DNA from: Candidatus Woesearchaeota archaeon | Lineage (GTDB): Archaea; Nanobdellota; Nanobdellia; Woesearchaeales; 0-14-0-80-44-23 | Direction of reading: 5' to 3' | Assembly: GCA_038874135.1 (NCBI GenBank) | Contig: JAVZCZ010000001.1 | Location: 751,219-815,218 of the forward strand | Length of the DNA: 64,000 bases | Part shown: positions 1 to 64,000 of the stretch, one piece after another | Position numbering within the stretch: the stretch's first letter is position 1 | How the letters are laid out: each line of letters opens with the position of its first letter | Position numbers and translations under genes: made by a program | Notes under the pieces: generated by a model | What the model saw: the letters and a program-made list of their open reading frames with translations, nothing else | Told to the model about the DNA's origin: nothing | Databases searched by the model: none

Positions 1-3000
1 TGCTCATACTCTTCTAACTACTTGGAAGTGCAGTGCTCAGATGAGCAAGCCTATGGCAATGCCTCTACATATTTTTACATATTTGAACTTCCATCCGTGA
101 ATACTTACGAACCGAACGATTCTGCAATAATAAACTCTTCCTCATTCCAATTTGAATATGAAATTCTGCCAGAATCGTCAGCATACTTAGTTAAAAACTG
201 CGCCCTTATATTAGATGGAACTTCCTGTAACTCTACTGATTTACCTCACAATGGAACAAACAGCATAAGCTGCCCGTTCAGTGAAGGATCTCACACTTGG
301 AAGGTGCTCTGCACACTCATAGGCTCAGGCCAGGAAACTATTGAAAGTCAAGAAAGAGGATTCTTTGCAGATTATAGTCCTCCAAATATAAACCTAATTA
401 ATCCAAACCAGCCCGCTTACAATTCAGATGTTCCCATTGAATTTAACATTACAGACTCTGCCTCTTCATCATTCAATTGCACAATATCCGGCATTCCAGC
501 ACCATTCAATCTCAGCTCACTTGTTTCCTACTCTTCTAAGCTTAACCTTCCAGTAGGAAAATATAATCTAACGATTTCCTGCTCAGATGCTGCTGGAAAT
601 TCTGCATATACTTGGCAAGAATTTGAACGAATAAATCTTTCAGTTTCAACTGACAAAAAATATTATATTCCTATGGAAAATGTGTTTATAACGCTGAACG
701 CTCCTCCTTCCCAAACAAATATCTCAGTTTCAAAAGGCAATTTCACACTGTCCAAAACAACAACTCCACCATATCCAATAGTCTACATCTTCACATCCTC
801 AAACGAGCCTGGAGATTACCTGGTGCAGGCATTTACAACATATAACAACATAACATTCACTGCCAACACCTCATTCTCAGTCAATATAACTAGAAACCTT
901 ACACTTTCAATATCAGCTAACACCACAACAGCTGAGCCCGGAGTAAGAATCCTATTCTATTCTAATGTTTCAGGAAACCTCACTCCTGTTACATACTTGT
1001 GGGACTTTAATAATGATAACCTTCCCGAAAGCAGCCTTCCAAATACCGAATACTCTTTCTCACAGCCTGGAAGATACCTCGTAACTTTAAAAGTGAACGA
1101 CTCATATTCCTCCGCCTCAGCTTCAATAAATATAACAGTGCTCTCCAGAGCAAATTTGAGCATTACAGTTCTTAACAGGCTTGGAGAACCTCTCGCTGGA
1201 GCAAACATCACGCTAGGCAACACATCTGCCATAACCAACTCCTCTGGAGCAGCAGTCATGCAGAATCTGCTTCAAGGCACATACCCTATAAATGTAACAG
1301 CCACAAATTACAATTCGTATTTCAACACAGTGGACATTTCCTCTAACAAAAACATAACAATATATCTACAAGAGCTCACAGAAGAGCCGGAAATCCTAAT
1401 AACAGAACCAACAGATGGTGCTACAATAACATCCCTTCCAATTACAATAAGGTTCAAAGCAAATTTATCATATCCTACAAACTGCACACTATACAAAAAT
1501 GAACAACAATCCTGGTGGGAACAGCTTTCTCAGATGGCTGTTACAAACAACACTGAAAATACCTTGTCAGTAGCCAATCTCACGGACGGGCAAGTTCTTC
1601 TAAGAATCGTATGCACAGATGTATTCGGAAACAGTGGCACCCAACAGATTTCCCTTAACATCAGCACACTACCAAAAGAGCCGCAATATCCAGAACTAGA
1701 CCAGGCAGAAGAAGAGCTCTACACAAAACAGGAATACTACAACAGCATAGGACCAGCACAGCTTGAAGCAGCTCAACTATTAGGTATACCTGATATGCTC
1801 TCAGATGCTCAGAACCGATTAACACTCGCCAGGAGGGATCTCTCAGACCTCTCATATTCAAAAAAGAGCCCGGAGGAAAAAGAAGCAAGAAAGAGTGAAA
1901 TAATATCTGACGCCGTTTCACGAATCAATGCAATTCCAGATTCAATACAGGTGCTATCTTCTTATGAACAGATACACTATCCAACTCAGCAAGAGCTGGA
2001 AAAGGTGGCAGCTCCCTTCATCTCAGCTAATTCTCTGAAGATAGACCAGCGGACATTCCTAAGAGCAAACTCTCCACTTATTGAGCTAATAACAATAAAT
2101 ACAAAAGCGTTTTCAATAGTGCTAAATTATAACGGGGAGAGCCGAGAAGTGTCTGTAATAAAGCACTCTGTACAGCTCAGCCAACAGCTTAACGAATCAG
2201 CAATCTCAAACCTGATGTTAATACTCAATATTCCAAAACAGATAGCTGACTCAGCAGCAGGAATCACATTTATGGACAGGTATGGACAAAAAGTAGTCAA
2301 AGATGATCCAATCTTTTCACTTCCTGTTACAAGCGAAATAGTTTACCAAATAAACAAGAGCATTGATGCAAATTCTGCTTCTGAGATATCACTCCTCTTA
2401 GTAAGCAAGAGTGCTTCAGTTTCAATACCAGGCATATCGGGACTGGCAGTTTCACAGACAAGGTATTCCATCTGGCCTTTCAATCTCATTGGAGGAAAAA
2501 TTGGCTCCAGTTTAGCTATTCAAATAGTAATACTTGTAGTGCTTCTTACCATATACTTAGTATACACCCTTCAGCCGGAAATAATAAGCAGATCAGCAGA
2601 TGCACTAGGAAATCATATCAAAAATCTCAGACCTCGCTCGGAAAATAGGATGAAGCAAATAGTCCATGCTGAGAAGTCAATTCCCACAACACTACAGAAC
2701 AATTTAGCTAGCATGCCGCAGCAACAAACATACTCACCCATTCAACAACAAGTAGTTCCCATAGGGCCTGGAATGCAGCATTCTTACATTGCTTACAGAA
2801 TGCAACGGGCTCTTCAGTTGGCAGAGCAGAACAACTATGAGGAAGCTTCAGCCGCATATTATGAATTAAAATTCCTTTATAACACGCTCAGCTCTCACGA
2901 AAAATCCCTACTTTATCCGCAATTATTAAACCTGGGACACAAGCTTAACATTTCCTATATCAGACAGTTAGTTTCAGAAGCAAAGTTAAAGGTTAATTCA

Positions 3001-3222
3001 GACTACCAAGAAGCCCTTGAACTTTATGATAAGATCTCCAAGGCATACTCACTGCTCCCTACAGAGTTCAAGTATGCAGTGTTCTCTGAATGTCTTGAGC
3101 TTCTAAACATTCTTGAAAGGGCAAGAAAAAACCAGAACAACTCTGAAAATCAAGCAGTAACCTTCAAAAAGAAAAAAAAGAGGTGCAGGTCAAAATCACA
3201 CGCCAAGGCGAGAAGGGCATAA
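1..3222 (+). CDS. Large glycoprotein-like surface protein with its N-terminus off-window. It has PKD-like and carboxypeptidase-regulatory-like Ig-fold modules, a C-terminal TM anchor and a helical cytoplasmic tail.
   Basis: ORF track gives 22..3222. The same frame is stop-free back to nt 1, so the true start lies upstream. 'YLWDFNNDN...GRYLVTLKVND' is PKD-like. 'ITVLNRLGEPLAGANITLGNTSAITNSSG' is CarboxypepD_reg-like. Module ends such as 'YNLTISCSDAAGNSAYT' recur. A hydrophobic stretch LAIQIVILVVLLTIYLVYTL lies near the C-terminus. N-x-S/T sequons are very dense. Confidence 0.75.
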   Translation, partial: CSYSSNYLEVQCSDEQAYGNASTYFYIFELPSVNTYEPNDSAIINSSSFQFEYEILPESSAYLVKNCALILDGTSCNSTDLPHNGTNSISCPFSEGSHTWKVLCTLIGSGQETIESQERGFFADYSPPNINLINPNQPAYNSDVPIEFNITDSASSSFNCTISGIPAPFNLSSLVSYSSKLNLPVGKYNLTISCSDAAGNSAYTWQEFERINLSVSTDKKYYIPMENVFITLNAPPSQTNISVSKGNFTLSKTTTPPYPIVYIFTSSNEPGDYLVQAFTTYNNITFTANTSFSVNITRNLTLSISANTTTAEPGVRILFYSNVSGNLTPVTYLWDFNNDNLPESSLPNTEYSFSQPGRYLVTLKVNDSYSSASASINITVLSRANLSITVLNRLGEPLAGANITLGNTSAITNSSGAAVMQNLLQGTYPINVTATNYNSYFNTVDISSNKNITIYLQELTEEPEILITEPTDGATITSLPITIRFKANLSYPTNCTLYKNEQQSWWEQLSQMAVTNNTENTLSVANLTDGQVLLRIVCTDVFGNSGTQQISLNISTLPKEPQYPELDQAEEELYTKQEYYNSIGPAQLEAAQLLGIPDMLSDAQNRLTLARRDLSDLSYSKKSPEEKEARKSEIISDAVSRINAIPDSIQVLSSYEQIHYPTQQELEKVAAPFISANSLKIDQRTFLRANSPLIELITINTKAFSIVLNYNGESREVSVIKHSVQLSQQLNESAISNLMLILNIPKQIADSAAGITFMDRYGQKVVKDDPIFSLPVTSEIVYQINKSIDANSASEISLLLVSKSASVSIPGISGLAVSQTRYSIWPFNLIGGKIGSSLAIQIVILVVLLTIYLVYTLQPEIISRSADALGNHIKNLRPRSENRMKQIVHAEKSIPTTLQNNLASMPQQQTYSPIQQQVVPIGPGMQHSYIAYRMQRALQLAEQNNYEEASAAYYELKFLYNTLSSHEKSLLYPQLLNLGHKLNISYIRQLVSEAKLKVNSDYQEALELYDKISKAYSLLPTEFKYAVFSECLELLNILERARKNQNNSENQAVTFKKKKKRCRSKSHAKARRA

Positions 3223-5564
3223 TTTGTGCTCTGCTTTTAGGAATTGTAACTATAATCTTAGGTAGTTATGCCTGCGCTTTGGAATTTTCACCATCTTCAA
3301 TTAACGAAGTGCTTTCTATTAACAAGTTTGTTCAGAAAAACATAACTTTGAAGAATGAACTCTCCTATCCGGTAAGGATTGCTCTGGTGCCCTCTTCTAA
3401 CATTAGCGATTTATTAGACATCACTCCAAATTCTATTGAAATCGGGGCAAGAGAGTCAAAGAATGTTCTGGTTACAATATACGGAAATGTTGATCCTATA
3501 AAATTTATTAATCGCTCGTATTACATCTTTAATGGCTTCATAAAGCTTGAAGGAGCTAACGCTCAAATACCTACGGACTTGATGGTCACTAATGGAACAA
3601 TAAACCTGCCCAGCAGCATGGTGCTTTCAGCATCGGCAGGTAAGGATTATTTCACTAAATCAGAAAATCTCTCTTTTATAATTGTTGTAACGAATCTTAT
3701 GACAGGCTCAAAACCAAATGTTACTCTTTTCTATTATTTCCTAATTGATAAAAACTCAGAAATTCCCGTTGGGAACGATTCCTTCATAATTACTACTTCA
3801 AAATCAGTTGTAAAGGAATTCATACCAATGTCTTCAATACCTGATGGCACCTATACTTTCAGGGTTGTAATGTCTTATGCAGATAAGAAGAGTGTTGCTG
3901 ATGTGCCCTTCAGGATATCAACCCCATTTATATTCAGAACATTCTTAGGTATAGCTGTATGGCAGTATATACTCGGAGTGATTGCCTTAATAATAATTGG
4001 CTTGTTAGTATACTGGCGAAGGAAGCGTGTTTTGGCTTCTCGTCGTTATGGTGTGAGTGTGGATTTGCGTAGTTTTCCTTCTTCTGGTAGGCTTGTGCGT
4101 TTGGGTAAGTTGGCGGAGTATGGGCGTGATTTTTGGTTTGATTTGGATGGTTTGACTACGCATTGTATTGTGGCTGGTGCTACTGGTGGTGGTAAGACTG
4201 TTGCTGCTCAGGTTTTGGTGGAGGAGGCTTTGAAGGCTGGTGTGGCTGTGGTTGTTTTTGATCCTACGGCTCAGTGGAGTGGTTTTTTGAGGCCTTGTTC
4301 TGATAAGGGTATGTTGTCTTTGTATTCGGGTTTTGGGTTGCGTCGTTCTGATGCTCGGGGTTTTCCGGGTAATGTGAGGCAGGTGTTGGATGCTCGTGAG
4401 GTTTTTGATGTTAGGCGTTTTATGCGTCCTGGTGAGATTGAGATTTTGAGTTTGAATAGGTTGAGGCCTGAGGAGATTGATGTTTTTGTGGCTAATACTG
4501 TTAGGAGCGTGTTTGATGCGGGTTTGGATGAGTGTCGTGAGTTGAGGTTGTTGTTGGTTTATGATGAGGTGCATAGGTTGTTGCCGCGTTTTGGCGGTTC
4601 TGGTGAGGGTTTTGTGCAGATTGAGAGGGCTTGTCGTGAGTTTAGGAAGTGGGGTGTTGGTGTTGTTTTGATTAGTCAGGTTTTGTCTGATTTTGTTGGT
4701 GAGATTAAGGCTAATATTAATACTGAGGTTCAGATGAGGACTCGTGATGAGGGCGATTTGGAGCGTATTCGTGTTAAGTATGGTGATGCTTATCTTAGGG
4801 GTCTTGTGAGGGCTAGTGTGGGTACTGGTATGTTTGAGAATCCCGGTTATAATGGTGGTCGTCCTTTTTTTGTTAGTTTTAGGCCTTTGTTGCATAGTGT
4901 GGTTCGTTTGTCTGATGCCGAGTTGGGTGAGTATAATAGGTTGAATGGGGTGTTGGATGATTTGGAGTTTTGGATTGGCGAGTTGGAGCGTTTGGGTGTG
5001 GACGTGTTTGATTTGAGGTTGGAGTTGAAGTTGGCTTGGGATAAGTTGAGGGTTGGGGGGTTTGGGATGGTGGATGTTTATGTTGAGGGTTTGAGGCCTC
5101 GCGTGTTGGGCGAGTTTGAGCGTTTGGGGAGGCCTGTTCCTAAGCGTGAGGTTAAACGCCTTTCAGATGAGGAGCTTGCAAAGCAGAGGAAGCTGGCTGA
5201 GCAGAGCCGTGCAGAGTTTATAAAAAAGATGGGCATTAAAGAGCAGCAGTCCAAGCAGGAGGAAAAGAAGGAAGAACACATCGTGCAGCCTTACACTTTT
5301 GATAATGGTGCAATGGTTTCGGAGCTTAAGGAGTTGAAAGACGCTATAGAACCTATGAGTGCTGACATCCTCAGAAGCGCGTTGAGTGGAAACAATAAGC
5401 TTTCTGATTGGATAAAGAATGAGCTTAAGAATGAGCAGCTTGCCTCTGAAATTGAGAAGGCGAAGACGAAAAAGGAGATTCTTGATGCAATAACTGCTGA
5501 ACTTGATAAAGCAGAAAAGAGCAGTGAGAAATCTGGAACTGATAAAGGCCAAAAGTCTAAGTAG
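3183..5564 (+). CDS. Membrane-anchored HerA/FtsK-superfamily (DUF87-like) P-loop ATPase, paralog 1. Order: signal-anchor, ~250-aa extracellular domain, TM, cytoplasmic ATPase, Lys/Glu-rich tail with a conserved C-terminal module.
   Basis: Walker A AGATGGGKT is at nt 4173-4199 and Walker B LLLVYDEVH at 4548-4574. 'REFRKWGVGVVLISQ' is a HerA/DUF87-type motif. The TM GVIALIIIGLLVYW is followed by RRKR (positive-inside). The track start is GTG 3183, which overlaps the upstream ORF by 40 nt, so the exact start is uncertain. Confidence 0.8.
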   Translation: MQVKITRQGEKGIICALLLGIVTIILGSYACALEFSPSSINEVLSINKFVQKNITLKNELSYPVRIALVPSSNISDLLDITPNSIEIGARESKNVLVTIYGNVDPIKFINRSYYIFNGFIKLEGANAQIPTDLMVTNGTINLPSSMVLSASAGKDYFTKSENLSFIIVVTNLMTGSKPNVTLFYYFLIDKNSEIPVGNDSFIITTSKSVVKEFIPMSSIPDGTYTFRVVMSYADKKSVADVPFRISTPFIFRTFLGIAVWQYILGVIALIIIGLLVYWRRKRVLASRRYGVSVDLRSFPSSGRLVRLGKLAEYGRDFWFDLDGLTTHCIVAGATGGGKTVAAQVLVEEALKAGVAVVVFDPTAQWSGFLRPCSDKGMLSLYSGFGLRRSDARGFPGNVRQVLDAREVFDVRRFMRPGEIEILSLNRLRPEEIDVFVANTVRSVFDAGLDECRELRLLLVYDEVHRLLPRFGGSGEGFVQIERACREFRKWGVGVVLISQVLSDFVGEIKANINTEVQMRTRDEGDLERIRVKYGDAYLRGLVRASVGTGMFENPGYNGGRPFFVSFRPLLHSVVRLSDAELGEYNRLNGVLDDLEFWIGELERLGVDVFDLRLELKLAWDKLRVGGFGMVDVYVEGLRPRVLGEFERLGRPVPKREVKRLSDEELAKQRKLAEQSRAEFIKKMGIKEQQSKQEEKKEEHIVQPYTFDNGAMVSELKELKDAIEPMSADILRSALSGNNKLSDWIKNELKNEQLASEIEKAKTKKEILDAITAELDKAEKSSEKSGTDKGQKSK
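4021..5176 (+). repeat. ATPase cassette copy 1. This 1156-bp block is identical to 8201-9356, and its coding strand is G+T-rich.
   Basis: Base-by-base reading matches 8201-9356 at an offset of 4180. The sense translation and the long antisense ORF translations (4005..4895 vs 8191..9075) are identical in the ORF track. Line 4081-4140 contains 6 A and 6 C out of 60 nt. Flanking line 3901-3960 contains 17 A and 13 C. Confidence 0.95.
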
Positions 5565-5674
5565 ATTTCTTATACCTTAACCAACAATGTGGTATTTATA
5601 AACTTAGATTACTTAGTATGCATTTATACACATACACTATTTGTGTCACATTTAAAAATTAGTATATAAAATGA

Positions 5675-5688
5675 AAATATTTATATAT
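5675..5688 (+). promoter_or_regulatory. Putative BRE/TATA promoter element AAATATTTATATAT upstream of the RHH-led surface operon.
   Basis: It lies in an AT-rich 175-bp intergenic region with a TTTATATA core ~65 nt upstream of ATG 5753. The identical 14-mer recurs at 27328-27341 upstream of another secreted-protein gene. Confidence 0.4.
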
Positions 5689-5752
5689 CAATATACATAT
5701 TTAGTATGAGTTTGTATTCAAAGACCTTGAAAAGGCTTTTTTGGGACCCGAA

Positions 5753-5941
5753 ATGCGCAGTACGCCTGAGAAGCATGGCTCAAAGAGAATAACCATAACC
5801 ATAAGCAAGGACCTTTTAGACTTCTTAGATTTAGCTGTGGAGAACAGGCTGTTCGCAAGCAGAAGTCATGCACTTGAAGTCTTAGTAAGGCGCAGGATGG
5901 AGTTTGAGAATGAAGCAAAGAATTACAATTACATTGGATAG
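5753..5941 (+). CDS. Ribbon-helix-helix (CopG/Arc-MetJ-like) DNA-binding protein 1.
   Basis: 'KRITITISKDLLDFLDLAVENRLFASRSHALEVLV' has the beta-strand plus two-helix RHH pattern. The ORF track begins at TTG 5741, and the first ATG is 5753. Confidence 0.7.
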   Translation: MRSTPEKHGSKRITITISKDLLDFLDLAVENRLFASRSHALEVLVRRRMEFENEAKNYNYIG

Positions 5942-6101
5942 TGAATGCCTGGCATGGGTTGATGAAAAGGTAAAGAATAGAAGCTTTGCTAATCGGAGCC
6001 ACGGCTTTGAATTTTTAATAGCGCGATTCAAGGAGCGCCAAGAACTTCAGAATCTTCTCAACTCGCGAAATTCAAAGGAGGAAGACTTAAAACATGAATA
6101 A
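5910..6101 (+). CDS. Ribbon-helix-helix (CopG-like) DNA-binding protein 2, a tandem paralog.
   Basis: 'QRITITLDSECLAWVDEKVKNRSFANRSHGFEFLI' is paralogous to the upstream RHH. The track start is TTG 5904 and the first ATG is 5910. It overlaps RHH1 by ~32 nt and overlaps the start of the 1180-aa gene by 8 nt. Confidence 0.7.
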   Translation: MKQRITITLDSECLAWVDEKVKNRSFANRSHGFEFLIARFKERQELQNLLNSRNSKEEDLKHE

Positions 6102-9100
6102 AAATCCTACCTTCAGGATACTGGAACGGGACAGGCAGCTGGAAAGGAGAAGACAGCAGCTGTACATCCTATTAGGCATCTTAGGAGTTTTACTAGCAGT
6201 TGGTGTTATACTTCTGATAAGAATGTTCATAGGATACGCAGTTCTGGAAAGCAGGGCTGGCACAATAACACAACTTAATATACAGCTCAGATACTCAACA
6301 CACATATGGGCTGGATTTTACGGATTGGCATTCCGCGTTCCCGGATACACTGAGCAGCAGTCTGCAGTTGCAGTCGGCGGCACAGTCTTCTTGCAGCACT
6401 TAGTATTTGACTGCTTAAAAACTACAGACGGCAACATTCCTGAGGTATATGCCAGTACTTCAAGAAACATTGACTGGAATTCACTCCAGCCAGCAACTCC
6501 AGACTTGATTGACAGCTACCTACAAGTAGATCCTTCAGATATAACCTCTGCTTCAAACACATTTACAGAAACAATGTCAATACTCTTAGGAGACAGAGAA
6601 ATCACAAATATTGCTGCAACGCACACCAAAAAGTTCGGAGTTCCGGACAGCACGGACTTTGATATAGGCTTCTTAAAAGATTCGTTGGGAAATCTCGTAT
6701 TTGTAACCCATGTAACTCCAACTTATACCAAAGGATTTAACAACCAAACTATAAACTACCAAATGCTCCTTCCAGTACAAGCAGGAACAGCTCCAGTATA
6801 CTACTTCTTCTCAGACCCATATGACGAGTGCCAAGCAGGGCTTGAAGCTCTCAAAAATGCTACCATATTCGGAAGAGCCATAGACAATGCAACAGGCCTT
6901 CCACTTGAAAATGTTACAGTTAATCTTCATACTGCTACAGTTCTTACCAACTCTACAGGAGACTATTACATAGCAATATTTAACGGCACCTACACCCTAG
7001 TAGCTTTCAAGCCGGGATATTACACCTTTGTTGCAACAAACATCACTCTCCCAGCTGACAATCTGTCTACACCTCAATCTGAAAATATTGTCGAATTTAA
7101 TATATCCCTCATTCCCAACCCTGGAAACCCAACTGGACTCGGAAACCTAACTGGCACTGTAACTGATAAAGACTTCGGAATACCCCTCTATAATGTAACA
7201 GTGTATGTAAACGGCAGAATCGCTAAGACAAACATTACAGGCCAATACCTACTTGAACTGCCAGCAGGAAATCATTCTCTTATAGCAATGAAGGAAAACT
7301 ACAGAACATACTACACTCCAAATGTAACTATACTGCCTGGAAACACCACTGAATTTAATTTCAGTATGGAATATGCAGAGCCAGAAATAAAAGAAACTCC
7401 TGGATATCCGCTAAATACCTTCGTTTCCAACCTACTCAAACAGGCAGTGCAGAGGCCTCAAATAATACTCACTCATAAGATTGATACAAAAGAGATATTT
7501 GAAACATTAAAAGTTGGCTCATATGTCCAGCGCTCATTCAATATAACGAGTTACAGGCCTGCCGAGTCCAAAGTTGAGTTTGAAGTCATAGGAAGTGCTG
7601 CACAGCTGGTAAAGGTTGACAAGAGCAGCTCAATAATACCTCCAAGGGGTGCAGAAAACTTCACCCTTACAATTCTAGCCAATGTGCCTCCAGGCATATA
7701 TACCGGAACATTCCTAATCAAAGGAGACCTTGAAGACAGAATCCCGATAAAGATAGTTGTTTATGAGAAGGATAGACTTCCAATAGAGGCTCTTCTCCTA
7801 GAAGTAGTGCCAATAAAAAAGATAATCAGCCCAGGAGAACTATTTGAATATAAGGTCAGCATGACAAACCTGCTGAGGGACACCCCATACAACATCACCC
7901 TTTCATACAATATCACCTCGCGCTCTTCAAATCTTACTATTCCCGTTGAAGAAGAGACGAGACTCTTGGAAACTCAGCTTTCCTACCTTAAGTATTACAA
8001 GCTTCCCAAAGACCTGCCAGAAGGAGAATACTTCCTTGAAACTAGAGCGGAATTCTTAGAACTATCAACAAACACAAAATCGCTATTCATAGTTAAGAAG
8101 CCAATTTACATGTATGCATTATTCGGAATACTTCCCCTCTGGCAGCTTTTCATAATAATAGTTTTCACCTCCCTCATGACCTTCGCAGGATTAATGTATC
8201 GGAAGCGTGTTTTGGCTTCTCGTCGTTATGGTGTGAGTGTGGATTTGCGTAGTTTTCCTTCTTCTGGTAGGCTTGTGCGTTTGGGTAAGTTGGCGGAGTA
8301 TGGGCGTGATTTTTGGTTTGATTTGGATGGTTTGACTACGCATTGTATTGTGGCTGGTGCTACTGGTGGTGGTAAGACTGTTGCTGCTCAGGTTTTGGTG
8401 GAGGAGGCTTTGAAGGCTGGTGTGGCTGTGGTTGTTTTTGATCCTACGGCTCAGTGGAGTGGTTTTTTGAGGCCTTGTTCTGATAAGGGTATGTTGTCTT
8501 TGTATTCGGGTTTTGGGTTGCGTCGTTCTGATGCTCGGGGTTTTCCGGGTAATGTGAGGCAGGTGTTGGATGCTCGTGAGGTTTTTGATGTTAGGCGTTT
8601 TATGCGTCCTGGTGAGATTGAGATTTTGAGTTTGAATAGGTTGAGGCCTGAGGAGATTGATGTTTTTGTGGCTAATACTGTTAGGAGCGTGTTTGATGCG
8701 GGTTTGGATGAGTGTCGTGAGTTGAGGTTGTTGTTGGTTTATGATGAGGTGCATAGGTTGTTGCCGCGTTTTGGCGGTTCTGGTGAGGGTTTTGTGCAGA
8801 TTGAGAGGGCTTGTCGTGAGTTTAGGAAGTGGGGTGTTGGTGTTGTTTTGATTAGTCAGGTTTTGTCTGATTTTGTTGGTGAGATTAAGGCTAATATTAA
8901 TACTGAGGTTCAGATGAGGACTCGTGATGAGGGCGATTTGGAGCGTATTCGTGTTAAGTATGGTGATGCTTATCTTAGGGGTCTTGTGAGGGCTAGTGTG
9001 GGTACTGGTATGTTTGAGAATCCCGGTTATAATGGTGGTCGTCCTTTTTTTGTTAGTTTTAGGCCTTTGTTGCATAGTGTGGTTCGTTTGTCTGATGCCG

Positions 9101-9636
9101 AGTTGGGTGAGTATAATAGGTTGAATGGGGTGTTGGATGATTTGGAGTTTTGGATTGGCGAGTTGGAGCGTTTGGGTGTGGACGTGTTTGATTTGAGGTT
9201 GGAGTTGAAGTTGGCTTGGGATAAGTTGAGGGTTGGGGGGTTTGGGATGGTGGATGTTTATGTTGAGGGTTTGAGGCCTCGCGTGTTGGGCGAGTTTGAG
9301 CGTTTGGGGAGGCCTGTTCCTAAGCGTGAGGTTAAACGCCTTTCAGATGAGGAGCTGCAGAAGGAAAAGGAGATTGCTATGCAGGAACATGAGAAAGCAA
9401 AACAGCAGGAAGCAGGACAAACTTCACAAAATTCAGATTCCAAGACAGAAACTTCCCAAATTCAAAACACAAAAGTTGAAGAGCAGCCCAGCCAAAATGA
9501 AAAGGCCGAGAACCAAGAGAATGCAAAATCCTCAAATGAAAATAAAATTAAAAGAGTAAGGGAGGGTAAAAAGCAGAGGATGAGGAAATCAGCAAGTTCG
9601 GAAAAAAATAATAAAAAAAGAGGTGCTAAAAAATGA
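6094..9636 (+). CDS. Membrane-anchored HerA/FtsK-superfamily ATPase, paralog 2. Order: N-terminal TM, ~650-aa extracellular region with CarboxypepD_reg-like and Ig-like modules, TM, the identical ATPase domain, acidic/basic low-complexity tail.
   Basis: N-terminal TM is LYILLGILGVLLAVGVILLI. 'GRAIDNATGLPLENVTVNL...GYYTF' and 'GTVTDKDFGIPLYNVTVYVNG...ENYRTY' are carboxypeptidase-regulatory-like. The second TM is LWQLFIIIVFTSLMTFAGLMY followed by RKR. The ATPase domain is identical to the one in 3183..5564. Confidence 0.8.
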   Translation: MNKNPTFRILERDRQLERRRQQLYILLGILGVLLAVGVILLIRMFIGYAVLESRAGTITQLNIQLRYSTHIWAGFYGLAFRVPGYTEQQSAVAVGGTVFLQHLVFDCLKTTDGNIPEVYASTSRNIDWNSLQPATPDLIDSYLQVDPSDITSASNTFTETMSILLGDREITNIAATHTKKFGVPDSTDFDIGFLKDSLGNLVFVTHVTPTYTKGFNNQTINYQMLLPVQAGTAPVYYFFSDPYDECQAGLEALKNATIFGRAIDNATGLPLENVTVNLHTATVLTNSTGDYYIAIFNGTYTLVAFKPGYYTFVATNITLPADNLSTPQSENIVEFNISLIPNPGNPTGLGNLTGTVTDKDFGIPLYNVTVYVNGRIAKTNITGQYLLELPAGNHSLIAMKENYRTYYTPNVTILPGNTTEFNFSMEYAEPEIKETPGYPLNTFVSNLLKQAVQRPQIILTHKIDTKEIFETLKVGSYVQRSFNITSYRPAESKVEFEVIGSAAQLVKVDKSSSIIPPRGAENFTLTILANVPPGIYTGTFLIKGDLEDRIPIKIVVYEKDRLPIEALLLEVVPIKKIISPGELFEYKVSMTNLLRDTPYNITLSYNITSRSSNLTIPVEEETRLLETQLSYLKYYKLPKDLPEGEYFLETRAEFLELSTNTKSLFIVKKPIYMYALFGILPLWQLFIIIVFTSLMTFAGLMYRKRVLASRRYGVSVDLRSFPSSGRLVRLGKLAEYGRDFWFDLDGLTTHCIVAGATGGGKTVAAQVLVEEALKAGVAVVVFDPTAQWSGFLRPCSDKGMLSLYSGFGLRRSDARGFPGNVRQVLDAREVFDVRRFMRPGEIEILSLNRLRPEEIDVFVANTVRSVFDAGLDECRELRLLLVYDEVHRLLPRFGGSGEGFVQIERACREFRKWGVGVVLISQVLSDFVGEIKANINTEVQMRTRDEGDLERIRVKYGDAYLRGLVRASVGTGMFENPGYNGGRPFFVSFRPLLHSVVRLSDAELGEYNRLNGVLDDLEFWIGELERLGVDVFDLRLELKLAWDKLRVGGFGMVDVYVEGLRPRVLGEFERLGRPVPKREVKRLSDEELQKEKEIAMQEHEKAKQQEAGQTSQNSDSKTETSQIQNTKVEEQPSQNEKAENQENAKSSNENKIKRVREGKKQRMRKSASSEKNNKKRGAKK
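8201..9356 (+). repeat. ATPase cassette copy 2, identical to 4021-5176.
   Basis: Evidence is the same as for copy 1. It is in the same codon phase in its host ORF. Identity ends at ...gatgaggagct, followed by g at 9357 versus t at 5177. Confidence 0.95.
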
Positions 9637-10457
9637 AGTCAAAAAAATCAGTTAAGTATAGAGCGAGAGTTCACAATAAGGCTAACTCAAGCAAGAAAGA
9701 TTTGAGAAAAAAGAAGGTTCGCATTGAGAGAAAAAATAGCACTAAAACAATTAGTAAAGAAACATCACCTAAAAAATCCAAAGCTTACTTAAAAAAGCGA
9801 TTTGGCAAGATTGATAACAGAGTTATTAAAAATAAAAATAATAAAGTAAAACCAGGAGCTTTAAAGCACAGAAAAAAAGAGAAGAAGCAGAATGTTCAAA
9901 AAAGAAGAAAAGCAATGCAAAAAAAGCCAGCGCCTGAAAACGCAGCCGCAGCAACCAACCAAGTACAGACAAATACGACTTCAACAGCTCAGCAGGCAAA
10001 TTCTCAAATTGAAACACATTCAGATGTGGAAGCGCTTCAAAAAGAATACTCAGATATCAACAGCTATCTGGTTCAGCGAAGAAAAGCGGGAGTTGACACC
10101 TTCATACAGGAACTGAAACTTTTTTCAATACCGTCAAAAATTCAGCTTTTAAAGGCAGAATACTCAAAAGATTATGCTGACAAGATTAGAGTTCAACTTA
10201 ATGAGATTAGAGAAGAGTTAGAAAAAGCAGAACCTCAACCGACCCCCCTTGACCTTCCTAAAGTTCAGCCGAACCAGCCGAATCCATTCTCAGAGCAACA
10301 GCTCACAAGTCAGAATAATAATCATCCCTTAACGCAGGATGCAGAAAACTATTCAAAAGAACTAGCTGAGAAGCGCCTTTCAAATAAAATAAAAAATTCT
10401 CTGAGAAATGCTTCCAAAAAAGTTATGTCCATATTCAAAAAAGGAGGTGGAAATTAG
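9633..10457 (+). CDS. Highly basic Lys-rich protein of unknown function.
   Basis: Long ORF with an ATGA overlap onto the upstream stop and GAGGTG 7 nt upstream of the ATG. The K/R-rich N-terminal half has no recognisable motif. Confidence 0.55.
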   Translation: MKSKKSVKYRARVHNKANSSKKDLRKKKVRIERKNSTKTISKETSPKKSKAYLKKRFGKIDNRVIKNKNNKVKPGALKHRKKEKKQNVQKRRKAMQKKPAPENAAAATNQVQTNTTSTAQQANSQIETHSDVEALQKEYSDINSYLVQRRKAGVDTFIQELKLFSIPSKIQLLKAEYSKDYADKIRVQLNEIREELEKAEPQPTPLDLPKVQPNQPNPFSEQQLTSQNNNHPLTQDAENYSKELAEKRLSNKIKNSLRNASKKVMSIFKKGGGN

Positions 10458-11615
10458 ATGTTCAACCTTTTCAAACGGAAAAACTCTGAAGAAGTTCCCA
10501 ATCAACAATCAGCTAACGAAGATCTGACAGCTCCAGCACAAACCCAGCAAACTGCTACTACGCAAGGACAGGAAAACCTCGCTGCAGAATTAATGAAGAT
10601 TAAGGCAGAAGTGGAAGCATTTTCAGATGTAAGAAAAGCCACAAATGAGAAACTTACAAGACTAAGCGAGCAGATTGGAGAGCTAAGAGCAATGATTGCA
10701 GACAGAGACAAGGTGATGAATCAGATAGAGGTTAAAGCTACAAAGGCAGCAGATCTCGTAGCCACAGTTAAGCCTGAAGAGCAGATGGTAGAAATAAAGC
10801 GTCAGGATGCAAAACTTGAAGCGTTTAAAGCATCTCTGGAGAGCAATGAACTTTTGATGAAGAGAGTTTTAGACGAACTTAAAGAGATGAGAACAAAGAT
10901 AGCTTCCTTCCGCGGAATTGAGGAACTAATCAACCTTAACAATGAAGTAAAATCTGAAATAATTGAAATAAAAAAGGTTGAAGCAAACATACAAAAGCAT
11001 GCAGACAAGGTAGAAACGATATTTGCAGAGGTTCAGAAAAGATTCGTTGACTTTACAAAAATTGATGATAGGATAGCATCCAACACGAAGCAAATAGCAG
11101 AGCTATCAAAGAACTTGGACGGAGTGAAGGCAACTGCCTCGGCAGCAGCCACAAAAAAGAGTGTAGATGAACTAACTTCCAAATTCTTAGAAATGAAAGA
11201 CCAACTCTCAGAACTGGTTTCAACAATAAACAAGCGCCTCTCCTTAGTGGAGAAGAACAATTCTGCAGCATTTGAAGCTTTTGAAAAAGCGATAATGCAC
11301 AAGTTTAAACTTTCAAAAGAGGAAGTAGCTGTATTTAAAGAGCAAGTACAGCAGAATCAGCAAGCCCAGCCAACTCAGCAAATATCCCAGCCGCAGGATG
11401 TCTCTCAAAAGAGCAATACTCAAGAGCAAAATCTTCAGACCAGTGAAGCACCCGAAGCTCTACCACAGCCGCAAGCCTCTCAGCAGGTTCAGCAGCCGCA
11501 GAGTGAGCCAAATGAGCAAGACTCAAAAAAGCCTGACAGCAGCATTCAGAAAGAGATAAGAGAAGCAGCCAAGTTTGCTAAAAGGATAAAAAGCAAAAAA
11601 AGAAAGAAGAAATGA
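10458..11615 (+). CDS. Coiled-coil protein with Gln/Pro-rich termini, unknown function.
   Basis: The ATG follows the upstream TAG directly, and GGAGGTGG lies upstream. Heptad-like E/K/L-rich sequence covers most of its length. The C-terminal tail is basic (KRIKSKKRKKK). Confidence 0.55.
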   Translation: MFNLFKRKNSEEVPNQQSANEDLTAPAQTQQTATTQGQENLAAELMKIKAEVEAFSDVRKATNEKLTRLSEQIGELRAMIADRDKVMNQIEVKATKAADLVATVKPEEQMVEIKRQDAKLEAFKASLESNELLMKRVLDELKEMRTKIASFRGIEELINLNNEVKSEIIEIKKVEANIQKHADKVETIFAEVQKRFVDFTKIDDRIASNTKQIAELSKNLDGVKATASAAATKKSVDELTSKFLEMKDQLSELVSTINKRLSLVEKNNSAAFEAFEKAIMHKFKLSKEEVAVFKEQVQQNQQAQPTQQISQPQDVSQKSNTQEQNLQTSEAPEALPQPQASQQVQQPQSEPNEQDSKKPDSSIQKEIREAAKFAKRIKSKKRKKK

Positions 11616-14600
11616 ATAGCTCCAAATTTTTCAAACTAATAATTTTAGGGTTTATAATAGTGGTAGGTCTCCTAAGCCAGTCAAAAGCAGACAGCATCCA
11701 AGCAGTATATGGCAATACTCAACTCATACTCACAGACAAGCCGCAGTACACTTTGGGAGAAAGTGTAAAGATAAACATACTAATCCCAACACAACTGCTT
11801 TCAGGAATGAATGTTGAAATAGATACCCCTGCTAGCAGATACCAACTTCTTGATTCAAATCTTTCAGAAGTATACTTCACTCCACAGCAAGAGGGAAACT
11901 ATACTATTAAAATATCTTCAGCAGCTGGGAATTTAATATCATCAACTTCTTTTTTAGTACTAAGAAAATCTGAAGTTGAAATTCCCTCATCAGATAGCAC
12001 CAGCCCCAAATTGTCTGCAAAAAACTGGAAGGGAAATTATCAAAAAATACTAAGACAGGAATACCTACCTGCCAACAAGAAGCTTTCAATAGAATTCTCA
12101 GAACTTTCAATACAGAAGATTGATTTTTACAATGTTTCAAATCCGAATGGAGAACTGAAAATAGAAGATGTGCCTCTATCTTATGTTGAAAACTTTTCAG
12201 GAAGAGCAGCGCGCTCATTTGCAATAGACCCAACTTTATTAGAATTTACTTATGCTGAAATTTACTTTACTGCAACTGCCAACGAGCTGTGGAAGTGCCG
12301 CGAATACGACTTCTCAACTAGAAGCTGCGCGGGAAGATATGTAAAAATAATGGACACCATTCCGGGCAGGCAGTATATCTTACACCTCACCAAAGAGGAT
12401 CCTCTCTACACAGAAGTATGGAACAATATAACCTGCACCTGCCAGAATACAGGCCCAAATAACGGCTGGGCATACTGCGAGGTATTCTGTCCGGTCAACA
12501 TTCCAATACCAACAGACGCTTTAGATGGATTCATTCAGATACTAGGCTATAATGTCACCATCACTACATCCTACCCGGCAGGCGGGTACATCACGCCTAA
12601 TTCTGGAATGCACTACGGCTTCTTTGATAGGGACCAGCTGAAAAGCAACGGAAACGAATCCCTAATAGGCTATGTGGCTTATGATGGCCCCGGAACAACC
12701 ACTCAGCTCATATACAACACCAGCATGGCACCGTCTGGAGCATATGCATTTAACAGGGCAAACTGCCCGACTTGGACCTCAGGATACTGCACCTGGTATG
12801 TATTTCTCAACTCAACTGCAAAGAGCAGCAAGGTTAAAAGGCCTGTGACTGTTAATATAACTCTTAATAGCATAAACTGGACTTGGAATTATACAACCCC
12901 TGCGCCTTCAAACATTACAATAAACCTTACAAGTCCAGCAGACAATACTGCCCTCGGATTTAGAAATGTGAATTTTTCCTATATTCCCATTTCAAGTTCT
13001 CCAGTTTCAAACTGCAGCCTTTTTATAAACATTACAGGTAGTTGGAATGCAGTTGCCACAAGCTACTCAATACAAAATAATTCTGTCAACAGTATAAATT
13101 ATACTCTTTCTAACGATGGCGAATACCTCTGGAATATCAGGTGTTATGCTGGAGACATCAGCAGTTTTGCACTATACAACAGAACTCTAATAGTTGATAC
13201 CGCACCCCCTTCAGTCACACTTCTTTCTCCTAACAATAACTCATTTTCTAACACATCTATAATCTCTTTCATTTACAATGTGAGTGACAACTTTAACATT
13301 GCTAACTGCTCATTAATACTGGACAATGTTCTAGTTGCAACTTCATACGCAGTTACTAAATATGTCCCGCAGAATATTACCTACGCGTTATCTAATGGCG
13401 TCCACAACTGGAGCATAACTTGTTTTGACTTTGCAGGCAATTTTAACATTTCCGAAAGTAGGATCATAAATATATCCGCAGTACCTACCATCTGGGACAG
13501 AAGGTGGTATGAAACTTCAACATCAGATTATACCTCTACAGCAAACATTTCTCTCGCAAATTTAAGGGACTCAACAGAAAATTCCATATCCGTTTCAGTT
13601 CCAGTTTCAACATCTTACACCCTTGTAGATGCGATTTCTCCATACATTGGAAGCAACGGGGCATTCGTTCCCAAAGGCACAAATGTATCTTTCAGCGGAG
13701 AATTCTCTACCAGCCCAAATGCAAAGGGAGTTATAAGCTGGTTCTTATACCAGACTGAGGGTTCAACAAAAAACCTTCTCTGTAATTACGGAAATGGCGG
13801 CTCGCTAGGCGCACCCATCTCATCAACAACAACTGCAAGCTGCACTATACAAAATGACACTCTAATGCTCCCAACAAATAGATTACAACTTATTATAATC
13901 TACTATAACAATTTCAAAAATTTAGTGTCTGTAACCCACTATTGGGATGGCACTAGGCTCTCGTTCGTTGAATTTTCAAACTTTACTACCTTAGGAACAT
14001 TAAGCGTTGACCTCTCCTATCCAGACACGGATATAACAGTGGGCCAGAACGAACTGTTCAATATGAGCTGCACAGTTAACTGCTCAGGAGGAAGCTGTCT
14101 TAACACACTCGTCTATGCACAGTATAACACGAGCTCAACGGCATTCACCAACATAGGAAGCTCCGGAAATCTCATTCTTAACACTGGAGAGACAAATCCC
14201 CATTCTCTCGGGAATATCAACCAGAGCTACACTACAACATTCTTAATAAAAGGAAACCTTGCATCAACAAACAACATAAGATGCGTAGCAGTTTCAAACT
14301 ATTCAAACGCTACAGGCCAGATTATAAGAAGGGTAGTTGTGGGGGACACTACGCCTCCAACAGTAAGTCTTGGAAATCCAGCAAACTTTTCTTGGCTGAA
14401 GAGTAAAACAGTAACAATCTATTACACGCCCTCAGACAACAGCGGAATTACTAACTGTTCAATATACTTGAATGATATTTTGAATTATACTCTTAATTCA
14501 GTTCCGAACGGGATTGAGCAGAACTTCACATTCCATAATCTTTCAGACGGACTTTACAATTGGACTGTAGCATGTACTGACAATTCGGCACTAACTACCA

Positions 14601-17600
14601 GGGCAGCTGAAAAATGGTTCTATATAGACACACAGAATCCCTCAGTAGAATTGCACCAGCCGGAAAACTTCATAGTTCTAGGAAGCAGCCTTGTGTTGTT
14701 CAACTTCACTGCATATGACGAAATGGCTTTCAACCTATCATGTAACCTGACAGCTGATAATATAATCAGAATTTCCGGCATAAACTCTCTAAACAGTACA
14801 CCTACAATAGTTAATTACACCCTTTCTATGGGGCAGCACTACTGGAATGTCACCTGTAGAGACCTTGCAGGAAACATTAACACGAGCGAGACTAGAACAT
14901 TTAATATAACAAACACTCCTCCTGAAGTTACCCTCATCTCCCCTCCTAACAACTACTGGGATAGAATAGGCAACATAACATTCATATTTAATGCCACAGA
15001 CACAGGCCTAATTTCAAACTGCTCACTAATAATAAATGGCCAGCTGAACCAGACTAAAAATTCAACTTTCTTAACTAACGGCATAAACAACTTTACTATT
15101 CTAAATATGGAATCGGGAGTTTATCTTTGGGAAGTAAACTGTACTGATGAGGGAAACCTGAGCACAATAGCAGGACCTTTCACGCTAAATGTTGATAAGA
15201 GCGTACCTTCTGTTCAGCTCGTATTCCCATCAAACTACTACAACTCCTCAGCTTCCTCTATTGTTCTGCAATTCATAACTACAGATGCTCATTCAGCAAA
15301 CCTCTCCTGCAACTTAACAATTGATGGCATTCTAAATTCAACAGACATAATAGCCCAAAATAATAGTTTAGTCTCACAGCCCATAACCTTCTATGATGGA
15401 ATTCACAATTGGAGTGTCTCCTGCTCTGATCTTGCTGGAAACCTGAATTCTACAAACACCTGGTATTTCAACATTTCAGAAAAACCTTCAGTATCGCTAA
15501 GCAGTCCTGCACCTAACGCCTGGACTAATGGTAATGTCACTTTCACATTTACAGCGTCTGACAATGACGGGCTTTACAACTGCTCTTTATTAATAAATGG
15601 AGCAGTCTATCAAACAAAGAATTCATCGCAACTTACAAATGGCGGACAGAACAACTTCACTGTAACAAATTTGCTTGAAGGAATAAACCAGCAGTGGACA
15701 GTAATCTGCTTTGATTTGGGAATATACAAGAACTTCTACTCACCATCTACAAGAATATTCCATGTGGATAAAACGCCTCCAGCAATAACTCTTAACTACC
15801 CTGCTGATTCAGCTCAGATAAAACAGAAGAATGTCAGCTTTAATTTCAGCGCCTCAGATAACTTCGCTTCTAACCTCTATTGCAACCTGTCCATAAACGG
15901 CCAGATTAACACTTCTGAAATAGCTGTTCAGTCAGGAAGTTCAGTTATCGTGAATGTTTCAGGATTTCCTAACGGTTTATACTACTGGAATGTCTCCTGT
16001 AGGGATTATGCTTACAATGTGAACTGGAGCGAGACAAATTCTTTTAATGTTTCAGTTCCTCCAGAGGTGTTTTTAGAATACCCCCTTGAAGGGCAGTGGG
16101 ACAATTCTGAGAATGTAACATTTTATTACTTAGTAACATCAAATGCAGAGTTACAGTCATGTTCTCTCATAATTAACGGGCAGTTAAATCAGACTGACAA
16201 TTCTCCAGTTAGTTCAGCATACAACAATTTTACCATTTTCCTAATGCCTGAAGGCTATTACACTTGGATGGTAAACTGCACTGATTCATATTGGCTAACC
16301 GGTTCTTCAAATTTGAGGAACCTCACCATTGACAGACAAGCTCCTTGGATAGTGCTAAATTCTCCTTCTAATTCTTCAATTGTTGACTCTAACTATGTAA
16401 CATTTAACTGGACTGCTTTTGACATGATGGCAGATAATATAAGCTGTGACCTATACGTAGATGATTATTTAAGAGAATCAGAAATATATTCTAAAAATGG
16501 AACACCTACCACTAGAACATACATATACTCTGACGGCACCTACTATTGGAATGTTTCATGTCGCGACCCTGCCTATAACATTAATTGGAGCCAAACTTAT
16601 AATTTCACTGTTGAGGCACCTCCAAATGTCACTCTCATAAGTCCTTCTAACTATAACTGGAGCACCGCTTATAGTATAACTTTTGCTTACTTACCTCAAG
16701 ACCCAATAGGGATAAGACAATGCACACTCTACTTTGATGGAAGCCCTAATCAGACTGATTACGACATAGAAGCTAACCAGCTGAATTATTTCACTATAAA
16801 TCCTATAAGTGAGGGAGTTCATACTTGGAGTGTTAACTGCACTGATTCAGATTGGAATACTTACATGCCGCCAGCCTTTACTCTTTATATTGACCGCACC
16901 CCGCCAACAATTGTTATAGAATCTCCTGTCAACCTGTCTGTTTTTTCAATTCCAGATGTAACCTTCAACTTTACTGCGATTGACATGTTATCAGATAATA
17001 TTTCGTGCAAAATAACTATAAATGGTAATTTGAACAGAACTATAACAGTACAGAATGATACTCCTTACAATTTCACGATTGTAAAAATGTCAGATAATAT
17101 CTATTATTGGAATGTGTCCTGCTCAGATTTAGCCGGAAATGCAAATGCTAGCAACACCATGCAGTTTACTGTAAGCGCTATTCCTTCAATAATTCCCATA
17201 TCGCCTGCCAACTTAAGTTGGAGTGAAGTATCACAGATAACATTTTACTTTAATGCAACCGACAACGATGGGCTTTCTAATTGCACTTTACTAATTAATG
17301 GTGTAGCAAATCAGACAAAATCTTCAGGTTTAATAAATGGTGGCATAAACAATATCACTTCTACTCTTACTGAAGGAGAATATGATTGGAGTATCGCTTG
17401 TACAGATTCGGGCATATTCTATAATCTCAACTTGTCCGCTCCTCAAAAGATTTTTGTTGATCTAAATTCCCCGCTGATTGTTCTTTACGCCCCTCTCAGC
17501 GGTAGCATTACTGAAAATAATTCTCCAGTTCTAAATTTTACTGCTTCAGACACGATGTACCCAATTATGTATTGCAACATTACTCTTGACGGAAAATTGA

Positions 17601-18652
17601 AACAATCTTATATTGAATTATATAACAACACACCTTATGCAGAAGCTACCTATAATTTATCTGCAGGAACTCATTACTGGAATGTTAGCTGCTGGGACTA
17701 TGTAAACCATACGGGCTTTAGCGAAACCTGGAACTTTACAGTTCCACTGCCAGACATCACAGTTTCAGCAATTGAATTCATTTATAATACCACAAACCCA
17801 GAAGAAGGCAAACAGCTGATGATAAATGCAACTGTAGAAAATTTAGGGAAGTCCAATGCAAACAATTTCTTAGTGCAATTCTTTGACGGAAATCCCGAAG
17901 ATGGGGGAATTCAGATTGGAAACAATATAACAATGAGTTTACAGCCGCTATCTGCTTCATACGCAATTATGAATTGGACTGCCTCCTTGGGAACTCACAA
18001 TATATTCGTGCTAGTAGATCCTCCAATAGCAACCAATGGAACGGTACAAGAAGAAAATGAGAGTAACAACATAGCTAATAAAACAATACTCATACAAAGT
18101 TGGCATTTCATCTACGGTAACCTTAGCGGAGAATTAGGACTTAGCAGCCAGCTCTATTCGCTGTTATTCCTCTGGAATGTTAGCGACGCCAACAATAGTA
18201 ATATATTTGCAGTTGACTCTGACAGCAATATTGATTGGGGAAGTCTAAAACCATTAGGATTGGATGTGAATAATCAAGCATCTCCCTACGACTTTTCAGT
18301 TCTAGACCAAAAACTAGGTATGTCAAATTATGAAGATTCAATAAACTCAACTTACACCGAGGGAGAATCTCCCAAAATGACAGAAACATTTACAATATAC
18401 GGAAAGCAGATAGAAAATGTTCCGGTAGCATATTCAATTAACAGCTCCAATTTTAAAACAGGAATACTGTGGGACACTTCCGATGGGAACACATACTTTA
18501 ACGGAACTCAGGATGTAGTTTTTGTAACTAAAACCAATATGAACGCACAGGGCAGTTTTGATCAGACAGACTACGAAATGCGCATCCCATCTAACTTGAA
18601 AAATTATATTGGCTCAAATCCAACAGTAGCATTATACTTAGAGATAAGATGA
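11612..18652 (+). CDS. Giant (2346 aa) secreted/surface protein with 14 Ig-like modules, a CARDB-like domain and a conserved C-terminal domain.
   Basis: The start makes an ATGA overlap with the upstream gene. The N-terminal hydrophobic signal is FFKLIILGFIIVVGLL. There are 14 modules of ~95 aa, each ending in a W-x-[VI]-x-C-x-D-x-AGN-like motif (e.g. YWNVTCRDLAGNINTSE). 'PDITVSAIEF...NLGKSNANNFLVQFFDG...ENESNN' is CARDB-like. N-x-S/T sequons are extremely dense. Confidence 0.85.
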   Translation: MNSSKFFKLIILGFIIVVGLLSQSKADSIQAVYGNTQLILTDKPQYTLGESVKINILIPTQLLSGMNVEIDTPASRYQLLDSNLSEVYFTPQQEGNYTIKISSAAGNLISSTSFLVLRKSEVEIPSSDSTSPKLSAKNWKGNYQKILRQEYLPANKKLSIEFSELSIQKIDFYNVSNPNGELKIEDVPLSYVENFSGRAARSFAIDPTLLEFTYAEIYFTATANELWKCREYDFSTRSCAGRYVKIMDTIPGRQYILHLTKEDPLYTEVWNNITCTCQNTGPNNGWAYCEVFCPVNIPIPTDALDGFIQILGYNVTITTSYPAGGYITPNSGMHYGFFDRDQLKSNGNESLIGYVAYDGPGTTTQLIYNTSMAPSGAYAFNRANCPTWTSGYCTWYVFLNSTAKSSKVKRPVTVNITLNSINWTWNYTTPAPSNITINLTSPADNTALGFRNVNFSYIPISSSPVSNCSLFINITGSWNAVATSYSIQNNSVNSINYTLSNDGEYLWNIRCYAGDISSFALYNRTLIVDTAPPSVTLLSPNNNSFSNTSIISFIYNVSDNFNIANCSLILDNVLVATSYAVTKYVPQNITYALSNGVHNWSITCFDFAGNFNISESRIINISAVPTIWDRRWYETSTSDYTSTANISLANLRDSTENSISVSVPVSTSYTLVDAISPYIGSNGAFVPKGTNVSFSGEFSTSPNAKGVISWFLYQTEGSTKNLLCNYGNGGSLGAPISSTTTASCTIQNDTLMLPTNRLQLIIIYYNNFKNLVSVTHYWDGTRLSFVEFSNFTTLGTLSVDLSYPDTDITVGQNELFNMSCTVNCSGGSCLNTLVYAQYNTSSTAFTNIGSSGNLILNTGETNPHSLGNINQSYTTTFLIKGNLASTNNIRCVAVSNYSNATGQIIRRVVVGDTTPPTVSLGNPANFSWLKSKTVTIYYTPSDNSGITNCSIYLNDILNYTLNSVPNGIEQNFTFHNLSDGLYNWTVACTDNSALTTRAAEKWFYIDTQNPSVELHQPENFIVLGSSLVLFNFTAYDEMAFNLSCNLTADNIIRISGINSLNSTPTIVNYTLSMGQHYWNVTCRDLAGNINTSETRTFNITNTPPEVTLISPPNNYWDRIGNITFIFNATDTGLISNCSLIINGQLNQTKNSTFLTNGINNFTILNMESGVYLWEVNCTDEGNLSTIAGPFTLNVDKSVPSVQLVFPSNYYNSSASSIVLQFITTDAHSANLSCNLTIDGILNSTDIIAQNNSLVSQPITFYDGIHNWSVSCSDLAGNLNSTNTWYFNISEKPSVSLSSPAPNAWTNGNVTFTFTASDNDGLYNCSLLINGAVYQTKNSSQLTNGGQNNFTVTNLLEGINQQWTVICFDLGIYKNFYSPSTRIFHVDKTPPAITLNYPADSAQIKQKNVSFNFSASDNFASNLYCNLSINGQINTSEIAVQSGSSVIVNVSGFPNGLYYWNVSCRDYAYNVNWSETNSFNVSVPPEVFLEYPLEGQWDNSENVTFYYLVTSNAELQSCSLIINGQLNQTDNSPVSSAYNNFTIFLMPEGYYTWMVNCTDSYWLTGSSNLRNLTIDRQAPWIVLNSPSNSSIVDSNYVTFNWTAFDMMADNISCDLYVDDYLRESEIYSKNGTPTTRTYIYSDGTYYWNVSCRDPAYNINWSQTYNFTVEAPPNVTLISPSNYNWSTAYSITFAYLPQDPIGIRQCTLYFDGSPNQTDYDIEANQLNYFTINPISEGVHTWSVNCTDSDWNTYMPPAFTLYIDRTPPTIVIESPVNLSVFSIPDVTFNFTAIDMLSDNISCKITINGNLNRTITVQNDTPYNFTIVKMSDNIYYWNVSCSDLAGNANASNTMQFTVSAIPSIIPISPANLSWSEVSQITFYFNATDNDGLSNCTLLINGVANQTKSSGLINGGINNITSTLTEGEYDWSIACTDSGIFYNLNLSAPQKIFVDLNSPLIVLYAPLSGSITENNSPVLNFTASDTMYPIMYCNITLDGKLKQSYIELYNNTPYAEATYNLSAGTHYWNVSCWDYVNHTGFSETWNFTVPLPDITVSAIEFIYNTTNPEEGKQLMINATVENLGKSNANNFLVQFFDGNPEDGGIQIGNNITMSLQPLSASYAIMNWTASLGTHNIFVLVDPPIATNGTVQEENESNNIANKTILIQSWHFIYGNLSGELGLSSQLYSLLFLWNVSDANNSNIFAVDSDSNIDWGSLKPLGLDVNNQASPYDFSVLDQKLGMSNYEDSINSTYTEGESPKMTETFTIYGKQIENVPVAYSINSSNFKTGILWDTSDGNTYFNGTQDVVFVTKTNMNAQGSFDQTDYEMRIPSNLKNYIGSNPTVALYLEIR

Positions 18653-21600
18653 AACGCAGCATAACTTTTGGAATAATTTTTCTACTTTTAATAGCATTAT
18701 CTCTAAAAATTTCCAGTGCGAGCTGTCCGGAAATAATACTTTCATCCAACACCACTATAAAAGATGTAGATATAAAAATAAAAGTTTCAGGGCAGACACA
18801 AGAGTCAGAATTAGTGATAAGAACGCCTTCAGGTCCGTATCGTCTTTTAGGAGATATTCCTTCCCTTACAAGCTTTACTCCAAAAGATGTAGGTAACTAC
18901 TCTGTTGAAGTTTGGCAGGACAAAGTGCTGTGTGACATAAAAAATTTTACCGCACTACCTCACAATAACTCGACACTATTCCTTCCGCCAATACTTTCCA
19001 CAGATAAAAAAGAATACCACTTAGGTGAAGCTGTTAGAATTTCACTCTCACCAGAATATTACGGTTACTCAATTGAAGGTTTAAATTTAAAACTGTTGAC
19101 AGGACAGCAATCCTACTCTCTCTTAGGGGAAATATCTGAGGATATAGAATTCCGACCTGTTTTTGAGGGTAACTATACAATTCTCTTATTAGACTCCATT
19201 GGAAATACTCTTGCTTCTGAAAGCTTTTCCGTCTACGCTTTGAATAGTTACTTTGTTAATAACTTATCTATTAAAAAACGATTTTCGGACAAATTTGAAT
19301 ACAACATCAGCACTAATTCAGAAGACATGATTGTTGAATTCTCAAACTCCTTCATTAAAAGACTAAACCTAAAGAAACTATCTTCAAGTAATCTGGCGAT
19401 AGTTAGGATTTCAGAGTTACTGCCGGAAGAGAGGAGCCGTCTGAATATTCCTACAATTGGAGGTGAAATTAAAGAATCTTTTGAATTAGATCCTTCCGCC
19501 CTAAACTTTTCAGAAGGTGAACTAACAATTGTCCCTTCAGGAAATGAGCTGTGGAAGTGCACTGATTGGAATTATGATGCTCAGTATTGTGTCGGAAGTT
19601 GGATCAAGCAGCAGAATCTTGTTCCCGGTGTTGAAAATGTAATTAAGTTTAACCTTTCCGATCCAGGATATGCTATTGTTGCAACTGCTAACATAACTTC
19701 AATAGCAGCAGCAACCCTCTCTGAAAACTCTTTTGTAGTAGCATATTGCGATGATACAAATGATAGAACTGCTTTCAAGGTTTTCTGGGCTAATGGGAGT
19801 GTAAGAACTAATGAGGTGATAGTTGATTCAACTACTGGAAATTGTGGTTACACCTCAGTTTCTGTTTCAGCACTTACCAACAACTCTTTTGTTATCGGAT
19901 GGATTGATACTGCCAGCAGTTATGCCAGCTTCGCTGTTTATGATGCCTCTGGAAATGTTATTACTCCAAGGGTGGATGTGGATACTACTGCTGGTACTTC
20001 CCGTTCTGTGAGTGTGTCTGCTTTTAATAGTTCTGCTTTTGTTTTTGGTTGGTATGATCAGGCTTCTGCTTATGCTTCTTTTAGGACTTTTAGTTCTTCT
20101 GGTGTGGCTATTTCTTCTGTTGTTAATGTGGATACTACTGCTGGTACTTGTAATGCTGTTTCTGTTTCTGCGGTTAATTCTTCTGCTTTTGTTTTTGGCT
20201 GGTATGATCAGGCTTCTTCTGATATGACTTTTCGTACTTATACTTCTTCTGGCGTTGCGATTTCTGCCGTGACTGATGTGAATACTAAGGTGGGTACTGG
20301 TTCTTTTTCTGTTTCTGTTGCTGCTTATAATTCTAGTGCTTTTGTTATTGTTTGGTATGATCAGAGGCTGGGTTATGTTAGTTTTCGTCAGTATTCTGTT
20401 GCTGGTGTTCAGATTGGGAGTCAGGTTAATCCGGATACTGCTGTTGGGACTACTGCTTCTGGTGTTTTTGTTTCTTCTGTTGGTGTGAATTCTAGTGTTT
20501 TTGCTGTGGGTTGGAATGATTTGACTACTGATGTTGTTAGTTCTGTGAGGACTTATAGTGGTGCTGGTGCTGCTGTTTCTTCTGAGGTGGTTGTGCAGGC
20601 TAATGCTTTGAAGTATAATGCTCTTGCCGGCTACTACCCTGCTACAGGCATAGGTTTCTGCAATGGAAACTTTGTAGCAATAATTGTTAATACTTCTTCG
20701 CAGGCATTTTTTAAAGCATACATGCCTAATGGAAGCGAATGGGACGGAAACTGTCCTGATGTTATACCGCCTCAAGTTGTTCTGAATAGTCCTCAGCAAG
20801 CCGCTGTCTTCTATAGTGATACTGTGGATTTTAATTTTACAGTAACCGACAATGTAGATTTAGTAATTCCAAACTGTACCCTTTGGATAAACACTTCATC
20901 AACATTCTCTCCAAACATAACAATTTACAATATAACCTCTAATAAGATGAACAACATAACTCTATCTCAAATTCCAGACAACAAATACATTTGGAATGTC
21001 AGGTGTTATGACAATGCAGGCAACTCAGCATTTGCTTCTTCAAATTTTTCATTATTTATCAACAAGAATCCACCTCAAATCTTGAACCCCCTCCTGAATG
21101 AAAGTACAGTAAATCAGAGCCATTCAGTAAAGTTTAATGTCTCAATAACCGATTCATATGGTATAGACTCTGCATATATAACTATGATGTACCCAAACGG
21201 TTCATCAAATAATTATTATCTTAATAGAAGTGGGAATGAATTTTACTTCATAATTAATAATACAATCCAGATAGGAACATATTCTGTGATATATGTGTGG
21301 GCTAATGATACCCTCGGACAAAACTCTTCTCTAACCCTTTCAGATCTCCAGTTTAATGTCACGCCTTCACCACCTGCTCAATTCAACCTTTTAAGTCCCC
21401 CGAATGCAACAGAGTCAACAAACCTGCGACCAAACTTGACTTGGGAGACATCTTACGATGAGACATTCCTTAATTATACTATTCAGATTTCTCAGGATGA
21501 AAACTTCGCAACAGTACTCTTTACATATTATAATCCGGGTGTTTATAATACTTCAAGAGTGCTGGATTATGCCCTAGAAGCGAATAAGAAATATTACTGG

Positions 21601-24600
21601 CAAGTTATTGCATACGACACCTTTGGCAATTATAAATATTCAACAAATTACTTCTCATACATAACTGACACTTTGGCACCTTCCATCGTGCTAAATATGC
21701 CGGGAAATCTTTCATTCATAAATTCTACACAAGTCAACTTTACATTTACACCTTCAGATGCTAACACGATATCAAGATGTACTCTCTACCTAAATGTCAC
21801 AGGAGCATTCCTCCCTAACACAAGTATAACTCAAGTTGTTAAAGACACTCCAAATTTAATACAAGCTGAAATTAAAGATGAGGGCGCCCACTTGTGGAAT
21901 ATCCTGTGTAATGATAGCGCAGGAAATTCTGCGTTTGCTCCTCAGAACTTCACCTTTATTTCAGATCTTAACCCGCCCTCAATACAACTATTAAGTCCTC
22001 CCAACGGCAGTACATACAACATTTCCAATTTTGTAAATTTCACTATAAATGCATCTGATAGGATATCCGCAGTATACCGCTGCACACTCATAATAAATGG
22101 ACAGCCCGTTCTTACTTCTTATTCTGTGCAGGACGGAGTGCCATACACATTTCAGTATTTCTTGCTGAATGGAAATTACTCCTGGCAGGCAGAATGTTAC
22201 GACTTAAACGGTCATTCAAACCTTTCTTATTCCTACAACATTTCAGTTTTAGTTATTGATTCAGTACCTCCAATCGTAACCTTAACTAGCCCCGCACAGG
22301 ACCAATACCTTTCCAGTAAAACAGTACTATTCAATTATACTCCGCAAGACGCTACTGGAATAAAGAACTGCACCCTATTTATTGATGGCAATGAAAACGA
22401 AACTGACTTTTCTGTTAGGAACTTGGAACCAAACTACTTCTTATTAGAATACTTAGAGGACGGGGTTCATAACTGGACTGTGCTCTGCTTTGACAATAGC
22501 AGCCAGCAGAACAGCTACGCACCCACCCCTGTAAGGTTCTCAATAGATACAACTCCGCCATCAGTAATTCTTATCTCTCCAGAAGATGGAGTTCTTACTA
22601 ATAATTCTCTAGTCACCTTTGTATACGCACCATCAGATGCAAATCTTGAAAATTGCTCCCTCTACACTAATTCTTCTAGCGAGTGGATGATGGAATCAAC
22701 AGACTTCTACCCAATTAATAATCAGCAGAATGTTTTTCAAAAATCAGTTGCGGATGGAGTTCTCGTTTGGAATGTTGTTTGTTATGATAAGGGCGGGCTC
22801 TCCAGCTTTGCTGACTTTAACCGAACATTGAATGTTGATACAACTCCGCCGCGATACGCCAATATAACTCTGATCCCGACAAGCCCAACTGAATATTCAC
22901 CTTATGGGGAGTATTACTTTAATATAACATGGATTGATGATTTTAATTTGTCATCTGTATATTTTGAGAGCAACTTTTCAGGAACCTTTGAGAATGAGAG
23001 TCCCAACCACTTTGAAAACATTTACTATGTTCACAAGACAGGTCTTAACTCAGGAACATACCAGATTAGGTGGTACGCTACTGATTCGGCAAAAAATCAG
23101 AACGAAACCCCGGCAATTCAGTATGATATAACTAAAGCAGAGCCTAACCTTACTTTAAAAATAAACAATTATTCTTATAATTTGACTGTTGAGGAAGATA
23201 GCATAGTTAATATCTCAGCAGAGCTCTTAGAGCCACCCGGAGCATACCTCTCTATTTATATTAACAATAATCTCATTACTAACGGAACTTCTCCTATTTA
23301 TACTACTTACAACTTTACAGAGCCTGGATCTTATAATGTTACTGCGAGCTTTGAAGGAAGCCAAAACTACCTTTCAGCATTCAGAACAATAATTGTAAAT
23401 GTCTCAGACACTACACCCCCAATTATAGTTCCCATCTTCCCGCAGAATAACTCATTCATAGGGGAAAATCACATTGTATTTTCTTACAATGTAACTGACA
23501 GCAGCCAAATTGCCAACTGTTCTTTATTCATAAATAGAACATTAAACCAGAGCAATACCAGCATACAGAATGGAATAAACTACTTTGAAGTTGACTTTCA
23601 AGATGGCAACTACTCCTGGCACCTCTCCTGTTATGACGAGTTTTCAAACTATGCTGAAAGCCCGGAGATATACTTCACTTCAATAAGGTCAGATAAAATA
23701 ATTGCTTCAGCACATCCTCAACAGCCGCAGTACCAAAAGGGTGAAACGGCAATACTTATAGGAAATACTACGAGCATCTTCGGAACACCATTAGATACAA
23801 ATATTTATGCTAATGTAATAAGAGGCAATACTACGATAGAATGGTGGAACACTTCATTCAAATACAGAAGGCCTATATTTATAAATAACTCAATGAACGC
23901 TTCAACATACTTGCAGGCGCTAATCAACATTTCAAACCTTAGCGCTTCAATTTCTAACTGTTCTGAACTCAGAATTGTAATGAACAACTCTTTTGAGCAC
24001 ACCCTAATCCCCTCAGAAGTACTCTTAGAAGAGGGAAATGCTTCGTGCCTGCTAAGATTTAATGCGAATGCTTCTGCACTCGCCACGAATGAGAACAACT
24101 ACTATGTATATTACGGAAACTCAGGAGCAGGAGCCCAGCAGCAGCTTCCAGAACTTGCAGGCATATCAGTACAGCGTAAGTCTGTTGTGGGAACTACAAC
24201 TTCAATCACTGATACGATGAGTGAGGTGAATACTTCAAGAGCGTTCCTGCTTTTCAGCGCCAATGTCGCCAGCTCAACTCCTGCAGTTTGGGAAATAACG
24301 GGAAGAATATTATCCTCAACGCAGGTAGTGTTTGAAAGATACTCGGGAACCACATCTGCAAATATATCCTGGCAGGTTATAGAAGGCTCAGAGATTAATG
24401 TGCAGAGGGGAACCGCATCATTTGGAGCTACACAATCAAATACTACAATACTTATAGATAGTGTTAATCTAAACGAGTCTTTCATAATAATAACCGGAAG
24501 GACCAGCAGCACCACAGCAGGGAATGCAAACATGGGCTTCTTTAGGGCAATGTTCCTTAACTCTACTGCAATTTATATTGAAAGGGCTACAACTGGAAGC

Positions 24601-26487
24601 ACTGCTGTTGCAGAATGGCAGGTAGTTTCGTGGAGTGGTGCGAGAGTGCAGAGTGGAAACATCTCTTTCATAACAGCTTCGCAGAGCGTCCCCATAGAAG
24701 AGGTTAATCTTTCCAGGAGCATGCTGATATTCAGCACTGCTGTAACTGGCAACACCAGGATAGGAGCTAACATGATTTTTGGCAACTTTACCAATTCCAC
24801 AACAGCATACTTCTCAAGAACGAATGCTGCAGGAACAGCATATGTTTCCTGGTTTGCAGTTGAGCTTCCCCAATACTACTCAGTACAAGCCGGAACAGTT
24901 TCAATCACAGCAGATACCAATGTTCAAATATACCCCGTGCGCACTGAGAAGACATTTCATCTGCACTCAGCTTCAGCAGTAGGAGCAACCAGCACTACCT
25001 ACTCTGATGCCCTAATAAGAGCCGAGCTAACAAATAGCTCAAATCTTATGCTGGATAAGGTGTCTGGCACAAATACCAACTATGTTGCCTGGTTTGTAGT
25101 AGAAGAAAAATATCTTTCAGCTAATTCGGGAATGGAAGAAGCTTTAATGGCATACAACTACAACTCCACATTGACAGGGCTTTACACTCTAAGTTGGGTT
25201 TCCGGAAAGAGCCCGGTGGGCAACTACACCTTTGTATACTCTGCAACAAAAACTAATTACTCATCTGCAAGGGCATACTCCACATTTGAGATAATTCCAG
25301 ACACAACTCCGCCCAATGTTACGCTTGTAAGCCCACTTCAACTTGAAAAGAGGGGCGTCGGAAATATAATCTTTTCCTACATACCTTATGACTTGAACCT
25401 TCTAAACTGCACACTCTACCTTGGAAAGGACGGAACTTTTTCTCCGAACATTACGAGCACGAGTCCAATAAATAATGCAGTAAACAATCTTTCAGTATAC
25501 TTAGACATCGGATTATACACTTGGAATGTGCTTTGTAGGGACAGTGAAGGAAACTCTGCATTTGCTCTGCAGAACAGGACACTTAACATAACAGGCCCAG
25601 ACCTATACCCTGTTGCTGTTTGGTTTAGCAACACGCCCAGGATTGAGACCGTTAACACAACCATCTTTGTTAACATTTCTAATAAGGGGCTTTCTGATTG
25701 TACTAAAAACTTCACTGTTGAGTTCAGGAGAAGTGGGCTGCTCATAGGCAATCTGAGTGTGCAGGGGCTGCTGATTGGCGAAGTTAAAAGCTTGAACTCT
25801 TCATTCCTGTTAGGTCCCGGCATTAATAATTTAAGTATTAGCATAGATCCTGATAACAGGATTAACGAGTCGGACGAGTCAAACAACAATGCTTATGAGG
25901 TTATTGCTGTTGAGTTTTATCAGTACTATTACGGAAATCTTAGCTTTTTACAGGTTTTGAGCAAGTCCTCAAACGAGTCTGTATTCACTTGGGAAAATTC
26001 AAATCCTGAAGATGGGGTTATTTTAGTTGCTGATATTGATTCAAAATTTGAGATTGGAAACTTAAGAGCCCTGACTCGGAATGCAAATGGGGATCCAGTT
26101 ATAAATGATCTTTCAGAATTGGATGAGGCTTTTAATTCTTCAAATCTTAACGATTCTATTAAGAATGTGTGGGGAAACGGCACTGACATTCCAATAATGA
26201 CTGCCAACTTTACGATAGGACAGTTTAATATTTCTAACGTTCCGGTAGCATATTCCAGAAATTCCACTTCTTCAATTACGGGAATACTCTGGGACTCTGC
26301 AGATGATTTAAGCCACAACCTTCAGTATGACAGCTCTGATAGGGAAGATATAGTTCTAATCACAAAGATTCACCCGTTAGCAGACTGTTCTTTTGGTAGC
26401 TGCAATTATGAGATAAGAATTCCAGCAGCTCTACGCTCTTACAAGCCTAACACCGACCTCGTAGTTTTTTACACCATGCTAAACTGA
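18649..26487 (+). CDS. Giant (2612 aa) secreted/surface protein, a paralog of the 2346-aa gene. It has a propeller-like repeat region, Ig-like modules, a DUF2341-like region, four ~85-aa repeats and CARDB.
   Basis: ATGA overlap start. The N-terminal ~330 aa and C-terminal ~350 aa are homologous to the 2346-aa protein (e.g. ELWKCTDWNYDAQYC vs ELWKCREYDFSTRSC). Repeats of ~45-51 aa with F-V-x-G-W-x-D run over ~19670-20720. 'WWNTSFKYRRPIFINN...NNYYVYYGN' at ~23840-24125 is DUF2341-like. A CARDB-like stretch lies at ~25600-25900. Confidence 0.85.
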   Translation: MKRSITFGIIFLLLIALSLKISSASCPEIILSSNTTIKDVDIKIKVSGQTQESELVIRTPSGPYRLLGDIPSLTSFTPKDVGNYSVEVWQDKVLCDIKNFTALPHNNSTLFLPPILSTDKKEYHLGEAVRISLSPEYYGYSIEGLNLKLLTGQQSYSLLGEISEDIEFRPVFEGNYTILLLDSIGNTLASESFSVYALNSYFVNNLSIKKRFSDKFEYNISTNSEDMIVEFSNSFIKRLNLKKLSSSNLAIVRISELLPEERSRLNIPTIGGEIKESFELDPSALNFSEGELTIVPSGNELWKCTDWNYDAQYCVGSWIKQQNLVPGVENVIKFNLSDPGYAIVATANITSIAAATLSENSFVVAYCDDTNDRTAFKVFWANGSVRTNEVIVDSTTGNCGYTSVSVSALTNNSFVIGWIDTASSYASFAVYDASGNVITPRVDVDTTAGTSRSVSVSAFNSSAFVFGWYDQASAYASFRTFSSSGVAISSVVNVDTTAGTCNAVSVSAVNSSAFVFGWYDQASSDMTFRTYTSSGVAISAVTDVNTKVGTGSFSVSVAAYNSSAFVIVWYDQRLGYVSFRQYSVAGVQIGSQVNPDTAVGTTASGVFVSSVGVNSSVFAVGWNDLTTDVVSSVRTYSGAGAAVSSEVVVQANALKYNALAGYYPATGIGFCNGNFVAIIVNTSSQAFFKAYMPNGSEWDGNCPDVIPPQVVLNSPQQAAVFYSDTVDFNFTVTDNVDLVIPNCTLWINTSSTFSPNITIYNITSNKMNNITLSQIPDNKYIWNVRCYDNAGNSAFASSNFSLFINKNPPQILNPLLNESTVNQSHSVKFNVSITDSYGIDSAYITMMYPNGSSNNYYLNRSGNEFYFIINNTIQIGTYSVIYVWANDTLGQNSSLTLSDLQFNVTPSPPAQFNLLSPPNATESTNLRPNLTWETSYDETFLNYTIQISQDENFATVLFTYYNPGVYNTSRVLDYALEANKKYYWQVIAYDTFGNYKYSTNYFSYITDTLAPSIVLNMPGNLSFINSTQVNFTFTPSDANTISRCTLYLNVTGAFLPNTSITQVVKDTPNLIQAEIKDEGAHLWNILCNDSAGNSAFAPQNFTFISDLNPPSIQLLSPPNGSTYNISNFVNFTINASDRISAVYRCTLIINGQPVLTSYSVQDGVPYTFQYFLLNGNYSWQAECYDLNGHSNLSYSYNISVLVIDSVPPIVTLTSPAQDQYLSSKTVLFNYTPQDATGIKNCTLFIDGNENETDFSVRNLEPNYFLLEYLEDGVHNWTVLCFDNSSQQNSYAPTPVRFSIDTTPPSVILISPEDGVLTNNSLVTFVYAPSDANLENCSLYTNSSSEWMMESTDFYPINNQQNVFQKSVADGVLVWNVVCYDKGGLSSFADFNRTLNVDTTPPRYANITLIPTSPTEYSPYGEYYFNITWIDDFNLSSVYFESNFSGTFENESPNHFENIYYVHKTGLNSGTYQIRWYATDSAKNQNETPAIQYDITKAEPNLTLKINNYSYNLTVEEDSIVNISAELLEPPGAYLSIYINNNLITNGTSPIYTTYNFTEPGSYNVTASFEGSQNYLSAFRTIIVNVSDTTPPIIVPIFPQNNSFIGENHIVFSYNVTDSSQIANCSLFINRTLNQSNTSIQNGINYFEVDFQDGNYSWHLSCYDEFSNYAESPEIYFTSIRSDKIIASAHPQQPQYQKGETAILIGNTTSIFGTPLDTNIYANVIRGNTTIEWWNTSFKYRRPIFINNSMNASTYLQALINISNLSASISNCSELRIVMNNSFEHTLIPSEVLLEEGNASCLLRFNANASALATNENNYYVYYGNSGAGAQQQLPELAGISVQRKSVVGTTTSITDTMSEVNTSRAFLLFSANVASSTPAVWEITGRILSSTQVVFERYSGTTSANISWQVIEGSEINVQRGTASFGATQSNTTILIDSVNLNESFIIITGRTSSTTAGNANMGFFRAMFLNSTAIYIERATTGSTAVAEWQVVSWSGARVQSGNISFITASQSVPIEEVNLSRSMLIFSTAVTGNTRIGANMIFGNFTNSTTAYFSRTNAAGTAYVSWFAVELPQYYSVQAGTVSITADTNVQIYPVRTEKTFHLHSASAVGATSTTYSDALIRAELTNSSNLMLDKVSGTNTNYVAWFVVEEKYLSANSGMEEALMAYNYNSTLTGLYTLSWVSGKSPVGNYTFVYSATKTNYSSARAYSTFEIIPDTTPPNVTLVSPLQLEKRGVGNIIFSYIPYDLNLLNCTLYLGKDGTFSPNITSTSPINNAVNNLSVYLDIGLYTWNVLCRDSEGNSAFALQNRTLNITGPDLYPVAVWFSNTPRIETVNTTIFVNISNKGLSDCTKNFTVEFRRSGLLIGNLSVQGLLIGEVKSLNSSFLLGPGINNLSISIDPDNRINESDESNNNAYEVIAVEFYQYYYGNLSFLQVLSKSSNESVFTWENSNPEDGVILVADIDSKFEIGNLRALTRNANGDPVINDLSELDEAFNSSNLNDSIKNVWGNGTDIPIMTANFTIGQFNISNVPVAYSRNSTSSITGILWDSADDLSHNLQYDSSDREDIVLITKIHPLADCSFGSCNYEIRIPAALRSYKPNTDLVVFYTMLN
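19969..20624 (+). repeat. Propeller-blade cassette copy 1. This 656-bp block is identical to 30550-31205, and its coding strand is G+T-rich.
   Basis: Base-by-base reading matches at an offset of 10581. Three reading frames translate identically in the ORF track: the sense frame, antisense 19867..20799 vs 30460..31284, and +frame 20012..20227 vs 30593..30808. Line 20041-20100 contains 7 A and 9 C out of 60 nt. Confidence 0.95.
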
Positions 26488-26655
26488 GTTCAAATGTTTC
26501 TTTACATTTAGTTATCTAGTTTATCTATTAATATATTTAATATAATAAATTAATTATTTTAATTTATTAAGTTAAATATTTTTTTAATTAATTTATTATT
26601 TTAATAACTTAATCAGCAAGTTTTAAAACCCCTATTAACTTATTAAAAATCTAAG

Positions 26656-27150
26656 ATGCCAATTTTAAAGAAAGAGCAACCAACTGCATTTCAGGAGCCA
26701 CCTAAAGAAGTGCCGCCCTTGGCGCGGGAGATAATTGAAAGGAGCAAGATAGCTGGGCATACCGAACTTCCTCAGGAACTTCCACGAATTGCCGAATTGG
26801 TTGAAAGCCCAAAACAGGAATATCCAATACCACAAGAGTCAGCTCACGCTTCCGACGACATAAAAGAAGTGAAAGAACGCCTTGAACGAATAGAATCCTT
26901 GCTCAGAACTGCTGTTCCGGGAAAATATCTCATACTGAGAGATGGGAAAGTACTTAAGAACATTGCCGATTTGAGAAGCGCTTTAGCCACGATGAGTTCG
27001 GAAACATTCAATTTGCATGTCAACTTTGAGAGGAATGACTTTGCAAATTGGGTTAGGAATGTCTTCTTGGAAAAAGAGCTTGCTGATAAGTTGGATGGAG
27101 CCACGAGCAGGGCTCAGATGATTAGAATTTTAAACGAATATTTTGACTGA
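26656..27150 (+). CDS. Small cytoplasmic protein carrying a conserved ~70-aa C-terminal module shared with two membrane proteins of the locus.
   Basis: 'LILRDGKVLKNIADLRSAL..SETFNLHVNFERNDFANWVRNVF' aligns with the C-termini of the 844-aa ORF (35335..37869) and the 793-aa ATPase ORF. It has no signal peptide. Confidence 0.6.
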   Translation: MPILKKEQPTAFQEPPKEVPPLAREIIERSKIAGHTELPQELPRIAELVESPKQEYPIPQESAHASDDIKEVKERLERIESLLRTAVPGKYLILRDGKVLKNIADLRSALATMSSETFNLHVNFERNDFANWVRNVFLEKELADKLDGATSRAQMIRILNEYFD

Positions 27151-27327
27151 GAAATTCTTAAGTTTTCTTCTCGTGAAGACAAAGTTTATTTTTAAACGAA
27201 ATCCCATTTGAACATTTTTAAGTTATATAATTCTTTATTTTTAATAAAAAAGAATTTTAATCCGTTATAATTAAAAAATAAGCATTTTAATGGTTTTTTT
27301 TATAGATTTTTTATGATTTTTTTTAGA

Positions 27328-27341
27328 AATATTTATATATT
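27328..27341 (+). promoter_or_regulatory. Putative BRE/TATA element AAATATTTATATAT, the same 14-mer as at 5675-5688.
   Basis: It lies in a 300-bp AT-rich intergenic region upstream of 27454 and has a TTTATATA core. Confidence 0.35.
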
Positions 27342-27378
27342 AGTATACCTTTTTGTAGTTTAAATTAATAAAAAAGTT

Positions 27379-27413
27379 ATTGGTATACTGCAATGATTAA
27401 AAAGTATACCAAT
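27379..27413. promoter_or_regulatory. Perfect 10-bp inverted repeat ATTGGTATAC-N15-GTATACCAAT, a candidate operator.
   Basis: The arms at 27379-27388 and 27404-27413 are exact reverse complements. A third GTATAC core lies at ~27343-27348. The repeat sits between the TATA-like element and the ATG at 27454. Confidence 0.4.
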
Positions 27414-27453
27414 AGCTTATTTACAAGCTTAAAGCAAGCAAGAGGGTGTCAAC

Positions 27454-28224
27454 ATGAAAAGGCGAATCAAAAACTTAGGAGCAATAGCCTCCTTCCTGGC
27501 TTTGTTGCTAGCAGCAGCAGTTCTGGCAGAACCTCAACAGGAGCCAATAGGTCCTGACAGCATAAACCAGTTAGGCTCCAGCAGGCATACCCCCGCAGCT
27601 ATTCCATCACGCCCAGCATATGCAGGAAACGTAACTGAACTTTCAGTCTATACTCAGACCACAACACTCGGCTGGCAAGGTTACTATGGAAATGTAACGG
27701 GTACAATAGTTCTTGATGATGCTAATAATCACACAATGTATGACTGGGCAATTGCACATCCAGAAGGAGAAATCTATGCAGTAATCCAACCAGTAGCTGA
27801 TTGGGACCAGGTTTCATGTGCAACTCCAGCTCAGATAAGTACGATAGAAAACAACACTTACAAGTTTAACACTTATCCGAACGGAACACTAAAGCCCTCA
27901 TTAGATGCAGACAGCATTACAAACACATTTGCAGCAAACTTTGATGGAGACTTTTATGTCGGCTCAACACGAATAAATGCTACATCCGGGTGTAAGGCAG
28001 CATACCTCTATGTCAATGATGCTCCAGACCCGTCAAAGAAGTTTACTGAGACATTGCTATACGACCAGGTGAATGCTAATCTCATCTTCACAGCAATCCT
28101 GGTAGAGAATACGGCAACAGGATTTGACGGGCTGCCTCACGACTTTCAGATGATAGTAGCAGAGAACGGTCACAATGGAGATGAAACCACAACAACATAC
28201 TACTTTTATGTAGAACTGCAATAA
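27454..28224 (+). CDS. Secreted protein, family A paralog 1, unknown function.
   Basis: The signal peptide is NLGAIASFLALLLAAAVLA, and GAGGGTG SD lies upstream. It is paralogous to 28495..29187 (shared 'YxGNVTG..VL.D..N...YDW', 'FDFQMIV', C-terminal 'YY.YVEL'). Confidence 0.7.
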   Translation: MKRRIKNLGAIASFLALLLAAAVLAEPQQEPIGPDSINQLGSSRHTPAAIPSRPAYAGNVTELSVYTQTTTLGWQGYYGNVTGTIVLDDANNHTMYDWAIAHPEGEIYAVIQPVADWDQVSCATPAQISTIENNTYKFNTYPNGTLKPSLDADSITNTFAANFDGDFYVGSTRINATSGCKAAYLYVNDAPDPSKKFTETLLYDQVNANLIFTAILVENTATGFDGLPHDFQMIVAENGHNGDETTTTYYFYVELQ

Positions 28225-28294
28225 GGGAAAGCCATACTTGCTTTCTCTTATTAATTTTCACCTCCAGGCGAGGCGAGCAAGCGAGTGATGAAAA

Positions 28295-28498
28295 ATGGAA
28301 CGCATCCCAGCACTAAATCCCAGATACACAAAAGTGGTCTGGCAGGAAACCCCTCAATCTGTAAGGGTTATACAGGGTATCTATTCTGAAGATGGAGACT
28401 TCATAAGAGTTAAAGGCGACTATAAAGAGGTTCTAATCAGAAAGGATAAGGTGATCTCCATAGAGCACAAGCAGGCTGCGCGGGGTGATATAAAATGA
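28295..28498 (+). CDS. Small (67 aa) cytoplasmic protein, unknown function.
   Basis: The ORF lies between two secreted paralogs, and its stop overlaps the next start (ATGA). No recognisable motif. Confidence 0.45.
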   Translation: MERIPALNPRYTKVVWQETPQSVRVIQGIYSEDGDFIRVKGDYKEVLIRKDKVISIEHKQAARGDIK

Positions 28499-29187
28499 AA
28501 AAAGTATTCATACTAATCTTGCTGGCAGCATTTCTCGCATTCTCAGTCCGCGCAGTTCCGACTGGCCCTGTTATAATGAGCAACAGTACAGACTACGGTC
28601 CATCTAATGCTGGCACACTGGTCAGCACTGCTGGAGGAACGATTACAACATATCTATTAAATGCTACTCAGCAGAACCTTAGATGGAAGGCATATGTCGG
28701 AAATGTGACTGGAAGGTATGTGCTTCAGGACTCTGCCAACTACTCCATCTACGACTGGAGCTTCACAATAAACTCGGGAGAGGTATATGCCACGAGAGCG
28801 TCCTCAGTCAACTGGGCAAATGTGAACTGCGCAAGCCCCGCACAGATAAGTTCAGAAGAATCAGCACTGAATCAGAACTCAGCCAATCCCGATACCATCT
28901 CAAAGACATTCAACACAAAATTTCACAACGCCTTTTCAGTAGGAACTGTCCCAATAAGTGCCAACTCTTGCAACTCCACAGCAACTAATGTTAACGGAGC
29001 CCCTCAAAGCACCTACTTTCAAGAAGTGCTCTTACATGATCAAGCGAGCGCTTTCATATACGCAACTCTTTTGAGCATTGGACAGACTGGTTATAATAAT
29101 CAGCATTTTGATTTTCAAATGATAGTGCCTGAAGACGAGATTACTCCGGGAAACACTCAGTACTACCTGTATGTAGAGCTCATATGA
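28495..29187 (+). CDS. Secreted protein, family A paralog 2.
   Basis: The signal peptide is VFILILLAAFLAFSVRA. It is homologous to 27454..28224 over its full length. Confidence 0.7.
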   Translation: MKKVFILILLAAFLAFSVRAVPTGPVIMSNSTDYGPSNAGTLVSTAGGTITTYLLNATQQNLRWKAYVGNVTGRYVLQDSANYSIYDWSFTINSGEVYATRASSVNWANVNCASPAQISSEESALNQNSANPDTISKTFNTKFHNAFSVGTVPISANSCNSTATNVNGAPQSTYFQEVLLHDQASAFIYATLLSIGQTGYNNQHFDFQMIVPEDEITPGNTQYYLYVELI

Positions 29188-29194
29188 GCCAGAG

Positions 29195-30112
29195 GTGATT
29201 AAATTGAAAATCAAGCAAGCCATTCAAGCATTGGCAGTGGGACTTCCTCTGGCATTCCTGCTCTACTTTTGGACTGCCTCACTAATATTATTTGCAGGCA
29301 AGGCTGAAGCAGTTTCATCCTGGAATGTTAATGCTACAGTCAATGTAACAAACGCTCCGCCAACAGTTGTGAGCGTGCTTTTAGACGACAATGTAACATC
29401 GCCTGCTGACACAATTGACCTAGTAGCAGGGGGCACTCAGCTAGTTTACTGCAACGCTACCGTGAATGATACTAACGGGTACTTAGACATAACTAGCGCT
29501 AGGGCTGTGCTCTACCACTCTTCCTCAACCCCCAATGCAGCTGATAACAACGAGACGCACTACACTAACAACTCATGCACACTACTCGCCGGCTCAGGCA
29601 TATCCAGACCTGTTTCCTGCGCATTCAATATGCTTTACTACGCAACTAACGGCACTTGGACTTGTAATGTAACTGCTTTTGACTCAGATAATGCCAACGG
29701 CACCGGCATAGATACTGCAAATGTGAGCATACTTGTAGCACTTAACATCTCTACACAGGTTCTAAACTATGGAAACCTTGCTCCACTGCAGGAATCCAGC
29801 CCGGTTACAGAAACAATAACAAACCACGGCAATGTGCAGATTGACCTCGTGCTGAATGGAACAGACATGCCCTGCACTTCAGTAGGAATAATAACTCCAA
29901 ACGCACAGCATTATAATGTTACAGGAACAGGAACGACTTATGCCACAATGACTCCCCTGCAGTACAATCCCGTGACCGAAACCTCATTTAACCTTGCGAA
30001 GAGGACTGACGCTGCTGAGAGCACAAGGGCAACCTACTGGAAAATCATACCTCCAGTAGGAACCAAGGGGATATGCACAGGAAATGTAACAATAGCAGCA
30101 GTAGTGGGATAA
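29195..30112 (+). CDS. Secreted/membrane-anchored protein, family B, paralogous to the C-terminal half of the 752-aa ORF.
   Basis: The track start is GTG 29195. An in-frame TTG at 29204, preceded by GAGGTGAT, is the more likely start. 'APPTVVSVLLDDNVTSPADTIDL..G......C.A.V.D.NG' and 'NGTWTCNVTAFD' match 30160..32418 ('RPPLITSILLDDDILAPSFQIDL', 'NGTWTCNVTIND'). Confidence 0.7.
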   Translation: MIKLKIKQAIQALAVGLPLAFLLYFWTASLILFAGKAEAVSSWNVNATVNVTNAPPTVVSVLLDDNVTSPADTIDLVAGGTQLVYCNATVNDTNGYLDITSARAVLYHSSSTPNAADNNETHYTNNSCTLLAGSGISRPVSCAFNMLYYATNGTWTCNVTAFDSDNANGTGIDTANVSILVALNISTQVLNYGNLAPLQESSPVTETITNHGNVQIDLVLNGTDMPCTSVGIITPNAQHYNVTGTGTTYATMTPLQYNPVTETSFNLAKRTDAAESTRATYWKIIPPVGTKGICTGNVTIAAVVG

Positions 30113-30159
30113 ACTTTTTTTATAAAACTTTTTAAATATATTCTCATTTTAAATGGCTA

Positions 30160-32418
30160 ATGTTGAAATATAATCAGAGGTTTATTTTATATGCATCATT
30201 TCTAATTTTAATAGCAGCACTTTCCAGTATGGCAGCTGCTGCTCCAATAACATTTTCTACACACTTCTTAGCTCCTATAGCAGTCGCTTCTCTGTCTAGA
30301 GACTCATTCGTAATCGCGTATTGTGACAATACCTCCGCCAAGGTCGCCTTTCAAATTTATAGAACTAATGGCACCCAGCTCCTTGCAGAGCGGGATGTGG
30401 ACACAACACTTGGAACAAACCCTTGCGGTTACACTTCAGTTGCAGTTTCAGCTTTTAATTCAACACACTTTGTTATCGGCTGGATAGACAGCGGAAGCTC
30501 TTATGCAAGCTTTCAAGTGTTTGATATAAATGGGAATCCATATTCCAGCAGGGTGGATGTGGATACTACTGCTGGTACTTCCCGTTCTGTGAGTGTGTCT
30601 GCTTTTAATAGTTCTGCTTTTGTTTTTGGTTGGTATGATCAGGCTTCTGCTTATGCTTCTTTTAGGACTTTTAGTTCTTCTGGTGTGGCTATTTCTTCTG
30701 TTGTTAATGTGGATACTACTGCTGGTACTTGTAATGCTGTTTCTGTTTCTGCGGTTAATTCTTCTGCTTTTGTTTTTGGCTGGTATGATCAGGCTTCTTC
30801 TGATATGACTTTTCGTACTTATACTTCTTCTGGCGTTGCGATTTCTGCCGTGACTGATGTGAATACTAAGGTGGGTACTGGTTCTTTTTCTGTTTCTGTT
30901 GCTGCTTATAATTCTAGTGCTTTTGTTATTGTTTGGTATGATCAGAGGCTGGGTTATGTTAGTTTTCGTCAGTATTCTGTTGCTGGTGTTCAGATTGGGA
31001 GTCAGGTTAATCCGGATACTGCTGTTGGGACTACTGCTTCTGGTGTTTTTGTTTCTTCTGTTGGTGTGAATTCTAGTGTTTTTGCTGTGGGTTGGAATGA
31101 TTTGACTACTGATGTTGTTAGTTCTGTGAGGACTTATAGTGGTGCTGGTGCTGCTGTTTCTTCTGAGGTGGTTGTGCAGGCTAATGCTTTGAAGTATAAT
31201 GCTCTGGCTGGCTACTACCCTGCCACGGGCATACGCATGTGTGACAACGCATTCGTAATAGCAATTTCTAATACAAGCACGCAAGCATTCTTCACAGGAT
31301 ATTATGCCAATGGAACCAACTGGAATGGAATATGCACGCCTCCGAATATGAACTCATCTAAAATAACCTCTTCAGAAGATAACTTTTACTACAATGCAAC
31401 CCTGATTGGATGGTGCAATGCAACCCATCCTGACAGCCAAAACATCTCATACTACTACAACTGGTACCTAAACGGGCTATTAAACAAAAGTGGACAAACA
31501 CAGTATAGCACTCCAGGAGTCGCAGTGAATGTGGATAACATAACCTCATCATACCTCTCAATAGGCCAAAACTGGACTTTGGAATGCATTGCCTATGACG
31601 GATTATCCAACTCAACACCTCTCAACTCGACAGCAGTGACAATAGTGGATATAAATAGGCCTCCCCTGATAACCTCAATTCTTTTGGACGATGACATCCT
31701 TGCTCCTTCTTTTCAGATAGATTTATCTGCGGGCTCAACTAAAAGGGTTAATTGTAATGGCACAATTCAGGATCCAGATGGAATCTCAGACATTGTGAGC
31801 ATATCAGCAGTACTTTACGCTTCTGGCAACGGCACTCTTCCTACATTTCCCGAAGACAATAACACATTATACCGAAACTACAGCTGCTCACTATCCCAAA
31901 TAAACCTGACCTCTGGCTCTTTTAACTGCTCATTCGCATTGTGGTATTATGCCCAAAACGGCACCTGGACATGCAATGTTACTATTAATGACACAAAGTC
32001 CCACTACGCTTCAGCAATAATAAATTCAACTGTTAACGAGCTGGTGGCATTTGAAGTTTTCCCACTAACAGTTGACTATGGCAATATGGCTCCTGGAAGC
32101 ACCAGCGCGTCTTCAACAAATCTGCTAATAACCAATATGGGCAATACAAAAATTGACTTAATACTTAATGGCACCAACATGAGCTGCACCTTAGGATTTG
32201 TAGGAGCTTCAAACCAGCATTATAATTTGACAGGGTTTGACCAGGAATATTCTAATATGAGAGCACTTACCGAGCTTCCGTTTACCGCTTCAGATTTTGA
32301 CCTTCAAAAGCGTGTAACCTCGGAAGCTAACAGGACTGCCTATTGGCGCGTTCAAATCCCTACAGGCGTTAAGGGAAGATGTCTAGGTATAATTCAGCTG
32401 ACAGCTCAGAAGGGTTAA
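30160..32418 (+). CDS. Secreted mosaic protein. The N-terminal propeller-like repeats are shared with the 2612-aa giant, and the C-terminal half is a family B domain.
   Basis: The signal is FILYASFLILIAALSSMAAA. Residues flanking the identical cassette are homologous to the giant but diverged. The C-terminal half is homologous to 29195..30112. Confidence 0.8.
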   Translation: MLKYNQRFILYASFLILIAALSSMAAAAPITFSTHFLAPIAVASLSRDSFVIAYCDNTSAKVAFQIYRTNGTQLLAERDVDTTLGTNPCGYTSVAVSAFNSTHFVIGWIDSGSSYASFQVFDINGNPYSSRVDVDTTAGTSRSVSVSAFNSSAFVFGWYDQASAYASFRTFSSSGVAISSVVNVDTTAGTCNAVSVSAVNSSAFVFGWYDQASSDMTFRTYTSSGVAISAVTDVNTKVGTGSFSVSVAAYNSSAFVIVWYDQRLGYVSFRQYSVAGVQIGSQVNPDTAVGTTASGVFVSSVGVNSSVFAVGWNDLTTDVVSSVRTYSGAGAAVSSEVVVQANALKYNALAGYYPATGIRMCDNAFVIAISNTSTQAFFTGYYANGTNWNGICTPPNMNSSKITSSEDNFYYNATLIGWCNATHPDSQNISYYYNWYLNGLLNKSGQTQYSTPGVAVNVDNITSSYLSIGQNWTLECIAYDGLSNSTPLNSTAVTIVDINRPPLITSILLDDDILAPSFQIDLSAGSTKRVNCNGTIQDPDGISDIVSISAVLYASGNGTLPTFPEDNNTLYRNYSCSLSQINLTSGSFNCSFALWYYAQNGTWTCNVTINDTKSHYASAIINSTVNELVAFEVFPLTVDYGNMAPGSTSASSTNLLITNMGNTKIDLILNGTNMSCTLGFVGASNQHYNLTGFDQEYSNMRALTELPFTASDFDLQKRVTSEANRTAYWRVQIPTGVKGRCLGIIQLTAQKG
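30550..31205 (+). repeat. Propeller-blade cassette copy 2, identical to 19969-20624.
   Basis: Evidence is the same as for copy 1, and the codon phase is the same. After 31205 the two loci stay ~85% identical for about 27 nt, then diverge. Confidence 0.95.
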
Positions 32419-32445
32419 GATTTAAATAATCGTGGTGATGAAGAT

Positions 32446-33636
32446 ATGAGTATGAAGATATTAACAAGAGTTTTTGTAATCTCCCTGTTCCTTATTTCAG
32501 CTTCCATTCCCTGCCTTGCAAGTTTAGGAGTAAGCCCAGGAGCTCTGATTTTTCCAAACATGCTGAGAGGCGGTTTTGCACAGCGTCAGATACTCATAAG
32601 CACCCTCTCAGAGCCAATAAATGTTCAGCTAAATGCAGGAGGCGAAATTGACTCTTGGATTGAATTCTCCCGTCAAAACCTCACAGTACTTCCAAACATT
32701 TCAACCGCAGTATCAATAGTTGTAAGGCCACCTGCAGACATTCCTAACGGCAACTATTCCGGGTTTGTCACGGTGTTTAGAACTCCTATGGATAACTCTC
32801 AGAACATAACTGGGATAGGAAATGTTGTAGTTATGAGCGTGAGAGTTCCGATAACTGTTGAGGTTACTGACAGAGAATCTAAGAAGTGTAGGGCGTACTC
32901 ATTTTCAATAGATAGTGTGGAGCAGGGCAGCCAGGCAAAGCTCAGAATGGTTGTGATAAATGATGGCAATGTTAAAATGTCTTCTCCGGTAAGAGTGGAC
33001 ATCTGGGATCAGCAGAGGACATCTATAGTTAAGTTTCAACAGTTTTCAACACCTAATGTTCTGCCAACTTTGGAACAGGCTATAGATTTTTCTCTCTCTG
33101 TTGAGCAGCTTCCAACAGGTCAATACTGGGCAGAGATATCTGTGCCGGAGTGCGACGCTTATTCCATAGTGACTTTTGACATCCTTGAAAAGGGGGCGCT
33201 CTTATCCAAAGGTTCGCTGCTGCAGATAATTAATGAGCCCTGGATCTCAGTAGGACAGACTGCAAAGATAGAAGCCATTTTCAAAAATGAAGGAGCCAGA
33301 AGCGTTCTGGCAAGGTTTAAGGGCACAGTGTCTTATCAAGGGCAGCTCGTGTCAGTTCTAGAATCTGACGAAGTTGAAGTTCCTGCTGGGGCAACAGAAT
33401 CCTTAATTACCTATTTTAAACCTGCACTTCCCGGCTCTTACACTATTGAAGGAAGAGTATATTATGGAAAAAAGGTTACCTTTCCAGCATCTTCAATAAT
33501 AAATGTGAAGGAGAGCCAGAGAATTCACTTAGATCTTATTACTCTGATTTATATAATGATACTGATTGCCAGCCTTGTTCTGCTGTTCCTCATATTTAGA
33601 AGGCATAGGAAGAGGATGCGAAAGAGACTTTTCTGA
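32446..33636 (+). CDS. Secreted Ig/CARDB-like protein with a C-terminal TM anchor and basic tail.
   Basis: The signal is VFVISLFLISASIPCLA. The C-terminal TM is LITLIYIMILIASLVLLFLIF followed by RRHRKRMRKR. 'NVQLNAGGEIDSWIEF..QNLTVLPN....VSIVVRPPADIPNGNYSGFVTV' resembles segments in the extracellular parts of both ATPase proteins. Confidence 0.7.
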   Translation: MSMKILTRVFVISLFLISASIPCLASLGVSPGALIFPNMLRGGFAQRQILISTLSEPINVQLNAGGEIDSWIEFSRQNLTVLPNISTAVSIVVRPPADIPNGNYSGFVTVFRTPMDNSQNITGIGNVVVMSVRVPITVEVTDRESKKCRAYSFSIDSVEQGSQAKLRMVVINDGNVKMSSPVRVDIWDQQRTSIVKFQQFSTPNVLPTLEQAIDFSLSVEQLPTGQYWAEISVPECDAYSIVTFDILEKGALLSKGSLLQIINEPWISVGQTAKIEAIFKNEGARSVLARFKGTVSYQGQLVSVLESDEVEVPAGATESLITYFKPALPGSYTIEGRVYYGKKVTFPASSIINVKESQRIHLDLITLIYIMILIASLVLLFLIFRRHRKRMRKRLF

Positions 33637-33648
33637 TATCTCTAAAAA

Positions 33649-33655
33649 TTTTTTT
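33649..33655 (+). terminator. Oligo-T tract (T7) 13 nt after the stop of 32446..33636, between convergent genes.
   Basis: 'tctaaaaatttttttatatg'. Archaeal termination commonly uses oligo-T. There is no further support. Confidence 0.3.
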
Positions 33656-33679
33656 ATATGGGATAACTTTTAACAATTT

Positions 33680-35338
33680 TTAATATCTCCTTACAAAGTC
33701 TACAAATGTTTCTAAAATCTTTAGCTGGTAAGATGCAAATCCCTGCTTGAACAGCAGTCTGTTCTTTCTGCGCAGGTTGTAAATTATGGCAATTTCCTTC
33801 CTGGGGCTTAGCTCCTTAACTTTGAGTACAATCTCCTCATTTTCAATTGAATTCTCAACCTCAGCAGCAGGCTCCTTTTCAATTTTTATTTCTCCTTCTA
33901 TGCTCCCTCCCAGAGCTCCTGGCTCATGCACCTCAATGTTGTAAACTGGAGCGCTTCCCACATTTCTGATAATTAATTCTACCTTATAAAGTCCGATTTT
34001 TTCTAAAGAAACATTTCTCTTTATCAACAGAGGCTCCTTCCTCCTGGATATGTACTTCATTGTTTCCTTGCCTAAAAGGAAGAGAATTGATATGCTTAGT
34101 AGTATAAGGAATAAAATTTTTAGAGTGGTGCTCTGTAATAACTTGATAATTCTTGATGGTGCCTGCTTCTTAGGCTTCTTAACCGCATCTAAAGTGATGC
34201 TGTAATTTCCATCAGTTCTGTTATTATATTTTATAAGAATATCAGGTGCACCGTTAGAGTTGATGTCTGCGGGAGCAGTGGAATATTTGTTGAATAAGAA
34301 TCCAGGACCGCCGAAGAATCCTATATAAATCATGTCCCCTTTTATTGGAGTTAAGGTTAGGAAGTAGTTTGTGCCTTCATAAGTAAAGAACCAAATTGGT
34401 CCTTTATACATTGTCACATTAAACTCGTCCTGTTCAGCAAAGTTTCCTATATAGATTATTTCTGCTTTTGTGAACAGCCTTCTCTCTTCAGGCGTCAGCT
34501 CTCTTACAGGCGTCTGATTTGTAATGTTTTTCTTCTCTTCCGGCGGCGGTGGTGGCATTCCTCCTCCCCCACCGCTTTTTTCCTCTCCAGGCTTTTCAGG
34601 ACCCTCATTCGTTATATTCGGCATAGTAAAATTTCTTGGTATCACATTTAGCACGAAAATATCGTGAGTTGCGTTGCAGCCGTCAAACGCCACTATGGTT
34701 ATTAAGAAGGTGCCCACGCTTTTAAGCCGAGTAGATATCTCTCCCGTGGTTGAATTTATTTCAAACAGCTCGGTGTTGTCTGAAAATGTTATATTATCTC
34801 CGTCGGGATCTGTTGCCTTTACTATTGTTCTGAAAAAGTCATACTGAAACATTGTGATTGAGCCCAAAGGTTCCAGTACTGGCGGTTGGTTTCCTACACA
34901 ATACCTAAACCTGAACCACTGGCTCCAATCACCATAGCTCTCATTATCAAATCCCCGTACTCTCCAAAAGTAGTCGCCTTTTGAGTAGGTAATGCTCAGG
35001 TTTGAATAGTTCGTCTGCTTATCGCCCTCTGGTATGTCTTCTGTTTCAAATGCTAAGAAAGAGAAGTTGTTATCAAGTCCAACATGTAACTGGTATGTTA
35101 TTTTGTCCAAGTTGTAGTCTATGGAATTGTTCCAAAGGTAGTAAGAGATTTCTGAATCTTCAAATATCAGAGAGTTATTCTCAGGATATACTAAGCGCGG
35201 GGGTGTCGGAGGTGCATTTTCTACATTTACTTCTGAAACAGCCATGCCTGTTTTTTCCAACCTGCTTCTTAGAAAAAGCACTAACCCAACTATTAATATT
35301 GCAATTCCCACAGCGCTTTTTATCCTGTTCAAGTTCAT
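33680..35338 (-). CDS. Membrane protein with FN3-like and cadherin/dystroglycan-like extracellular modules.
   Basis: N-terminal TM is AVGIAILIVGLVLFL. 'NQPPVLEPLGSITMFQYDFFRTIVKATDPDGDNITFSDNTELFEINSTTGEIS' is cadherin-like. There is a Gly/Pro-rich linker and a second TM, LKILFLILLSISILFLLG. The start overlaps the upstream gene's stop by 4 nt. Confidence 0.7.
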   Translation of the reverse strand: MNLNRIKSAVGIAILIVGLVLFLRSRLEKTGMAVSEVNVENAPPTPPRLVYPENNSLIFEDSEISYYLWNNSIDYNLDKITYQLHVGLDNNFSFLAFETEDIPEGDKQTNYSNLSITYSKGDYFWRVRGFDNESYGDWSQWFRFRYCVGNQPPVLEPLGSITMFQYDFFRTIVKATDPDGDNITFSDNTELFEINSTTGEISTRLKSVGTFLITIVAFDGCNATHDIFVLNVIPRNFTMPNITNEGPEKPGEEKSGGGGGMPPPPPEEKKNITNQTPVRELTPEERRLFTKAEIIYIGNFAEQDEFNVTMYKGPIWFFTYEGTNYFLTLTPIKGDMIYIGFFGGPGFLFNKYSTAPADINSNGAPDILIKYNNRTDGNYSITLDAVKKPKKQAPSRIIKLLQSTTLKILFLILLSISILFLLGKETMKYISRRKEPLLIKRNVSLEKIGLYKVELIIRNVGSAPVYNIEVHEPGALGGSIEGEIKIEKEPAAEVENSIENEEIVLKVKELSPRKEIAIIYNLRRKNRLLFKQGFASYQLKILETFVDFVRRY

Positions 35339-37869
35339 TTTATTCCGTTCAATATTTTCAGCATTTCTTCCTTATTTCTTGCTTTTCTTAATCTTGCCGC
35401 TAAATTCCTATCCCTAATCTCGTCCCTTATCCAATCTGCAAGATCGTTCCTTTCAAAATTGACATGGTAGTTGAAAGTGTCAGAGTCGGCATATTTAATC
35501 TCCCTTTTGAGTTCTTCTATACTTCTAACAACTCTCCCATTGTAAAGATGCAGGGGATTTATTTTAAGTCCGCATTCACTTTTGGGCTGATTTGAGCTTT
35601 TCAATTCTTTTTCTTCTCCACTCTTAACTTGGCTTCTTATTTCTTCTAACCTTTTTATTCTACTTCTCAACTCTTCAGCTTCCTCTGGAGAAAGATCTCT
35701 TGGATCTATGCTTTTTAACTCTTCAAGCACAGAATCAACATTCTGTACATCTTCTTTTTCTTCCAGCAAGCCTTCTTCTCCGCTGAATTCATCTTCATAA
35801 AAAGTTTCCTTTCCCATTCTGAAATAATAAAATGCAAGAGCCGTCACAATAAAAACACCCATCACTATTCCAACATATTTTGAACTGCTTCTTAAAGTTT
35901 CAAAAACAGAATATCCGCTTATATTGTTTTTTTCATAAGTCGGCTTTTTAAGTAGGACTGATTTTATACTTCCCAAATCGCTTTCTGATACTTTAGAGTT
36001 TACTACGAACTTGATAACATTTTCTTTTCCATTTGTGGGGAAGCCTATTATAGGGTCACTTTGGATTATTGTGTAGCCCTTGCTTATGAAGCGAAGTTTA
36101 GATACATCTTCTGCAATGTTTTTCGGAATCAGCATTACAATTGAGGAGTTGTTTTCTTCCTTATCTAAAATGAGTTTATCTTCAATAAATGTGATATGCT
36201 CAGTGGAGCCCTCATATATTATGCTTACAAGCCTTCCGGAAATCAACTGCTTAACTCCTTCCTGTTCAGAGCTGACCTTCTTTATATAGTCTAAGTCTCC
36301 AGAATTTTGCGGGTAAGTCTTTGAAATGGCAGACACCACATCTTCGTTGTTTGCCCTTACTTCAACTTCTGAGTAGTTCGTTAATTCTAAACTTAGAGGA
36401 ACAGCACTTAGCAGCGATCTTAATGCTATCTTCTGCCTTGAAACCTCAGAAAGTATGTCTTCATCTTTTGAAGTGCTCGTTCTTAACCCTTTCAATTCTG
36501 AGATTACTCCTTCAAGTCTCATCAATGAGTTTTGCGCCTCTTCTAATAAGCCGGTTGCATCCAGAATTTCTGAAGGGATTTCTTGCATTTTTTGGATTCT
36601 CTTCTGAATTTCCACCTTAGCAGCTTCTGCAGAGCTTATCGCTTCGCCTATACTCCTTATTGTTTGCGGGGAAAGTTCAGAATCAACATCACTTTTAACA
36701 GCTATCGCACTTACCTCATTAGAAAGCCCGCCTTCATTTCCAGCCAGGTCAACTGCTGATACTGCGTAGTAATATGTTTTTCCTTCCGCTACATTTCTAT
36801 CAACATAATATGTTTCACTAGTCTTATCGTAGTAATCCAGATAGCTTACTCCAGTTGAAGAGCTTCTATATATTCTAAATTCTGATATGTTATCCCCTTC
36901 AAATCTTATACTTAAATTTATCTTACCATCTTTTTGAGATGAAGCGCTTAGGATTGGCGCTTCAGGTGCTACTGTATCTATTATGAAAAGTTTTCCAGAA
37001 GTTATTAGGTCCCCACTTGTGCCATAGTAATCAGTACCCCTGAATGAAAAAGAGCCTATCTTGTTTCCCATACCCTTATCAATTATGAGATACCCGCGCC
37101 AAACCCTTCCAGAACCGACTAGGTCTATACTTTTTATGTTATCATCCACCTTATATGTTAATATTGGCGTTGGTACTAATTCAGTTGAAGCTGTTAGAGT
37201 AACCTCATACAGCCCATCCTTCAATGGTGGATTTTTTGAGAGCGAAATCTGAGCATAGACTGGACTTCTCACATAAAAGTTTATAACTTGTTCAACCTTG
37301 TTTCCAACAGAATCAAAACATCTTATCAGGTATGACTTTGGGCCTTGAGATAGTCCTGAGAGGATAGTTTGATGGCTGAAACCATCTGCACTTTCCAGTT
37401 GCCTTTTTACTCCTGAAGATTCGTAGGAACAGTTAGCCCTTTCATTAGTCGCAACGAACATCATAACATAATCTGTGCTTATTGAGCCAGAAGGCCCGCT
37501 TCCCACTATTAAGGGGGGTGTAGTGTCTACTGTAAAATTAATTAGAATCGGAGTGCTGCTCTCATTGTTTAAGTTGGTGCAGACGGCATAGAATTCATAG
37601 TAATCGTCTTCCAAGCTTAGGTTCAGCCAGTGTTCTGTGTCGTTACCCTGCATAAGATTTTCCATCTGTGAATATGTAACATTGTTTTCTGATATTCTGC
37701 AGAGAGCACTCTCGTTTGTTATTGTGAGAAGATTAACATTTTTATTATTGGTGTCTGCTGTTGGTGCATATGCAACTATCTTTGGAGCGGCAAGAGTGGA
37801 TGTTGCACACGCTATTGTGATAATCAGGATTATTATGTTCTCCTTCCACGAGATGTGATAATTTTTCAT
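35335..37869 (-). CDS. Large surface protein (844 aa) with Ig-like and FN3 modules, a TM, and a cytoplasmic tail carrying the shared C-terminal module.
   Basis: The signal is IIILIITIACATSTLAA. 'FRIYRSSSTGVSYLDYYDKTSETYYVDRNVAEGKTYYYAVSAVDLAGNEG' is FN3. The TM is YVGIVMGVFIVTALAFYYF. The C-terminus 'DTFNYHVNFERNDLADWIRD' matches the 164-aa ORF. Confidence 0.75.
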   Translation of the reverse strand: MKNYHISWKENIIILIITIACATSTLAAPKIVAYAPTADTNNKNVNLLTITNESALCRISENNVTYSQMENLMQGNDTEHWLNLSLEDDYYEFYAVCTNLNNESSTPILINFTVDTTPPLIVGSGPSGSISTDYVMMFVATNERANCSYESSGVKRQLESADGFSHQTILSGLSQGPKSYLIRCFDSVGNKVEQVINFYVRSPVYAQISLSKNPPLKDGLYEVTLTASTELVPTPILTYKVDDNIKSIDLVGSGRVWRGYLIIDKGMGNKIGSFSFRGTDYYGTSGDLITSGKLFIIDTVAPEAPILSASSQKDGKINLSIRFEGDNISEFRIYRSSSTGVSYLDYYDKTSETYYVDRNVAEGKTYYYAVSAVDLAGNEGGLSNEVSAIAVKSDVDSELSPQTIRSIGEAISSAEAAKVEIQKRIQKMQEIPSEILDATGLLEEAQNSLMRLEGVISELKGLRTSTSKDEDILSEVSRQKIALRSLLSAVPLSLELTNYSEVEVRANNEDVVSAISKTYPQNSGDLDYIKKVSSEQEGVKQLISGRLVSIIYEGSTEHITFIEDKLILDKEENNSSIVMLIPKNIAEDVSKLRFISKGYTIIQSDPIIGFPTNGKENVIKFVVNSKVSESDLGSIKSVLLKKPTYEKNNISGYSVFETLRSSSKYVGIVMGVFIVTALAFYYFRMGKETFYEDEFSGEEGLLEEKEDVQNVDSVLEELKSIDPRDLSPEEAEELRSRIKRLEEIRSQVKSGEEKELKSSNQPKSECGLKINPLHLYNGRVVRSIEELKREIKYADSDTFNYHVNFERNDLADWIRDEIRDRNLAARLRKARNKEEMLKILNGIK

Positions 37870-37870
37870 G

Positions 37871-38026
37871 TTAAAGCTTTATCTTTGAGACAAGGTTGTT
37901 GTCTCTTTTTACTGCCTCTTCAATTGCCTTTTGCAGGTATTCTTTTAGGGTTGTGTTCTTGAGAAAGGCGATGACCTTAGCTTTTGTGTGCAGGTCCTCG
38001 CTTAGGTCTAGATTTATCTTTTTCAT
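37871..38026 (-). CDS. Small (51 aa) ribbon-helix-helix-like protein heading the minus-strand surface-protein operon. It is below the ORF-track size cutoff.
   Basis: My manual translation is MKKINLDLSEDLHTKAKVIAFLKNTTLKEYLQKAIEEAVKRDNNLVSKIKL. The pattern is a short beta-strand (INLDL) followed by two helices. The stop lies 1 nt before the 844-aa gene's start codon. Confidence 0.55.
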   Translation of the reverse strand: MKKINLDLSEDLHTKAKVIAFLKNTTLKEYLQKAIEEAVKRDNNLVSKIKL

Positions 38027-38191
38027 TTTCAGCCGCTCCTCGGAAATTCCCGAATTACTTTAATTACTTCAATTGTTAAAAGAATTTAAATAGTTTTCTA
38101 TATTAAAATTATAAAAGTTATAAAAATTATTTAACTAATCTTAACAACTTAAACTATAAAAATAATATATATAAGAATTGAAAATGGTTTT

Positions 38192-39928
38192 TTAGTAAGC
38201 GTATTCTTCTTTCTTCTTCCTTCTCTTAAAGAAGGCTATCACTATCAACACTATCAGTACCGCTATTGCAATGGGAAGCCCATAGGTTGTAGCATAATAC
38301 ACATAATCAAATCCTGCTTCTTTCATTGGGAACTTGGCTGTCTTAAACTTCACTAGAGCATCTTGCCGCTCTCCGTAGTAAGCATTAACTGTTATCTGAG
38401 AATTTTCATTTATGTCACCTTCAGTAAGCTTCTCAGGTGCGTAAACCTCTATCTTTCTCTTTTCTCCAGGCAGCAGTGCAAAGGCGCCTTTTGAGGAGAT
38501 CGTAGTGGGTATTCCATTAATTATTACATCCGGAAGCTCTACACTCACATAAGCCTTAACCCTTCCAATGTTCTCTATCTCAACCAGGAATGCACCCGTT
38601 CGCGCATTATACTCTAAGTTGGTTATGTTGATATCTGAGTTGTCCATAACTTCAATTACTGATATTACAACTGTTGCCTGAAGCACTTTTTCCAATGACT
38701 TTTTAGACTCGCCATACAGCGTGTAAAGGCTAGCACTTATATTTCCCTGCAATCTTTCAGAAACTGGATATGTCACTGTCTTCTTTGAATTCCCATCTAT
38801 AAAGACAGCTTCAGAATCTCCAACACTAACCCTATTGCCATTTTCGTCACTTAGGATGATAGTTCCCTTAAAGTAAGCTGCTTGGGGTTTTGGATTTGAG
38901 TATGTGACCTCTAACCTCTGAGTTGCTCTATTGTAAGTTATCTGAAATAGTTCAAGCTGCAGCTCATATTTGGGAAGATAAAAGAGATCCAGCCCTTCTA
39001 CCTGTGCTATTGCGCCCTGAGGATTTCTAGCTCCTTGAGCAAACTTTACAAACACGCTCAGCCCAAGGTTTCTTCTAAGCGTAGTTGCAGTTCCAACCAG
39101 CTCATTTCCTATGAGGACTGCAAACTTTATACCGCTCTTCTTTACAAACTCGCTTACAACATCTGGAACATTGTTTGAACCTATGAATATTACCGGCTCA
39201 ACCCCGCTCATTATCTCTTTTTCTATGAACTCTCCATTTGTGAATATGACCTGCTTTTTGTCAGATATTGCAAGATATCTCTTTTGTATTTCTATGTTGT
39301 TCTCAAAGCGGTCGCCTTCCTTGTTTATCACTTCAGGATTGTATTTCTGGAAGGTGGAAAGCACGCTCCTATCCACATTTCCATAAATTATTATCTTATC
39401 AACTCTTCGCGAGGATAGAAGAGCATCTACTCTGCCCACATTTCTGCTGTTCACAAATAAGACATACCAGCCGTCCAAAACAGCATATGGTGCCACAGAT
39501 ATGGCATTATAGCCATACGAATCATCTATTATTATAAACTTGGTAATCTGCGGGAGGTTGTTTTTTAGCAAATCTAAGTTTACATCCGAATATGAAAGCT
39601 CTTCTGCATTGAAACCACGCGCCTCAACAATAGCCCTATACCCAACAACATATGGAACTTTTGAGGAGCTGATTATCTGAATGTTCTTCTTATTTGGATC
39701 TATCGTATTCAAAAGAAGAGGGCCCGCCTTGCTGCTTACTAAAAAGCCGTTATCAGCTTTTATCAGGTTGGCGTATAAAAGCGTTGAATAAACATCTCGC
39801 CAGTCCTGCGAATTGGCTATTACATAATCCGGAGTAAGCGCTTGAACCCCCCTTGCTATGAGTATTCCAGCAATAATGAGAATTATTCCAAAAGCCAACC
39901 TGCTCCTCTTCATAAGTTTCCACCCCAA
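38192..39928 (-). CDS. Secreted protein with a C-terminal TM anchor, unknown function.
   Basis: The N-terminal signal-anchor is LAFGIILIIAGILIARGVQA. The C-terminal TM is GLPIAIAVLIVLIVIAFF followed by KRRKKK. I do not recognise a family with confidence. Confidence 0.6.
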   Translation of the reverse strand: MGWKLMKRSRLAFGIILIIAGILIARGVQALTPDYVIANSQDWRDVYSTLLYANLIKADNGFLVSSKAGPLLLNTIDPNKKNIQIISSSKVPYVVGYRAIVEARGFNAEELSYSDVNLDLLKNNLPQITKFIIIDDSYGYNAISVAPYAVLDGWYVLFVNSRNVGRVDALLSSRRVDKIIIYGNVDRSVLSTFQKYNPEVINKEGDRFENNIEIQKRYLAISDKKQVIFTNGEFIEKEIMSGVEPVIFIGSNNVPDVVSEFVKKSGIKFAVLIGNELVGTATTLRRNLGLSVFVKFAQGARNPQGAIAQVEGLDLFYLPKYELQLELFQITYNRATQRLEVTYSNPKPQAAYFKGTIILSDENGNRVSVGDSEAVFIDGNSKKTVTYPVSERLQGNISASLYTLYGESKKSLEKVLQATVVISVIEVMDNSDINITNLEYNARTGAFLVEIENIGRVKAYVSVELPDVIINGIPTTISSKGAFALLPGEKRKIEVYAPEKLTEGDINENSQITVNAYYGERQDALVKFKTAKFPMKEAGFDYVYYATTYGLPIAIAVLIVLIVIAFFKRRKKKEEYAY

Positions 39929-39963
39929 AATGAATACTTTTAAGTATTAATGCGGAGCTTTTT

Positions 39964-41112
39964 TTAAATCTTTTGCCCTATTACCCTCTTGTTTTCAGGC
40001 AAGTCCTCTGAGCAGTAGTAGTCAGCCAGCTGGAATAATGCCTTAAAAATAAATAGGACAGCTAATATGTTGAAAAGCACAATTAATGCTAATGGAATCT
40101 GCATGCTGGCAAGGTCAGCGTTTGAGATGTAGATTGAAATTGCTAGTGCTGCAATGCCTAAATTCTTTACTAAAACACCATCTGAAAGCAGCAATAGTGC
40201 TGATAATAACAGGGGAAACAGCACTCCACCAAGGCGAACTAGCAGGTAAGCAGAGCTGCTGTTGCATGTAACTTTTGTAAAGAAGTGCTCATTTGCGTCT
40301 GAACTAAATATTACTGACTCACAAGAGCAGTTAAGAGCTAAGCCGACCAATCCGTGTCCCAGCTCATGAACTGCTATCGTGCTTGCAAAAAGAAATGTTA
40401 ACATTGAAATCATAAAAAAGAGGTAGTGTACGAATCTAAGAGAATTTTTACTAAGTCCCTCTTCAAATTTTTTTCCTTCACTTCTTTCAGCATCCTTAAA
40501 CTCAACTAATCCTCCAGAATTTCTAATTAGAACCATGAGTGCAGCGCATAGAAAAATCAAGGGAGCAAACCAGAATTTTCCTACTAAAATTCTTAGTGAA
40601 GAAAACAAAGATATTACGCTGCCCAGCAGCCCGTACAAAGCAATTAAAAGCCAAGCCTCTGAAATCGCCTTATGCGAGCTAGTGTATTTTGGATTATGAG
40701 CAATTCTGAGCATCACTCCCAAGAGCATGAGCAGGAGAAAAGATAGCAGGTTTAGTATGAATAAGAATGATCCGGGAATTATAGCCATTCCAACAGCGGC
40801 CATGCTGAAAATCGTCATAAACAAAATTATCCGCTTGTCTCCAGCAAGCAGGTAAGCTATATAGGATAAGAGTGCTGCTAGGGGAGTGATAAAAGCAGAG
40901 CCTGCTAGGATGAGTTCCAGCTCAGAAGGTTTGACATGGCTGAAAGCCCAGAAAATGTTTAGAACGCCGGAAGCAAGGTAGAATCCTGAGAGAAAGATAA
41001 AACTCCAAACGAGCCTTCTCCCCTCTTCTTTGTTTATCCTTGCAGTGAGAATCCAGCAGAGCAGGGTAGCTAAAAAAAAGAACACCGCATTTACAATAAG
41101 TATTTCTTCCAT
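39964..41112 (-). CDS. Polytopic membrane protein with an HExxH motif, a putative intramembrane zinc metalloprotease.
   Basis: There are multiple hydrophobic helices, and 'AVHELGHGLVG' is HExxH. The ORF track extends to 41187, but the ATG at 41112 (MEEILIV) lies ~28 nt downstream of a TTTTATAAA element on this strand, which fits a leaderless start. Confidence 0.6.
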   Translation of the reverse strand: MEEILIVNAVFFFLATLLCWILTARINKEEGRRLVWSFIFLSGFYLASGVLNIFWAFSHVKPSELELILAGSAFITPLAALLSYIAYLLAGDKRIILFMTIFSMAAVGMAIIPGSFLFILNLLSFLLLMLLGVMLRIAHNPKYTSSHKAISEAWLLIALYGLLGSVISLFSSLRILVGKFWFAPLIFLCAALMVLIRNSGGLVEFKDAERSEGKKFEEGLSKNSLRFVHYLFFMISMLTFLFASTIAVHELGHGLVGLALNCSCESVIFSSDANEHFFTKVTCNSSSAYLLVRLGGVLFPLLLSALLLLSDGVLVKNLGIAALAISIYISNADLASMQIPLALIVLFNILAVLFIFKALFQLADYYCSEDLPENKRVIGQKI

Positions 41113-41204
41113 AAAATGTATTTGGCACTTGCACTTTATAAAATTGCGCCTCTCAATTTGTTTTAACCTAAAAATATAAAAGAGCACAACTATTTACTTA
41201 GTTT
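41113..41204. promoter_or_regulatory. Compact divergent promoter region with two TATA-like boxes.
   Basis: AAAATATAAAAG at 41171-41182 lies ~28 nt before ATG 41205 on the + strand. TTTTATAAA (minus strand, ~41135-41145) lies ~28 nt before ATG 41112. Both spacings fit leaderless archaeal mRNAs. Confidence 0.45.
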
Positions 41205-42263
41205 ATGAAGAGCAGAGAAGGAGCCTGCTTTATGCGAGCCGAAGTTAGTATAGAAGATCCGGAATTCTACATAAAGCAGGCGTTTTTAAACGCTCGCAAA
41301 GCCCTCTCTCAGAAGGAAAAGAAAAGGAAAAAGTCTAAATCAGGATTCTTCTCAGCTAAGCGGAGATATGCAGATAGGATAACTTTGTTTCAGCAGTTTT
41401 TCAAAGAGCGCTTCTCAGAGATTATAGGAGCATTTCCGGAGTTGTGGCGGCTTTCTCCATTTTATAGAGAGCTTACTAATATAACATTTGGGGTTGACGA
41501 GTTCAAAAACGCGCTCGGCTCGCTCTCCTGGACAATCTCTAAGATTAACGGGCTTTCAAGTCAGTATAGGATTAAGATTTTATCTGCGGACAACTTAGAA
41601 GAAGCTCGCAATTTGATGAGGGAGTATGAAGGGAGAATCTCCTCGCTGCTGAGGGAGTTAAGCCCAGCTCTGAACTTCTTGAGAACTGCTAAGGAAGAAA
41701 TAAGGAATTATCCAATAGTTAGGCAGGACACCTTCACTGTTGCAATAGCTGGCTTTCCAAATGTTGGCAAGTCCACACTTCTCTCAAAACTAACAAAATC
41801 GCGCCCGGACATAGCGCCATACCCATTCACTACTAAATCTCTTCTATTAGGGTATGCCAGCGCCTTTGACTTTGCAAGCTCAGACATTCAGATAATAGAC
41901 ACGCCGGGAACTTTGGACAGGCCTGAGAAGATGAACAGCATAGAAAAGCAGGCATATTCTGCAATGAGAAACCTTGCTAATCTGATAGTTTATGTTTTTG
42001 ACCCAACGCTCCAATACCCTTTACAACTTCAAGAACAGCTCCTTTCAGAGATAACCACCTTCGGAAAGCCGGTGATAATTTACATAAGTAAGACTGACAT
42101 TCAAAGTGAGGAAGTAGTGAGAACTGTTGAAGAAATAAAAAACAAGCACAATTCTTTTACAAATTCAGAAGAGCTGGCTTCAGAACTTAGAAGGATTGCT
42201 AGAGAGTATTACGCTAAGCTTAAGGCTCAAAAGTTTGGAAACAAAAATAAAGGCTCAAACTAA
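41205..42263 (+). CDS. NOG1-family GTP-binding protein.
   Basis: G1 is 'GFPNVGKSTLLSKLT' and G3 is 'DTPG'. The N-terminal helical region is typical of the NOG1 N-domain, and the length (~350 aa) matches archaeal NOG1 homologs. Confidence 0.8.
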   Translation: MKSREGACFMRAEVSIEDPEFYIKQAFLNARKALSQKEKKRKKSKSGFFSAKRRYADRITLFQQFFKERFSEIIGAFPELWRLSPFYRELTNITFGVDEFKNALGSLSWTISKINGLSSQYRIKILSADNLEEARNLMREYEGRISSLLRELSPALNFLRTAKEEIRNYPIVRQDTFTVAIAGFPNVGKSTLLSKLTKSRPDIAPYPFTTKSLLLGYASAFDFASSDIQIIDTPGTLDRPEKMNSIEKQAYSAMRNLANLIVYVFDPTLQYPLQLQEQLLSEITTFGKPVIIYISKTDIQSEEVVRTVEEIKNKHNSFTNSEELASELRRIAREYYAKLKAQKFGNKNKGSN

Positions 42264-42279
42264 TATCTTTTTATAAGGT

Positions 42280-42585
42280 TTACTCATATGCGGTTAACTT
42301 CTTGTTCTTCGCCCTTCTAAGCTTTTCTCTTATTAGGTCAATCTTCTGGCTGCAAGTTGGGCATAGCATTATTATGTTTGAGAACTCATCTTTTCCCCCG
42401 CTGGCAATAGGAATTAGATGAAAGAAGTGGCACTCCTTCAGCCTTACGGGAGTTTTGCAGTTCGCGCATCTTAAGGTTATTTTCTGCTCGTGTCCACACT
42501 CAGAACATCTTATAATACTATTCTCCAGAAACTCTAAGATTACTGAGCGCTTCACCTGCTTGCTCATACTTAGATATACTTGCAC
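42280..42585 (-). CDS. HNH endonuclease-like zinc-finger protein.
   Basis: 'CSECGHE...CANC' together with 'HLIPIASGGKDEFSNIIMLCPTCSQK' gives the H-N-H pattern with flanking Cys pairs. Confidence 0.65.
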   Translation of the reverse strand: MQVYLSMSKQVKRSVILEFLENSIIRCSECGHEQKITLRCANCKTPVRLKECHFFHLIPIASGGKDEFSNIIMLCPTCSQKIDLIREKLRRAKNKKLTAYE

Positions 42586-42591
42586 GCCTGT

Positions 42592-44766
42592 TTAAATCTT
42601 TTTCTCCCCAATAAGCTTTGAACTCTCTTTAGTCCCATTATCTTTTTCATAATATTCCTGCTTAGAAGGGCATTCGGGATTCAGGCAGAACTTCCAAGGC
42701 CTCTTCCCCTTGTTAATTATTAGAACAATTGGCCAGGAGCACTTTTCACACTTCTCTTCGGATGGCTTAACCATTCCCTTCTGCGGAATGCTGAAAGTTG
42801 TCTTGCACTCAGGATAGCGGTCGCAGGCGATAAACCTCTTCCCCGACTTCTTTGAGAATAGTATTTTGAGGTTTCCCTCATTACAGGATGGACACTTTCC
42901 AACAGTGTTCTGACTGTGAATAGTTTTTTCATTCGCATCTTTAAGCTCAGCTCCCATCTCCTTCTCCTGTTTCTTGAACTTCAAAAGCACCTTAGTCAGG
43001 AGCTCTCGCGCTTCTTGAAGGACTTCTTCCCTCTTCTTTTTTCCTTCCATGACAAGGTCTGCTTCGTCTTCAAAATGCCTCGTAAGCTCTACATCCACTA
43101 TCTCCGGACAGTATCTTTCAAGAGTTTTTTCAGTGGTTATGCCAAGCTGAGTTGCCCTTATTGCCTGCCCTTCAATGTAGCCCCTCTTATAAAGCGTTTC
43201 AACAACAGTTGCCCTAGTTGCTTTAGTCCCCAGGTTCTTTGCAGAGAGCTCGCTAACCAGGGAAGCTGGGGAATACCTCTTAGGCGGCTGGGTCTCCTTC
43301 TCCTCAATCCTAATTGAAAGAACCTTAACCTGCTGACCCATCTCCATTTTTGGAAGCTGCGCCTCCTTGATATTAGCGTAAGGAGCATACAATTCCATCC
43401 AGCCCCTCTCACGAATTGAGAGGCCCTCGCATACAAAAGTTTCAGGACCAGATACAATTTCAGCTTTTACCCTCTCTAAAACTGCAGGATTTCCAAATGT
43501 TGCCAGAAATCTCTTAACAATCAGGTCATAAATCTTTTCAGATTCGGAGTCCAGCTTCTTAGGTGCATTTCCCGTGGGATAAATTGCAGGGTGCGCTGGA
43601 TCGGTCTTCTTTCCATTGTTGGGAGTCAGCTTTGCACTTCTTAAATCTTGGAATCCGCGCATTCCAGTAAGCTTCTCAATCAGCACAGCATAATCTCTCT
43701 GCTTTTGCAGGGATGACATTATTTCGTTGAATCCAATACTGAGAGGAAGCTGCTGAGAAGAAGTTCTTGGGTAAGATATAAGCCCCTCAGTGTATAGCGC
43801 CTGTGCAATGTCCAGACACCTTTTAGGATTAATGCCGAAGCACCTATAAGCTTCTACCTGCAGTGTAGTCAGGTCAAATGGGAAAGGTGGGCTCTTAAAA
43901 ACTTCGGAACTTTCAACCCTTGCTACAGAGCACTTGCTCCCAGAAGCGTTCTTTAGAGCAAGCTCAGCCTCTTCCTTATTCCAGAACCTATCATGCTTGT
44001 GCACAGCTTCAAAATTTTCACTTCCGACCCTGCCGTTGAGTATAACCTGCCAATATTTTTTTGGAACGAAACTACTTATCTGCTCCTCCCTGTCTACAAC
44101 TATCTTAAGCGCTGGGCCCTGCACCCTTCCTGAGCTCATCACTTTAAATGTGCCAACACTCTTTATTGCAGATGTGAGAGCTCTTGAAATGTTTATGCCG
44201 TAATAGTAATCCAACTCGTGTCTCAACAGTCCCGCTTCTGCCTGGCCCCAGTCAATTGTTGGGCTCTTGTTCTCATAGGCACGCACCAGATCCTTCTGAG
44301 TAAGTGCAGAGAACTTCATCCTGCAGCCGTCCTTCTGCTTGCAGATGAACCTTAGAACATTTAATCCAATTACTTCACCCTCTATATCGTAATCAGTGGC
44401 AACAGTGAAAAAGCTTGACTTCGCGCTTGCAGCTTCCAAAGCTTTTATGTATTTCTTAGTGTGAGCGCTTTCCTTCTTAATCTTATAAGCAGGAGCCCAC
44501 TCCACTTCAAAAACAGGATACTTCCACTTGTTACCTCCTTTTTCCATAAGCCCAAAGAGGTGGCCCACAGCGCATCCGACTAATATTTTCCTGCCGCCCC
44601 TCTCAATCTCATAATATGGAACGCCTCCCTCAGAAATCCTCTTTACAGTGCCTTCTGCCAGCGCATTAGCTATCCTGGCAGCAACTTTCGGCTTCTCAGT
44701 TATTATCAACTCGTAACCTTCGCCTAAAGCTTTTTCTCCTTCCGATTTTGAAGCCCTTCTAGCCAT
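42592..44766 (-). CDS. topA: DNA topoisomerase I (type IA).
   Basis: The TOPRIM start is 'ELIITEKPKVAARIA' and the acidic motif is 'DYDIEGE'. The active-site region is 'ISYPRTSS'. C-terminal zinc ribbons are 'CPSCNEGNLK...CDRYPECK' and 'CEKCSWP...CLNPEC'. Confidence 0.9.
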   Translation of the reverse strand: MARRASKSEGEKALGEGYELIITEKPKVAARIANALAEGTVKRISEGGVPYYEIERGGRKILVGCAVGHLFGLMEKGGNKWKYPVFEVEWAPAYKIKKESAHTKKYIKALEAASAKSSFFTVATDYDIEGEVIGLNVLRFICKQKDGCRMKFSALTQKDLVRAYENKSPTIDWGQAEAGLLRHELDYYYGINISRALTSAIKSVGTFKVMSSGRVQGPALKIVVDREEQISSFVPKKYWQVILNGRVGSENFEAVHKHDRFWNKEEAELALKNASGSKCSVARVESSEVFKSPPFPFDLTTLQVEAYRCFGINPKRCLDIAQALYTEGLISYPRTSSQQLPLSIGFNEIMSSLQKQRDYAVLIEKLTGMRGFQDLRSAKLTPNNGKKTDPAHPAIYPTGNAPKKLDSESEKIYDLIVKRFLATFGNPAVLERVKAEIVSGPETFVCEGLSIRERGWMELYAPYANIKEAQLPKMEMGQQVKVLSIRIEEKETQPPKRYSPASLVSELSAKNLGTKATRATVVETLYKRGYIEGQAIRATQLGITTEKTLERYCPEIVDVELTRHFEDEADLVMEGKKKREEVLQEARELLTKVLLKFKKQEKEMGAELKDANEKTIHSQNTVGKCPSCNEGNLKILFSKKSGKRFIACDRYPECKTTFSIPQKGMVKPSEEKCEKCSWPIVLIINKGKRPWKFCLNPECPSKQEYYEKDNGTKESSKLIGEKKI

Positions 44767-44875
44767 ACTAAAACAAACCCTTACAAATTTAAACCACAGC
44801 AGGAAGCATATAAAAAGCTTGCGAAAGAAAATTTACGCCGAATCATAATAACATGACAACATCCTTTGCGAAAGC

Positions 44876-44883
44876 TTTAAAAA
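44876..44883 (+). promoter_or_regulatory. TATA-like box TTTAAAAA upstream of L10e.
   Basis: Its centre is ~26 nt upstream of ATG 44906, which fits a leaderless transcript. Confidence 0.4.
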
Positions 44884-44905
44884 TGAATGGGGGCTTCCCA
44901 CCTGT

Positions 44906-45430
44906 ATGGCGAAGCTAAGAAAGGGAAGGGCTTACAGGAAGCTGAAGAGGCCTTACACCAGAATTTCCAAGTTCAGGAACAAGTCGTTCGTAAGAATGGA
45001 CCCTCACATCAAAGTGATAAGGTTTGTTATGGGGGATCCTAACAAGAAGTTTGAATACACCTTAAACTTGATTGCTAAGTCCTCTCTTCAGATAAGACAG
45101 GAGGCAATTGAAGCTGCAAGGCAGATTGCTAACAGGATTCTTGAAGGAAAACTTGGCAAGACCGGCTTCTTTTTCAGGATAAGAGCTTATCCTCATCAGG
45201 TGTTAAGGGAGAAGCCGATGGCAACCGGGGCAGGTGCAGATAGAACCAGTACGGGAATGGCAGCCCCATTTGGAAAGCCTATAGGTGTTGCAGCGCGCGT
45301 CTTAAAGGGCTCTACGGTCTTTGAAGTCCAAGTGAATGAATCTGATTTGGACATAGCCAAGCACGCTCTCAAAGAGGCTTCTTACAAGTTGCCATTGTCA
45401 TATCAGATAACTGTTCAGAAAAATAATTAA
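44906..45430 (+). CDS. rpl10e: 50S ribosomal protein L10e (uL16).
   Basis: 'AKLRKGRAYRKLKRPYTRISKFRNKSFV' and 'FRIRAYPHQVLREKPMATGAGADR' are characteristic of L10e. Length is 174 aa. Confidence 0.9.
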   Translation: MAKLRKGRAYRKLKRPYTRISKFRNKSFVRMDPHIKVIRFVMGDPNKKFEYTLNLIAKSSLQIRQEAIEAARQIANRILEGKLGKTGFFFRIRAYPHQVLREKPMATGAGADRTSTGMAAPFGKPIGVAARVLKGSTVFEVQVNESDLDIAKHALKEASYKLPLSYQITVQKNN

Positions 45431-45474
45431 AGTTATTCTTTTTTTACACTTCAACATTTTTTAGATGAGGCTTT

Positions 45475-47328
45475 ATGAAGAGAACAAGGATTTTTTCAAT
45501 ATTCTCACTGGCAATTTTTGTATTTGCTATGCTCTCAGTTACAACTTACGCTTCAAAAACAAATCTTCTGGCAGTTTCTGAAACTGAGCACGGCCATGTT
45601 GGAAGCGTTGTGCCTCTTAACCTGGAAGTGCTTCCGGGAAGTGGGCGAATACTGATAAATACAGCCCCTCTCACAAGGCCGGATACTCAGATTTCTTTTA
45701 GAATAGCCACGCAGATAGCCTGCGAGGAGGCAAATGTGGATTGTTCAACTCTAGACTTCATATACACTCTTGATTCCTCCTCGCCACTTGTTAGCGGGCC
45801 CAGTGCAGGTGCTGCAATTTCAGCCCTGGCATATTCTGAACTTAAGGGCTATCATATTAATGAGAATTATGCAATGACTGGCACCATAAATGCTGGCGGC
45901 ATAATTGGGCCTGTGGATGGAATTCGTGAGAAGGTGAGTGCGGCTTCCAGGGCAAATATAAGCCTTGTTCTAGTTCCTCAGATAGAGTTCAGTTCTAGCT
46001 TAAACTTGAATAAGAGTCTAACTGAGAATTTAAGCAGTGAAAATTCGGATAATGAAAATATTGAAGAGTTTGGCGCTTCTATAGGTGTTAGGGTTGTTAG
46101 GGTTTCTACACTATATGAGGCGCTTAGCTATCTAACCTCAGAATTTAAGTATGAGACGCCAGAAATCCTGAGGAATGCTGCATATTCTGCAATAATGAAG
46201 AATATTTCTGAAGAGCTATGCGCTGAAACTTTGCAGCTTCTGAACACTTCAAGAGTTTATAATCTGTCTCAAGATTACCTCTTAGCTCTTAACCTTTCTC
46301 AGAAGGCAATGCTTGACTATTCAAAAGGCAGTTATTATTCTAGTGCGAGCAGGTGCTTCGGGGCTAATTTGAAGCTGAGAGGGCTTATCGCTTCTTCAGA
46401 GGCACCATATAGTGCTGAAGAAGTCTTGATAAGGTTTGATTCTGTTCTGTCAGCAATTCGGTCTGAGAGGCAGTCTCTTCCTAAGAGTTATGAAAGTTTG
46501 GAAGAACTTCAAGCATTTATGGTTACCTCTTCCCGACTGGAAGAAGCCTCTAAGTATTTAGACGATGCGAGGATTAACATAGTGGAGAAAAATTATACTG
46601 GTGCAATGCTTTCAATAACCTCTGCAGAGGAACGCCTTAAAAGCGCCATCTTATGGAAGAAGCTTTTTAACCTGCCCGGAAAAAAATTGAGCTTGTCAGA
46701 GCAGAAGCTTAAAAATGCGTGTATTGCCAAGATTGTGGAGGCTCAAGAGAGCTACCAATACGCCAACTTCATCCTTCCTGACTATCTGAATTCTACTCGT
46801 GAAAAGATAATTTCTGCTCTTTCAAGCTTGAACAGCTCATACTATGCTGATTGCTTCTATCAGGCAGCTCTCGGTAAGTCTGAAGCCGATTCGGTTATTT
46901 TGCTTTCCAGTATGGAAGGTGAGAACCTGACCCCCTTCCTGGCTGCTCGGCTCAATGCATCAGAAAGGGAGATTTCTATTCAACAGAAGGAGGGAATATT
47001 TCCGCTCATCAGTTTTAGTTATTATGATTATTCTTTATCTCTGAAGGAAGACTCCCCATCTGCGTCTATGTTATATGCAGGATATGCCTTGGAGCTCTCC
47101 AAGCTTTCTCAATATTTCTTGTCTGATAAGAAAGTTCCTAGACAAATAATCCATTCTCTCTTATTAGTTATTTTGATATTTATCGCAGGCGTTTCCTCGG
47201 GACTTCTGCTCTTTCTGGCATTTTCATCATTTAGAAGACGCAGGTTTAGAAAAGCACTGCAATTTAGCAAGGGTGAAGCTTTTAAAAAAACACCTAAGCA
47301 TAAGGGTAAATTTCTTAGAATTAGGTGA
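45475..47328 (+). CDS. Membrane-associated Lon-like (S16) serine protease domain protein without an AAA+ module.
   Basis: 'SGPSAGAAISALAYSELKG' carries the catalytic Ser motif and 'TGTINAGGIIGPVDGIREKVSAA' the Lys region. It has an N-terminal signal-anchor, a C-terminal TM (LLLVILIFIAGVSSGLLLFLAF) and a basic tail. Confidence 0.7.
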   Translation: MKRTRIFSIFSLAIFVFAMLSVTTYASKTNLLAVSETEHGHVGSVVPLNLEVLPGSGRILINTAPLTRPDTQISFRIATQIACEEANVDCSTLDFIYTLDSSSPLVSGPSAGAAISALAYSELKGYHINENYAMTGTINAGGIIGPVDGIREKVSAASRANISLVLVPQIEFSSSLNLNKSLTENLSSENSDNENIEEFGASIGVRVVRVSTLYEALSYLTSEFKYETPEILRNAAYSAIMKNISEELCAETLQLLNTSRVYNLSQDYLLALNLSQKAMLDYSKGSYYSSASRCFGANLKLRGLIASSEAPYSAEEVLIRFDSVLSAIRSERQSLPKSYESLEELQAFMVTSSRLEEASKYLDDARINIVEKNYTGAMLSITSAEERLKSAILWKKLFNLPGKKLSLSEQKLKNACIAKIVEAQESYQYANFILPDYLNSTREKIISALSSLNSSYYADCFYQAALGKSEADSVILLSSMEGENLTPFLAARLNASEREISIQQKEGIFPLISFSYYDYSLSLKEDSPSASMLYAGYALELSKLSQYFLSDKKVPRQIIHSLLLVILIFIAGVSSGLLLFLAFSSFRRRRFRKALQFSKGEAFKKTPKHKGKFLRIR

Positions 47329-47365
47329 TTTTGATAAGAAAATATTTTTTCTTATATGTTGAAAA

Positions 47366-47399
47366 CCCATGCAAGCAACCCGAAGGTTGCTTGCCTGGG
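47366..47399 (+). other. Strong hairpin: a 15-bp stem with one mismatch and a CGAA loop.
   Basis: cccaTgcaagcaacc-cgaa-ggttgcttgcCtggg. The perfect 10-bp core is 47371-47380 / 47385-47394. It lies 38 nt after the stop at 47328 within a 225-bp intergenic region. Confidence 0.6.
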
Positions 47400-47553
47400 A
47401 AAAAGAGGTGATAGATCGTGATTTTTTCTACTATGTAGTGAAACTATCTAATATTTAAAACTTTCTGTTTTTTTCTATATTTTAGTAGTAACAAAATGGG
47501 GACGAATCTTTAAATAATTGTTAATTAAAGGTTTTTGAAGGAACAATAAAAAA

Positions 47554-48210
47554 ATGAGAATCGCTATTTGTGAAAGCTGCAGAGAGCATCCTGCACAAGT
47601 CTCATTTAAATATTCACGAAGCTTGTGCTATAGCTGCTTCTCAGCACTGTTGGAAAGGAGATGCAGAATTGACTTAAGAAGGCACGAGTGTCTTGAACCC
47701 CTATTGAGGGCTGAGAGAGTTTTACTAATTGAGCAAACTGCTCTGGAAGGAATGGCAGCAGAGCAGTTTCTCCACAAGCTTAACCCCAAATTAACAGTGT
47801 TTAGAACGCCCACTAAAAATTTTTCTCCTAATCAAATACTAAGCATTGCTAATGAAAAAAAAGCAAAGTTAATCGCGCTAGCGTGGAGCATTGAACGCGA
47901 ATGTTCTCTTTTTTTAAAAGAATATTTAACAACACGAACTCAAAAGACAATATCTCAGCCATGCTTAAAATCTTCAGGAAGGCTGATTTTTAAGGTTTTT
48001 AGAAATGCAAGGATTGAAGAACTTAAGGCATACTTAAAATGTGAAAAAGTAAAAATCCCAGAATTTGAAGTGCCATCTTCTGATAAGCCAATCTACAGAA
48101 TGCTTTCACGAATGGAAAGGCAATATCCAGAAATAAAGTTTTCCCTACTCTCCTCAGCTGATAAACTTGTTAAGATCCGGAAAACTTTCGGAAAAGGAAA
48201 GAACATCTAA
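47554..48210 (+). CDS. Hypothetical protein with an N-terminal Cys4 zinc-ribbon. It may be a degenerate N-type ATP-pyrophosphatase-like fold that lacks the PP-loop.
   Basis: 'CESC...CYSCF' resembles TtuA/NcsA-type N-termini, but no SGGxDS motif follows. Function unknown. Confidence 0.45.
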   Translation: MRIAICESCREHPAQVSFKYSRSLCYSCFSALLERRCRIDLRRHECLEPLLRAERVLLIEQTALEGMAAEQFLHKLNPKLTVFRTPTKNFSPNQILSIANEKKAKLIALAWSIERECSLFLKEYLTTRTQKTISQPCLKSSGRLIFKVFRNARIEELKAYLKCEKVKIPEFEVPSSDKPIYRMLSRMERQYPEIKFSLLSSADKLVKIRKTFGKGKNI

Positions 48211-48239
48211 ATTAATCCAATTTTTTCTATGAACAAGGT

Positions 48240-49223
48240 ATGCGCAGGATTCCGACAATTATCCTCTTATGCATCACTATACTAACTGTAAATTTTTTTA
48301 AAAAATTCTCATATGCAAACTTTTTTGAAATAGTTGGCAGTGCAGTCCGGGATGAGGGAAGCATTAGTGTTTATTTCTGCCCAAGACAAGACTGTCTGGA
48401 GATATTTTTAAATATACTCTCAAGTGCTCAATCGGTAGAGTGTGCCCTCTACACCGTGTCACCTGAAGTTATAACAGCTATCCAACAAGTTCCACAACAC
48501 ACAATCTTGATTGACTACAAAACCTATCAGAGGCTTTCAGAAAAAGTGACAGACATAATTCCAGTTTATTCCGAAGGAATAATGCACAACAAGTTCTGCA
48601 TTATTAATAAAAGTATTTTAATTACAGGATCCTGGAATCCGACTCTAGCGGACTCTTTCAAAAACAATAATAACATGCTAATCATTCATTCACAAAAAAT
48701 CTCTAACAATTATGAAGAGAAGTTTAAGCAGCTTCTATTGAGGAACACACAGAGATATTCCCCTAAGATTAAACATAAAATTATTCTCAGCAACGCCCTT
48801 GTTGAGAATTACTTCTGCCCAGAAGACAATTGTAGCAGAATTCTTATTGAAAAAATAAACTCTGCAACATCAACAATCTACTTTATGACATTCAGCTTCA
48901 CTGAGGATTCTGTAGGAGACGCTTTGTTAAAAAAGAATTCGGCAGGAATTATAATCTCAGGAATATTTGATAGGCAGCAACTTTCCAATTTTTCAGAATA
49001 TGAAAGACTACTAAATGCGGGAATAGATGTTTCAGCAGACTCTAACAAATACCTTATGCATCACAAGGTTTTCATAATAGATAACTCAACAGTGATTACC
49101 GGAAGCTTTAATCCTACACAGAATGGAAATACAAAAAATGATGAGAACATCTTAATAATTCACAGTCGAGAGATAGCATCTCGCTATGTTGAAGAATTTT
49201 TAAATTTGAAAGCTGATAATTAA
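48240..49223 (+). CDS. Phospholipase D-family protein with two HKD motifs and an N-terminal signal-anchor.
   Basis: The two HxK(x)4D-type motifs are 'HNKFCIINKSILITGSWNPT' and 'HHKVFIIDNSTVITGSFNPT'. The N-terminal hydrophobic segment is IPTIILLCITILTV. Confidence 0.8.
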   Translation: MRRIPTIILLCITILTVNFFKKFSYANFFEIVGSAVRDEGSISVYFCPRQDCLEIFLNILSSAQSVECALYTVSPEVITAIQQVPQHTILIDYKTYQRLSEKVTDIIPVYSEGIMHNKFCIINKSILITGSWNPTLADSFKNNNNMLIIHSQKISNNYEEKFKQLLLRNTQRYSPKIKHKIILSNALVENYFCPEDNCSRILIEKINSATSTIYFMTFSFTEDSVGDALLKKNSAGIIISGIFDRQQLSNFSEYERLLNAGIDVSADSNKYLMHHKVFIIDNSTVITGSFNPTQNGNTKNDENILIIHSREIASRYVEEFLNLKADN

Positions 49224-49233
49224 AAATATTAAA

Positions 49234-50730
49234 CTATTTTATCACAACCATGTCGCTTCCAATGTTCTTAAGAAACTCAACTGCAGACTCCAACCTTTCC
49301 CTGTTTGAAGAATATAGTGTCAGGATTGGTTCTCCGACATTTACTTGACTGTCCACATGCTTATAGAGGTATATCCCTGCCAGCTTATCTTTGGGAGTTC
49401 CAGCTGCTCGGCACACCTGTGCAATGAGCTGGCTGTCAATGTGTGCTATCCTCCCGCTGTTATAGGCAGTCATCGTGTAGGAGAACCTTCCAGGGGAGAG
49501 CTCCTTCTCGTCAGGAACTCTTCCCCCCTGAGCTTCAATTATCTCCGTGAATTTTCTGAGAGCCCTTCCAGATTCAAGTATCTCCTTGGCAAGCTTATAC
49601 CCCTGCCCTTTCTTTGCCTTTCCACCCATTTCTAACAGCTTGGCTGCCATCTTAAGAGATTTCTCTTTAAGGTCCAAAGGCATTCCCGGCTTGTTCTGAA
49701 GTATTCTTAATATATCTCTCATCTCCAACAGGGCACCTATGCCATTGCCTATTGGTTGAGAACCGTCACTCAGCATAACCTCAAATTTTATATCCAGCGC
49801 CTTTCCAATCTCTACAAACATCCTTGCAAGCTTTTTCGCTTCAAATACACTTTCAACCTTAGCACCCTTCCCTACAGGTATGTCTATCAGCACATGAGTT
49901 GCAGAGACGGACTTCTTCTTAGCTATTATACTTGCCAACATCTGCGATGGAGAATCTATCCCCAGAGGATATTCCAGCCTAATTATCGTGTCATCTGCAG
50001 GTGCCAGAGAAACTGCACCTCCCCAGACGATACATCCTCCAGTTTTCTGAACTATGCTCTTTATCTCATCTACTCCAAAGGAAACATTTGCTATGACTTC
50101 AATAGTGTCAGCAGTGCCGGCTGGACTGGTAATTGCTCTAGAGCTTGTTTTCGGGATTAAAAGCCCCGCCTCAGCCACTATTGGAACAACAATGGGCGTT
50201 GTCCTATTGCCAGCAACACCGCCTATGCAGTGCAAGTCAAATACGGGAGGCTCAAATTTTATCGTTTCCCCACTTTCAACCATCGCTTTAGTAAGTGCAA
50301 TGGTCTCCCTAAGCGTAGTTGGCCTCATGTAGCATGCAGCTATAAAATATGATATCTCGCTTTCTGAAAGGCGATTTTCAACGATATCTCTGACTATCTG
50401 GCTCATCTCTTGAGGTGTGAGCTCCTTGCCTTCCATCTTCTTTCTTATCAACGACACTGACAGCGGCTTTCCTTCAGGCTGAACCTCAACAATTTCGCCG
50501 CCCTTACATTTAAGTTTGGAAGCAACCTCTTCAAAAACAGCTATCCTGCCCTTAGGCACAAGCTTTTTGTTCTTAGCTATATCAATTATTGCTACAACAT
50601 CAATCCCCTGCTTCTTTATCAGAACTCTGTCGCCGTAGTGAAGGTCCAGTTTAACCGCATCACTCTCATTCAGCACTACTATCGGTGCATCTCCAGTTCC
50701 TATGCCTAAAAGCATTGTTCTCAATTTCAT
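49234..50730 (-). CDS. deoA: AMP phosphorylase (archaeal thymidine-phosphorylase family).
   Basis: It is ~500 aa and has the N-terminal extension typical of archaeal AMPpase (MKLR...VVLNESDAVKLDLHYGDRV). 'HCIGGVAGNRTT' and 'SRAITSPAGTADT' are core motifs of the family. Confidence 0.8.
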   Translation of the reverse strand: MKLRTMLLGIGTGDAPIVVLNESDAVKLDLHYGDRVLIKKQGIDVVAIIDIAKNKKLVPKGRIAVFEEVASKLKCKGGEIVEVQPEGKPLSVSLIRKKMEGKELTPQEMSQIVRDIVENRLSESEISYFIAACYMRPTTLRETIALTKAMVESGETIKFEPPVFDLHCIGGVAGNRTTPIVVPIVAEAGLLIPKTSSRAITSPAGTADTIEVIANVSFGVDEIKSIVQKTGGCIVWGGAVSLAPADDTIIRLEYPLGIDSPSQMLASIIAKKKSVSATHVLIDIPVGKGAKVESVFEAKKLARMFVEIGKALDIKFEVMLSDGSQPIGNGIGALLEMRDILRILQNKPGMPLDLKEKSLKMAAKLLEMGGKAKKGQGYKLAKEILESGRALRKFTEIIEAQGGRVPDEKELSPGRFSYTMTAYNSGRIAHIDSQLIAQVCRAAGTPKDKLAGIYLYKHVDSQVNVGEPILTLYSSNRERLESAVEFLKNIGSDMVVIK

Positions 50731-50736
50731 CTTAAT

Positions 50737-51819
50737 TCACTCCGCTTCTCCTCGCCAGTATTCATCCTTGTATATCTTTAAAAATGTTGAGAAAAGGGCA
50801 AGTACTACAGGCCCTATAAACACGCCCACAACCCCAAAAAACATTATGCCCCCAACTGTTCCAAACATAACTATCAGTGGATGAGTTTTTATCTTGCTGC
50901 CAACTATCTTAGGCCTGAGAAGATTGTCAATCGTACTAACTATTATGGCTCCATAAGCAAATATGAATATCCCATTTTTGAGCATCGCAATATTGTCCAT
51001 GCTTATTCCCTTTATGACATGGTAAGCAGATATTGGAAGCCAAATTGCTACTGCTCCCATGAATGGAATCAGAGCTGCTATTACTGTAAAGAATCCCCAG
51101 ATGAGGGCTGCCTTGACACCAAACAGGTAGAATCCGAAAGCAGCTAACGCTCCTTGTACAACTGCTATAACTATGTTTCCATATATTACTCCATTCAGAG
51201 TCGTAATCACCCTCTTAGCAGCTTCTTTTTTATGACTCTCTTTTATCATCAAAGTGTCCCAAATGGATTTGTATATCTCTTCCGCATCTCTTAAAAAGAA
51301 GAACATGGTAAAGAATATTATGAAAAGGTGAAATGCAACTCCAGGTATTATTTTTATGAGAGAAGCAATGTTCTGAGTAATGAACGAAGTGAAGTTGGAG
51401 ATCATCTCAAGTGAGATCTTATTGAATGGCTGCGTATACATAACCTTGCTGATAAGAGAGTAGATGGTGCAGGCTATCTTTCCATCATCTTTACACCCAA
51501 CACCGGTATAGCTCTGCTCTATGAACTGTTGGACCACAGCATAAGAACCTGAAAGTTCACTGAGCAGACGATTTATAAGCAGAACTGATGGGACTGCAAT
51601 CAAAAGAAATGCAAGCACACTCACAACTCCAGCAGATAAGTTCTTATTGTTAATCCTTCTAAGGATAAACCTGTAAAGTGGGCTGAAGGTGTAAGAGAAT
51701 AAGAAAGCCATAAAAATGTCTACAAAAAAAGGTCTTACTATCAAAAAAGAGAGCACTGCCAGACTGCACAGAATGAATATTAAAAAATACTTAGAAGTGG
51801 CTCCATCCCTCTTTTTCAT
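50737..51819 (-). CDS. AI-2E family (PerM/UPF0118) transporter.
   Basis: It has about 8 hydrophobic helices. The C-terminal 'LLRPKIVGSKIKTHPLIVMFGTVGGIMFFGVVGVFIGPV' is typical of the family. Confidence 0.75.
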   Translation of the reverse strand: MKKRDGATSKYFLIFILCSLAVLSFLIVRPFFVDIFMAFLFSYTFSPLYRFILRRINNKNLSAGVVSVLAFLLIAVPSVLLINRLLSELSGSYAVVQQFIEQSYTGVGCKDDGKIACTIYSLISKVMYTQPFNKISLEMISNFTSFITQNIASLIKIIPGVAFHLFIIFFTMFFFLRDAEEIYKSIWDTLMIKESHKKEAAKRVITTLNGVIYGNIVIAVVQGALAAFGFYLFGVKAALIWGFFTVIAALIPFMGAVAIWLPISAYHVIKGISMDNIAMLKNGIFIFAYGAIIVSTIDNLLRPKIVGSKIKTHPLIVMFGTVGGIMFFGVVGVFIGPVVLALFSTFLKIYKDEYWRGEAE

Positions 51820-51847
51820 CCTCGCATTCCCTTTCCTAGTTGAAAAA

Positions 51848-51920
51848 TGGGCCCGCCCGGATTCGAACCGGGGACCTTCTGCACGTCAAGCAGACGTCAT
51901 AGCCTCTAGACTACGAGCCC
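51848..51920 (-). tRNA. tRNA-Val (GAC).
   Basis: The reverse complement is GGGCUCGUAGUCUAGAGGCUAUGACGUCUGCUUGACGUGCAGAAGGUCCCCGGUUCGAAUCCGGGCGGGCCCA. The acceptor is GGGCUCG/CGGGCCC (with a U-G pair), the anticodon loop is UUGACGU and the T-loop is GUUCGAAUC. CCA is not encoded. Confidence 0.85.
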
Positions 51921-52007
51921 TCTTTCTAAAACAAACATTCCATCCTTATTTAAATATTTCGCCAAATATCAAAATGTTTAAAAATAACTGAATATGCTCT
52001 CCATCCT

Positions 52008-52093
52008 GCGGGGGTATCAAAGGCTGGTCAAATGAGCGGGACTTAAGATCCCGTCCCCTAGCGGGTTCGGGGGTTCAAATCCCTCCCCCCGCA
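52008..52093 (+). tRNA. tRNA-Leu (UAA) with a long variable arm.
   Basis: The acceptor is GCGGGGG/CCCCCGC and the discriminator is A. The anticodon stem-loop is CGGGA-CUUAAGA-UCCCG. It has an extended variable arm and the T-loop GUUCAAAUC. A TATA-like GTTTAAAAATA lies ~25 nt upstream. Confidence 0.85.
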
Positions 52094-52138
52094 TTTAACC
52101 GATTGTTTTAAAAACAAAGCCAGATTCCAGGAGTTTGC

Positions 52139-52245
52139 GCCTCTGTAGCTCAGTGGTAGAGCGCCACCTTGGTATATTCCGCAGTCAACCCAGGCTTGGA
52201 ATTGCAGAAAGGTGGAGGTCGCGAGTTCAATCCTCGCCAGAGGCT
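52139..52245 (+). tRNA. tRNA-Thr (GGU) with a 35-nt intron (52175-52209) at the canonical 37/38 position.
   Basis: The acceptor is GCCUCUG/CAGAGGC, the discriminator is U and the D-arm is GCUCAGUGGUAGAGC. The anticodon stem CCACC...GGUGG is separated by 42 nt, that is a 7-nt loop UUGGUAA plus 35 nt. The T-arm is GCGAGUUCAAUCCUCGC. I did not fully verify a bulge-helix-bulge (BHB) splicing motif by eye. Confidence 0.7.
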
Positions 52246-52760
52246 TACTTTACAAATCGGTACATGTTCAGAAAGCTCTTGATTGTTGCTTCTATGTCTG
52301 CAGTGTCGGAGCTTACTATGTTCTCAAAGTGTTGAGTGTAGTTTTTATAGAAAAACTTGTCGTAAACCGTTCTCATAAAGAAATAGAAAGGCGTCTGCTC
52401 CCACCTGCCTTCATAATCAGTTTCAAGATAGGAATCAACTTTTACTTCCATTTCACCCTGATTGAGTAAAGCCTTATGCCCGTCTATCTCAACTTCTACA
52501 TCCTTAAGGTCTCGTATAATGATTTGAAGCCTTATTACAGATTTGGCATAATCACTCATCTTCTTGAAAGGCATCATGTCTATATCTATAAACTTGCCAG
52601 ACTGTTTAACATGCTCTTCATTCTTTATCTCCCGCCTGTCATACCCTTTCTCTTTTAGCCATTCGTTTATTATCCTGTAAAGCTCGTTAAAGCTGAAGAG
52701 TCCAGAATACTTTATCACACGCCCCTGCACTACAGGCATCTGCTCTGACATTCTTATCAC
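52245..52760 (-). CDS. Hypothetical protein (171 aa), tandem paralog 2.
   Basis: The ORF directly abuts 52761..53276 and has the same length. The shared pattern is 'Y.G.F..N.LY......WL...G'...'V.DVEV..DG.K'...'TDY'. No known family recognised. Confidence 0.6.
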   Translation of the reverse strand: MIRMSEQMPVVQGRVIKYSGLFSFNELYRIINEWLKEKGYDRREIKNEEHVKQSGKFIDIDMMPFKKMSDYAKSVIRLQIIIRDLKDVEVEIDGHKALLNQGEMEVKVDSYLETDYEGRWEQTPFYFFMRTVYDKFFYKNYTQHFENIVSSDTADIEATIKSFLNMYRFVK

Positions 52761-53276
52761 CTACACCATGCTTCCAGTTCCTTCCATTCCGAGGTATGCC
52801 TTAACATCTTCATAAAATCTTAACACATAATAATAAAGAGGGTCTACATGCTTAAAATCCAAATCCTGTCTCAAAACATACTTGTCAAAGAACTCCTGCA
52901 TTTTAATTAAGAATTTGCTTTCATCCCACAAAGTTTTTCCATACTCATCAGGATAATCAGTCTGAACCTTTCCTGAAAAAGTTATTATCACGCGGGCATC
53001 CTGCATCTTCTTCTTTTCCCCATCTTTTATAACCTCAACATCCCTTACGCCGTAAAAGTGAAATTCCACGCTTATAACATACTTGACATATCCTGTGATT
53101 TTTTTTTCAGCCTCCCAGCTCAGCTCAATCTCAGGAGGCTTGTGCTTATACTTCCTTTCATAAAAATCAAAACCCTCATTTATAAGCCAGTTAGACATGA
53201 ACTTGTAAAGCCCATTTATGTCAAAGATGCCCTTATATTTCAGAACAGTGTTGGGAAGCTTTATCTCTCTCATCAA
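52761..53276 (-). CDS. Hypothetical protein (171 aa), tandem paralog 1.
   Basis: See the paralog at 52245..52760. The two are contiguous with no intergenic gap. Confidence 0.6.
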   Translation of the reverse strand: MMREIKLPNTVLKYKGIFDINGLYKFMSNWLINEGFDFYERKYKHKPPEIELSWEAEKKITGYVKYVISVEFHFYGVRDVEVIKDGEKKKMQDARVIITFSGKVQTDYPDEYGKTLWDESKFLIKMQEFFDKYVLRQDLDFKHVDPLYYYVLRFYEDVKAYLGMEGTGSMV

Positions 53277-53341
53277 AACCCTTTAAAGAAAAGTTTGTTT
53301 ATAAAAGTTTCCCTATTATTCCAGCAGTGCGCTTCGCATTT

Positions 53342-53884
53342 TTAGAGTTTACTTCTGCACTCAACGCAAACCAGCATGTCTTTTACTCTGTATAACTTCT
53401 TGGCAGGATTTCCGCAGAGCTCGCAAACTGAATTGCTAATTGTCCTTACAGGCTTATGTTCCTCTTCCCTTATCTCAAACTTTTCTACTATTAGATCAAA
53501 AAGCTCCGGCTGTATCTTTAAGATGTCCTTAATTGTCAGCAGCCCGATTATGTTCTGTCCGTCCACTATTGGAAGGTGCCTTATGTTGTTGTCCCTCATC
53601 TTTATCAGAGCATTGTATATGTCGGCTTCAGGCCCTATTGTTATTAGCTTCTTGACCATCAGCTTCTTCACAGGAACTTTTGAGCAGTCAATGTTTTGAG
53701 CAACTGCCTTTCTGACAATGTCCTGCTCGGTTATTATGCCTCTAAGCTTCTTGCCCTCAGTTATTAGTAATCCCCCAACATGCTTCTGCTTCATTATCCT
53801 AGCACAATCGCAGATGCTGGTTTCAGGACTAACCGTTATGGGCTCCCTAGTCATTGCGTCGCATACCTTATACCCAGTTTTCAT
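53342..53884 (-). CDS. CBS-domain pair protein with a C-terminal zinc ribbon.
   Basis: There are two CBS-like units ('VCDAMTREPITVSPETSI..A..IM..KHVGGLLI', 'VKKLMVKKLITIGPEADIYNALIKMRDNNIRHLPIV'). The C-terminus is 'CELCGN...CVEC'. Confidence 0.8.
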   Translation of the reverse strand: MKTGYKVCDAMTREPITVSPETSICDCARIMKQKHVGGLLITEGKKLRGIITEQDIVRKAVAQNIDCSKVPVKKLMVKKLITIGPEADIYNALIKMRDNNIRHLPIVDGQNIIGLLTIKDILKIQPELFDLIVEKFEIREEEHKPVRTISNSVCELCGNPAKKLYRVKDMLVCVECRSKL

Positions 53885-53951
53885 TCTGAGATGAAGTAAC
53901 CCTCAGATGCTTATAAAGATTATTATAAAATAAAACAACAATAAAAAAGGT

Positions 53952-55820
53952 CTATGCGTTTATTAGAATTTCCATTTTTGGACCGAATATTTTTTTTAGA
54001 GACTCAAAGCTTTTCTCCTTTATGAACACCACAGGCGCTTTTTCCAGCTTTGCAAGTTCAGAGTCCATCTCTTCAAAGCTGCTTTCTCTCAACTCAGATA
54101 TCTCGCCATCCTCATTCACATTTGCCATTTGAACCTTCTTCCCCTCCTGCTCTGTCTTTATTATGAAGGCGGCCTTTTCCAGCATTATTACTTCTGCATA
54201 TTTATTTTCATCATACTTTATCTTGATCTTTACTCGTTCAATCTGCTGTACATGGTACCTCTGCAGATATTCTATAACATACTTTATAAATTCGGAGAAG
54301 GAATTCTTGAGCCTTTGAAGCTCCGCCTTGTCCAGTTTTCGTTCTTCGTAATCTTTTTTTCCCTTGATTATCTCTCTAAGTAGCCTGCTGAACTTTTCAG
54401 GCATCTTTCCAGTGTTAACAAGATGCTTTTCAAACAGTTCGGCAATTTCTTCTTCTGAAGCTTGAGTTATGCCTTCTGTTTTTAGAATGTCTCTTACAGC
54501 GGTTATAGTGCTTTCATATATGCTCCTCATGCTTTCCTCTTCTTTCATCTTGTTTATCTGGCTAAATAGGCGTTGTATCCTCTTTAGATATGCCTTTGCG
54601 TCTGTGAGAAGCTGGTCTATCTCTTTTCCAGTCAGCTCCTTCTTTTCCCCATGCTCAATGTCTTTTCTTACTTTTATATTTCTCTCTAATATGTCAACAT
54701 ATTTTTCTTCTAGAAGTCCTTCTTTCTTTACAAAGATTTCTCGCATCATCTCAGCAGTTTCTCTAGGAGCTGGCGGTGGCACGCCGTACAGCATTAGAGC
54801 TGCCTGTGATGGGGTAAGAATTGCATAGTATATGTCTTCCATTCCTATATCTTTCAGTTTCGTCTCAACATGGTTGAGCATCTGTTCTCCCGTGCTCATA
54901 AACATGTCTATTGCTTCCTGAGAGGGCTTTATCCTACCCATCTTTAAAAGCTGCTTCCAAGGCATAAATATTCCTCTATCGTATAATGGCACTCCGTCCC
55001 TCAACAGGGTGAATATTATTGGATTCGCTTCTCTGAGAGAGTCCCAGAAGTCAGTAAGTATGTACACTTGTATGTTTAGCTTATTTTTTATTCCTGTAAT
55101 CTCTCCGGCTTCTATTCCCATGCTTATTATTATTGCCCTCAGCTTGTCTTTGAGCTCAGCTCTAGTCATTCTCTTAACATCAGTGTCGTCAATAACAACC
55201 CACACGTCAATATCTGAATTCTTAGTTGCCTTCCCCTTAACAAGAGATCCTGCTAATACGTAACTCACTATGTACTTCTCAAATTTCTTAATTACCATTG
55301 ACTTGTGAATTTCTCCAATCTTTATTGCAGAGAGCATTCCATTGTCATAAACTGGCGCCGCCATTGCTATTGTTTGTAAAAGCTCATATTTACCGTCGTA
55401 GCAGGACTGCCACAGCTCTGAAAGTAGCACAGTTTTGGGCACCAGCTTTTCATCTACTTCTCTTGCCATCTGCTCAACTATTGATGCCAGCTTTAGAGAA
55501 AGCTCGTCTTTGCTCATCTTCTTTGAATCAGAATCATCAACTAGGATTAGTAAAGGAAGCTGCTGTTTTCCATCTTTTTTCTCATCTTCCTTATTTTCAG
55601 GCGGGAGCAGTGCTATCCCAACCACATAGTTTGAGAACTTTTCTAAAAGTCTCTTCTTAAACTCGTCAATCTTTCCCTTTAATTCCAGAATGTTCTTCTT
55701 AGTCTCTTCCGGAAGCTGCGTAATGAGTTTGTCAGTATCATTACTTTCAGCCTGCTGATTAATTCCCATTTTTTGAGAATTATCATTTTTTTCTTCTGCC
55801 TTTTTCCTTGCCATAAACAT
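53952..55820 (-). CDS. Large nucleotidyltransferase-domain protein with a probable HEPN-like region (fused NTase-HEPN architecture).
   Basis: 'GSLVKGKATKNSDIDVWVVIDD' is the pol-beta-type NTase G[SG]...DxD motif. Downstream, 'VRKDIEHGE' fits the HEPN Rx4-6H motif. An upstream segment 'VVGIALLPP...LLILVDDSD' looks like a degenerate second NTase unit. Confidence 0.6.
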   Translation of the reverse strand: MFMARKKAEEKNDNSQKMGINQQAESNDTDKLITQLPEETKKNILELKGKIDEFKKRLLEKFSNYVVGIALLPPENKEDEKKDGKQQLPLLILVDDSDSKKMSKDELSLKLASIVEQMAREVDEKLVPKTVLLSELWQSCYDGKYELLQTIAMAAPVYDNGMLSAIKIGEIHKSMVIKKFEKYIVSYVLAGSLVKGKATKNSDIDVWVVIDDTDVKRMTRAELKDKLRAIIISMGIEAGEITGIKNKLNIQVYILTDFWDSLREANPIIFTLLRDGVPLYDRGIFMPWKQLLKMGRIKPSQEAIDMFMSTGEQMLNHVETKLKDIGMEDIYYAILTPSQAALMLYGVPPPAPRETAEMMREIFVKKEGLLEEKYVDILERNIKVRKDIEHGEKKELTGKEIDQLLTDAKAYLKRIQRLFSQINKMKEEESMRSIYESTITAVRDILKTEGITQASEEEIAELFEKHLVNTGKMPEKFSRLLREIIKGKKDYEERKLDKAELQRLKNSFSEFIKYVIEYLQRYHVQQIERVKIKIKYDENKYAEVIMLEKAAFIIKTEQEGKKVQMANVNEDGEISELRESSFEEMDSELAKLEKAPVVFIKEKSFESLKKIFGPKMEILINA

Positions 55821-55927
55821 CTCCTCTATTTTTTCTTACTTTACCACTTACTTTACCGGCATATATAAAGGTTTCCAAACAAAGTTTTAAATAATCATCT
55901 GTCTTCTAACCCTACAGGTGGTTTAAT

Positions 55928-56542
55928 ATGGGAGTTGACTATGCTAAGATTGAGCAGAGGATACTTGACGAGGCACTTCCGGGAGCCGAAACCTTGGAGT
56001 CCTTGATATATGGAGCTTACTATAAAATTCTGGATTCTGATGAGCTGCACTATAAAGAGCACGCATTTGAAGATGTTCATAAGGATAAACTTGTAAATGA
56101 GATTATCAGTAGATTGAAGCAGTTCTTTTTGGCGAAAAACGAGGACTACAAGCAAATGGACAAGGAGCTGTTTGATAAGAATTTTAACGATTATATAATG
56201 AAAAGCGTTTTCGGTATAACTCCTTCTGAGCTAAGAGAACAGTTCATGGATTTAAAAAGGATAACTCATCAACACATAAGCCAAATCGCATCCTCAATCT
56301 CTAGAAACTATTATTCTTATACAGTGCATTCTGCCTTTTCCGACATTAAAAGTTTAAGTGACATCAAGGGCGCTTTTGACTACCTCAAAAACAGCTACAA
56401 GTCTTTAGGTATTAATCCTCCAGATTTTGAAAAGAAGATTGCCGAGTCACCTAATAAACTGCCCATGGATATTGTAAAGCAGCACTACTTAGAGGTTGCA
56501 AGCCAGAAGTATGAAAATAAGCTGAAACAGAAGTATTCTTAA
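55928..56542 (+). CDS. Hypothetical cytoplasmic protein.
   Basis: 204-aa ORF with no recognisable motifs. Confidence 0.45.
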   Translation: MGVDYAKIEQRILDEALPGAETLESLIYGAYYKILDSDELHYKEHAFEDVHKDKLVNEIISRLKQFFLAKNEDYKQMDKELFDKNFNDYIMKSVFGITPSELREQFMDLKRITHQHISQIASSISRNYYSYTVHSAFSDIKSLSDIKGAFDYLKNSYKSLGINPPDFEKKIAESPNKLPMDIVKQHYLEVASQKYENKLKQKYS

Positions 56543-56569
56543 CTTTTAACTTTTGCAGCTAAAATTTTT

Positions 56570-57238
56570 TTATCTTAACTTTTTTGAAAGCCCGCTGGCT
56601 ATAAAGCCGAATGGAGCCATGAGCCAGCTTCCTCCTGCAAGTGTTTTCTTTAAACGGATTGCTTTTTCCAATGAAAGGGATTCTGAAAATGTAGTGTAGC
56701 CCGATCCAACTTCAAAAGGGAAGTGCGCATCAGAGCCACCTGTTCTTGCAATTTTGTACTTCTGAGCTGCAACTTCTGCATTCCTGTTTGCTCCAGGCAC
56801 TATGTTTCTCGCGTTAAATGTTTCAATTGCATCCACAACTTTAGCTGCCCTTTTGAGATCTCCGCTGAAATTCTTCCTGAACCGCGTAAAGGGGTGCGCT
56901 ATTGAGCAGAGAGCCCCCTGCCGTCTTATCTCATCTATAACATCTTCAAACCTGCCCGGGCGTATCCTCTCATTAAGATAATACGCAAGTATCTCCCCCT
57001 TATCAGTAAGGATTTCCTCTCCAATCACAACTTCAAAAGTTTTGTTAGAAAATAGCTTCTTTGCAAGCTTCTTGGCTTCTAAAGCACCTCTAATCTCGTT
57101 GTGGTCTGTTATTGCAATACCATCTAGCCCTCTAATCTTCGCGAACCTCAAAGTGTCTTTAATGCTCTGAAAACTGCATTTGGAGTAAATCGTGTGGCAG
57201 TGAAGATCATACCTAAGCTTTTTCTCATCCGAGTCCAT
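56570..57238 (-). CDS. PHP-domain metal-dependent phosphoesterase.
   Basis: 'YDLHCHTIYS', 'IAITDHNEIRG' and 'GGSDAHFP' are PHP histidine/aspartate motifs. Confidence 0.8.
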   Translation of the reverse strand: MDSDEKKLRYDLHCHTIYSKCSFQSIKDTLRFAKIRGLDGIAITDHNEIRGALEAKKLAKKLFSNKTFEVVIGEEILTDKGEILAYYLNERIRPGRFEDVIDEIRRQGALCSIAHPFTRFRKNFSGDLKRAAKVVDAIETFNARNIVPGANRNAEVAAQKYKIARTGGSDAHFPFEVGSGYTTFSESLSLEKAIRLKKTLAGGSWLMAPFGFIASGLSKKLR

Positions 57239-57322
57239 GCTCGCAGTTTTTCTCAGGTTAAATATAAAACTTGTGCTTCCGCAAAATTTTTATAACCTTA
57301 TCAGATAATCAAAAACCTGTGT

Positions 57323-57394
57323 GCGGCCGTGGTCTAGCGGCTATGATTCGAGCTTCCCAAGCTTGCGACCCGGGTTCGAATCCCGGCGGCCGCA
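57323..57394 (+). tRNA. tRNA-Gly (CCC).
   Basis: The acceptor is GCGGCCG/CGGCCGC and the discriminator is A. The anticodon stem-loop is CGAGC-UUCCCAA-GCUUG and the T-arm is CCGGGUUCGAAUCCCGG. A TATA-like AATTTTTATAA lies ~30 nt upstream. Confidence 0.85.
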
Positions 57395-57465
57395 TTTTTC
57401 ACTTCTTAATAGAGAAAAAATTTAAATATTGCACTGTCTAAAGAGTTTTTGTAGGGGGTGTTTTT

Positions 57466-58713
57466 ATGAAAGCTTGGAAGAAGTTTTTAGTCGGCGCTGT
57501 TGTTGGTGGGGCTCTGCTCGTATCAGCTTTAGTGCCAAGCTGTCAGAAGCAGCATTCAAACTTTTACATCCTTGATGAGTGGGCGGTTATGGAAGGATGC
57601 ACTTCAAGTTCAAATTTTTCAGCAAAGGGCGTTCCTAAGCTGGAGATGATTGTTAAGCAGCCGGTTGTCTACATAAGGTCTGAATCTGAGATGGATGATT
57701 TGGATTTAAGGTTTGAGCTTCCCACTATTTCAAGTAGGAATTCCGTATTAGTATACCCTCAAGCTTCAGTTTCTGAAAGCGCTGTTGAGTGGAACAATGT
57801 TAAAGTGTTCAGCTCTATTAACAAGGTTGTAAATCCTGCGAAATCAGGAAACTCAGACCTGGACGCTCTGCTAGATGTACTTGGAGAGACCGATTCAAAC
57901 ATATTAAGTGTCGGTTCAACAAGGTCAAAATTCTTATTTTATGAGGCGGAGCTTAAATTTTCAAATCCGGTCAGAATCTCTTATGATAATGAAGAGGTGC
58001 GAATAAGAAACATTGCAGATTACACATTAGAAAATTTGGTTTTTTCTGCAGAGTTTCCGACAGGGGAAAGTCCAATCTTCGGCAGGAACTACTTTGCAAC
58101 TGCAGCCAAGCTTAATCCTGGAGAGGAGCTTGTGCTTAAACTTTCAGAGAATGCTCCTGAATATTCAATATTTAAGGATGACCTAATTAGATTGGGCTTT
58201 TCTGAGCGGGAGGCTGATGCATTCGTAAATACTTGGGCTTCAAAGCTTTTAAACCCAGGAATTCAAGGGCGATCTGCACAGCTGACCTTTAGGATTCCTG
58301 AAAAAGAATATGACAAAATAATCCCGTTAAAGGCAAATCCCGTTCCGAAAGATACAAACAGAGCAATGTATGTTCTGTTAGATGCTGGCTCATGCCTTAA
58401 ACCAAGTTCAGAATTATATGAGAAATATGCACAAATACTTCCGGCAGAAGCTCTGGCGCTTCTTAGAAATCCAGATTCCAAGTGGCAGCTGACTGCAGAT
58501 CCTGATTATAAGAAGTCAGAGGTAACATGCGAGGCGTGCGGCTGGATATGCTACTCAACACCAGTCCCATTTGAGTATGTTATCTCAGGAGATAGAGGAG
58601 ATCAGCTTGAGATTAGAATTAGAAATGTGCAGTGCTTCGGCAGGGTGCCAATCTTCTATTATAATAGCAAGGAATTTAGGCCTTCCCTCTCTCTTGAAGA
58701 TGTGGACAAGTAA
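57466..58713 (+). CDS. Secreted hypothetical protein.
   Basis: The N-terminal signal is FLVGAVVGGALLVSALVPSC. No recognisable domain. Confidence 0.5.
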   Translation: MKAWKKFLVGAVVGGALLVSALVPSCQKQHSNFYILDEWAVMEGCTSSSNFSAKGVPKLEMIVKQPVVYIRSESEMDDLDLRFELPTISSRNSVLVYPQASVSESAVEWNNVKVFSSINKVVNPAKSGNSDLDALLDVLGETDSNILSVGSTRSKFLFYEAELKFSNPVRISYDNEEVRIRNIADYTLENLVFSAEFPTGESPIFGRNYFATAAKLNPGEELVLKLSENAPEYSIFKDDLIRLGFSEREADAFVNTWASKLLNPGIQGRSAQLTFRIPEKEYDKIIPLKANPVPKDTNRAMYVLLDAGSCLKPSSELYEKYAQILPAEALALLRNPDSKWQLTADPDYKKSEVTCEACGWICYSTPVPFEYVISGDRGDQLEIRIRNVQCFGRVPIFYYNSKEFRPSLSLEDVDK

Positions 58714-59499
58714 TCATATTGAGAATGAGTATGTGAAGCTTTTTCCAAGGTTTCCTTTTTCCTCTTTCAAATTTTTGTATGCTTCGTATATTTCTCTTCT
58801 CCTTTCCAGCACGAGTTTCATGACTCCCTCTTTGTGTCCAGCGCCTAGAACTGCGATGACTTTTTTTCCAGGATTTGACCTCATTATTTCAACTATCCTG
58901 CTAGCCATTATCCGATTCCTGTCCTCAACGAGCACTTCATACAAGCTAGGGTACCTCTTCTTAATCTCTTCAACAGCCCTTTTTACAACTTCATCTTCAG
59001 GCACTTTTTCAAGGTCAAGCTGAACATCCTGAGCAATCATTCCGCGCTTAAACAAAATTCCACTAATTAAGTCCCAAGCCATTCTGGAAGCCTCTCTAAG
59101 CGTGAATCTTCTGGAAAACTCTTTGAGTGTAATTTCAAGGTTTCTATCTATTAAGAAGATTGGAATTTCACGCCTTTTTGCTTCCATTATTGCAGCCTTC
59201 ATATCCACGCCAGGAGTAGAGCCTATGCTTTCGCCCAAACGCTTTTGAATTATTCCTCCAATCTTAGCAAAGAGGTATCCCTTGAAGCCCAACTTTTTTG
59301 TATCTGAAAGAGATGGCCCTCTCTTTTCTTCCAGTACGCTCATTAACGCCTGCATCCTGTTTGAGTCCAGTTCTAATGCGCAGATTTCCGGAGAAAATTC
59401 TGAAAACTTGTCCCTTATTAGTTTAGAGGTTGAGGTTGCAATGTGAGAGGTTCCAACTATGAGCAACCTTTTTTTAACATATTCTTCTGCCTCGTCCAT
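58714..59499 (-). CDS. TraB/PrgY-family protein.
   Basis: 'LLIVGTSHIATSTS' and 'VIAVLGAGHKEGV' are the family signature motifs. Confidence 0.75.
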   Translation of the reverse strand: MDEAEEYVKKRLLIVGTSHIATSTSKLIRDKFSEFSPEICALELDSNRMQALMSVLEEKRGPSLSDTKKLGFKGYLFAKIGGIIQKRLGESIGSTPGVDMKAAIMEAKRREIPIFLIDRNLEITLKEFSRRFTLREASRMAWDLISGILFKRGMIAQDVQLDLEKVPEDEVVKRAVEEIKKRYPSLYEVLVEDRNRIMASRIVEIMRSNPGKKVIAVLGAGHKEGVMKLVLERRREIYEAYKNLKEEKGNLGKSFTYSFSI

Positions 59500-59600
59500 T
59501 AAAATGGCTTTTTATAGTGCTCATTATAAAGTTTATGCGCAAGATTTAAATAGTAGCAATTAAATAGTCAGCCCATCCAAAAATATGGAGGGATAAGGCT

Positions 59601-59894
59601 ATGCTCAAGATGAAGAGGATAAGTGAGATGTATGGTATGAAGGTTTTTACTGATGCTGGCGACTATTTTGGAGATGTAGAAGAGGCTGTGCTTACCTCTT
59701 CCAAGATTTATGGGTGGAGAATAAGGGCAGGCAGGGAGTCATTCCTGGGAAAGATTTTGGGAGGAGGAGCTAAGGGTGTAATTGTGCCTCACCACTTTGT
59801 TGAGAGTATAGGGGATGTTATGATTATAAGGAAGCTCGCAATACCCAGCTCTGCAACAGAAACAGCAGAGGAATCCCCGCGTGAAGAGGAGTAA
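59601..59894 (+). CDS. PRC-barrel domain protein.
   Basis: 'ISEMYGMKVFTDAGDYFGDVEEAVL....IYGWRI' is PRC-barrel-like. Length is ~97 aa. Confidence 0.65.
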   Translation: MLKMKRISEMYGMKVFTDAGDYFGDVEEAVLTSSKIYGWRIRAGRESFLGKILGGGAKGVIVPHHFVESIGDVMIIRKLAIPSSATETAEESPREEE

Positions 59895-59930
59895 TTTCTT
59901 CTTTTTACCCTGTTCTTCTGTTATCCGCTT

Positions 59931-60410
59931 ATGTCTAAGACGCTCAAATTTTTGAACACTAGAGATGCAAAGGAAGTATTAAATATTGTGAAGGAGCAGT
60001 GGGGTGCTGATTTAATATCTGAAGGATTTCTTGATAAGTTTGCTCTCATGCAGGACTCAAATAACAACATATTCATAATTTCTAAAGGAGTCTCAGCGCT
60101 CAACAGTGTCAAGCATTTGAGAATTGACTCGGCAGGATTATACTTTGGAGAATTGAAAAATGGTAATCTCAGATTGAGTATTGAAGGTTCTCAAATTGTT
60201 GGCAGGCATGCTTCAAAGAACATAGTTAAACTTTCAAGAGAGGAATGTTCTGAATGGATGAAGGGCAACTCAATTAGAAAAGACATCCCATCACACCAAG
60301 GGTACCTCATTGTTAAATACGAAAACTATTTTCTAGGCTGCGGCAGAATTAAGGACGGAATGCTCCTAAACTTTATCCCGAAGGTCAGGCGGGTTTCTGA
60401 GCCCTGGTAA
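59931..60410 (+). CDS. Small PUA-like RNA-binding protein, resembling NIP7 or a methyltransferase N-terminal domain.
   Basis: It is 159 aa. 'GLYFGELKNGNLRLSIEGSQIVG' and 'GYLIVKYENYFLGCGRIKDGMLLNFIPKVRR' resemble the pre-PUA/PUA pattern. The assignment is tentative. Confidence 0.45.
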   Translation: MSKTLKFLNTRDAKEVLNIVKEQWGADLISEGFLDKFALMQDSNNNIFIISKGVSALNSVKHLRIDSAGLYFGELKNGNLRLSIEGSQIVGRHASKNIVKLSREECSEWMKGNSIRKDIPSHQGYLIVKYENYFLGCGRIKDGMLLNFIPKVRRVSEPW

Positions 60411-61233
60411 GCTTATCTGCTTCTTCTAAAATTCTTAAAAGGTTCTCATACTTCAGGTTTTGTATCTTCTTATTGAGTATTCCCCTTCCAAGAGGGATTC
60501 TGCTAACTAGTATTCCAGCTTCCCTCTTTGTTATTTTAAGCATTTTTATGAAGATTTCACGAAGAGCATTCTTAACTAGCTTATCCCGCTGCAGGTAAAG
60601 CTCTCTAAGAAGGTATCTCTGAAACATAAGCTCAGAGGAGAGTGCTTCTTCAATACTTATTGGCTCGCGCTTCCTCACACTTACAAGTACGGTTCTGGCC
60701 TTTGGTGCCGGGCTGAATGATTCTGGAAGTATCTCCCTCACGAAGTTCATTCTTAAAAATGCGTCTGCAAAAAGCCCAAGCTTCGTATTCTTGGCAGCTA
60801 TCCTATCTGAGAACCTCTTGGGAAGGAGCAATATGGCTTTTTCATATTCTCTTAGGAAGAGTTGGTGCATAAGCGGCTCACAAATTAGGAATGGCGTGCT
60901 GGATATTATTTTGTTGAAATTAATTTTGGATATCACCTTAATTGCATCGCCTAATATCGGCTCTACATAGTCTAAGTGTTGAACTTCCTTTTTCAGGATT
61001 TCAAATGTTTTAGGTTCAATTTCAACTGCATAGACCTTTTTGCATTTTGGGATGTTCTTAGTAATTGTGCCTATGCCAGCTCCGACTTCAAAGATAATGT
61101 CTTCAGGCATGACTTCCAAGAGCGTTATTATTTCCATTATGTTGTCCCTATTGTTAAGAAAATGCTGATCCATTGACGGATCTGGACTGAAATGATACCT
61201 CTTAAAAATTATGTCCAGCTCATCTTCTTCCAT
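60385..61233 (-). CDS. ksgA: 16S rRNA (adenine-N6,N6)-dimethyltransferase (KsgA/RsmA/Dim1).
   Basis: 'QHFLNN', the SAM motif 'VFEVGAGIGTITKNI' and 'NKIISSTPFLICEPLM' support the call. Its 3' end overlaps the convergent 59931..60410 gene by 26 nt. Confidence 0.85.
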   Translation of the reverse strand: MEEDELDIIFKRYHFSPDPSMDQHFLNNRDNIMEIITLLEVMPEDIIFEVGAGIGTITKNIPKCKKVYAVEIEPKTFEILKKEVQHLDYVEPILGDAIKVISKINFNKIISSTPFLICEPLMHQLFLREYEKAILLLPKRFSDRIAAKNTKLGLFADAFLRMNFVREILPESFSPAPKARTVLVSVRKREPISIEEALSSELMFQRYLLRELYLQRDKLVKNALREIFIKMLKITKREAGILVSRIPLGRGILNKKIQNLKYENLLRILEEADKLTRAQKPA

Positions 61234-61281
61234 GCACTCTCACTTTTGTTAGAGAATTTATAACTTTTTCTTTTTAGTAAT

Positions 61282-61686
61282 TCACGCTTCTCTTATTGTG
61301 ACTAAAATCCTGGATTTCGGGCTTTTAAGATACTTCACAAGATCTCTTGACATTTGAGAAGCCGCCTTATCAGCCAATACGCCCAGCGTCCTTTCTGATT
61401 CATAGTCACTTTTTCTTATTACAATCTCCCGGTCAGAGCTAAAACTTTTATTCAGCACTGCTCTAATAGTTTCTCTGATGCCGTTTCCGCATATTTCAAT
61501 TTCAATCATATGCGATTTTACCATTTTAATGAACTCTTGGATGGCTTCTGGAGAAAAATCAGCGCTGACACCAAGAATGCAGTCTCCATTCTTAGTTAAT
61601 TCAGAGTCCTTAGTAAATTCTATTGTTTTTTTATGAGTGGCAAGTATGTTTTTATGTCCAAAGGCGTTAAAACTGACCTGCGCCAT
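61282..61686 (-). CDS. DUF371-family protein.
   Basis: 'FNAFGHKNILATHKKTIEFTKDSELTKNGDCILGVSADF' matches the DUF371 pattern. The track start at 61770 would overlap the upstream ORF, so I prefer the ATG at 61686 (MAQVSF). Confidence 0.65.
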   Translation of the reverse strand: MAQVSFNAFGHKNILATHKKTIEFTKDSELTKNGDCILGVSADFSPEAIQEFIKMVKSHMIEIEICGNGIRETIRAVLNKSFSSDREIVIRKSDYESERTLGVLADKAASQMSRDLVKYLKSPKSRILVTIREA

Positions 61687-61696
61687 TTCAAAATTC

Positions 61697-61930
61697 CTAC
61701 TGCAAAACTTCGTCAATGGGCTTCTTCTTCTCTTCTTTCTTCTGTTCAGACTGCTTCTGCCCAAGCTCAACTCCCAAATCTTTCAAAGACTTAAGATGCA
61801 TCTGCATAAGCTGTTCAACTATTGAGAGGGTCTTCAAAAATTCTTCCCTTTCCTTGGCAAGAGTAGCCAAAGCCCCCTTATGGAATCCAATTTGTTCTTC
61901 TCTGCTCATTTCGCCCTTCTTCTCAGCCAT
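61697..61930 (-). CDS. Small coiled-coil protein, unknown function.
   Basis: The ORF lies between infB and the DUF371 gene. The internal ATG (MAEKKGE) is 6 nt after the infB stop. The sequence is helical and E/K-rich. Confidence 0.4.
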   Translation of the reverse strand: MAEKKGEMSREEQIGFHKGALATLAKEREEFLKTLSIVEQLMQMHLKSLKDLGVELGQKQSEQKKEEKKKPIDEVLQ

Positions 61931-61935
61931 TTTTC

Positions 61936-63732
61936 TCACACTCCCCATAATTTATTCTCTTTTCTCATCTCCAGAGCAATTTCTCTCAGAGCCTCAACCT
62001 CATCTTCCCTTAAGTATTCCTTATAATTTTTTATCTTTACAAAATCGCTTTCAGGCATAAATGAATATAAAACATCTCCAGGATTGAGCTGTCTTCCTAT
62101 AGTAACACCTTCCAGGCTAACTGCTACTTGTTTGCCCTTAACCGCAGCAGGTATGCTCTGATTTTCCTCCTGTATTGTTTTTACTACTGTAACCTTTTTG
62201 CCATCCTTCATCAGAGGGGTTTCGGGCTTCAGAGTGCCTAACAGCACTTCAACTCCAACAATTGCCGGATTGCTCTTCCTAAATATGAAGTTTGGAAGTA
62301 TCTGAATCTTGCACGGAGAGGTTATTGAACTCAGAGCAGCTCTTTCCAACTCTTCCTTTCTGGCATCTCTCCACCTTTCAAACTCGTCAAGTAGATTATA
62401 TATTATGTTAGAAGTGATTATCTTAACCTTTGAAGAGTTCAAATACTCTTTAGCCTCCTTGTTAGGTGAGGATTCAAATGCAACTATCACTGCATTAAGC
62501 GGTTCCCTCTCCAAAGATGCCTCTGCATCTATAACATCGCTTTTAGTAATTGCTCCGAGCCCAACCTTTCTTATCTTTATCCCGCTGTTCTTAAAGAGGG
62601 TTACAACAGCTTCTAATGCTCCCAAATTTGCAGCCTTAACTATTATCCCTTCCTCCTCTGTTTCTATGAATATCTTTTTTATATCCCCCTGAACTTCATC
62701 TGATACTATACTTATCTCATTTTCCTTCCTGCATCCTAAAAAGGGCATTCCTGCAAGCATGCCTTCTGTTTCAGAACATTTGAGGCAAACTGAGGTAGCA
62801 GCAACAGCTTCCTCAACCTGCACAAGTTCATACCTTTTATCCTTTCTCGTAGGAGCCTTCTTTTCAAATATAGCTCTCACCTTAGCAGAAATGGGTCTCT
62901 CAACTCCCCCTACAACTATGAAATCTCCTTTTCTTAGAGTTCCATCATAAATTACTGCTTCAACAGTGCTTCCAAGGCCGGGTTCTTCCTTAACTTCTAA
63001 GATTGAGCCTTTAGCGTTTCCCTCAGCAGTGCAGTGAAGTCCTGAGCTTAGATATCTCTGCACAAGCCCCACTATCAAGCTTAGCAGTTCGGGAATTCCC
63101 TCGCCCGTTTTAGCAGAAACTGGAACTATTGCAATCTGTCTTGTAAAGTCCTCAACCCTGTCAAAACGTTCAGAAGCAAAGCCCATTGCGTACAATCTTT
63201 CCACTATGGTGTATATTCTCTGGTCTAGCAGCGCCTGCGTTTCACTACCCTGTTTTGAAATATTTTGTATGAGAAGCTCTTTAGGCATCGGTTCCCATCC
63301 AGGCACCATGTCAATCTTGTTTGCGGCAACTATGAACGGCGTCTTATTTGCTTTGAGAATGCCTATTACTTCCTCTGTTTGCGGCATGAACCCTTCATTT
63401 ACATCCACAACTACAACTGCAAAGTCAGCTATTGAGCCGCCCCTCTTTCTCAGGCTAACAAAGGCAGAGTGTCCCGGAGTGTCTATAAATAGTATCCCGG
63501 GAAGGTTGAAATTAATCTTTGACTTGCAAAGTATTGGCTCGCAGATGCTCTTTATGTTCTCTATAGGGATTAAATACGCATTTATGCTCTGTGTAATCTG
63601 GCCTGCTTCGGTCTTAGTTATTGAGCTGCCCATAATTCTGTCTAGCAGGGAAGACTTTCCATGGTCTACATGCCCTTCAAATACGCATATTGGGCTTCTG
63701 AGCCTCTTGTTGCTTGGGCACTGCTCTTCCAT
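61936..63732 (-). CDS. infB: Translation initiation factor aIF5B (IF-2 homolog).
   Basis: G1 is 'GHVDHGKSSLLD', G3 is 'DTPGH' and G4 is 'NKID'. The ~600-aa archaeal length and domain order fit. Confidence 0.9.
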   Translation of the reverse strand: MEEQCPSNKRLRSPICVFEGHVDHGKSSLLDRIMGSSITKTEAGQITQSINAYLIPIENIKSICEPILCKSKINFNLPGILFIDTPGHSAFVSLRKRGGSIADFAVVVVDVNEGFMPQTEEVIGILKANKTPFIVAANKIDMVPGWEPMPKELLIQNISKQGSETQALLDQRIYTIVERLYAMGFASERFDRVEDFTRQIAIVPVSAKTGEGIPELLSLIVGLVQRYLSSGLHCTAEGNAKGSILEVKEEPGLGSTVEAVIYDGTLRKGDFIVVGGVERPISAKVRAIFEKKAPTRKDKRYELVQVEEAVAATSVCLKCSETEGMLAGMPFLGCRKENEISIVSDEVQGDIKKIFIETEEEGIIVKAANLGALEAVVTLFKNSGIKIRKVGLGAITKSDVIDAEASLEREPLNAVIVAFESSPNKEAKEYLNSSKVKIITSNIIYNLLDEFERWRDARKEELERAALSSITSPCKIQILPNFIFRKSNPAIVGVEVLLGTLKPETPLMKDGKKVTVVKTIQEENQSIPAAVKGKQVAVSLEGVTIGRQLNPGDVLYSFMPESDFVKIKNYKEYLREDEVEALREIALEMRKENKLWGV

Positions 63733-63765
63733 GCATAAGAGAAATTTTGAGGTGCTTTTAAATCT

Positions 63766-64000
63766 TTACAAAATTTCAGAGCAGAGCCATCTGTAATATT
63801 CTTTATTTGCCTCAGCTTCCATTTTGAGAATGCAGGGAACATCGTATGGGTGAACCTTTTCAATTTCTCTTTTGACACTATTAAAATTGCTGGCTCTTGT
63901 TTTTAATATCAGTGCATATTCCCTTGCGCGCTCAACTCTTCCATTCCACTTATAGATACTGTCTATTCTGAACATATTTGCGCAGGCGACCAGCTTCTTA
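63766..64000 (-). CDS. cutA: CutA1 divalent-cation tolerance protein, 5'-truncated by the window edge.
   Basis: 'SIYKWNGRVERAREYALILKT' and 'HPYDVPCI' are CutA motifs. The frame stays open to nt 64000 (..KKLVACANMF..). Confidence 0.75.
   Translation of the reverse strand, partial: KKLVACANMFRIDSIYKWNGRVERAREYALILKTRASNFNSVKREIEKVHPYDVPCILKMEAEANKEYYRWLCSEIL

Follow-up and report, generated by a model that had tools for sequence, protein, structure and literature searches.

The closest folds to the motor domain analyzed here are those of HerA, DptH, VirB4 and TrwB, which are translocases of double-stranded (ds) DNA. The locus also shows signs of recombination and, possibly, of biased mismatch repair. 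EndoMS acts best on G/T, G/G and T/T mismatches, moderately on T/C, and poorly on A/G, A/A, A/C and C/C (PMC4838380), while recombination intermediates are substrates of NucS (PMC8228993).

We analyzed a 64-kb stretch of DNA (the window) from a hot-spring lineage of Woesearchaeota, which encodes two paralogous ATPases, the short-headed A1 and the long-headed A2. All of the open reading frames (ORFs) of a first-pass annotation were found where it had placed them, on the + strand. Its observation was confirmed, while its interpretation is partly supported.

Domain organization and topology of the ATPases

A1 (793 aa; positions 3183-5564, + strand) is composed of (i) a signal anchor, (ii) two beta-sandwich domains, (iii) a TM helix, (iv) an ATPase of the HerA clade, (v) a helical region and (vi) a DUF5752-like C-terminal domain. 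A2 (1180 aa; 6094-9636, + strand) contains a signal anchor and a long head, made up of a distal domain and two CarboxypepD_reg domains, which a TM helix joins to a motor identical to that of A1. Membership of the HerA/FtsK superfamily was borne out by both sequence and fold. A1 and A2 score 37.8 and 37.1 bits, respectively, against Pfam DUF87 (gathering cut-off 23.2) and 37.4 and 27.2 bits against HerA_C (gathering cut-off 22), all matches spanning the Walker A region only. A PDB sequence search with the ATPase gave matches to HerA, and the residues of the Walker A, Walker B and R/K motifs are invariant (17-29 homologues).

The N-terminal Ig-like head of the ATPase is located outside the cell and the motor inside, as the first-pass annotation had proposed. 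Hydrophobic segments are present at aa 13-31 and 257-275 of A1, and at aa 24-42 and 673-691 of A2. The stretch between them carries 7 (A1) or 21 (A2) N-X-S/T sequons, with none in the ~470-500 residues past the second segment, and the ectodomain is richer in sequons than the cytoplasmic part in 69/69 homologues (2.25 vs 0.27 per 100 aa). Finally, in the full-length structure model of A1 (pLDDT 85), an N-terminal helix leads into two beta-sandwiches; a TM helix connects these to the ATPase, behind which come a helical region and a small C-terminal domain.

Genetic organization of the window

The first gene, surf (1-3222, + strand), encodes a large surface protein. It starts ~296 nt before the window and has a full length of 1172 aa in the source record; the ORF within the window (22-3222) corresponds to 1066 aa, with a TM helix at aa 829-847, a cytoplasmic tail of 219 aa, and PKD, CarboxypepD_reg and Ig-like ectodomains. 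Between the ATPase genes lie two small overlapping RHH-like genes, RHHa (5741-5941, + strand) and RHHb (5904-6101, + strand), which match the NikR N-terminal domain (E 1.9e-6) and a MazE-type domain (E 1.7e-5). The source record contains another RHH pair upstream of surf.

A2 is followed, on the same strand, by genes encoding (i) a Lys/Arg-rich protein (9633-10457; 274 aa, 65 K+R) without a TM segment, which has downstream homologues in ~10 loci (E 1e-4), (ii) a coiled-coil protein (10458-11615; 385 aa), for which a profile search returned generic coiled-coil matches only, (iii) a giant secreted Ig-repeat protein (11612-18652; 2346 aa, 131 sequons) and (iv) a second giant, giant-2 (18649-26487; 2612 aa), also secreted, with a propeller-like repeat region and Ig repeats. 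Both giants have a signal peptide, domains of the Big_7, Big_13 and CARDB types, and a sequon density of 5-5.6 per 100 aa. The large proteins encoded together with the ATPases all carry ordinary signal peptides.

Further downstream, also on the + strand, are genes for a cytoplasmic 164-aa protein with a DUF5752/OrfY-like domain (26656-27150; weak Pfam DUF5752 match), the small secreted paralogues p256 (27454-28224) and p230 (28495-29187), and the additional surface proteins p305, p752 (30160-32418) and p396, the last with a C-terminal TM segment (together 29195-33636). The profile of the DUF5752-like family matches OrfY (PDB 4CSO; E 3.6e-5). Both p256 and p230 are homologues of the distal domain of the A2 head, sharing 24-28% identity with aa 49-239 of A2. 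Beyond the region covered by the first-pass annotation, the - strand encodes an 844-aa surface protein (35335-37869) with a cytoplasmic C-terminal DUF5752-like domain (aa 775-829; Pfam DUF5752 E 3e-4).

The genes from RHHa through giant-2 are tightly coupled. Of four ATGA junctions reported initially, those at 9633, 11612 and 18649 were found, but the one at 28495 involves just a 67-codon ORF that is unannotated and ends at 28498; the annotated upstream gene stops at 28224. The genes meeting at 10457/10458 abut with no gap, as described, and additional overlaps join surf to A1 (40 nt), the two RHH genes (38 nt) and RHHb to A2 (8 nt).

A conserved envelope gene cluster of DPANN archaea

Proteins of this ATPase family are widespread: 271 database proteins (47-64% identity) were found in Woese-, Pace-, Nano-, Aenigm-, Micr- and Altiarchaeota, and at least 575 family loci occur in species-representative genomes of Woesearchaeota, Nanoarchaeota and Pacearchaeota. 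The fusion of an extracellular head to the motor, initially considered unusual, is in fact standard within the family. It is carried by ~75 species representatives in two size classes, of ~780 aa (that of A1, found in many genomes) and ~1300 aa (that of A2).

The gene order is kept in relatives, where the RHH, surface protein, DUF5752 and coiled-coil components recur. Among 79 loci, an RHH gene (~90 aa) is located upstream of the ATPase gene in 40, a large surface protein is encoded directly upstream on the same strand in 54-56, and a coiled-coil gene lies downstream on the same strand in 46-48. The ATPase tail carries a fused DUF5752-like domain in 34 of these loci, and in 23 the next gene encodes it. 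The region thus belongs to an envelope gene cluster conserved DPANN-wide. In its core operon, the genes for an RHH regulator and for a large type-I surface protein, which has a cytoplasmic tail, precede that for the membrane-anchored P-loop ATPase of the HerA clade; a cytoplasmic DUF5752/OrfY-like domain and a coiled-coil protein complete the set.

The giants, by contrast, which had been counted as part of the apparatus, are absent from the conserved core and follow the operon in this hot-spring clade only. The reading that the whole 33-kb block, giants included, is a host-attachment or cell-to-cell transfer machine of an episymbiont draws on the tight coupling described above, on a second lineage of the clade (L083) in which giants also follow the operon, and on the origin of the window, a Woesearchaeota MAG. 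We consider it improbable: outside the clade the ATPase and the giants are unlinked, matches elsewhere reflecting Ig-domain likeness to the upstream surface protein, and hundreds of genomes have the core operon irrespective of giants.

Predicted function of the ATPases

Our best guess is that the ATPase is a membrane nucleic-acid translocase. The motor would form a hexameric ring below the membrane, with six TM helices tethering a ring of glycosylated heads, and would use ATP to drive the movement of a polymer at the membrane. Nucleic acid would be the most likely substrate, because the closest folds are the dsDNA translocases named above, and because RHH proteins, an SMC-like coiled coil and a highly basic protein are among the partners; the system might serve DNA uptake, exchange or segregation. 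Neither a substrate nor a nuclease, relaxase or channel protein was identified in this analysis. Six single TM helices offer no obvious pore.

The ATPases could instead be protein translocases or assembly motors that export, assemble or anchor the co-encoded large surface proteins, in the manner of EssC/EccC of type VII secretion or VirB4 of type IV secretion. In most loci the upstream gene, translationally coupled to that of the ATPase, is for a large surface protein that has a TM helix and a cytoplasmic tail; DUF5752-like cytoplasmic tails are present on both the ATPase and another surface protein, which suggests a common docking module; and the A2 head domain recurs in the free secreted p256 and p230. 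Such a role nevertheless appears rather unlikely, since an ordinary signal peptide or anchor at the N-terminus would route the surface proteins and giants through Sec, and since the closest folds, HerA and DptH, are DNA translocases. No components of type VII or type IV secretion systems were seen in Pfam searches.

Identical cassettes and gene conversion

The motors of A1 and A2 are encoded by an exact repeat of 1156 nt (4021-5176 and 8201-9356, both + strand; 100% identity). The first-pass annotation had not seen this identity, and its description of two motors is misleading, as one identical cassette resides in both ATPase genes. A second exact repeat, of 656 nt, is shared by giant-2 (19969-20624, + strand) and the p752 gene (30550-31205, + strand).

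Identical paired motors are also present in L004 (over 1240 nt) and, as far as the contig ends, in L084 and L087 (100%). Across genomes the heads are orthologous (e.g. those of A2 in the window and in L004), while within a genome the motors are identical. The cassettes of related genomes share 74-94% aa identity with that of the window and co-diverge with the lineages. Motors that are identical within a genome but diverged by 6-26% (aa) between genomes indicate that the cassette is homogenized by recurrent gene conversion. L003 has a gene composed of an A1 head, a motor and an A2 tail, a deletion product matching recombination between cassettes.

Assembly collapse or chimerism, or overwriting by a viral or plasmid donor with G/T third positions genome-wide (see below), is scarcely credible. 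Exact 1.2-kb repeats do assemble poorly, contigs of several assemblies stop there and encode only partial proteins at their ends, and the edges of identity are sharp. However, the layout with two identical motors has been recovered by independent projects from different lineages (the window genome, L004 from Kamchatka, and L084 and L087 from JGI), and the A2 protein is unchanged on contigs of 495 kb and 910 kb. In addition, the cassette co-diverges with its lineages, and the recoded motif was found on no viral contig.

Nucleotide composition of the converted tracts

The repeats also differ from their surroundings in K3, the share of third codon positions that are G or T. Of the 384 codons of the motor cassette, 372 have G or T in third position (A 1%, C 3%, G 41%, T 56%), and of the 218 of the second cassette 214 do, compared with a K3 of 0.456 in the remainder of these genes (P ~1e-108 for the motor cassette). 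No G+T-rich island occurs in the 64 kb outside the four repeat copies. The K3 runs start and stop at the exact repeat edges, whose positions differ between lineages, and the flanks within the same transcripts have normal composition, as do the diverged paralogues p256 and p230. The L083 homologue of giant-2 carries an island in the corresponding domain, and five genomes with tandem motors that are 49-68% identical show normal K3 (0.42-0.63). The converted tracts, and they alone, have been stripped of nearly all coding-strand A and C where the protein permits, a statement covering three repeat families and ~100 kb inspected in the clade. Both repeats of the window lie on one strand, so that coding and chromosome strand are not separable here. 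No precedent for near-total G/T third positions was found.

Relatives from independent assemblies combine 97-100% G/T third positions with identical paired motors, and G<->T exchanges account for 80-87% of the third-position differences seen between lineages; the recoding seems to have been maintained over the long term. Selection at the RNA or protein level, for unstructured or chemically more stable mRNA, for a recombination-prone GT-rich pairing sequence or for a genuine antisense gene in the frame left open by G/T third positions, is a very unlikely cause. RecA and Rad51 are said to favour GT-rich DNA (a preference attributed to Tracy and Kowalczykowski), and the antisense frame is open across the whole island, for 294-296 codons in the window and 411-470 in L003, L004 and L083. 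The antisense "protein", however, differs between lineages in the first base of 13-22% of its codons and draws on a limited alphabet (I, M, T, N, K, S, R, L, P, H, Q), i.e. the frame is open yet unconstrained. Moreover, the predicted folding of the recoded mRNA (-0.21 to -0.26 kcal/mol/nt) is the same as that of 30 normal homologues (-0.245 +/- 0.045), and site-by-site selection clearing all synonymous A and C is hard to justify.

Within the recoded tracts the base preference is T>G>>C>A. Single-step amino-acid changes relative to the family consensus are one-directional, from A/C to G/T, and include transversions (A>G 24-27, A>T 10, C>G 5-6 and C>T 2-6, with 0-1 in each reverse class). Leu is encoded by TTG in 43/43 codons, Arg by CGT or AGG only, and in L003 and L004 four-fold sites are T in 142/143 cases.

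A purely mutational origin would require the coding strand of the repeats to be often single-stranded (R-loops, D-loops) and hot, with C deaminated to U and A to hypoxanthine, as on the heavy strand of animal mtDNA. The lost bases are indeed A and C, the bias is strand-specific and restricted to recombining tracts, A>G is the largest class of amino-acid change, and both this MAG and its closest relatives probably derive from hot-spring surveys. The probability of this origin is nonetheless low. Transversions that remove A or C (A>T, C>G) are enriched about as much as transitions, and the almost uniform T at four-fold sites is not the G/T mix that would mirror ancestral purines and pyrimidines. 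In addition, A or C occurs at 0/379 third positions, which demands a ratio of forward to back mutation of >100, and the flanks in the same transcripts are normal.

The T>G>>C>A order and the one-way changes match the mismatch specificity of EndoMS/NucS, which suggests that the recoding results from strand-polar, mismatch-repair-biased gene conversion. Heteroduplex would form between cassette copies with a fixed polarity, which we assume, and a putative EndoMS/NucS-type endonuclease would cut it at G/T, G/G, T/T and, moderately, T/C mismatches, while A/C, A/A and C/C mismatches would escape. Alleles bearing G or T on one strand would then win, producing the observed order. Jointly, a conserved HerA-type membrane motor cluster, probably moving nucleic acid, with cassettes probably recoded by strand-polar biased gene conversion, is the best explanation that we can offer, and we give it an even chance of being correct. 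The recoding also extends to the composition of the proteins, K/(K+R) being 0.17-0.21 in the recoded motors vs 0.65 in other homologues.

Identical cassettes with recoded third codon positions

The two ATPase genes of the window, A1 (positions 3183-5564; 793 aa) and A2 (6094-9636; 1180 aa), both located on the plus strand, share a segment encoding the motor domain (the motor cassette; 4021-5176 and 8201-9356, respectively), which is identical through 1156 nt. Another stretch, 656 nt long and likewise repeated exactly (the second cassette; 19969-20624 and 30550-31205), is common to giant-2 (18649-26487), one of two genes encoding giant proteins, and an ORF at positions 30160-32418. In both repeats nearly all of the third codon positions are occupied by G or T. 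This recoded, concertedly evolving cassette is the most surprising content of the region, and no description of G/T-only third positions, or of a cassette of this kind, was found in the literature searched.

The third positions of the motor cassette are comprised of 1% A, 3% C, 41% G and 56% T, and those of the second cassette of 3% A, 8% C, 15% G and 74% T; the flanks of the cassette-bearing genes have an ordinary third-position composition. Codons ending in G or T constitute 372 of the 384 codons of the first exact repeat and 214 of the 218 codons of the second, compared with 0.456 in the remainder of the genes (P of about 1e-108 and 1e-67, respectively). A G+T content of at least 0.64, calculated in 200-nt windows (mean 0.49, sd 0.08), is confined within the 64 kb to the four repeat copies. 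Diverged paralogue pairs located in the same window, which served as a control, have third-position G/T values of 0.37-0.57.

The second cassette contains tandem units of approximately 150 nt (about 50 aa, 'SVSVSAFNSSAFVFGWYDQAS...') at positions 19976-20364 and 30557-30945, which share 77% identity with one another and look like blades of a propeller-like domain. These units are diverged, yet they are placed inside an exact inter-gene repeat.

Concerted evolution of the cassettes in related genomes

The two closest species representatives, a MAG from a Chinese hot spring (L003) and a genome from Kamchatka (L004; 492-kb contig), encode motors that are 74% identical to those of the window. Neither A nor C occurs among their approximately 379 third positions (T, 68-69%; G, 31-32%), and the codon choice is always the one that minimizes A+C: Leu is encoded by TTG in 43 of 43 cases, Arg only by CGT or AGG and Ser only by TCT or AGT, and 142 of the 143 four-fold degenerate sites contain T. 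The tandem arrangement of A1 and A2 is present in L004, whose own two motors are identical across 1240 nt, and the heads of its ATPases (the extracellular N-terminal domains) are orthologous to those of the window, A1 to A1 and A2 to A2. The tracts are thus identical within a genome, diverged between genomes and bordered by orthologous flanks, which is the pattern produced by concerted evolution.

In L003 (6820-9381; JAWBOW010000026.1), the only ATPase gene joins an A1-type head, through the motor, to a C-terminal tail of the A2 type. Such a gene would be expected to arise by deletion if the two identical cassettes recombined, an event by which the A1 tail, the RHH genes lying between A1 and A2 (RHHa and RHHb; 5741-6101 in the window) and the A2 head would be lost.

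A scan of metagenomes, performed with the recoded conserved motif as the query (which recovers this ATPase only), revealed the gene on six more contigs. These motors share 74-94% identity with those of the window, and 97-100% of their third positions are G or T. The paired motors of these contigs are identical wherever both copies are visible. In five other genomes with tandem ATPase genes, analyzed as a control, the motors are only 49-68% mutually identical and the third-position G/T ranges from 0.42 to 0.63. Among 79 loci fetched from relatives, the window and one additional related locus (L002), amounting to 1.3 Mb in total, the islands (i.e. the stretches with G/T at nearly all third positions) were the only long intra-locus repeats. 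In each of the six copies examined, the first codon of the exact repeat is also the first of the G/T run, and the edges of the repeats vary between lineages.

Differences at third positions between lineages are predominantly exchanges of G and T (51 of 64, 83 of 102 and 89 of 102 in three comparisons). This frequent turnover, almost all of it between G and T, indicates that the constraint has been maintained for a long time. The recoding is real and old, and is tied to gene conversion. Two unrelated gene pairs have had A and C purged from one strand at 97-100% of silent sites, and the purge has persisted in lineages whose protein sequences are up to 26% different.

An assembly artefact, which could be suspected for long identical repeats, was rejected, since independent assemblies and independent lineages share the layout. 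An identical A2 protein is encoded in two assemblies, on contigs of 495,644 bp (GCA_038731275.1) and 909,956 bp. In several other NCBI assemblies of the same species (proteins P0123, P0125 and P0126), A1 and A2 are only partial and truncated at contig ends, which fits breakage at the 1.16-kb exact repeat, and the copy number in these MAGs is therefore unreliable. A viral donor was also considered, and the recoded motif was found on no viral contig, which is weak negative evidence.

Two otherwise ordinary homologues (L079:10001-11161 and L032:10001-11161) have third-position G/T values of 0.76 and 0.72, respectively, compared with a family mean of 0.52. They may have only begun to undergo the process seen in the window, or they may simply have a T-rich codon usage.

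Effect of the recoding on the encoded proteins and the antisense strand

The substitution of A and C is not limited to silent sites. The A+C content of codon positions 1 and 2 is 0.32-0.36 in the recoded motors and 0.52 +/- 0.016 in other homologues. The K/(K+R) ratio is 0.17-0.21 versus 0.65 +/- 0.04, and the I/(I+V) ratio is 0.12-0.18 versus 0.52. Amino acid changes relative to the family consensus that require a single nucleotide substitution comprise 24-27 A>G, 10 A>T, 5-6 C>G and 2-6 C>T, while the reverse changes (G>A, T>C, T>A and G>C) number 0-1 each; in normal homologues G>A alone accounts for 24%. A bias of repair or recombination can therefore prevail over codon usage and visibly alter an enzyme as highly conserved as this one.

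Long antisense ORFs (294-421 codons) are located opposite the motor cassette, at positions 4005-4895 and 8191-9075 of the window (minus strand), L003:7648-8883 and L004:9950-11215. They exist because G/T third positions exclude stop codons in that frame, and their predicted products consist almost solely of I, M, T, N, K, S, R, L, P, H and Q residues. A functional antisense gene as the cause of the recoding was rejected, since the frame is open by construction and its sequence is not conserved. Such ORFs may be annotated as genes by gene callers; detectors of HGT (owing to the 'foreign' composition) and assemblers may be confounded as well.

Possible origin of the recoding

Concerted evolution of paralogues is known, for instance, from bacterial tufA and tufB. 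The cassettes resemble this pair, and GC-biased gene conversion in general, in that paralogous segments are identical within a genome and diverge between genomes, and in that the composition of the tract is set by a repair bias and not by the function of the protein. However, the bias observed in the window favours keto bases (G/T) instead of G/C, is strand-specific and essentially complete (97-100% of third positions), and the protein encoded by the cassette has been remodelled, with a K/(K+R) ratio of 0.2 against 0.65. The recoding may be regarded as biased gene conversion of a new, 'keto-biased' and strand-specific kind.

A depletion of A and C on one strand, affecting third codon positions most strongly, is also characteristic of the heavy strand of animal mtDNA, whose G+T skew results from deamination of the displaced strand. 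That skew is genome-wide, dominated by transitions and independent of repeats, whereas the one described here is found only in conversion tracts, has codon-level edges and includes transversions. Simple deamination of an exposed strand is disfavoured: the enrichment of transversions by which A or C is lost is approximately as strong as that of transitions, and T far exceeds G at four-fold sites, so deamination is insufficient to explain the pattern.

Diversity-generating retroelements (DGRs), which are common in DPANN archaea, are similar in that they act on paired repeats in genes for surface proteins and that the sequence changes are related to adenines. The DGR pairs differ at A positions, whereas the copies in the window (0.66-1.2 kb) are 100% identical and depleted of C too, and no RT domain was found among the scanned proteins of the window; a DGR was rejected on these grounds. 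Unstructured mRNA was rejected as well: per nt, the recoded modules have the same predicted folding energy as 30 normal homologues, at 37 as well as at 70 C.

The preferred reading links the recoding with mismatch repair. EndoMS/NucS cuts G/T, G/G and T/T mismatches best, T/C mismatches moderately, and A/G, A/A, A/C and C/C mismatches poorly (PMC4838380), and NucS also acts on recombination intermediates (PMC8228993). The base order on one strand predicted from this cleavage preference, T>G>>C>A, is the order observed in the islands of the window, L003 and L004. Let us assume a fixed polarity, i.e. that in the heteroduplex it is invariably one particular strand of one copy that pairs with the complement from the other. 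A strand carrying a G or T allele would then form a G/T, G/G or T/T mismatch, which would be recognized, and a strand with an A or C allele would form an A/C, A/A or C/C mismatch, which would escape recognition. The encounter of T with G would generate a T/C (moderate) or G/A (poor) mismatch, and that of C with A would proceed alike. Whether a cut is followed by renewed copying from the donor or causes the intermediate to be rejected, one polarity would favour T>G>>C>A in transmission. The expected outcome is that every codon ends in G or T, that Leu is always encoded by TTG, and that the protein drifts towards Val, Gly, Phe, Leu and Arg. A strand-polar bias of this type would account for the confinement of the recoding to conversion tracts, its strand specificity, the transversions and the base hierarchy.

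We tentatively propose that recombining paralogous coding segments in this hot-spring Woesearchaeota clade are progressively rewritten by strand-polar, EndoMS/NucS-type, keto-biased gene conversion, an explanation that we consider possible and still rather doubtful. If true, this would be the first natural recoding of such strength driven by a repair bias, and would make the specificity of archaeal mismatch repair, as well as the polarity of the heteroduplex, readable in vivo. The recoded cassettes offer a link with EndoMS/NucS specificity that is open to test.

This genome, in which repeat recombination is unusually active, also encodes two predicted nucleases: a small stand-alone HNH endonuclease directly downstream of a topoisomerase gene (42280-42585, minus strand) and a PLD-like (PLDc_2) protein with two domains (48240-49223).

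Classification and topology of the ATPases

The first-pass annotation had assigned both ATPases to the HerA/FtsK superfamily, and profile searches agreed: the Pfam models DUF87 (37.8 and 37.1 bits for A1 and A2, respectively; cut-off 23.2) and HerA_C score above their gathering cut-offs, in the Walker A region only. Both proteins have the RecA-like ASCE core of the superfamily, including Walker A, Walker B and an arginine/sensor motif, and their fold is the one also present in HerA, FtsK, VirB4 and VirD4; the residues of Walker A (GxxGxGK[ST]), Walker B (hhhhDE) and RE.RK.G are invariant in the alignments. A phmmer search of the PDB matched HerA chains (E 1.7e-7 and weaker), and the cytoplasmic module (386 aa), modelled with AlphaFold (pLDDT 81, pTM 0.83), had HerA 4D2I as its best Foldseek match.

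A1 and A2 belong to the HerA clade of the FtsK-HerA superfamily, yet they are not canonical HerA proteins. The curated models of HerA, CedD, TraD and FtsK score far below their cut-offs, e.g. NCBIfam HerA_Thermprot (34.6 bits versus 800) and helicase_HerA (25.3 versus 970). HerA, the translocase of HerA-NurA end resection (Sulfolobus 4D2I, Deinococcus 7F6D), has an N-terminal HAS-barrel, which is absent from A1 and A2. Instead, the latter have approximately 45 residues forming three short strands between the TM helix and Walker A, preceded by a signal anchor, beta-sandwiches and the TM helix, and are membrane-anchored with an extracellular head. Neither NurA nor Mre11/Rad50 was found in the scanned window genes or among the families that recur next to the ATPase gene in the 79 loci.

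The models FtsK_SpoIIIE (PF01580; 20.5 and 19.0 bits, cut-off 24, Walker A only) and TrwB_AAD_bind of type IV coupling proteins (PF10412; 18.7 and 17.7 bits, cut-off 20.5) also remain below their thresholds. FtsK/SpoIIIE, TrwB/VirD4 and TcpA have polytopic or 2-TM anchors with small loops, whereas A1 and A2 carry a predicted glycosylated, Ig-like ectodomain of 230-630 aa. They lack both the gamma/KOPS domain of FtsK/SpoIIIE (the C-terminal region of A1 consists of a helical bundle and a DUF5752-like domain) and the all-alpha domain, and no conjugation genes, including those for a relaxase or type IV secretion, were seen in the window scans or the neighbour families of the 79 loci. In comparison with EssC/EccC of type VII secretion and VirB4, there is one ATPase domain instead of three; the FHA domain is missing, no WXG-type substrates were seen, and the neighbouring proteins carry Sec-type signals. 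The Ced DNA import system is similar in being an archaeal membrane system with a HerA/VirB4-like ATPase, but its lineage and gene order are different, and NCBIfam CedD matches only the Walker A region (32 and 30 bits versus 600; E 5e-8). The general domain scans revealed no polytopic partner resembling CedA.

Both A1 and A2 contain a hydrophobic segment at the N-terminus and another just ahead of the motor. Between these segments there are 7 (A1) and 21 (A2) N-X-S/T sequons, and none in the following 470-500 residues. In 69 homologues with normal codons, the density of sequons per 100 aa is 2.25 in the predicted ectodomain versus 0.27 in the cytoplasmic part, and is higher outside in all 69. 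The full-length model of A1 (pLDDT 85.3) comprises a helix (aa 2-27), two beta-sandwiches (aa 33-136 and 146-246), a TM helix (aa 259-286), the ATPase (aa 300-566), a helical region (aa 578-697) and a small domain (aa 704-789). The predicted layout with the head outside and the motor inside, as already proposed in the earlier annotation, is well supported by the sequon partition, the hydrophobic segments and the model.

The fusion of an ATPase to an extracellular head had been described as unusual. It proved to be typical of a widespread DPANN family without a name, defined here as membrane-anchored DUF87 ATPases with an N-terminal hydrophobic segment, a sequon-rich ectodomain, a TM helix and a motor containing VFDPTAQW and EVHRLLP[KR][FY]; both window proteins have all four features. 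As members of such a family, and not odd fusions, A1 and A2 represent a new variant within the FtsK-HerA superfamily. No description of the family or of DUF5752 was found in the literature searched.

Distribution of the family and conservation of the operon

The motor has 271 database relatives (47-64% identity), labelled as Woese-, Pace-, Nano-, Aenigm-, Micr- and Altiarchaeota, all of which are annotated as 'DUF87/HerA-like' and nothing more. A scan with one genome per species detected at least 575 loci, and the layout of the family is common to approximately 75 species-representative loci. The ATPases of the 79 fetched loci are of two classes. The A1-like proteins have about 780 aa and TM segments close to residues 10 and 255, and the A2-like ones about 1300 aa and TM segments close to residues 15 and 605.

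All of the ORFs listed in the first-pass annotation are present on the plus strand of the window, and the genes from RHHb to giant-2 are packed without gaps between them. RHHb and A2 overlap by 8 nt, A2 and K274 (encoding a 274-aa protein; 9633-10457) by 4 nt (ATGA at 9633), CC385 (encoding a coiled-coil protein; 10458-11615) and giant-1 (11612-18652) by 4 nt (11612), and giant-1 and giant-2 by 4 nt (18649), while K274 directly adjoins CC385 (0 nt). Of the four ATGA overlaps proposed, those at 9633, 11612 and 18649 are genuine gene junctions, and the one at 28495 overlaps merely an unannotated 67-codon ORF. The anatomy given in that annotation was correct, and none of the outcomes that it had named as refuting (no match to the HerA/FtsK superfamily, cytoplasmic N-terminal domains or a lack of synteny in relatives) was observed.

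The order of the genes is conserved, with same-strand partners recurring across the 79 loci. An RHH protein of about 90 aa is encoded upstream in 40 of them, and a surface protein of 1000-1400 aa (1-3222 in the window) immediately upstream, often with a 4-nt overlap, in 54-56. A DUF5752-like domain is fused to the ATPase tail in 34 loci and encoded by the next gene in 23, and a coiled-coil protein of about 360 aa is encoded downstream in 46-48; profile searches with the latter gave only generic coiled-coil matches. The RHH protein, surface protein, ATPase, DUF5752-like domain and coiled-coil protein are all present in the window, and each occurs in 40 to 63 of the 79 loci. With motors 47-64% identical across phyla, the operon is among the most conserved uncharacterized DPANN gene clusters.

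The giant proteins, which had been regarded as part of the operon, are peripheral to the conserved operon. Homologues of the giants follow the operon in this clade alone (L083, a relative's locus), and the 'matches' found elsewhere reflect Ig-domain likeness to the upstream surface protein. Two small secreted paralogues, p256 (27454-28224) and p230 (28495-29187), share 24-28% identity with the distal head domain of A2 (aa 49-239; 6238-6810) and are free-standing copies of the outermost domain of the motor protein. This homology ties the 27.4-29.2 kb region to the ATPase system in this lineage.

The DUF5752/OrfY-like domain, with the motif H-V-N-x(5)-N-D-F-x(2)-W, occurs at three sites in the window: as a stand-alone protein (26656-27150), as the C-terminal tail of A1 (5300-5561) and as the cytoplasmic tail (35335-35580, minus strand) of an unrelated 844-aa surface protein (35335-37869, minus strand), which it ends. 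Its only solved relative, detected by a profile search of the PDB, is 4CSO (the uncharacterized OrfY protein; E 3.6e-5). The domain may be a shared docking module.

Possible role of the ATPase system

The invariant catalytic residues, the 47-64% identity across DPANN phyla and the conserved operon argue for an active and important motor. The presence of identical motors under two different heads suggests mixed hexamers or a common set of cytoplasmic partners.

The ATPase may be a membrane nucleic-acid translocase acting in uptake, exchange or segregation, a role that we regard as plausible and would assign only cautiously. It is favoured by the fact that the nearest folds are those of dsDNA translocases, by the nature of the partners (RHH proteins, the K274 protein with 65 K+R residues and a weakly SMC-like coiled coil), and by the fact that archaea are not known to have FtsK. 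The main alternative is that the motor assembles or anchors the surface proteins encoded together with it. DPANN archaea, which live attached to hosts, are unable to synthesize many building blocks. With its head outside, a membrane translocase could serve them in taking up DNA or nutrients, or could fulfil the missing FtsK-like function, and the operon is a candidate core machine of these archaea.

Outside the ATPase region, Rfam identified a 107-nt tRNA (52139-52245; 60.3 bits) that was missed by ARAGORN and adjoins tRNA-Leu(taa) (52007-52094). It is probably an intron-containing archaeal tRNA.

Follow-up and report, generated by a model that had tools for sequence, protein, structure and literature searches.

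What kind of process leaves two genes of an archaeon with a 1156-nt segment that is identical at every position and in which codons almost never end in A or C? The segment lies within two membrane protein genes of a Candidatus Woesearchaeota archaeon, in a 64,000-nt stretch of contig JAVZCZ010000001.1 (hereafter the window), where the relevant features are as follows.

3183 to 5564, positive strand: host gene 1 (793 aa), encoding a signal/ectodomain, a TM helix, the predicted ATPase domain and a Lys/Glu-rich tail.
4021 to 5176, positive strand: tract copy 1 (1156 nt), encoding the predicted cytoplasmic HerA-type ATPase domain of this short membrane protein, identical to copy 2.
4020 to 5147, positive strand: keto-saturated (G/T-ending) codons of copy 1 (376 codons), with the same at 8200 to 9327 in copy 2.
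5148 to 5176, positive strand: 3′ margin with identical copies and ordinary codon usage, also at 9328 to 9356, where identity overshoots the G/T tract.
6094 to 9636, positive strand: host gene 2 (1180 aa), encoding a CarboxypepD_reg-type ectodomain, a TM helix, the same predicted ATPase domain and a tail.
8201 to 9356, positive strand: tract copy 2, in this long membrane protein, with exact identity to copy 1 and Pfam matches.

Direct comparison of nt 4021–5176 with nt 8201–9356 gives 1156 of 1156 identical positions and 0 mismatches, as the initial annotation had stated, and identity falls to ~25% only a few bases beyond either edge of the pair, bearing out the abrupt, domain-sized edges described there. 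The block is in frame in both ORFs (3183–5564 and 6094–9636), and host gene 1 is called identically in assembly GCA_038731275.1. The two host proteins had been considered otherwise unrelated, which is true of their ectodomains only; the TM segments, with a shared W-Q start, and the Lys/Glu-rich tails look paralogous. The tract-encoded protein is a predicted HerA/FtsK-type P-loop ATPase, in line with the HerA-type assignment made at first, based on its Walker A and B motifs (GATGGGKT and LLVYDEVH), Pfam matches to DUF87 (2.9e-9) and HerA_C (1.6e-9), and sequence similarity to Sulfolobus HerA in the PDB (4d2i, E = 1.7e-7). A protein-database search identified 270 homologs of this ATPase in DPANN archaea.

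The base composition of the 1156-nt block is T 441, G 429, A 171 and C 115, and the line counts quoted in the initial annotation are correct (6 A and 6 C at 4081–4140; 17 A and 13 C at 3901–3960). Third positions of the 376 codons at 4020–5147 are T in 212, G in 155, C in nine and A in none, a complete absence of A with a chance probability of ~1e-61; the nine C-ending codons are GGC (four), AGC, CCC, GCC, GAC and CGC, exactly as previously listed. Leu is encoded by TTG (43) or CTT (3), and Arg by CGT (22), AGG (21), CGG (1) or CGC (1) and never by AGA, while Arg exceeds Lys by 46 to 12, all in agreement with the earlier reading by eye, including its ratio of roughly 4:1. The G/T-only rule does not cover the whole block; it holds to ~5147, and the final ~29 nt shared by the two copies use ordinary codons (AAA, CGC, TCA). 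Genome-wide use of G/T-ending codons, which would have made the block unremarkable, does not account for it: 48.6% of the 18,702 other codons in the window end in G or T, and the highest G/T-ending fraction over 50 codons outside the blocks is 0.80.

The tract contains 274 A+C bases, where 262 is the fewest with which its protein could in theory be encoded, and the excess per codon is 0.03 against 0.55–0.71 in flanking genes; the coding strand inside the tracts is thus essentially at the minimum A+C that the protein permits. Keto skew is +0.5 only inside the tracts and -0.035 ± 0.12 elsewhere in the same genes, wobble sites within tracts are 97.6–100% G/T-ending, and the bias starts and stops inside genes within ~1 codon. 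T is preferred over C at the wobble position by ~25:1 up to absolute, and host-preferred codons are avoided; CGT, the rarest Arg codon in the host, is common in the tract, and GCG, CCG, ACG, TCG and CGG are near-absent.

This composition had been thought confined to one block, which is not the case. A second exact pair of 656 nt (19969–20624 and 30550–31205) follows the same G/T rule, and a third tract lies ~9 kb upstream of the window. The members of the second pair are as follows.

19969 to 20624, positive strand: family 2 copy 1, ~four 50-aa repeat units within a 2612-aa surface protein (ORF 18649–26487).
30550 to 31205, positive strand: family 2 copy 2, inside ORF 30160–32418 (752 aa).

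Codon endings in the family 2 tract are T 174, G 41, C 4 and A 0, and its flanks are paralogous sequences of ordinary composition that are 60–70% identical; the block-2 protein gave a single match in the protein database, at 39%. Three or more protein families that are unrelated and lie in one genomic region obey the G/T rule. All five tracts lie on one DNA strand in sense orientation, and replication, transcription and break polarity are consequently inseparable.

The jump to ≥95% G/T endings recurs in 12 homologs of the ATPase gene, drawn from at least seven Woesearchaeota genomes or contigs; three of these homologs have 0 A/C endings in 387 codons. Between genomes or contigs these tracts are 77–98% identical overall, with phylogenetic structure, and 77–91% identical between clades. 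The two-copy layout recurs in JAVYQW010000001.1 (495 kb), JBNAUL010000001.1 (492 kb) and Ga0272448_1001657, and is partly resolved in L010 and L013. The sister strain of assembly GCA_038731275.1, to which the 495-kb contig belongs, differs from the window by two T/G SNPs, at 4538 and 4697, mirrored at 8718 and 8877. A chimeric or collapsed assembly, named in the initial annotation as a possible source of the pattern, can be discarded, as the same layout is found in other assemblies and the SNPs are carried by both copies. L005 and L011 have an apparently single ATPase copy, yet one that is 100% G/T-ending; these single copies may be recent deletions or assembly collapses.

Further copies and a donor had been proposed as search targets: homologs with tracts were identified in the clade, but no donor was found in viral contigs or in the window, where tblastn and blastn recovered no third copy of ordinary composition. 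The ATPase query against the protein database returned only ordinary homologs at ≤64% identity, the proteins of the clade seemingly not being in that index, and the nearest of these (55–64% identical) are unremarkable in codon usage and in their R/K and V/I ratios. The pattern is conserved in this Woesearchaeota lineage, whose members are tiny DPANN archaea, an extension of the original observation, and no described mutational, repair or selective process explains it; no published description of keto-saturated paralog tracts was found in the literature searched.

The blocks are gene-conversion tracts between paralogs that belong to a single conserved surface/secretion gene cluster. Copies from the same genome match at 1156 of 1156 nt in the window genome (W), over 1240 uninterrupted nt in J and at 245 of 245 codons in M, where the block-2 tract is extended, and the tracts display the features of concerted evolution, namely greater similarity within genomes than between clades, a discrete tract and SNPs shared by both copies. 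The shared SNPs of the sister strain, together with identity within genomes and divergence between clades, indicate genuine conversion that is still under way. In W and J the identity tract and the G/T tract have 5′ ends no more than 1 nt apart, and the ends of both move jointly between clades (5′ at -24 versus 0; 3′ at 1103, 1133 and 1196). In W, J and M (the M 5′ end being unavailable) the G/T tract invariably lies inside the identity tract, which overshoots it at the 3′ end by 15–23 nt; overshoots in J, M and L013/L010 span 11–23 nt. This suggests that conversion came first and saturation later, an order read solely from this small overshoot. Divergence between J_2 and M_2 is 2.3% in the tract versus 19% in the region of that gene encoding the N-terminus, and nucleotide identity in the tract equals or exceeds amino acid identity, indicating that the force is continuous. 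Both tract edges are sharp plateaus, and a defined tract fits them better than a resection gradient.

Differences between tracts follow an unusual grammar. Every transition exchanges a keto and an amino base, and transitions are ~27-fold suppressed within the tracts; G<>T and A<>C changes together make up 59–68% of differences in tracts versus 16–32% in flanks, with G<>T per keto site alike in tract and flank. Arg codons toggle between AGG and CGT with few intermediates. Synonymous sites are more constrained than non-synonymous sites, and because they are frozen, the tracts are more alike as nucleotides than as protein. The amino acid sequence is altered by the bias as well, a second extension of the original observation: drift is directional (K>R 13:0, I>V 11:0), with further replacements of Y>F, Q>E and A>G, and the catalytic residues are invariant. 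T is strongly favoured over G in J clade tracts and G runs are enriched in the W tract; a G-quadruplex role was dropped because of this J clade preference and because G-run enrichment is not conserved. Deamination of host-like codons by itself (A>G and C>T) fails to predict CGT, the scarcity of GCG, CCG, ACG, TCG and CGG, or the Y>F, Q>E and A>G replacements, and strand-symmetric gBGC would favour C over T, opposite to the data.

The best reading of these observations, and one that we infer to come close to being probable, is a strand-polar ratchet of amino-to-keto substitutions that is coupled to gene conversion between paralogs. Conversion is assumed to have a fixed strand polarity, such that in each round the sense strand would be either the template of error-prone repair synthesis or a long-lived single strand. 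Changes from A/C to G/T on the sense strand would escape correction and spread to the other copy, and the reverse keto-to-amino changes would be corrected or overwritten. Synonymous sites would then move to T, or to G where T would alter the amino acid, tolerant residues would drift (K>R, I>V, N/K>G), and purifying selection would retain A/C only where the protein requires it.

The keto/amino axis of such a ratchet could be provided by single-strand damage chemistry or by the mismatch specificity of EndoMS/NucS. Damage to single-stranded DNA converts C to U, A to hypoxanthine and G to 8-oxoG, with T as the final sink. Archaeal EndoMS/NucS is a mismatch endonuclease with specificity for keto-keto mismatches (PMC4838380, PMC6159521), cleaving G/T, G/G and T/T far better than T/C, which is in turn cleaved better than A/G, A/A, A/C and C/C (PMC4838380). 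The substitution grammar of the tracts matches this specificity, given the sense strand as template, and the better cleavage of T/C than of A/G predicts T over G. Counting against the ratchet are the sharp plateau edges, as well as the use of CGT and the T preference of the J clade, both of which go beyond pure deamination; moreover, if single-copy saturation in L005 and L011 is real and old, a two-copy ratchet fails. No nucS, deaminase or reverse transcriptase gene was identified among the ORFs scanned over ~80 kb (Pfam/NCBIfam on window ORFs and precomputed annotation for ~20 kb flanks). Genes for Endo_dU and a pyrimidine-dimer glycosylase are located beyond the right window edge. It is plausible, if tentative, that this lineage has a previously unknown strand-polar, keto-biased conversion/repair process that would deterministically rewrite every paralog-shared segment to an A/C-minimal sequence with near one codon per amino acid, redirecting protein evolution (K>R, I>V); such a process may be the outcome of EndoMS/NucS seeing only G/T-type mismatches.

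Direct selection on a nucleic acid property is possible but rather unlikely. With A/C removed from one strand, both single strands have almost no secondary structure and one of them is GT-rich; this might promote fast homogenisation of domains that need identity, for example co-assembling ATPase subunits, or the target might lie at the RNA level. Consistent with this, ssDNA folding of both tract strands is weak (-3 to -6 kcal/mol per 150 nt versus -10 to -12 elsewhere), the antisense RNA of the tracts is nearly unstructured (-8 versus -27 to -33), and RecA is described as preferring TGG/GT-rich ssDNA (PMC3763553), a preference of the RecA family that would suit such a strand. Selection would also explain the tighter constraint at synonymous than at non-synonymous sites and predicts the coincidence of the identity and G/T tracts. 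Being second-order and weak per site, however, it is unlikely to bar A from 387 of 387 wobble positions; the 3′ margin is identical but unsaturated, pointing to conversion that does not need the composition, and T and C endings are indistinct at the RNA level since one tRNA reads both. The composition would also carry a cost, as oligo-T runs, present at 5–8 per kb in the tracts versus 1.2 per kb elsewhere, act as archaeal terminator signals.

RNA-mediated copying, in which a deaminated or oxidised mRNA stretch is reverse-transcribed or used as a repair template and written into every paralogous site, is improbable. It would fix A>G, C>T and G>T changes on the sense strand and leave tracts with defined ends and, as happens in DGR homing, a 3′ priming margin free of mutations, and it would account for skew that is always on the mRNA-like strand and for sub-genic tracts with sharp ends and an 11–23 nt 3′ margin that is identical but unmutated. 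DPANN archaea are known carriers of DGRs, and relatives of the lineage come from hot-spring-type samples (a Kamchatka MAG), both of which lend this explanation some support. However, no reverse transcriptase was identified among the Pfam-scanned ORFs or the ~20 kb annotated flanks, a template copy of ordinary composition is absent from the window, and the copies are homogenised rather than diversified; to our knowledge, RNA-templated repair is unproven in archaea.

Import of a GT-rich coding strand from a virus or plasmid, such as an ssDNA element, with the same import overwriting both paralogs, is largely refuted and very unlikely. The atypical composition, the sharp edges and the presence of the same sequence in both paralogs would fit, but a search of 2.9 million viral contigs gave no match to the NNK-coded motif, the nearest ordinary homologs (55–64%) are all normal in codons, R/K and V/I, and the tracts are sub-genic, in frame and in register with paralogous flanks. 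Tract divergence, moreover, follows the host phylogeny with a G<>T rate equal to that of the flanks, and at least three unrelated families are affected. An artefact, a synthetic insert or an overlapping antisense gene is refuted beyond serious consideration: NNK-like codons do resemble designed DNA, and codon-aligned minus-strand ORFs are open at 4005–4895, 8191–9075, 19867–20799 and 30460–31284, but seven or more independent genomes or contigs carry the tracts, at 77–98% identity and with strain-level SNPs, the antisense frame is open because NNK reverse complements begin with A or C and are never stop codons, and the antisense translation is low-complexity and less conserved (80.6% identity versus 93.8% for sense, W versus L007).

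Comparison with known systems supports the initial view that no ordinary feature class fits the tracts, whether codon bias, strand asymmetry, RIP, DGR or HGT. Gene conversion between prokaryotic paralogs is known, for example in tuf and rRNA operons. The tracts resemble such concerted evolution in being identical within and diverged between genomes, with sharp edges and changes in both copies, but known cases have no compositional consequence, whereas here A+C is at a one-strand minimum and synonymous sites are frozen. As in gBGC, a fixation bias tied to heteroduplex repair would be limited to conversion tracts and mimic selection at synonymous sites; gBGC, however, is strand-symmetric, modest and acts on a GC versus AT axis, while the bias here is strand-specific, essentially absolute and on a GT versus AC axis.

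Mitochondrial DNA has a G+T-rich strand, and Green and colleagues are said to have reported in 2003 that the coding strand of mammalian genes has an excess of G+T. These mitochondrial and transcription asymmetries share their axis, direction and presumed chemistry (deamination of A and C) with the tracts, but known strand asymmetries reach across an entire replicon or transcription unit at a strength of a few to tens of percent; each tract covers only part of a gene, with edges of ~1 nt, and is tied to paralog identity, so that a moderate, whole-unit skew from transcription or replication does not describe them although the direction is the same. Discrimination between cleaved keto-keto and ignored amino-amino mismatches by EndoMS/NucS coincides with the tract axis (PMC4838380, PMC6159521), however the enzyme is known only as a corrector of replication errors and a link to conversion bias or codon composition has not been described.

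DGRs of DPANN/CPR likewise rewrite part of a surface protein gene in a targeted, directional way and leave a 3′ margin unmutated, but they employ an RT and a template repeat, mutate only template adenines and diversify variable regions of ~100 bp. In the tracts both A and C are lost, 0.65–1.2 kb is homogenised to identical copies, and no RT or template repeat was found (RT in the window ORFs and ~20 kb flanks; no third copy of normal composition). RIP in fungi involves C>T changes only, destroys coding capacity and leaves copies to diverge. It also acts on duplicated DNA with a strand-coordinated, deamination-type change, whereas in the tracts A is depleted too, the copies are identical, and the catalytic residues and reading frame are intact. 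Borrelia vls and Neisseria pilE are conversion-active loci with strong strand skew, as here, but vls has a G/C skew and its cassettes diversify, whereas the tracts homogenise. Translational codon bias, a property of whole genes tied to tRNA supply, does not describe sub-genic tracts, nor does a horizontally acquired island, as no match was found in viral contigs, homologs outside the clade are all ordinary, and the tracts are sub-genic and in register with their paralogous flanks.

Codon usage in the tracts is fully overridden and amino acid content measurably altered. If the coupling between conversion and saturation proposed in the amino-to-keto ratchet is mechanistic, it would be the strongest localised compositional drive in the literature searched, would extend biased gene conversion to a strand-specific keto/amino axis, and would allow archaeal non-canonical mismatch repair, or the damage that single strands suffer in recombination, to be read out in vivo from evolved sequences. 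If true, coding sequence would be subject to a force of a new class, non-adaptive and driven by repair. Within tracts of this kind, dN/dS estimates, molecular dating and HGT detectors would go astray, and the rule of NNK codons with T preferred over G is a simple DNA pattern for mining more cases. Exact repeats of this kind break short-read assemblies of DPANN genomes, and the repeat described here is the exact break point of independent short-read assemblies.

The duplication described in the initial annotation is exact, the copies at 4021-5176 and 8201-9356 matching at 1156/1156 positions, with identity dropping to ~25% directly beyond both edges. The bias was said to be confined to this one block, however a scan of keto skew, (G+T-A-C)/n, along the window identified two more segments with a skew of +0.4 to +0.5, which form the second exact pair listed below. 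The tracts and their host genes are as follows:

3183-5564: host ORF 1, 793 aa, containing ATPase tract copy 1 (4021-5176) in frame
6094-9636: host ORF 2, 1180 aa, containing ATPase tract copy 2 (8201-9356) in frame
19969-20624 and 30550-31205: second exact pair (block 2), 656 nt, inside 2612-aa and 752-aa surface proteins
L025 245-1054 (GCA_038872315.1) and L024 1-1120 (GCA_038731275.1): third tract, in sister assemblies, ~9 kb upstream of window position 1

The 1156-nt block contains T 441, G 429, A 171 and C 115, and the earlier A and C counts for individual sequence lines were exact. The codon usage had also been read correctly, with no A endings and few C endings: the 376 codons at 4020-5147 end in T (212), G (155), C (9) and A (0), leucine is encoded by TTG 43 times and CTT 3 times, arginine predominantly by CGT (22) and AGG (21), and the R:K ratio is 46:12, in line with the estimated 4:1. 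The alternative that G/T-ending codons are ordinary usage fails, as only 48.6% of the window's other 18,702 codons end in G or T; a sliding-window check found every 50-codon window outside the blocks at or below 0.80. The A+C excess, defined as A+C bases minus the minimum possible for that protein under synonymous recoding, is 0.03/codon in the ATPase tract (274 vs a minimum of 262) and 0.55-0.71/codon in flanking genes. The tails 3′ of the tract (5177-5564 and 9357-9636) are Lys/Glu/Gln-rich and A/C-rich in both genes, with a very sharp sign change to a keto skew of about -0.3 directly 3′ of the tract, and the A/C-rich composition extends past 9636 into the following gene, as far as ~10100. 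Sense-strand runs of at least five T occur at 5.2/kb in 4021-5176 and 7.6/kb in 19969-20624, vs 1.2/kb in the cluster remainder, and runs of at least three G at 21.6 (tract) vs 5.6 per kb; oligo-T runs are archaeal terminator signals.

Codons of the block-2 pair end in T (174), G (41), C (4) and A (0), and it is flanked by paralogous sequence that is 60-70% identical and has ordinary composition. Within the window the correspondence is one-to-one: every exact repeat is a G/T tract and every G/T tract is an exact repeat. The third tract (~270 codons, 0 ending in A and ~4 in C) lies in a Cys-rich secreted protein, starting directly behind its signal peptide, and a paralogous partner was absent from the sequence examined. 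In L024, positions 657-783 and 884-1010 form a 127-nt exact direct duplication inside this tract, a 227-nt insertion relative to L025 that breaks the reading frame and is either a real structural variant or an assembly error. The ORF at 11612-18652 (2346 aa) offers a useful negative control within the window: its diverged ~560-575-nt repeats at 13404-17170 (68-nt cores, 60-72% identical) show no homogenisation and no skew.

By its sequence, the block-1 protein is a HerA/FtsK-type ATPase, with both a Walker A (GATGGGKT) and a Walker B (LLVYDEVH) motif and with Pfam matches to DUF87 and HerA_C; the nearest solved structure is Sulfolobus HerA (4d2i), and the most similar database proteins (55-64% identical) belong to Woese-, Pace- and Nanoarchaeota. 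Public DNA was searched with the most conserved motif rewritten in G/T-ending codons, yielding JBNAUL010000001.1 (492 kb), which is a second Woesearchaeota genome and also has two copies; a third MAG matched as well, as did six metagenome contigs. In 12/12 ATPase genes obtained, G/T endings rise from ~0.4 to at least 0.95 across the ATPase domain and then fall back. Three of the 12 have 387 codons with zero A or C endings, and their clade uses essentially one codon per amino acid, with T where possible and otherwise G. A block-2 homolog is likewise saturated in one contig, where its tract begins ~390 nt upstream of the start seen in the window. This recurrence in relatives, together with the conserved gene order surrounding the tracts, excludes synthetic DNA, an assembly artefact and a one-off event.

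Within genomes the ATPase tract copies are identical, over 1156 nt in the window (W), 1240 nt uninterrupted in relative J and 245/245 available codons in relative M; between clades the tracts are 77-91% identical. The blocks are gene-conversion tracts, and their ends coincide with those of the codon bias.

Extent of uninterrupted paralog identity and of the G/T tract, counted from the ATPase domain start
W: identity 1..1156; G/T tract 0..1133
J: identity -23..1216; G/T tract -24..1196
L013/L010 (two samples): identity 24..1114; G/T tract 6..1103
M (3′ end only): identity to 767; G/T tract to 752

The 5′ ends lie within 1 nt of each other in W and J, and ends of both kinds shift jointly between clades. 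In W, J and M the G/T tract is enclosed by identity that overshoots by 15-23 nt of ordinary codons at the 3′ side, which would favour conversion first and saturation second; this margin also fits a 3′ boundary formed by a priming or invading end. In L013/L010 the 3′ overshoot is 11 nt and the G/T tract begins 18 nt ahead of identity at the 5′ end.

In the tracts, protein identity is no higher than nucleotide identity (W vs J, 81% nt and 74% aa; M_2 vs J_2, 97.7% and 97.2%), whereas the N-terminal domains of the same genes show the usual relation (M_2 vs J_2, 81% and 89%; L005 vs J_1, 75% and 84%). J_2 and M_2 diverge by 2.3% in the tract and 19% in the flank; transitions per site drop ~27-fold, from 11.7% in the flank to 0.43% in the tract, and G<>T changes per keto site are alike in both regions (1.4% vs 1.8%). 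G<>T and A<>C together make up 59-68% of differences in tracts and 16-32% in flanks. Synonymous differences among 97-98% identical tracts are mostly two-nucleotide switches (AGG<>CGT, AGT<>TCT, CTT<>TTG; eight, with two single changes, between L005 and L011), and CGG intermediates are scarce. With transitions suppressed, G<>T near its flank rate and two-nucleotide switches prevailing, the keto/amino pattern is frozen while within-class changes build up at a roughly normal pace. Compared with 30 homologs, the protein shows directional drift (K>R 13:0, I>V 11:0; also N/K>G, Q>E and Y>F), with Lys at 3.1% vs 10.6% and Arg at 11.9% vs 5.3%, and the invariant ATPase residues are retained in full.

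A continuous tract- and sense-strand-specific force either blocks or wipes out keto-to-amino changes and has left no dispensable A or C. We infer that it consists of a mutation/repair bias tied to the conversion mechanism; our confidence is high in the description and moderate to low in the mechanism. EndoMS/NucS, which binds and cuts G/T, G/G and T/T mismatches, T/C moderately, and A/G, A/A, A/C and C/C hardly (PMC4838380; PMC6159521), has a specificity on the same keto/amino axis. If the sense strand were the constant template of error-prone synthesis accompanying conversion, amino>keto errors on that strand would escape EndoMS/NucS, keto>amino errors would be removed, and G>T would escape more often than T>G; the order given by this model, T > G >> A, C, is that observed. 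Damage on single strands produces C>U, A>hypoxanthine and G>8-oxoG, and an exposed sense strand would reach the same sink.

Selection on a physical property of the tract nucleic acid is possible, given that both single strands are nearly structure-free and that RecA-family proteins favour GT-rich ssDNA (PMC3763553), however selection at each site would be weak and the resulting oligo-T runs would be costly. RNA-mediated copying would agree with both the strand and the 3′ margin, but the scanned ORFs and ~20 kb of flanks showed no reverse transcriptase. Foreign origin was rejected: ordinary homologs have normal codons (3/3 checked) and normal R/K and V/I (the shift was present in 0/120), and viral contigs gave no match. 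An overlapping antisense gene was also rejected. Literature searches turned up work on concerted evolution and gBGC, on strand asymmetries, and on DGRs and NucS, but no description of sub-genic, paralog-shared tracts with G/T-only wobble.

NCBI MAG assemblies, among them the 495-kb contig JAVYQW010000001.1, match the window at 99.8-99.99% identity. Across 183-11636 the window differs from GCA_038731275.1 at 18 SNP sites (20 mismatches with both tract copies counted), 16 outside the tracts (14/16 transitions) and two within, both T/G and each in both copies (4538/8718; 4697/8877); against GCA_038872315.1 there is 1 mismatch in 8.1 kb. These close matches indicate several near-clonal strains in public data. 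Independent assemblies stop in or shortly 3′ of repeated tracts (L016 1-410, L017, L018, L020 at window ~8322, L012, L013 and M); exact repeats break up short-read DPANN assemblies. L005 (JAWBOW010000026.1) and L011 (Ga0078972_1032019) each appear to carry a single ATPase gene in which the tract joins a short-type N-terminus to a long-type tail; the W4/W5 homologs come directly next, and this arrangement is the product expected of either deletion between two direct repeats or an assembler jump across them. These single copies may be recent inter-repeat deletions or assembly collapses; if such copies were old, a substitution bias dependent on conversion between two copies would be wrong.

The window is archaeal chromosome: aIF-2, archaeal topoisomerase I and AMP phosphorylase are encoded here, as is a 107-nt, presumably intron-containing archaeal tRNA at 52139-52245 (+), identified by Rfam and missed by ARAGORN, which adjoins tRNA-Leu(TAA) and tRNA-Val(GAC). 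Directly past the window's right edge, sister-strain stretch L022 encodes a PDDEXK_19-HTH protein (391-1272), Endo_dU (PF01949; 4762-5352) and a pyrimidine-dimer glycosylase (PF03013; 9240-9668), the latter two indicating genes for some repair of deaminated bases and UV damage. An 844-aa protein at 35335-37869 (-) has a weak match to DUF5752, a Pfam family also found in some ATPase homologs (P0059, P0089).

Follow-up and report, generated by a model that had tools for sequence, protein, structure and literature searches.

Concerted evolution of paralogs is well described in prokaryotes, where copies are near-identical within a genome but divergent between species, with discrete edges and flanks that remain orthologous (mtrA in methanogens, PMC4632066; survey, PMC6053082). 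The two pairs of duplicated segments described here, found in a 64 kb stretch (the window) of a metagenome-assembled genome of Woesearchaeota (tiny DPANN archaea), resemble these cases in each of those respects. The known cases, however, come without a reported compositional signature, whereas the segments in the window show an extreme purge of A and C from one strand and a near-deterministic choice of codons. Full-text literature searches found no published precedent for such a purge in duplicated segments.

Several other systems share part of the pattern. GC-biased gene conversion is likewise a transmission bias confined to tracts, with a strength that resembles selection, an ability to override codon preference and an effect on amino acids. 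It shifts both strands towards G+C; here the bias sets keto bases (G,T) against amino bases (A,C) and is strand-specific, with a G+T sense strand and an A+C antisense strand, and the GC content of the blocks is 0.42-0.47. Single-strand deamination, as on the mitochondrial heavy strand or in replication and transcription skews, also leaves one strand rich in G+T and the other in A+C, but such asymmetries are gradual, much weaker and spread over whole genomes or replichores, whereas the signal here is limited to 0.65-1.2 kb, sharp, saturated and extends beyond transitions. Diversity-generating retroelements (DGRs) are common in DPANN archaea; they diversify, their template and variable repeats differ at adenines over ~100-150 nt, and a reverse transcriptase lies adjacent. 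They are comparable to this locus in that copying between two repeats in a surface-protein locus is directional and the changes are base-specific, but the copies here are identical over 0.65-1.2 kb, A and C are both affected and there is no reverse transcriptase beside the repeats in the window. Repeat-induced point mutation produces C->T/G->A changes in copies that diverge and decay; here the two copies do not differ, their frames remain open, the Walker motifs are kept and A is purged too. The blocks also resemble NNK-type synthetic recoding and polymerase-deaminase targeted mutagenesis.

A different kind of likeness is found in the mismatch specificity of the archaeal endonuclease EndoMS/NucS, which recognises G/T, G/G and T/T, has moderate activity on T/C and weak activity on A/G, and leaves A/C, A/A and C/C untouched (PMC4838380). 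The split between G,T and A,C made by the enzyme is the split between the two strands of the blocks, and it is the sole documented archaeal activity of this kind that we found. The known role of EndoMS/NucS is the correction of replication errors together with a barrier to homeologous recombination, which NucS suppresses (PMC8228993), and in Mycobacterium smegmatis NucS acts on mismatches arising from single-strand oligonucleotide recombination (PMC11551744); a role in shaping composition or in biased conversion is undescribed.

Four A/C-purged blocks in a surface-protein locus

The features of the locus are collected in Table 1. Profile matches assign the two ATPases, paralogs a and b, to the HerA/FtsK superfamily of P-loop ATPases: Pfam scans returned PF01935 (the DUF87/HerA central domain) at 37.8 and 37.1 bits (cut-off 23.2) and PF05872 at 37.4 and 27.2 bits (cut-off 22), and the GxxGxGK and DE motifs (Walker A and Walker B) are invariant in the homolog alignment. 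The N-terminus of the 752-aa protein is modeled as a beta-propeller, with seven four-stranded blades predicted by AlphaFold2 (pLDDT 83.6, pTM 0.81) and best Foldseek matches that are beta-propellers (prolyl-oligopeptidase, lectin and sialidase; probability 1.00).

Table 1. Positions of the ATPase and propeller genes, the A/C-purged blocks and the identity tracts in the window.
Feature	Position	Strand	Evidence and remarks
Membrane HerA/FtsK-type ATPase, short paralog a, 793 aa	3183..5564	+	Pfam DUF87 + HerA_C; hundreds of Woesearchaeota homologs
A/C-purged coding block copy 1, ATPase domain; 378 codons, 369 G/T-ending, 0 A-ending	4020..5153	+	composition, codon counts
Identity tract copy 1, 1156 nt; its 3' end lies 23 nt beyond the purged block, in sequence of normal composition	4021..5176	+	
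Membrane HerA/FtsK-type ATPase, long paralog b, 1180 aa; N-terminal CarboxypepD_reg domains	6094..9636	+	
A/C-purged coding block copy 2, ATPase domain	8194..9333	+	composition
Identity tract copy 2, 1156 nt	8201..9356	+	
Giant surface protein, 2612 aa; Big_7 + CARDB domains, N-terminal propeller	18649..26487	+	
Propeller copy 1, A/C-purged block and identity tract, 656 nt, ~4.4 blades of 50 aa	19969..20624	+	
752-aa protein, predicted N-terminal 7-bladed beta-propeller	30160..32418	+	AlphaFold2, Foldseek; homologs found
Propeller copy 2, A/C-purged block and identity tract, 656 nt	30550..31205	+	
Antisense ORF, by-product	4005..4895	-	similar ORFs at 8191-9075, 19867-20799, 30460-31284

The ATPase genes share 1156 nt and the propeller genes 656 nt without a difference; as one graph node can stand for both copies in a graph-based short-read assembly, '100% identical' is to be read as ~99% or more. 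The two-copy state itself is secure because the four flank junctions differ. The copies form direct repeats spaced 4.2 kb (ATPase pair) and 10.6 kb (propeller pair) apart, and neither block has a third (template) copy in the window. All long identical repeats in the window are recoded, and nothing else in it is.

The edges of the tracts are polar. The ATPase block starts directly past a transmembrane helix, where composition switches at 4020 and identity begins at 4021, while at the 3' edge the last run of G/T-ending codons stops at 5153 and identity continues for 23 nt to 5176. The propeller block starts at a blade boundary, and its 3' end is followed by ~29 nt of ~85% identity and normal composition. 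Block edges are sharp to about one codon and fall at the same protein position across the species that have the block.

Using a 150-nt sliding window across the 64 kb, G+T above 0.72 was observed solely at 3986-5180, 8173-9360, 19970-20630 and 30551-31213, which correspond to the four blocks. GC skew at 4001-5000 is +0.57 and AT skew -0.45. Codons ending in G or T account for 369/378 in the ATPase block as compared with a flank rate of 0.55 (binomial p = 6e-82), and for 213/217 in the propeller block; the residual exceptions are 13 NNC and 0 NNA codons, even though A is more frequent than C as the third base in the flanks. The purge is also visible at codon positions 1-2, where A+C is 0.34 in the block but 0.52 in non-recoded homologs, and in the encoded protein, in which Lys makes up 2.5% and Ile 2.2%, as compared with 9.1% and 7.8% in those homologs (~3.5-fold decreases). 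Among the replacements are conservative ones such as Lys->Arg, Ile->Val and Tyr->Phe. In the converted tracts, the sense strand is stripped of A and C to the limit of protein tolerance. The original prediction, made from the letters of this DNA, had described an exact two-copy identity of both domains, a near-total loss of A and C at synonymous sites, a P-loop ATPase and a beta-propeller-like repeat as the affected domains, and a polarity of the tract edges, all of which are borne out here.

Antisense ORFs of 274-421 aa overlap the blocks but were ruled out as real genes, being of low complexity and rich in T, L, I, Q and N; they are by-products because G/T-ending codons, when reverse-complemented, give no stop in that frame, and the aligned antisense frame contains 0 stops. 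Translational selection was ruled out since ribosomal protein L10e, an IF-2 (aIF5B) homolog and other genes in the window lack such codon usage and amino-acid content is shifted too. An unstructured mRNA as the purpose of the recoding was also ruled out: sense RNA of the blocks folds at -32 kcal/mol per 150 nt as compared with ~-26 for the sense strand of flanking coding sequence, whereas the A/C-rich antisense strand is nearly structure-free at -8. No Rfam family was found in the blocks, the Rfam matches elsewhere in the window being four tRNAs.

Concerted evolution of the blocks within one clade

The extent of the phenomenon is larger than first reported. Independent assemblies from NCBI, ENA and JGI show that four to five related species also have the ATPase block, at an unchanged position in the protein; it was not seen at 76 more distant loci that were examined. 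Within a genome, the a and b blocks are 99.6-100% identical (window, L001 and L003; the upper value to be read as ~99% or more), whereas between species they are 80-86% identical. The upstream flanks instead sort by paralog type, with 67% aa identity between W_b and L001_b but 23% between W_a and L001_b and 20% between W_a and W_b. Higher identity within than between genomes, together with flanks that keep the orthology of their paralog type, establishes that the two pairs of paralogous domain segments are in concerted evolution, that is, in ongoing gene conversion between direct repeats. The paralogs of L006, L018, L023, L035 and L078 are 70-83% identical within each pair and have no domain-limited block. 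The proposal that one process joins homogenisation and recoding is thereby supported: every long identical repeat is recoded, the combination recurs in relatives and it is absent where paralogs have diverged.

Divergence of the blocks follows divergence of the flanks and the G:T ratio of the blocks follows the GC content of the host genome, indicating that the blocks are genuine and inherited within a single Woesearchaeota clade. The code is strictest in the AT-richest genomes, where the block uses essentially one codon per amino acid: third positions other than G or T number 0/402 in L004 and 1/407 in L003. Between the L003 and L004 blocks there are 0/339 synonymous differences at third positions alongside 14 amino-acid changes, while synonymous codons in the flank of that gene agree at the third position in 53% of cases, which corresponds to saturation. 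L083, the propeller ortholog of Sp2 (the L001 species group), is partly purged, with a G/T-ending fraction of 0.64; no Sp2 ortholog of the 2612-aa protein, which would carry the partner propeller copy, was present among the retrieved homologs.

Substitution spectrum and a proposed mismatch-filtered gene conversion

A combination of A->G and C->T changes on the sense strand had been put forward as the source of the pattern. The spectrum does not support this. Four-fold sites of the blocks are 78-99% T, and T/(T+G) at these sites is 0.78, 0.78, 0.98 and 0.99 where pure transitions from the flank composition would give 0.58, 0.55, 0.49 and 0.46 (p 3e-7 to 1e-55, an excess that multiple hits could blur). 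Arg is encoded by CGT in 44-49% of cases in the blocks, as compared with 3% in other genes of the window and 0% in the L003/L004 flanks, and this shift from AGR to CGT requires A->C and G->T; the Tyr->Phe replacements require A->T. When the blocks are compared with L083, the nearest weakly recoded ortholog, the 68 synonymous changes include 34 C>T and 13 A>T but 3 A>G.

The pattern as a whole suggests that the copying of DNA from one duplicate to the other is subject to a strand-specific bias. The best explanation we can offer, and one that we put forward tentatively, is concerted evolution through gene conversion, whereby the antisense strand would time and again be exchanged or synthesised anew and EndoMS/NucS would filter the products. 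In each conversion or repair event, a new antisense strand would be laid against its sense-strand partner, such that differences between the copies would appear as mismatches of a sense base with an incoming antisense base. An antisense A or C arriving opposite a sense A or C would survive, whereas the reverse changes would be cut and restored; since mismatches of A and C only are left uncut by EndoMS/NucS, the net flow on the sense strand would be from A,C to G,T. This direction assumes that the cut intermediate is restored and not converted. The predicted order on the sense strand is T > G >> C > A, and the choice between G and T at free sites would additionally be set by genome AT pressure. 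The effect would be that of a strong, strand-polar biased gene conversion, for which selection on single synonymous sites would not be needed.

This order, recognised after the fact, is seen in the T excess at four-fold sites, in the move from AGR to CGT and in the 13 NNC as compared with 0 NNA codons. Other observations speak against the filter. Arg AGG and CGT, and Ser AGT and TCT, are used about equally in the blocks, whereas CGT and TCT should gain ground if C is preferred to A. The NNC codons of the window occur in both copies, so disfavoured alleles can spread too. L083 is just partly purged, and confinement of the effect to this clade is unexplained if NucS is widespread. Pfam scans of the longer ORFs (20/31 of those in 36-64 kb) detected no nucS/EndoMS gene in the 64 kb window, and a full-text search found no literature on NucS in DPANN archaea.

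Were filtered conversion the mechanism, this would be the first case, as far as we searched, in which mismatch-repair specificity and the strand polarity of recombination rewrite genes, giving an almost fixed codon table and an altered amino-acid make-up without selection on codons. The locus would then be a natural experiment that measures how strong transmission bias can become, and the blocks would serve as a genomic marker for conversion tracts and for the transferred strand in uncultured archaea. Possible, if doubtful, is the wider reading that an unrecognised force, either strand-polar mismatch-selective conversion or a dedicated rewriting system, has produced a near-deterministic, A/C-minimal code that reshaped the protein and was kept over deep DPANN divergence. 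Even under a different mechanism, the pattern demands a new explanation, given 0 exceptions in 402 codons and its persistence in genomes of 29% to 45% GC.

One such mechanism is strand-specific damage, in which the sense strand, exposed as a single strand in a putative R-loop, recombination tail or D-loop, would undergo C->U, A->hypoxanthine and G oxidation (G->T), with recombination homogenising the copies. A G-rich non-template strand with a GC skew of this size has the R-loop-prone composition expected from such damage; the G-richness would in turn stabilise R-loops, and R-loop or break-induced recombination would homogenise the repeats, a situation likened to immunoglobulin switch regions or the mitochondrial heavy strand. 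C>T is also the largest class of change relative to L083. Deamination is fast at high temperature, and some isolate names (e.g. a Kamchatka isolate) suggest hot springs. Adenine deamination, however, is far slower than cytosine deamination. Single-strand deamination should leave mainly C->T and A->G changes and a loss of C no less complete than that of A, yet in the blocks the purge of A is at least as complete as that of C and A>T outnumbers A>G. Damage does not predict the A->C and A->T changes behind CGT and Tyr->Phe, and one-codon edges at the same protein position in all species are hard to obtain through transcription-wide exposure. We consider this account unlikely.

Selection for a G/T-rich sense strand, either because pairing of GT-rich DNA by RecA/Rad51-family proteins keeps the copies recombining or because of a function at the mRNA or DNA level, would fit the joint occurrence of composition and homogenisation. 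RecA is documented to prefer TGG and GT-rich DNA (PMC3763553), and the nearly structure-free antisense strand would be favourable for filament formation. Such selection nonetheless appears improbable, as 402/402 optimal codons would demand strong selection at each site, which is implausible in presumably small symbiont populations. Sense mRNA of the blocks is structured and lacks Rfam matches, and about one third of positions 1-2 remain A or C, which makes an 'A/C-free' function impossible.

We give little credence to a dedicated copying system with genes elsewhere in the genome that would act through an ssDNA or RNA intermediate; its enzyme would be a reverse transcriptase or an error-prone polymerase, perhaps accompanied by a deaminase, and the system would be DGR-like but homogenising. 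The polar edges are consistent with such a system, as is the like treatment of two unrelated domains in one locus, and the ~20-25 nt of identical, normal-composition sequence at the 3' end of the ATPase tract (window and L003) resembles a priming or anchor site. The original prediction had called for a search for deaminase, reverse-transcriptase or recombinase genes near the locus; Pfam scans, which covered the ORFs in 1-36 kb with a length of 150 aa or more and 20/31 of the ORFs in 36-64 kb with a length of 110 aa or more, found none of the three in the window. In addition, the window holds no third copy that might act as a template, the existing copies are identical and do not differ at A positions, and the T excess is not a deaminase signature.

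The sharp composition switch notwithstanding, it is extremely improbable that cassettes from a foreign replicon were acquired and then duplicated, or that the whole pattern is an assembly chimera, both of which had been raised as candidates: the presence of the block at one position in independent assemblies of related species excludes an assembly artefact as well as a recent foreign cassette, and inheritance is vertical, with block divergence paralleling that of the flanks and the G:T ratio tracking host GC content. No viral contig with the recoded 20-mer was found, rejecting a viral or plasmid donor, and just five metagenome contigs match it, three from clade members and two (L087, with an ORF of 699 aa, and L090) by chance in unrelated ORFs. 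Extreme local composition need not denote foreign DNA, which calls for caution in genome analysis. Finally, contigs L004 and L091 each join an a-type N-terminus, the block and a b-type C-terminus. These a-b fusions possibly reflect recombination between the repeats (deletion) or assembly collapse; their interpretation as ancient single copies was dropped, and with it their use for testing whether the purge requires two copies, L091 being otherwise 99.99% identical to the two-copy assembly L003.

A/C-purged repeats and their recurrence

The window contains two sets of extended direct repeats whose copies match exactly, although in a graph-based assembly such identity may mask differences of 1% or less. 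One sits in two membrane-anchored HerA/DUF87 ATPases (short paralog a and long paralog b) and the other in a predicted seven-bladed beta-propeller (AlphaFold2 pLDDT 83.6; Foldseek matches are propellers). All four copies are in frame within plus-strand genes and are the only places in 64 kb where G+T exceeds 0.72 in a 150-nt sliding window. Codons ending in G or T make up 369 of 378 in the ATPase block, with none ending in A, compared with 0.55 in the flanks of the same gene (p = 6e-82), and 213 of 217 in the propeller block. The original prediction had described this two-copy identity, the near-total loss of A and C at synonymous sites and the block edges, and each of these is borne out; at the ATPase 3′ end, 20–25 nt of identical sequence has normal composition in both the window and L003, a related locus.

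Positions of features (window coordinates unless a locus is named)
Feature	Position	Strand	Remarks
ATPase repeat pair	4021-5176 = 8201-9356	+	1156 nt exact
Propeller repeat pair	19969-20624 = 30550-31205	+	656 nt exact
Skewed segment	4001-5000		GC skew +0.57, AT skew -0.45
C-ending codons of ATPase block	4506-5111		9/9 in 3′ 57%
Lys-rich gene	9633-10457		3′ of ATPase b
G+T <0.28 stretch	9827-9979		in Lys-rich gene
Giant surface protein	11612-18652		2346 aa
Giant surface protein	18649-26487		2612 aa
tRNA genes (four)	51848-52245 and 57323-57394		
Long tRNA	52139-52245		107 nt
Fused ATPase gene	L004:5905-8466		
Fused ATPase gene	L091:10001-12529		
Purged propeller block at contig end	L084:1-385		
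G/T-ending patches	L085:783-1020, 1143-1380, 1863-1980		80-95% of codons
ATPase paralogs	L035:1797-5387, 5417-7852		

The purge also reaches the protein. At codon positions 1 and 2, the A+C fraction is 0.34 in the blocks and 0.52 in six homologs without recoding; Lys drops to 2.5% (from 9.1%) and Ile to 2.2% (from 7.8%), and Arg and Val are doubled. Among the characteristic amino-acid changes are K>R (11), I>V (5) and Y>F (4), the first two as anticipated; despite the purge, the catalytic motifs of the ATPase block are invariant. The nine codons ending in C in the window's copy of the ATPase block all lie at codon index 162 or later of 378 (p about 0.007 under random placement). Most are probably recent changes that have spread to both copies, because in the sister locus L086 the G/T-ending fraction is 1.00 across the block except in the last 20-codon window. 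The propeller block has no such gradient.

The ATPase block occurs at the same alignment columns in independent assemblies of four species groups: Sp1 (the window and L086, blocks 90.8% identical; NCBI and JGI; locus GC 0.40), Sp2 (L001, L088 and L089; ENA and JGI; 0.45), Sp3 (L003 and L091; two NCBI assemblies; 0.33–0.35) and Sp4 (L004; NCBI; 0.29). A transmembrane helix directly precedes its start in every case, and no such block was found in 76 other Woese-, Pace- and Nanoarchaeota loci (protein identity ~40–45%). The Sp3 propeller block is likewise strictly purged (L084), and its contig stops within the block, as would be expected if the genome carried a second copy and the assembly had failed to resolve the repeat. 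The Sp2 propeller ortholog, L083, is partly purged (G/T-ending 0.64 vs 0.35 outside).

Recoding rule and concerted evolution

In the AT-rich genomes the block uses essentially one codon per amino acid (GGT, GCT, GTT, TTG, ATT, CCT, ACT, TAT, AAT, GAT, GAG, AAG, CAG), with exceptions at 0/402 codons in L004 and 1/407 in L003. Only Ser (TCT/AGT) and Arg (AGG/CGT) use two, and these are exactly the cases of two codons tied for fewest A+C. L003 and L004 differ at 14 amino acids of the block, but at none of 339 codons by a synonymous change in the third position; for synonymous codons in the same gene's upstream flank, identity at that position is 53%, i.e., saturated. Free third positions in the window and L001 (GC 0.40–0.45) are a T/G mix, and interspecies synonymous differences between them are almost all G<->T.

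The rule is to minimise sense-strand A and C with a preference for T, rather than to change A to G and C to T. The saturating transition spectrum of the original prediction is contradicted by T/(T+G) at four-fold sites (0.78, 0.78, 0.98 and 0.99 vs 0.58, 0.55, 0.49 and 0.46 expected had only transitions acted), by Arg CGT usage (44–49% in the blocks, as opposed to 3% in the window's other genes and 0% in the L003 and L004 flanks) and by synonymous changes relative to the weakly recoded L083, where C>T is the largest class (34), as foreseen, but A>G (3) does not dominate and falls below A>T (13).

Wherever both paralogs are visible, the a and b blocks of a genome are 99.6–100% identical, compared with 80–86% between species, and the ATPase N-terminal halves cluster by paralog type rather than by genome; the ATPase blocks therefore undergo concerted evolution. 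Homogenisation of the copies is ongoing, and the purge is extreme in per-site strength and long persistent; the defining features tested were all found, and the phenomenon belongs to concerted evolution by gene conversion. In a limited sample (~68 kb of the source genome, 9–22 kb per relative) only duplicated segments are purged, with the purge confined to the homogenised tract, and lineages whose ATPase domains are 70–83% identical lack a domain-limited purge. L004 and L091 each carry a single fused ATPase gene (N-terminus of a, purged block, C-terminus of b), and outside the fusion L091 matches L003, the assembly with both copies, at 99.99% identity; the fusion is either a real deletion via direct-repeat recombination or a collapsed assembly loop.

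Candidate sources of the bias

Since the per-site force is so strong and the symbiont population small, we infer that transmission or mutation bias is more plausible than selection on ~400 single synonymous sites. The blocks behave like biased gene conversion, differing from the GC-biased form in that the bias is keto versus amino and strand-specific. Full-text literature searches found no published description of such blocks, which we class as a variant of biased conversion or of strand-asymmetric pressure; that they reflect some wholly new force or system is rather unlikely. A DGR, repeat-induced point mutation and ordinary replication or transcription skew were each rejected.

The G,T versus A,C split matches a known archaeal activity, that of EndoMS/NucS. 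This enzyme recognises and cleaves G/T, G/G and T/T mismatches, acts moderately on T/C and weakly on A/G, and ignores A/C, A/A and C/C (PMC4838380); it restrains homeologous recombination (PMC8228993), and the Mycobacterium smegmatis enzyme acts on mismatches from single-strand oligonucleotide recombination (PMC11551744). We tentatively propose, at somewhat short of even chances and assuming nucS in this clade, that conversion or its repair synthesis would always replace the antisense strand, with the sense strand as partner, and that only changes producing A/C-type mismatches would survive. The sense strand would thereby be depleted of A and C, with secondary preferences T > G and C > A, and the 20–25 nt of normal composition at the ATPase 3′ end could be a pairing or priming anchor. 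Three independent details, recognised post hoc, fit EndoMS/NucS filtering: the four-fold T excess, AGR to CGT, and the residual exceptions in the window's blocks (13 NNC and 0 NNA codons). Its weaknesses are that the sign of the bias hinges on how the cut intermediate is resolved and that AGG/CGT and AGT/TCT usage remains balanced.

Sense-strand damage in R-loops or D-loops, which we consider improbable, explains the skew and the C>T dominance but leaves unexplained why A is purged no less completely than C, how the changes A->C and A->T arose, and why the edges are codon-sharp and conserved. Slightly less probable again is that selection favours GT-rich DNA or RNA, as it might through the preference for GT shown by RecA-family recombinases (PMC3763553); this fits the coupling, yet implausibly strong per-site selection would be required and the mRNA of the blocks is not unstructured. 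We doubt still more that a dedicated system with a reverse transcriptase, deaminase or polymerase is at work, as Pfam scans of window ORFs revealed no gene for a reverse transcriptase, deaminase or recombinase of the kind the original prediction had looked to near the locus. A recent cassette from a foreign replicon and an assembly or chimera artefact, also raised there, are left with almost no probability and are excluded by recurrence at the same columns across Sp1–Sp4 in independent NCBI, ENA and JGI assemblies, and for the cassette no viral contig matches the block.

Gene neighbourhood and possible weaker purges

The locus is chromosomal, from a Woesearchaeota metagenome-assembled genome, and other genes of the window are those for topoisomerase I, ribosomal protein L10e, a translation initiation factor IF-2 (aIF5B) homolog, KsgA and tRNAs, one of which, given its length, probably contains an intron. 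Some isolate names hint at a thermal habitat. Synteny is kept upstream of the ATPases across the clade (L001, L002, L003, L085), in the order amino-acid permease (opposite strand), small RHH_1 protein, PKD-domain surface protein, ATPases a and b, two small proteins and giant Ig-like proteins, a set resembling a conserved cell-surface or translocation cluster of putative role. NCBIfam matches of the ATPases to CedD and TraD are weak and sub-threshold.

The Lys-rich gene encodes an A-rich low-complexity protein and holds the window's sole stretch with G+T below 0.28, which was rejected as a mirror-image block and is ordinary low complexity. The giant surface proteins contain Big_7, Big_13 and CARDB domains; their repeat modules (~190 aa) are 60–72% identical in DNA with normal composition, and thus diverged repeats of the same locus are not purged. 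In L035, another Woesearchaeota genome, G/T-ending codons reach ~0.75 throughout both ATPase paralogs, with third-position C at 2–3% and ATPase domains 83% identical; this spans whole genes and looks like a codon bias of the entire genome or strand, not like the domain-limited blocks. A related Woesearchaeota genome (L085, GCA_026394965.1) carries a Cys-rich tandem module, its units 85–89% identical, with G/T-ending patches (neighbouring genes 0.41–0.51); here the same process, weaker or in decay, might be acting on a third protein family.
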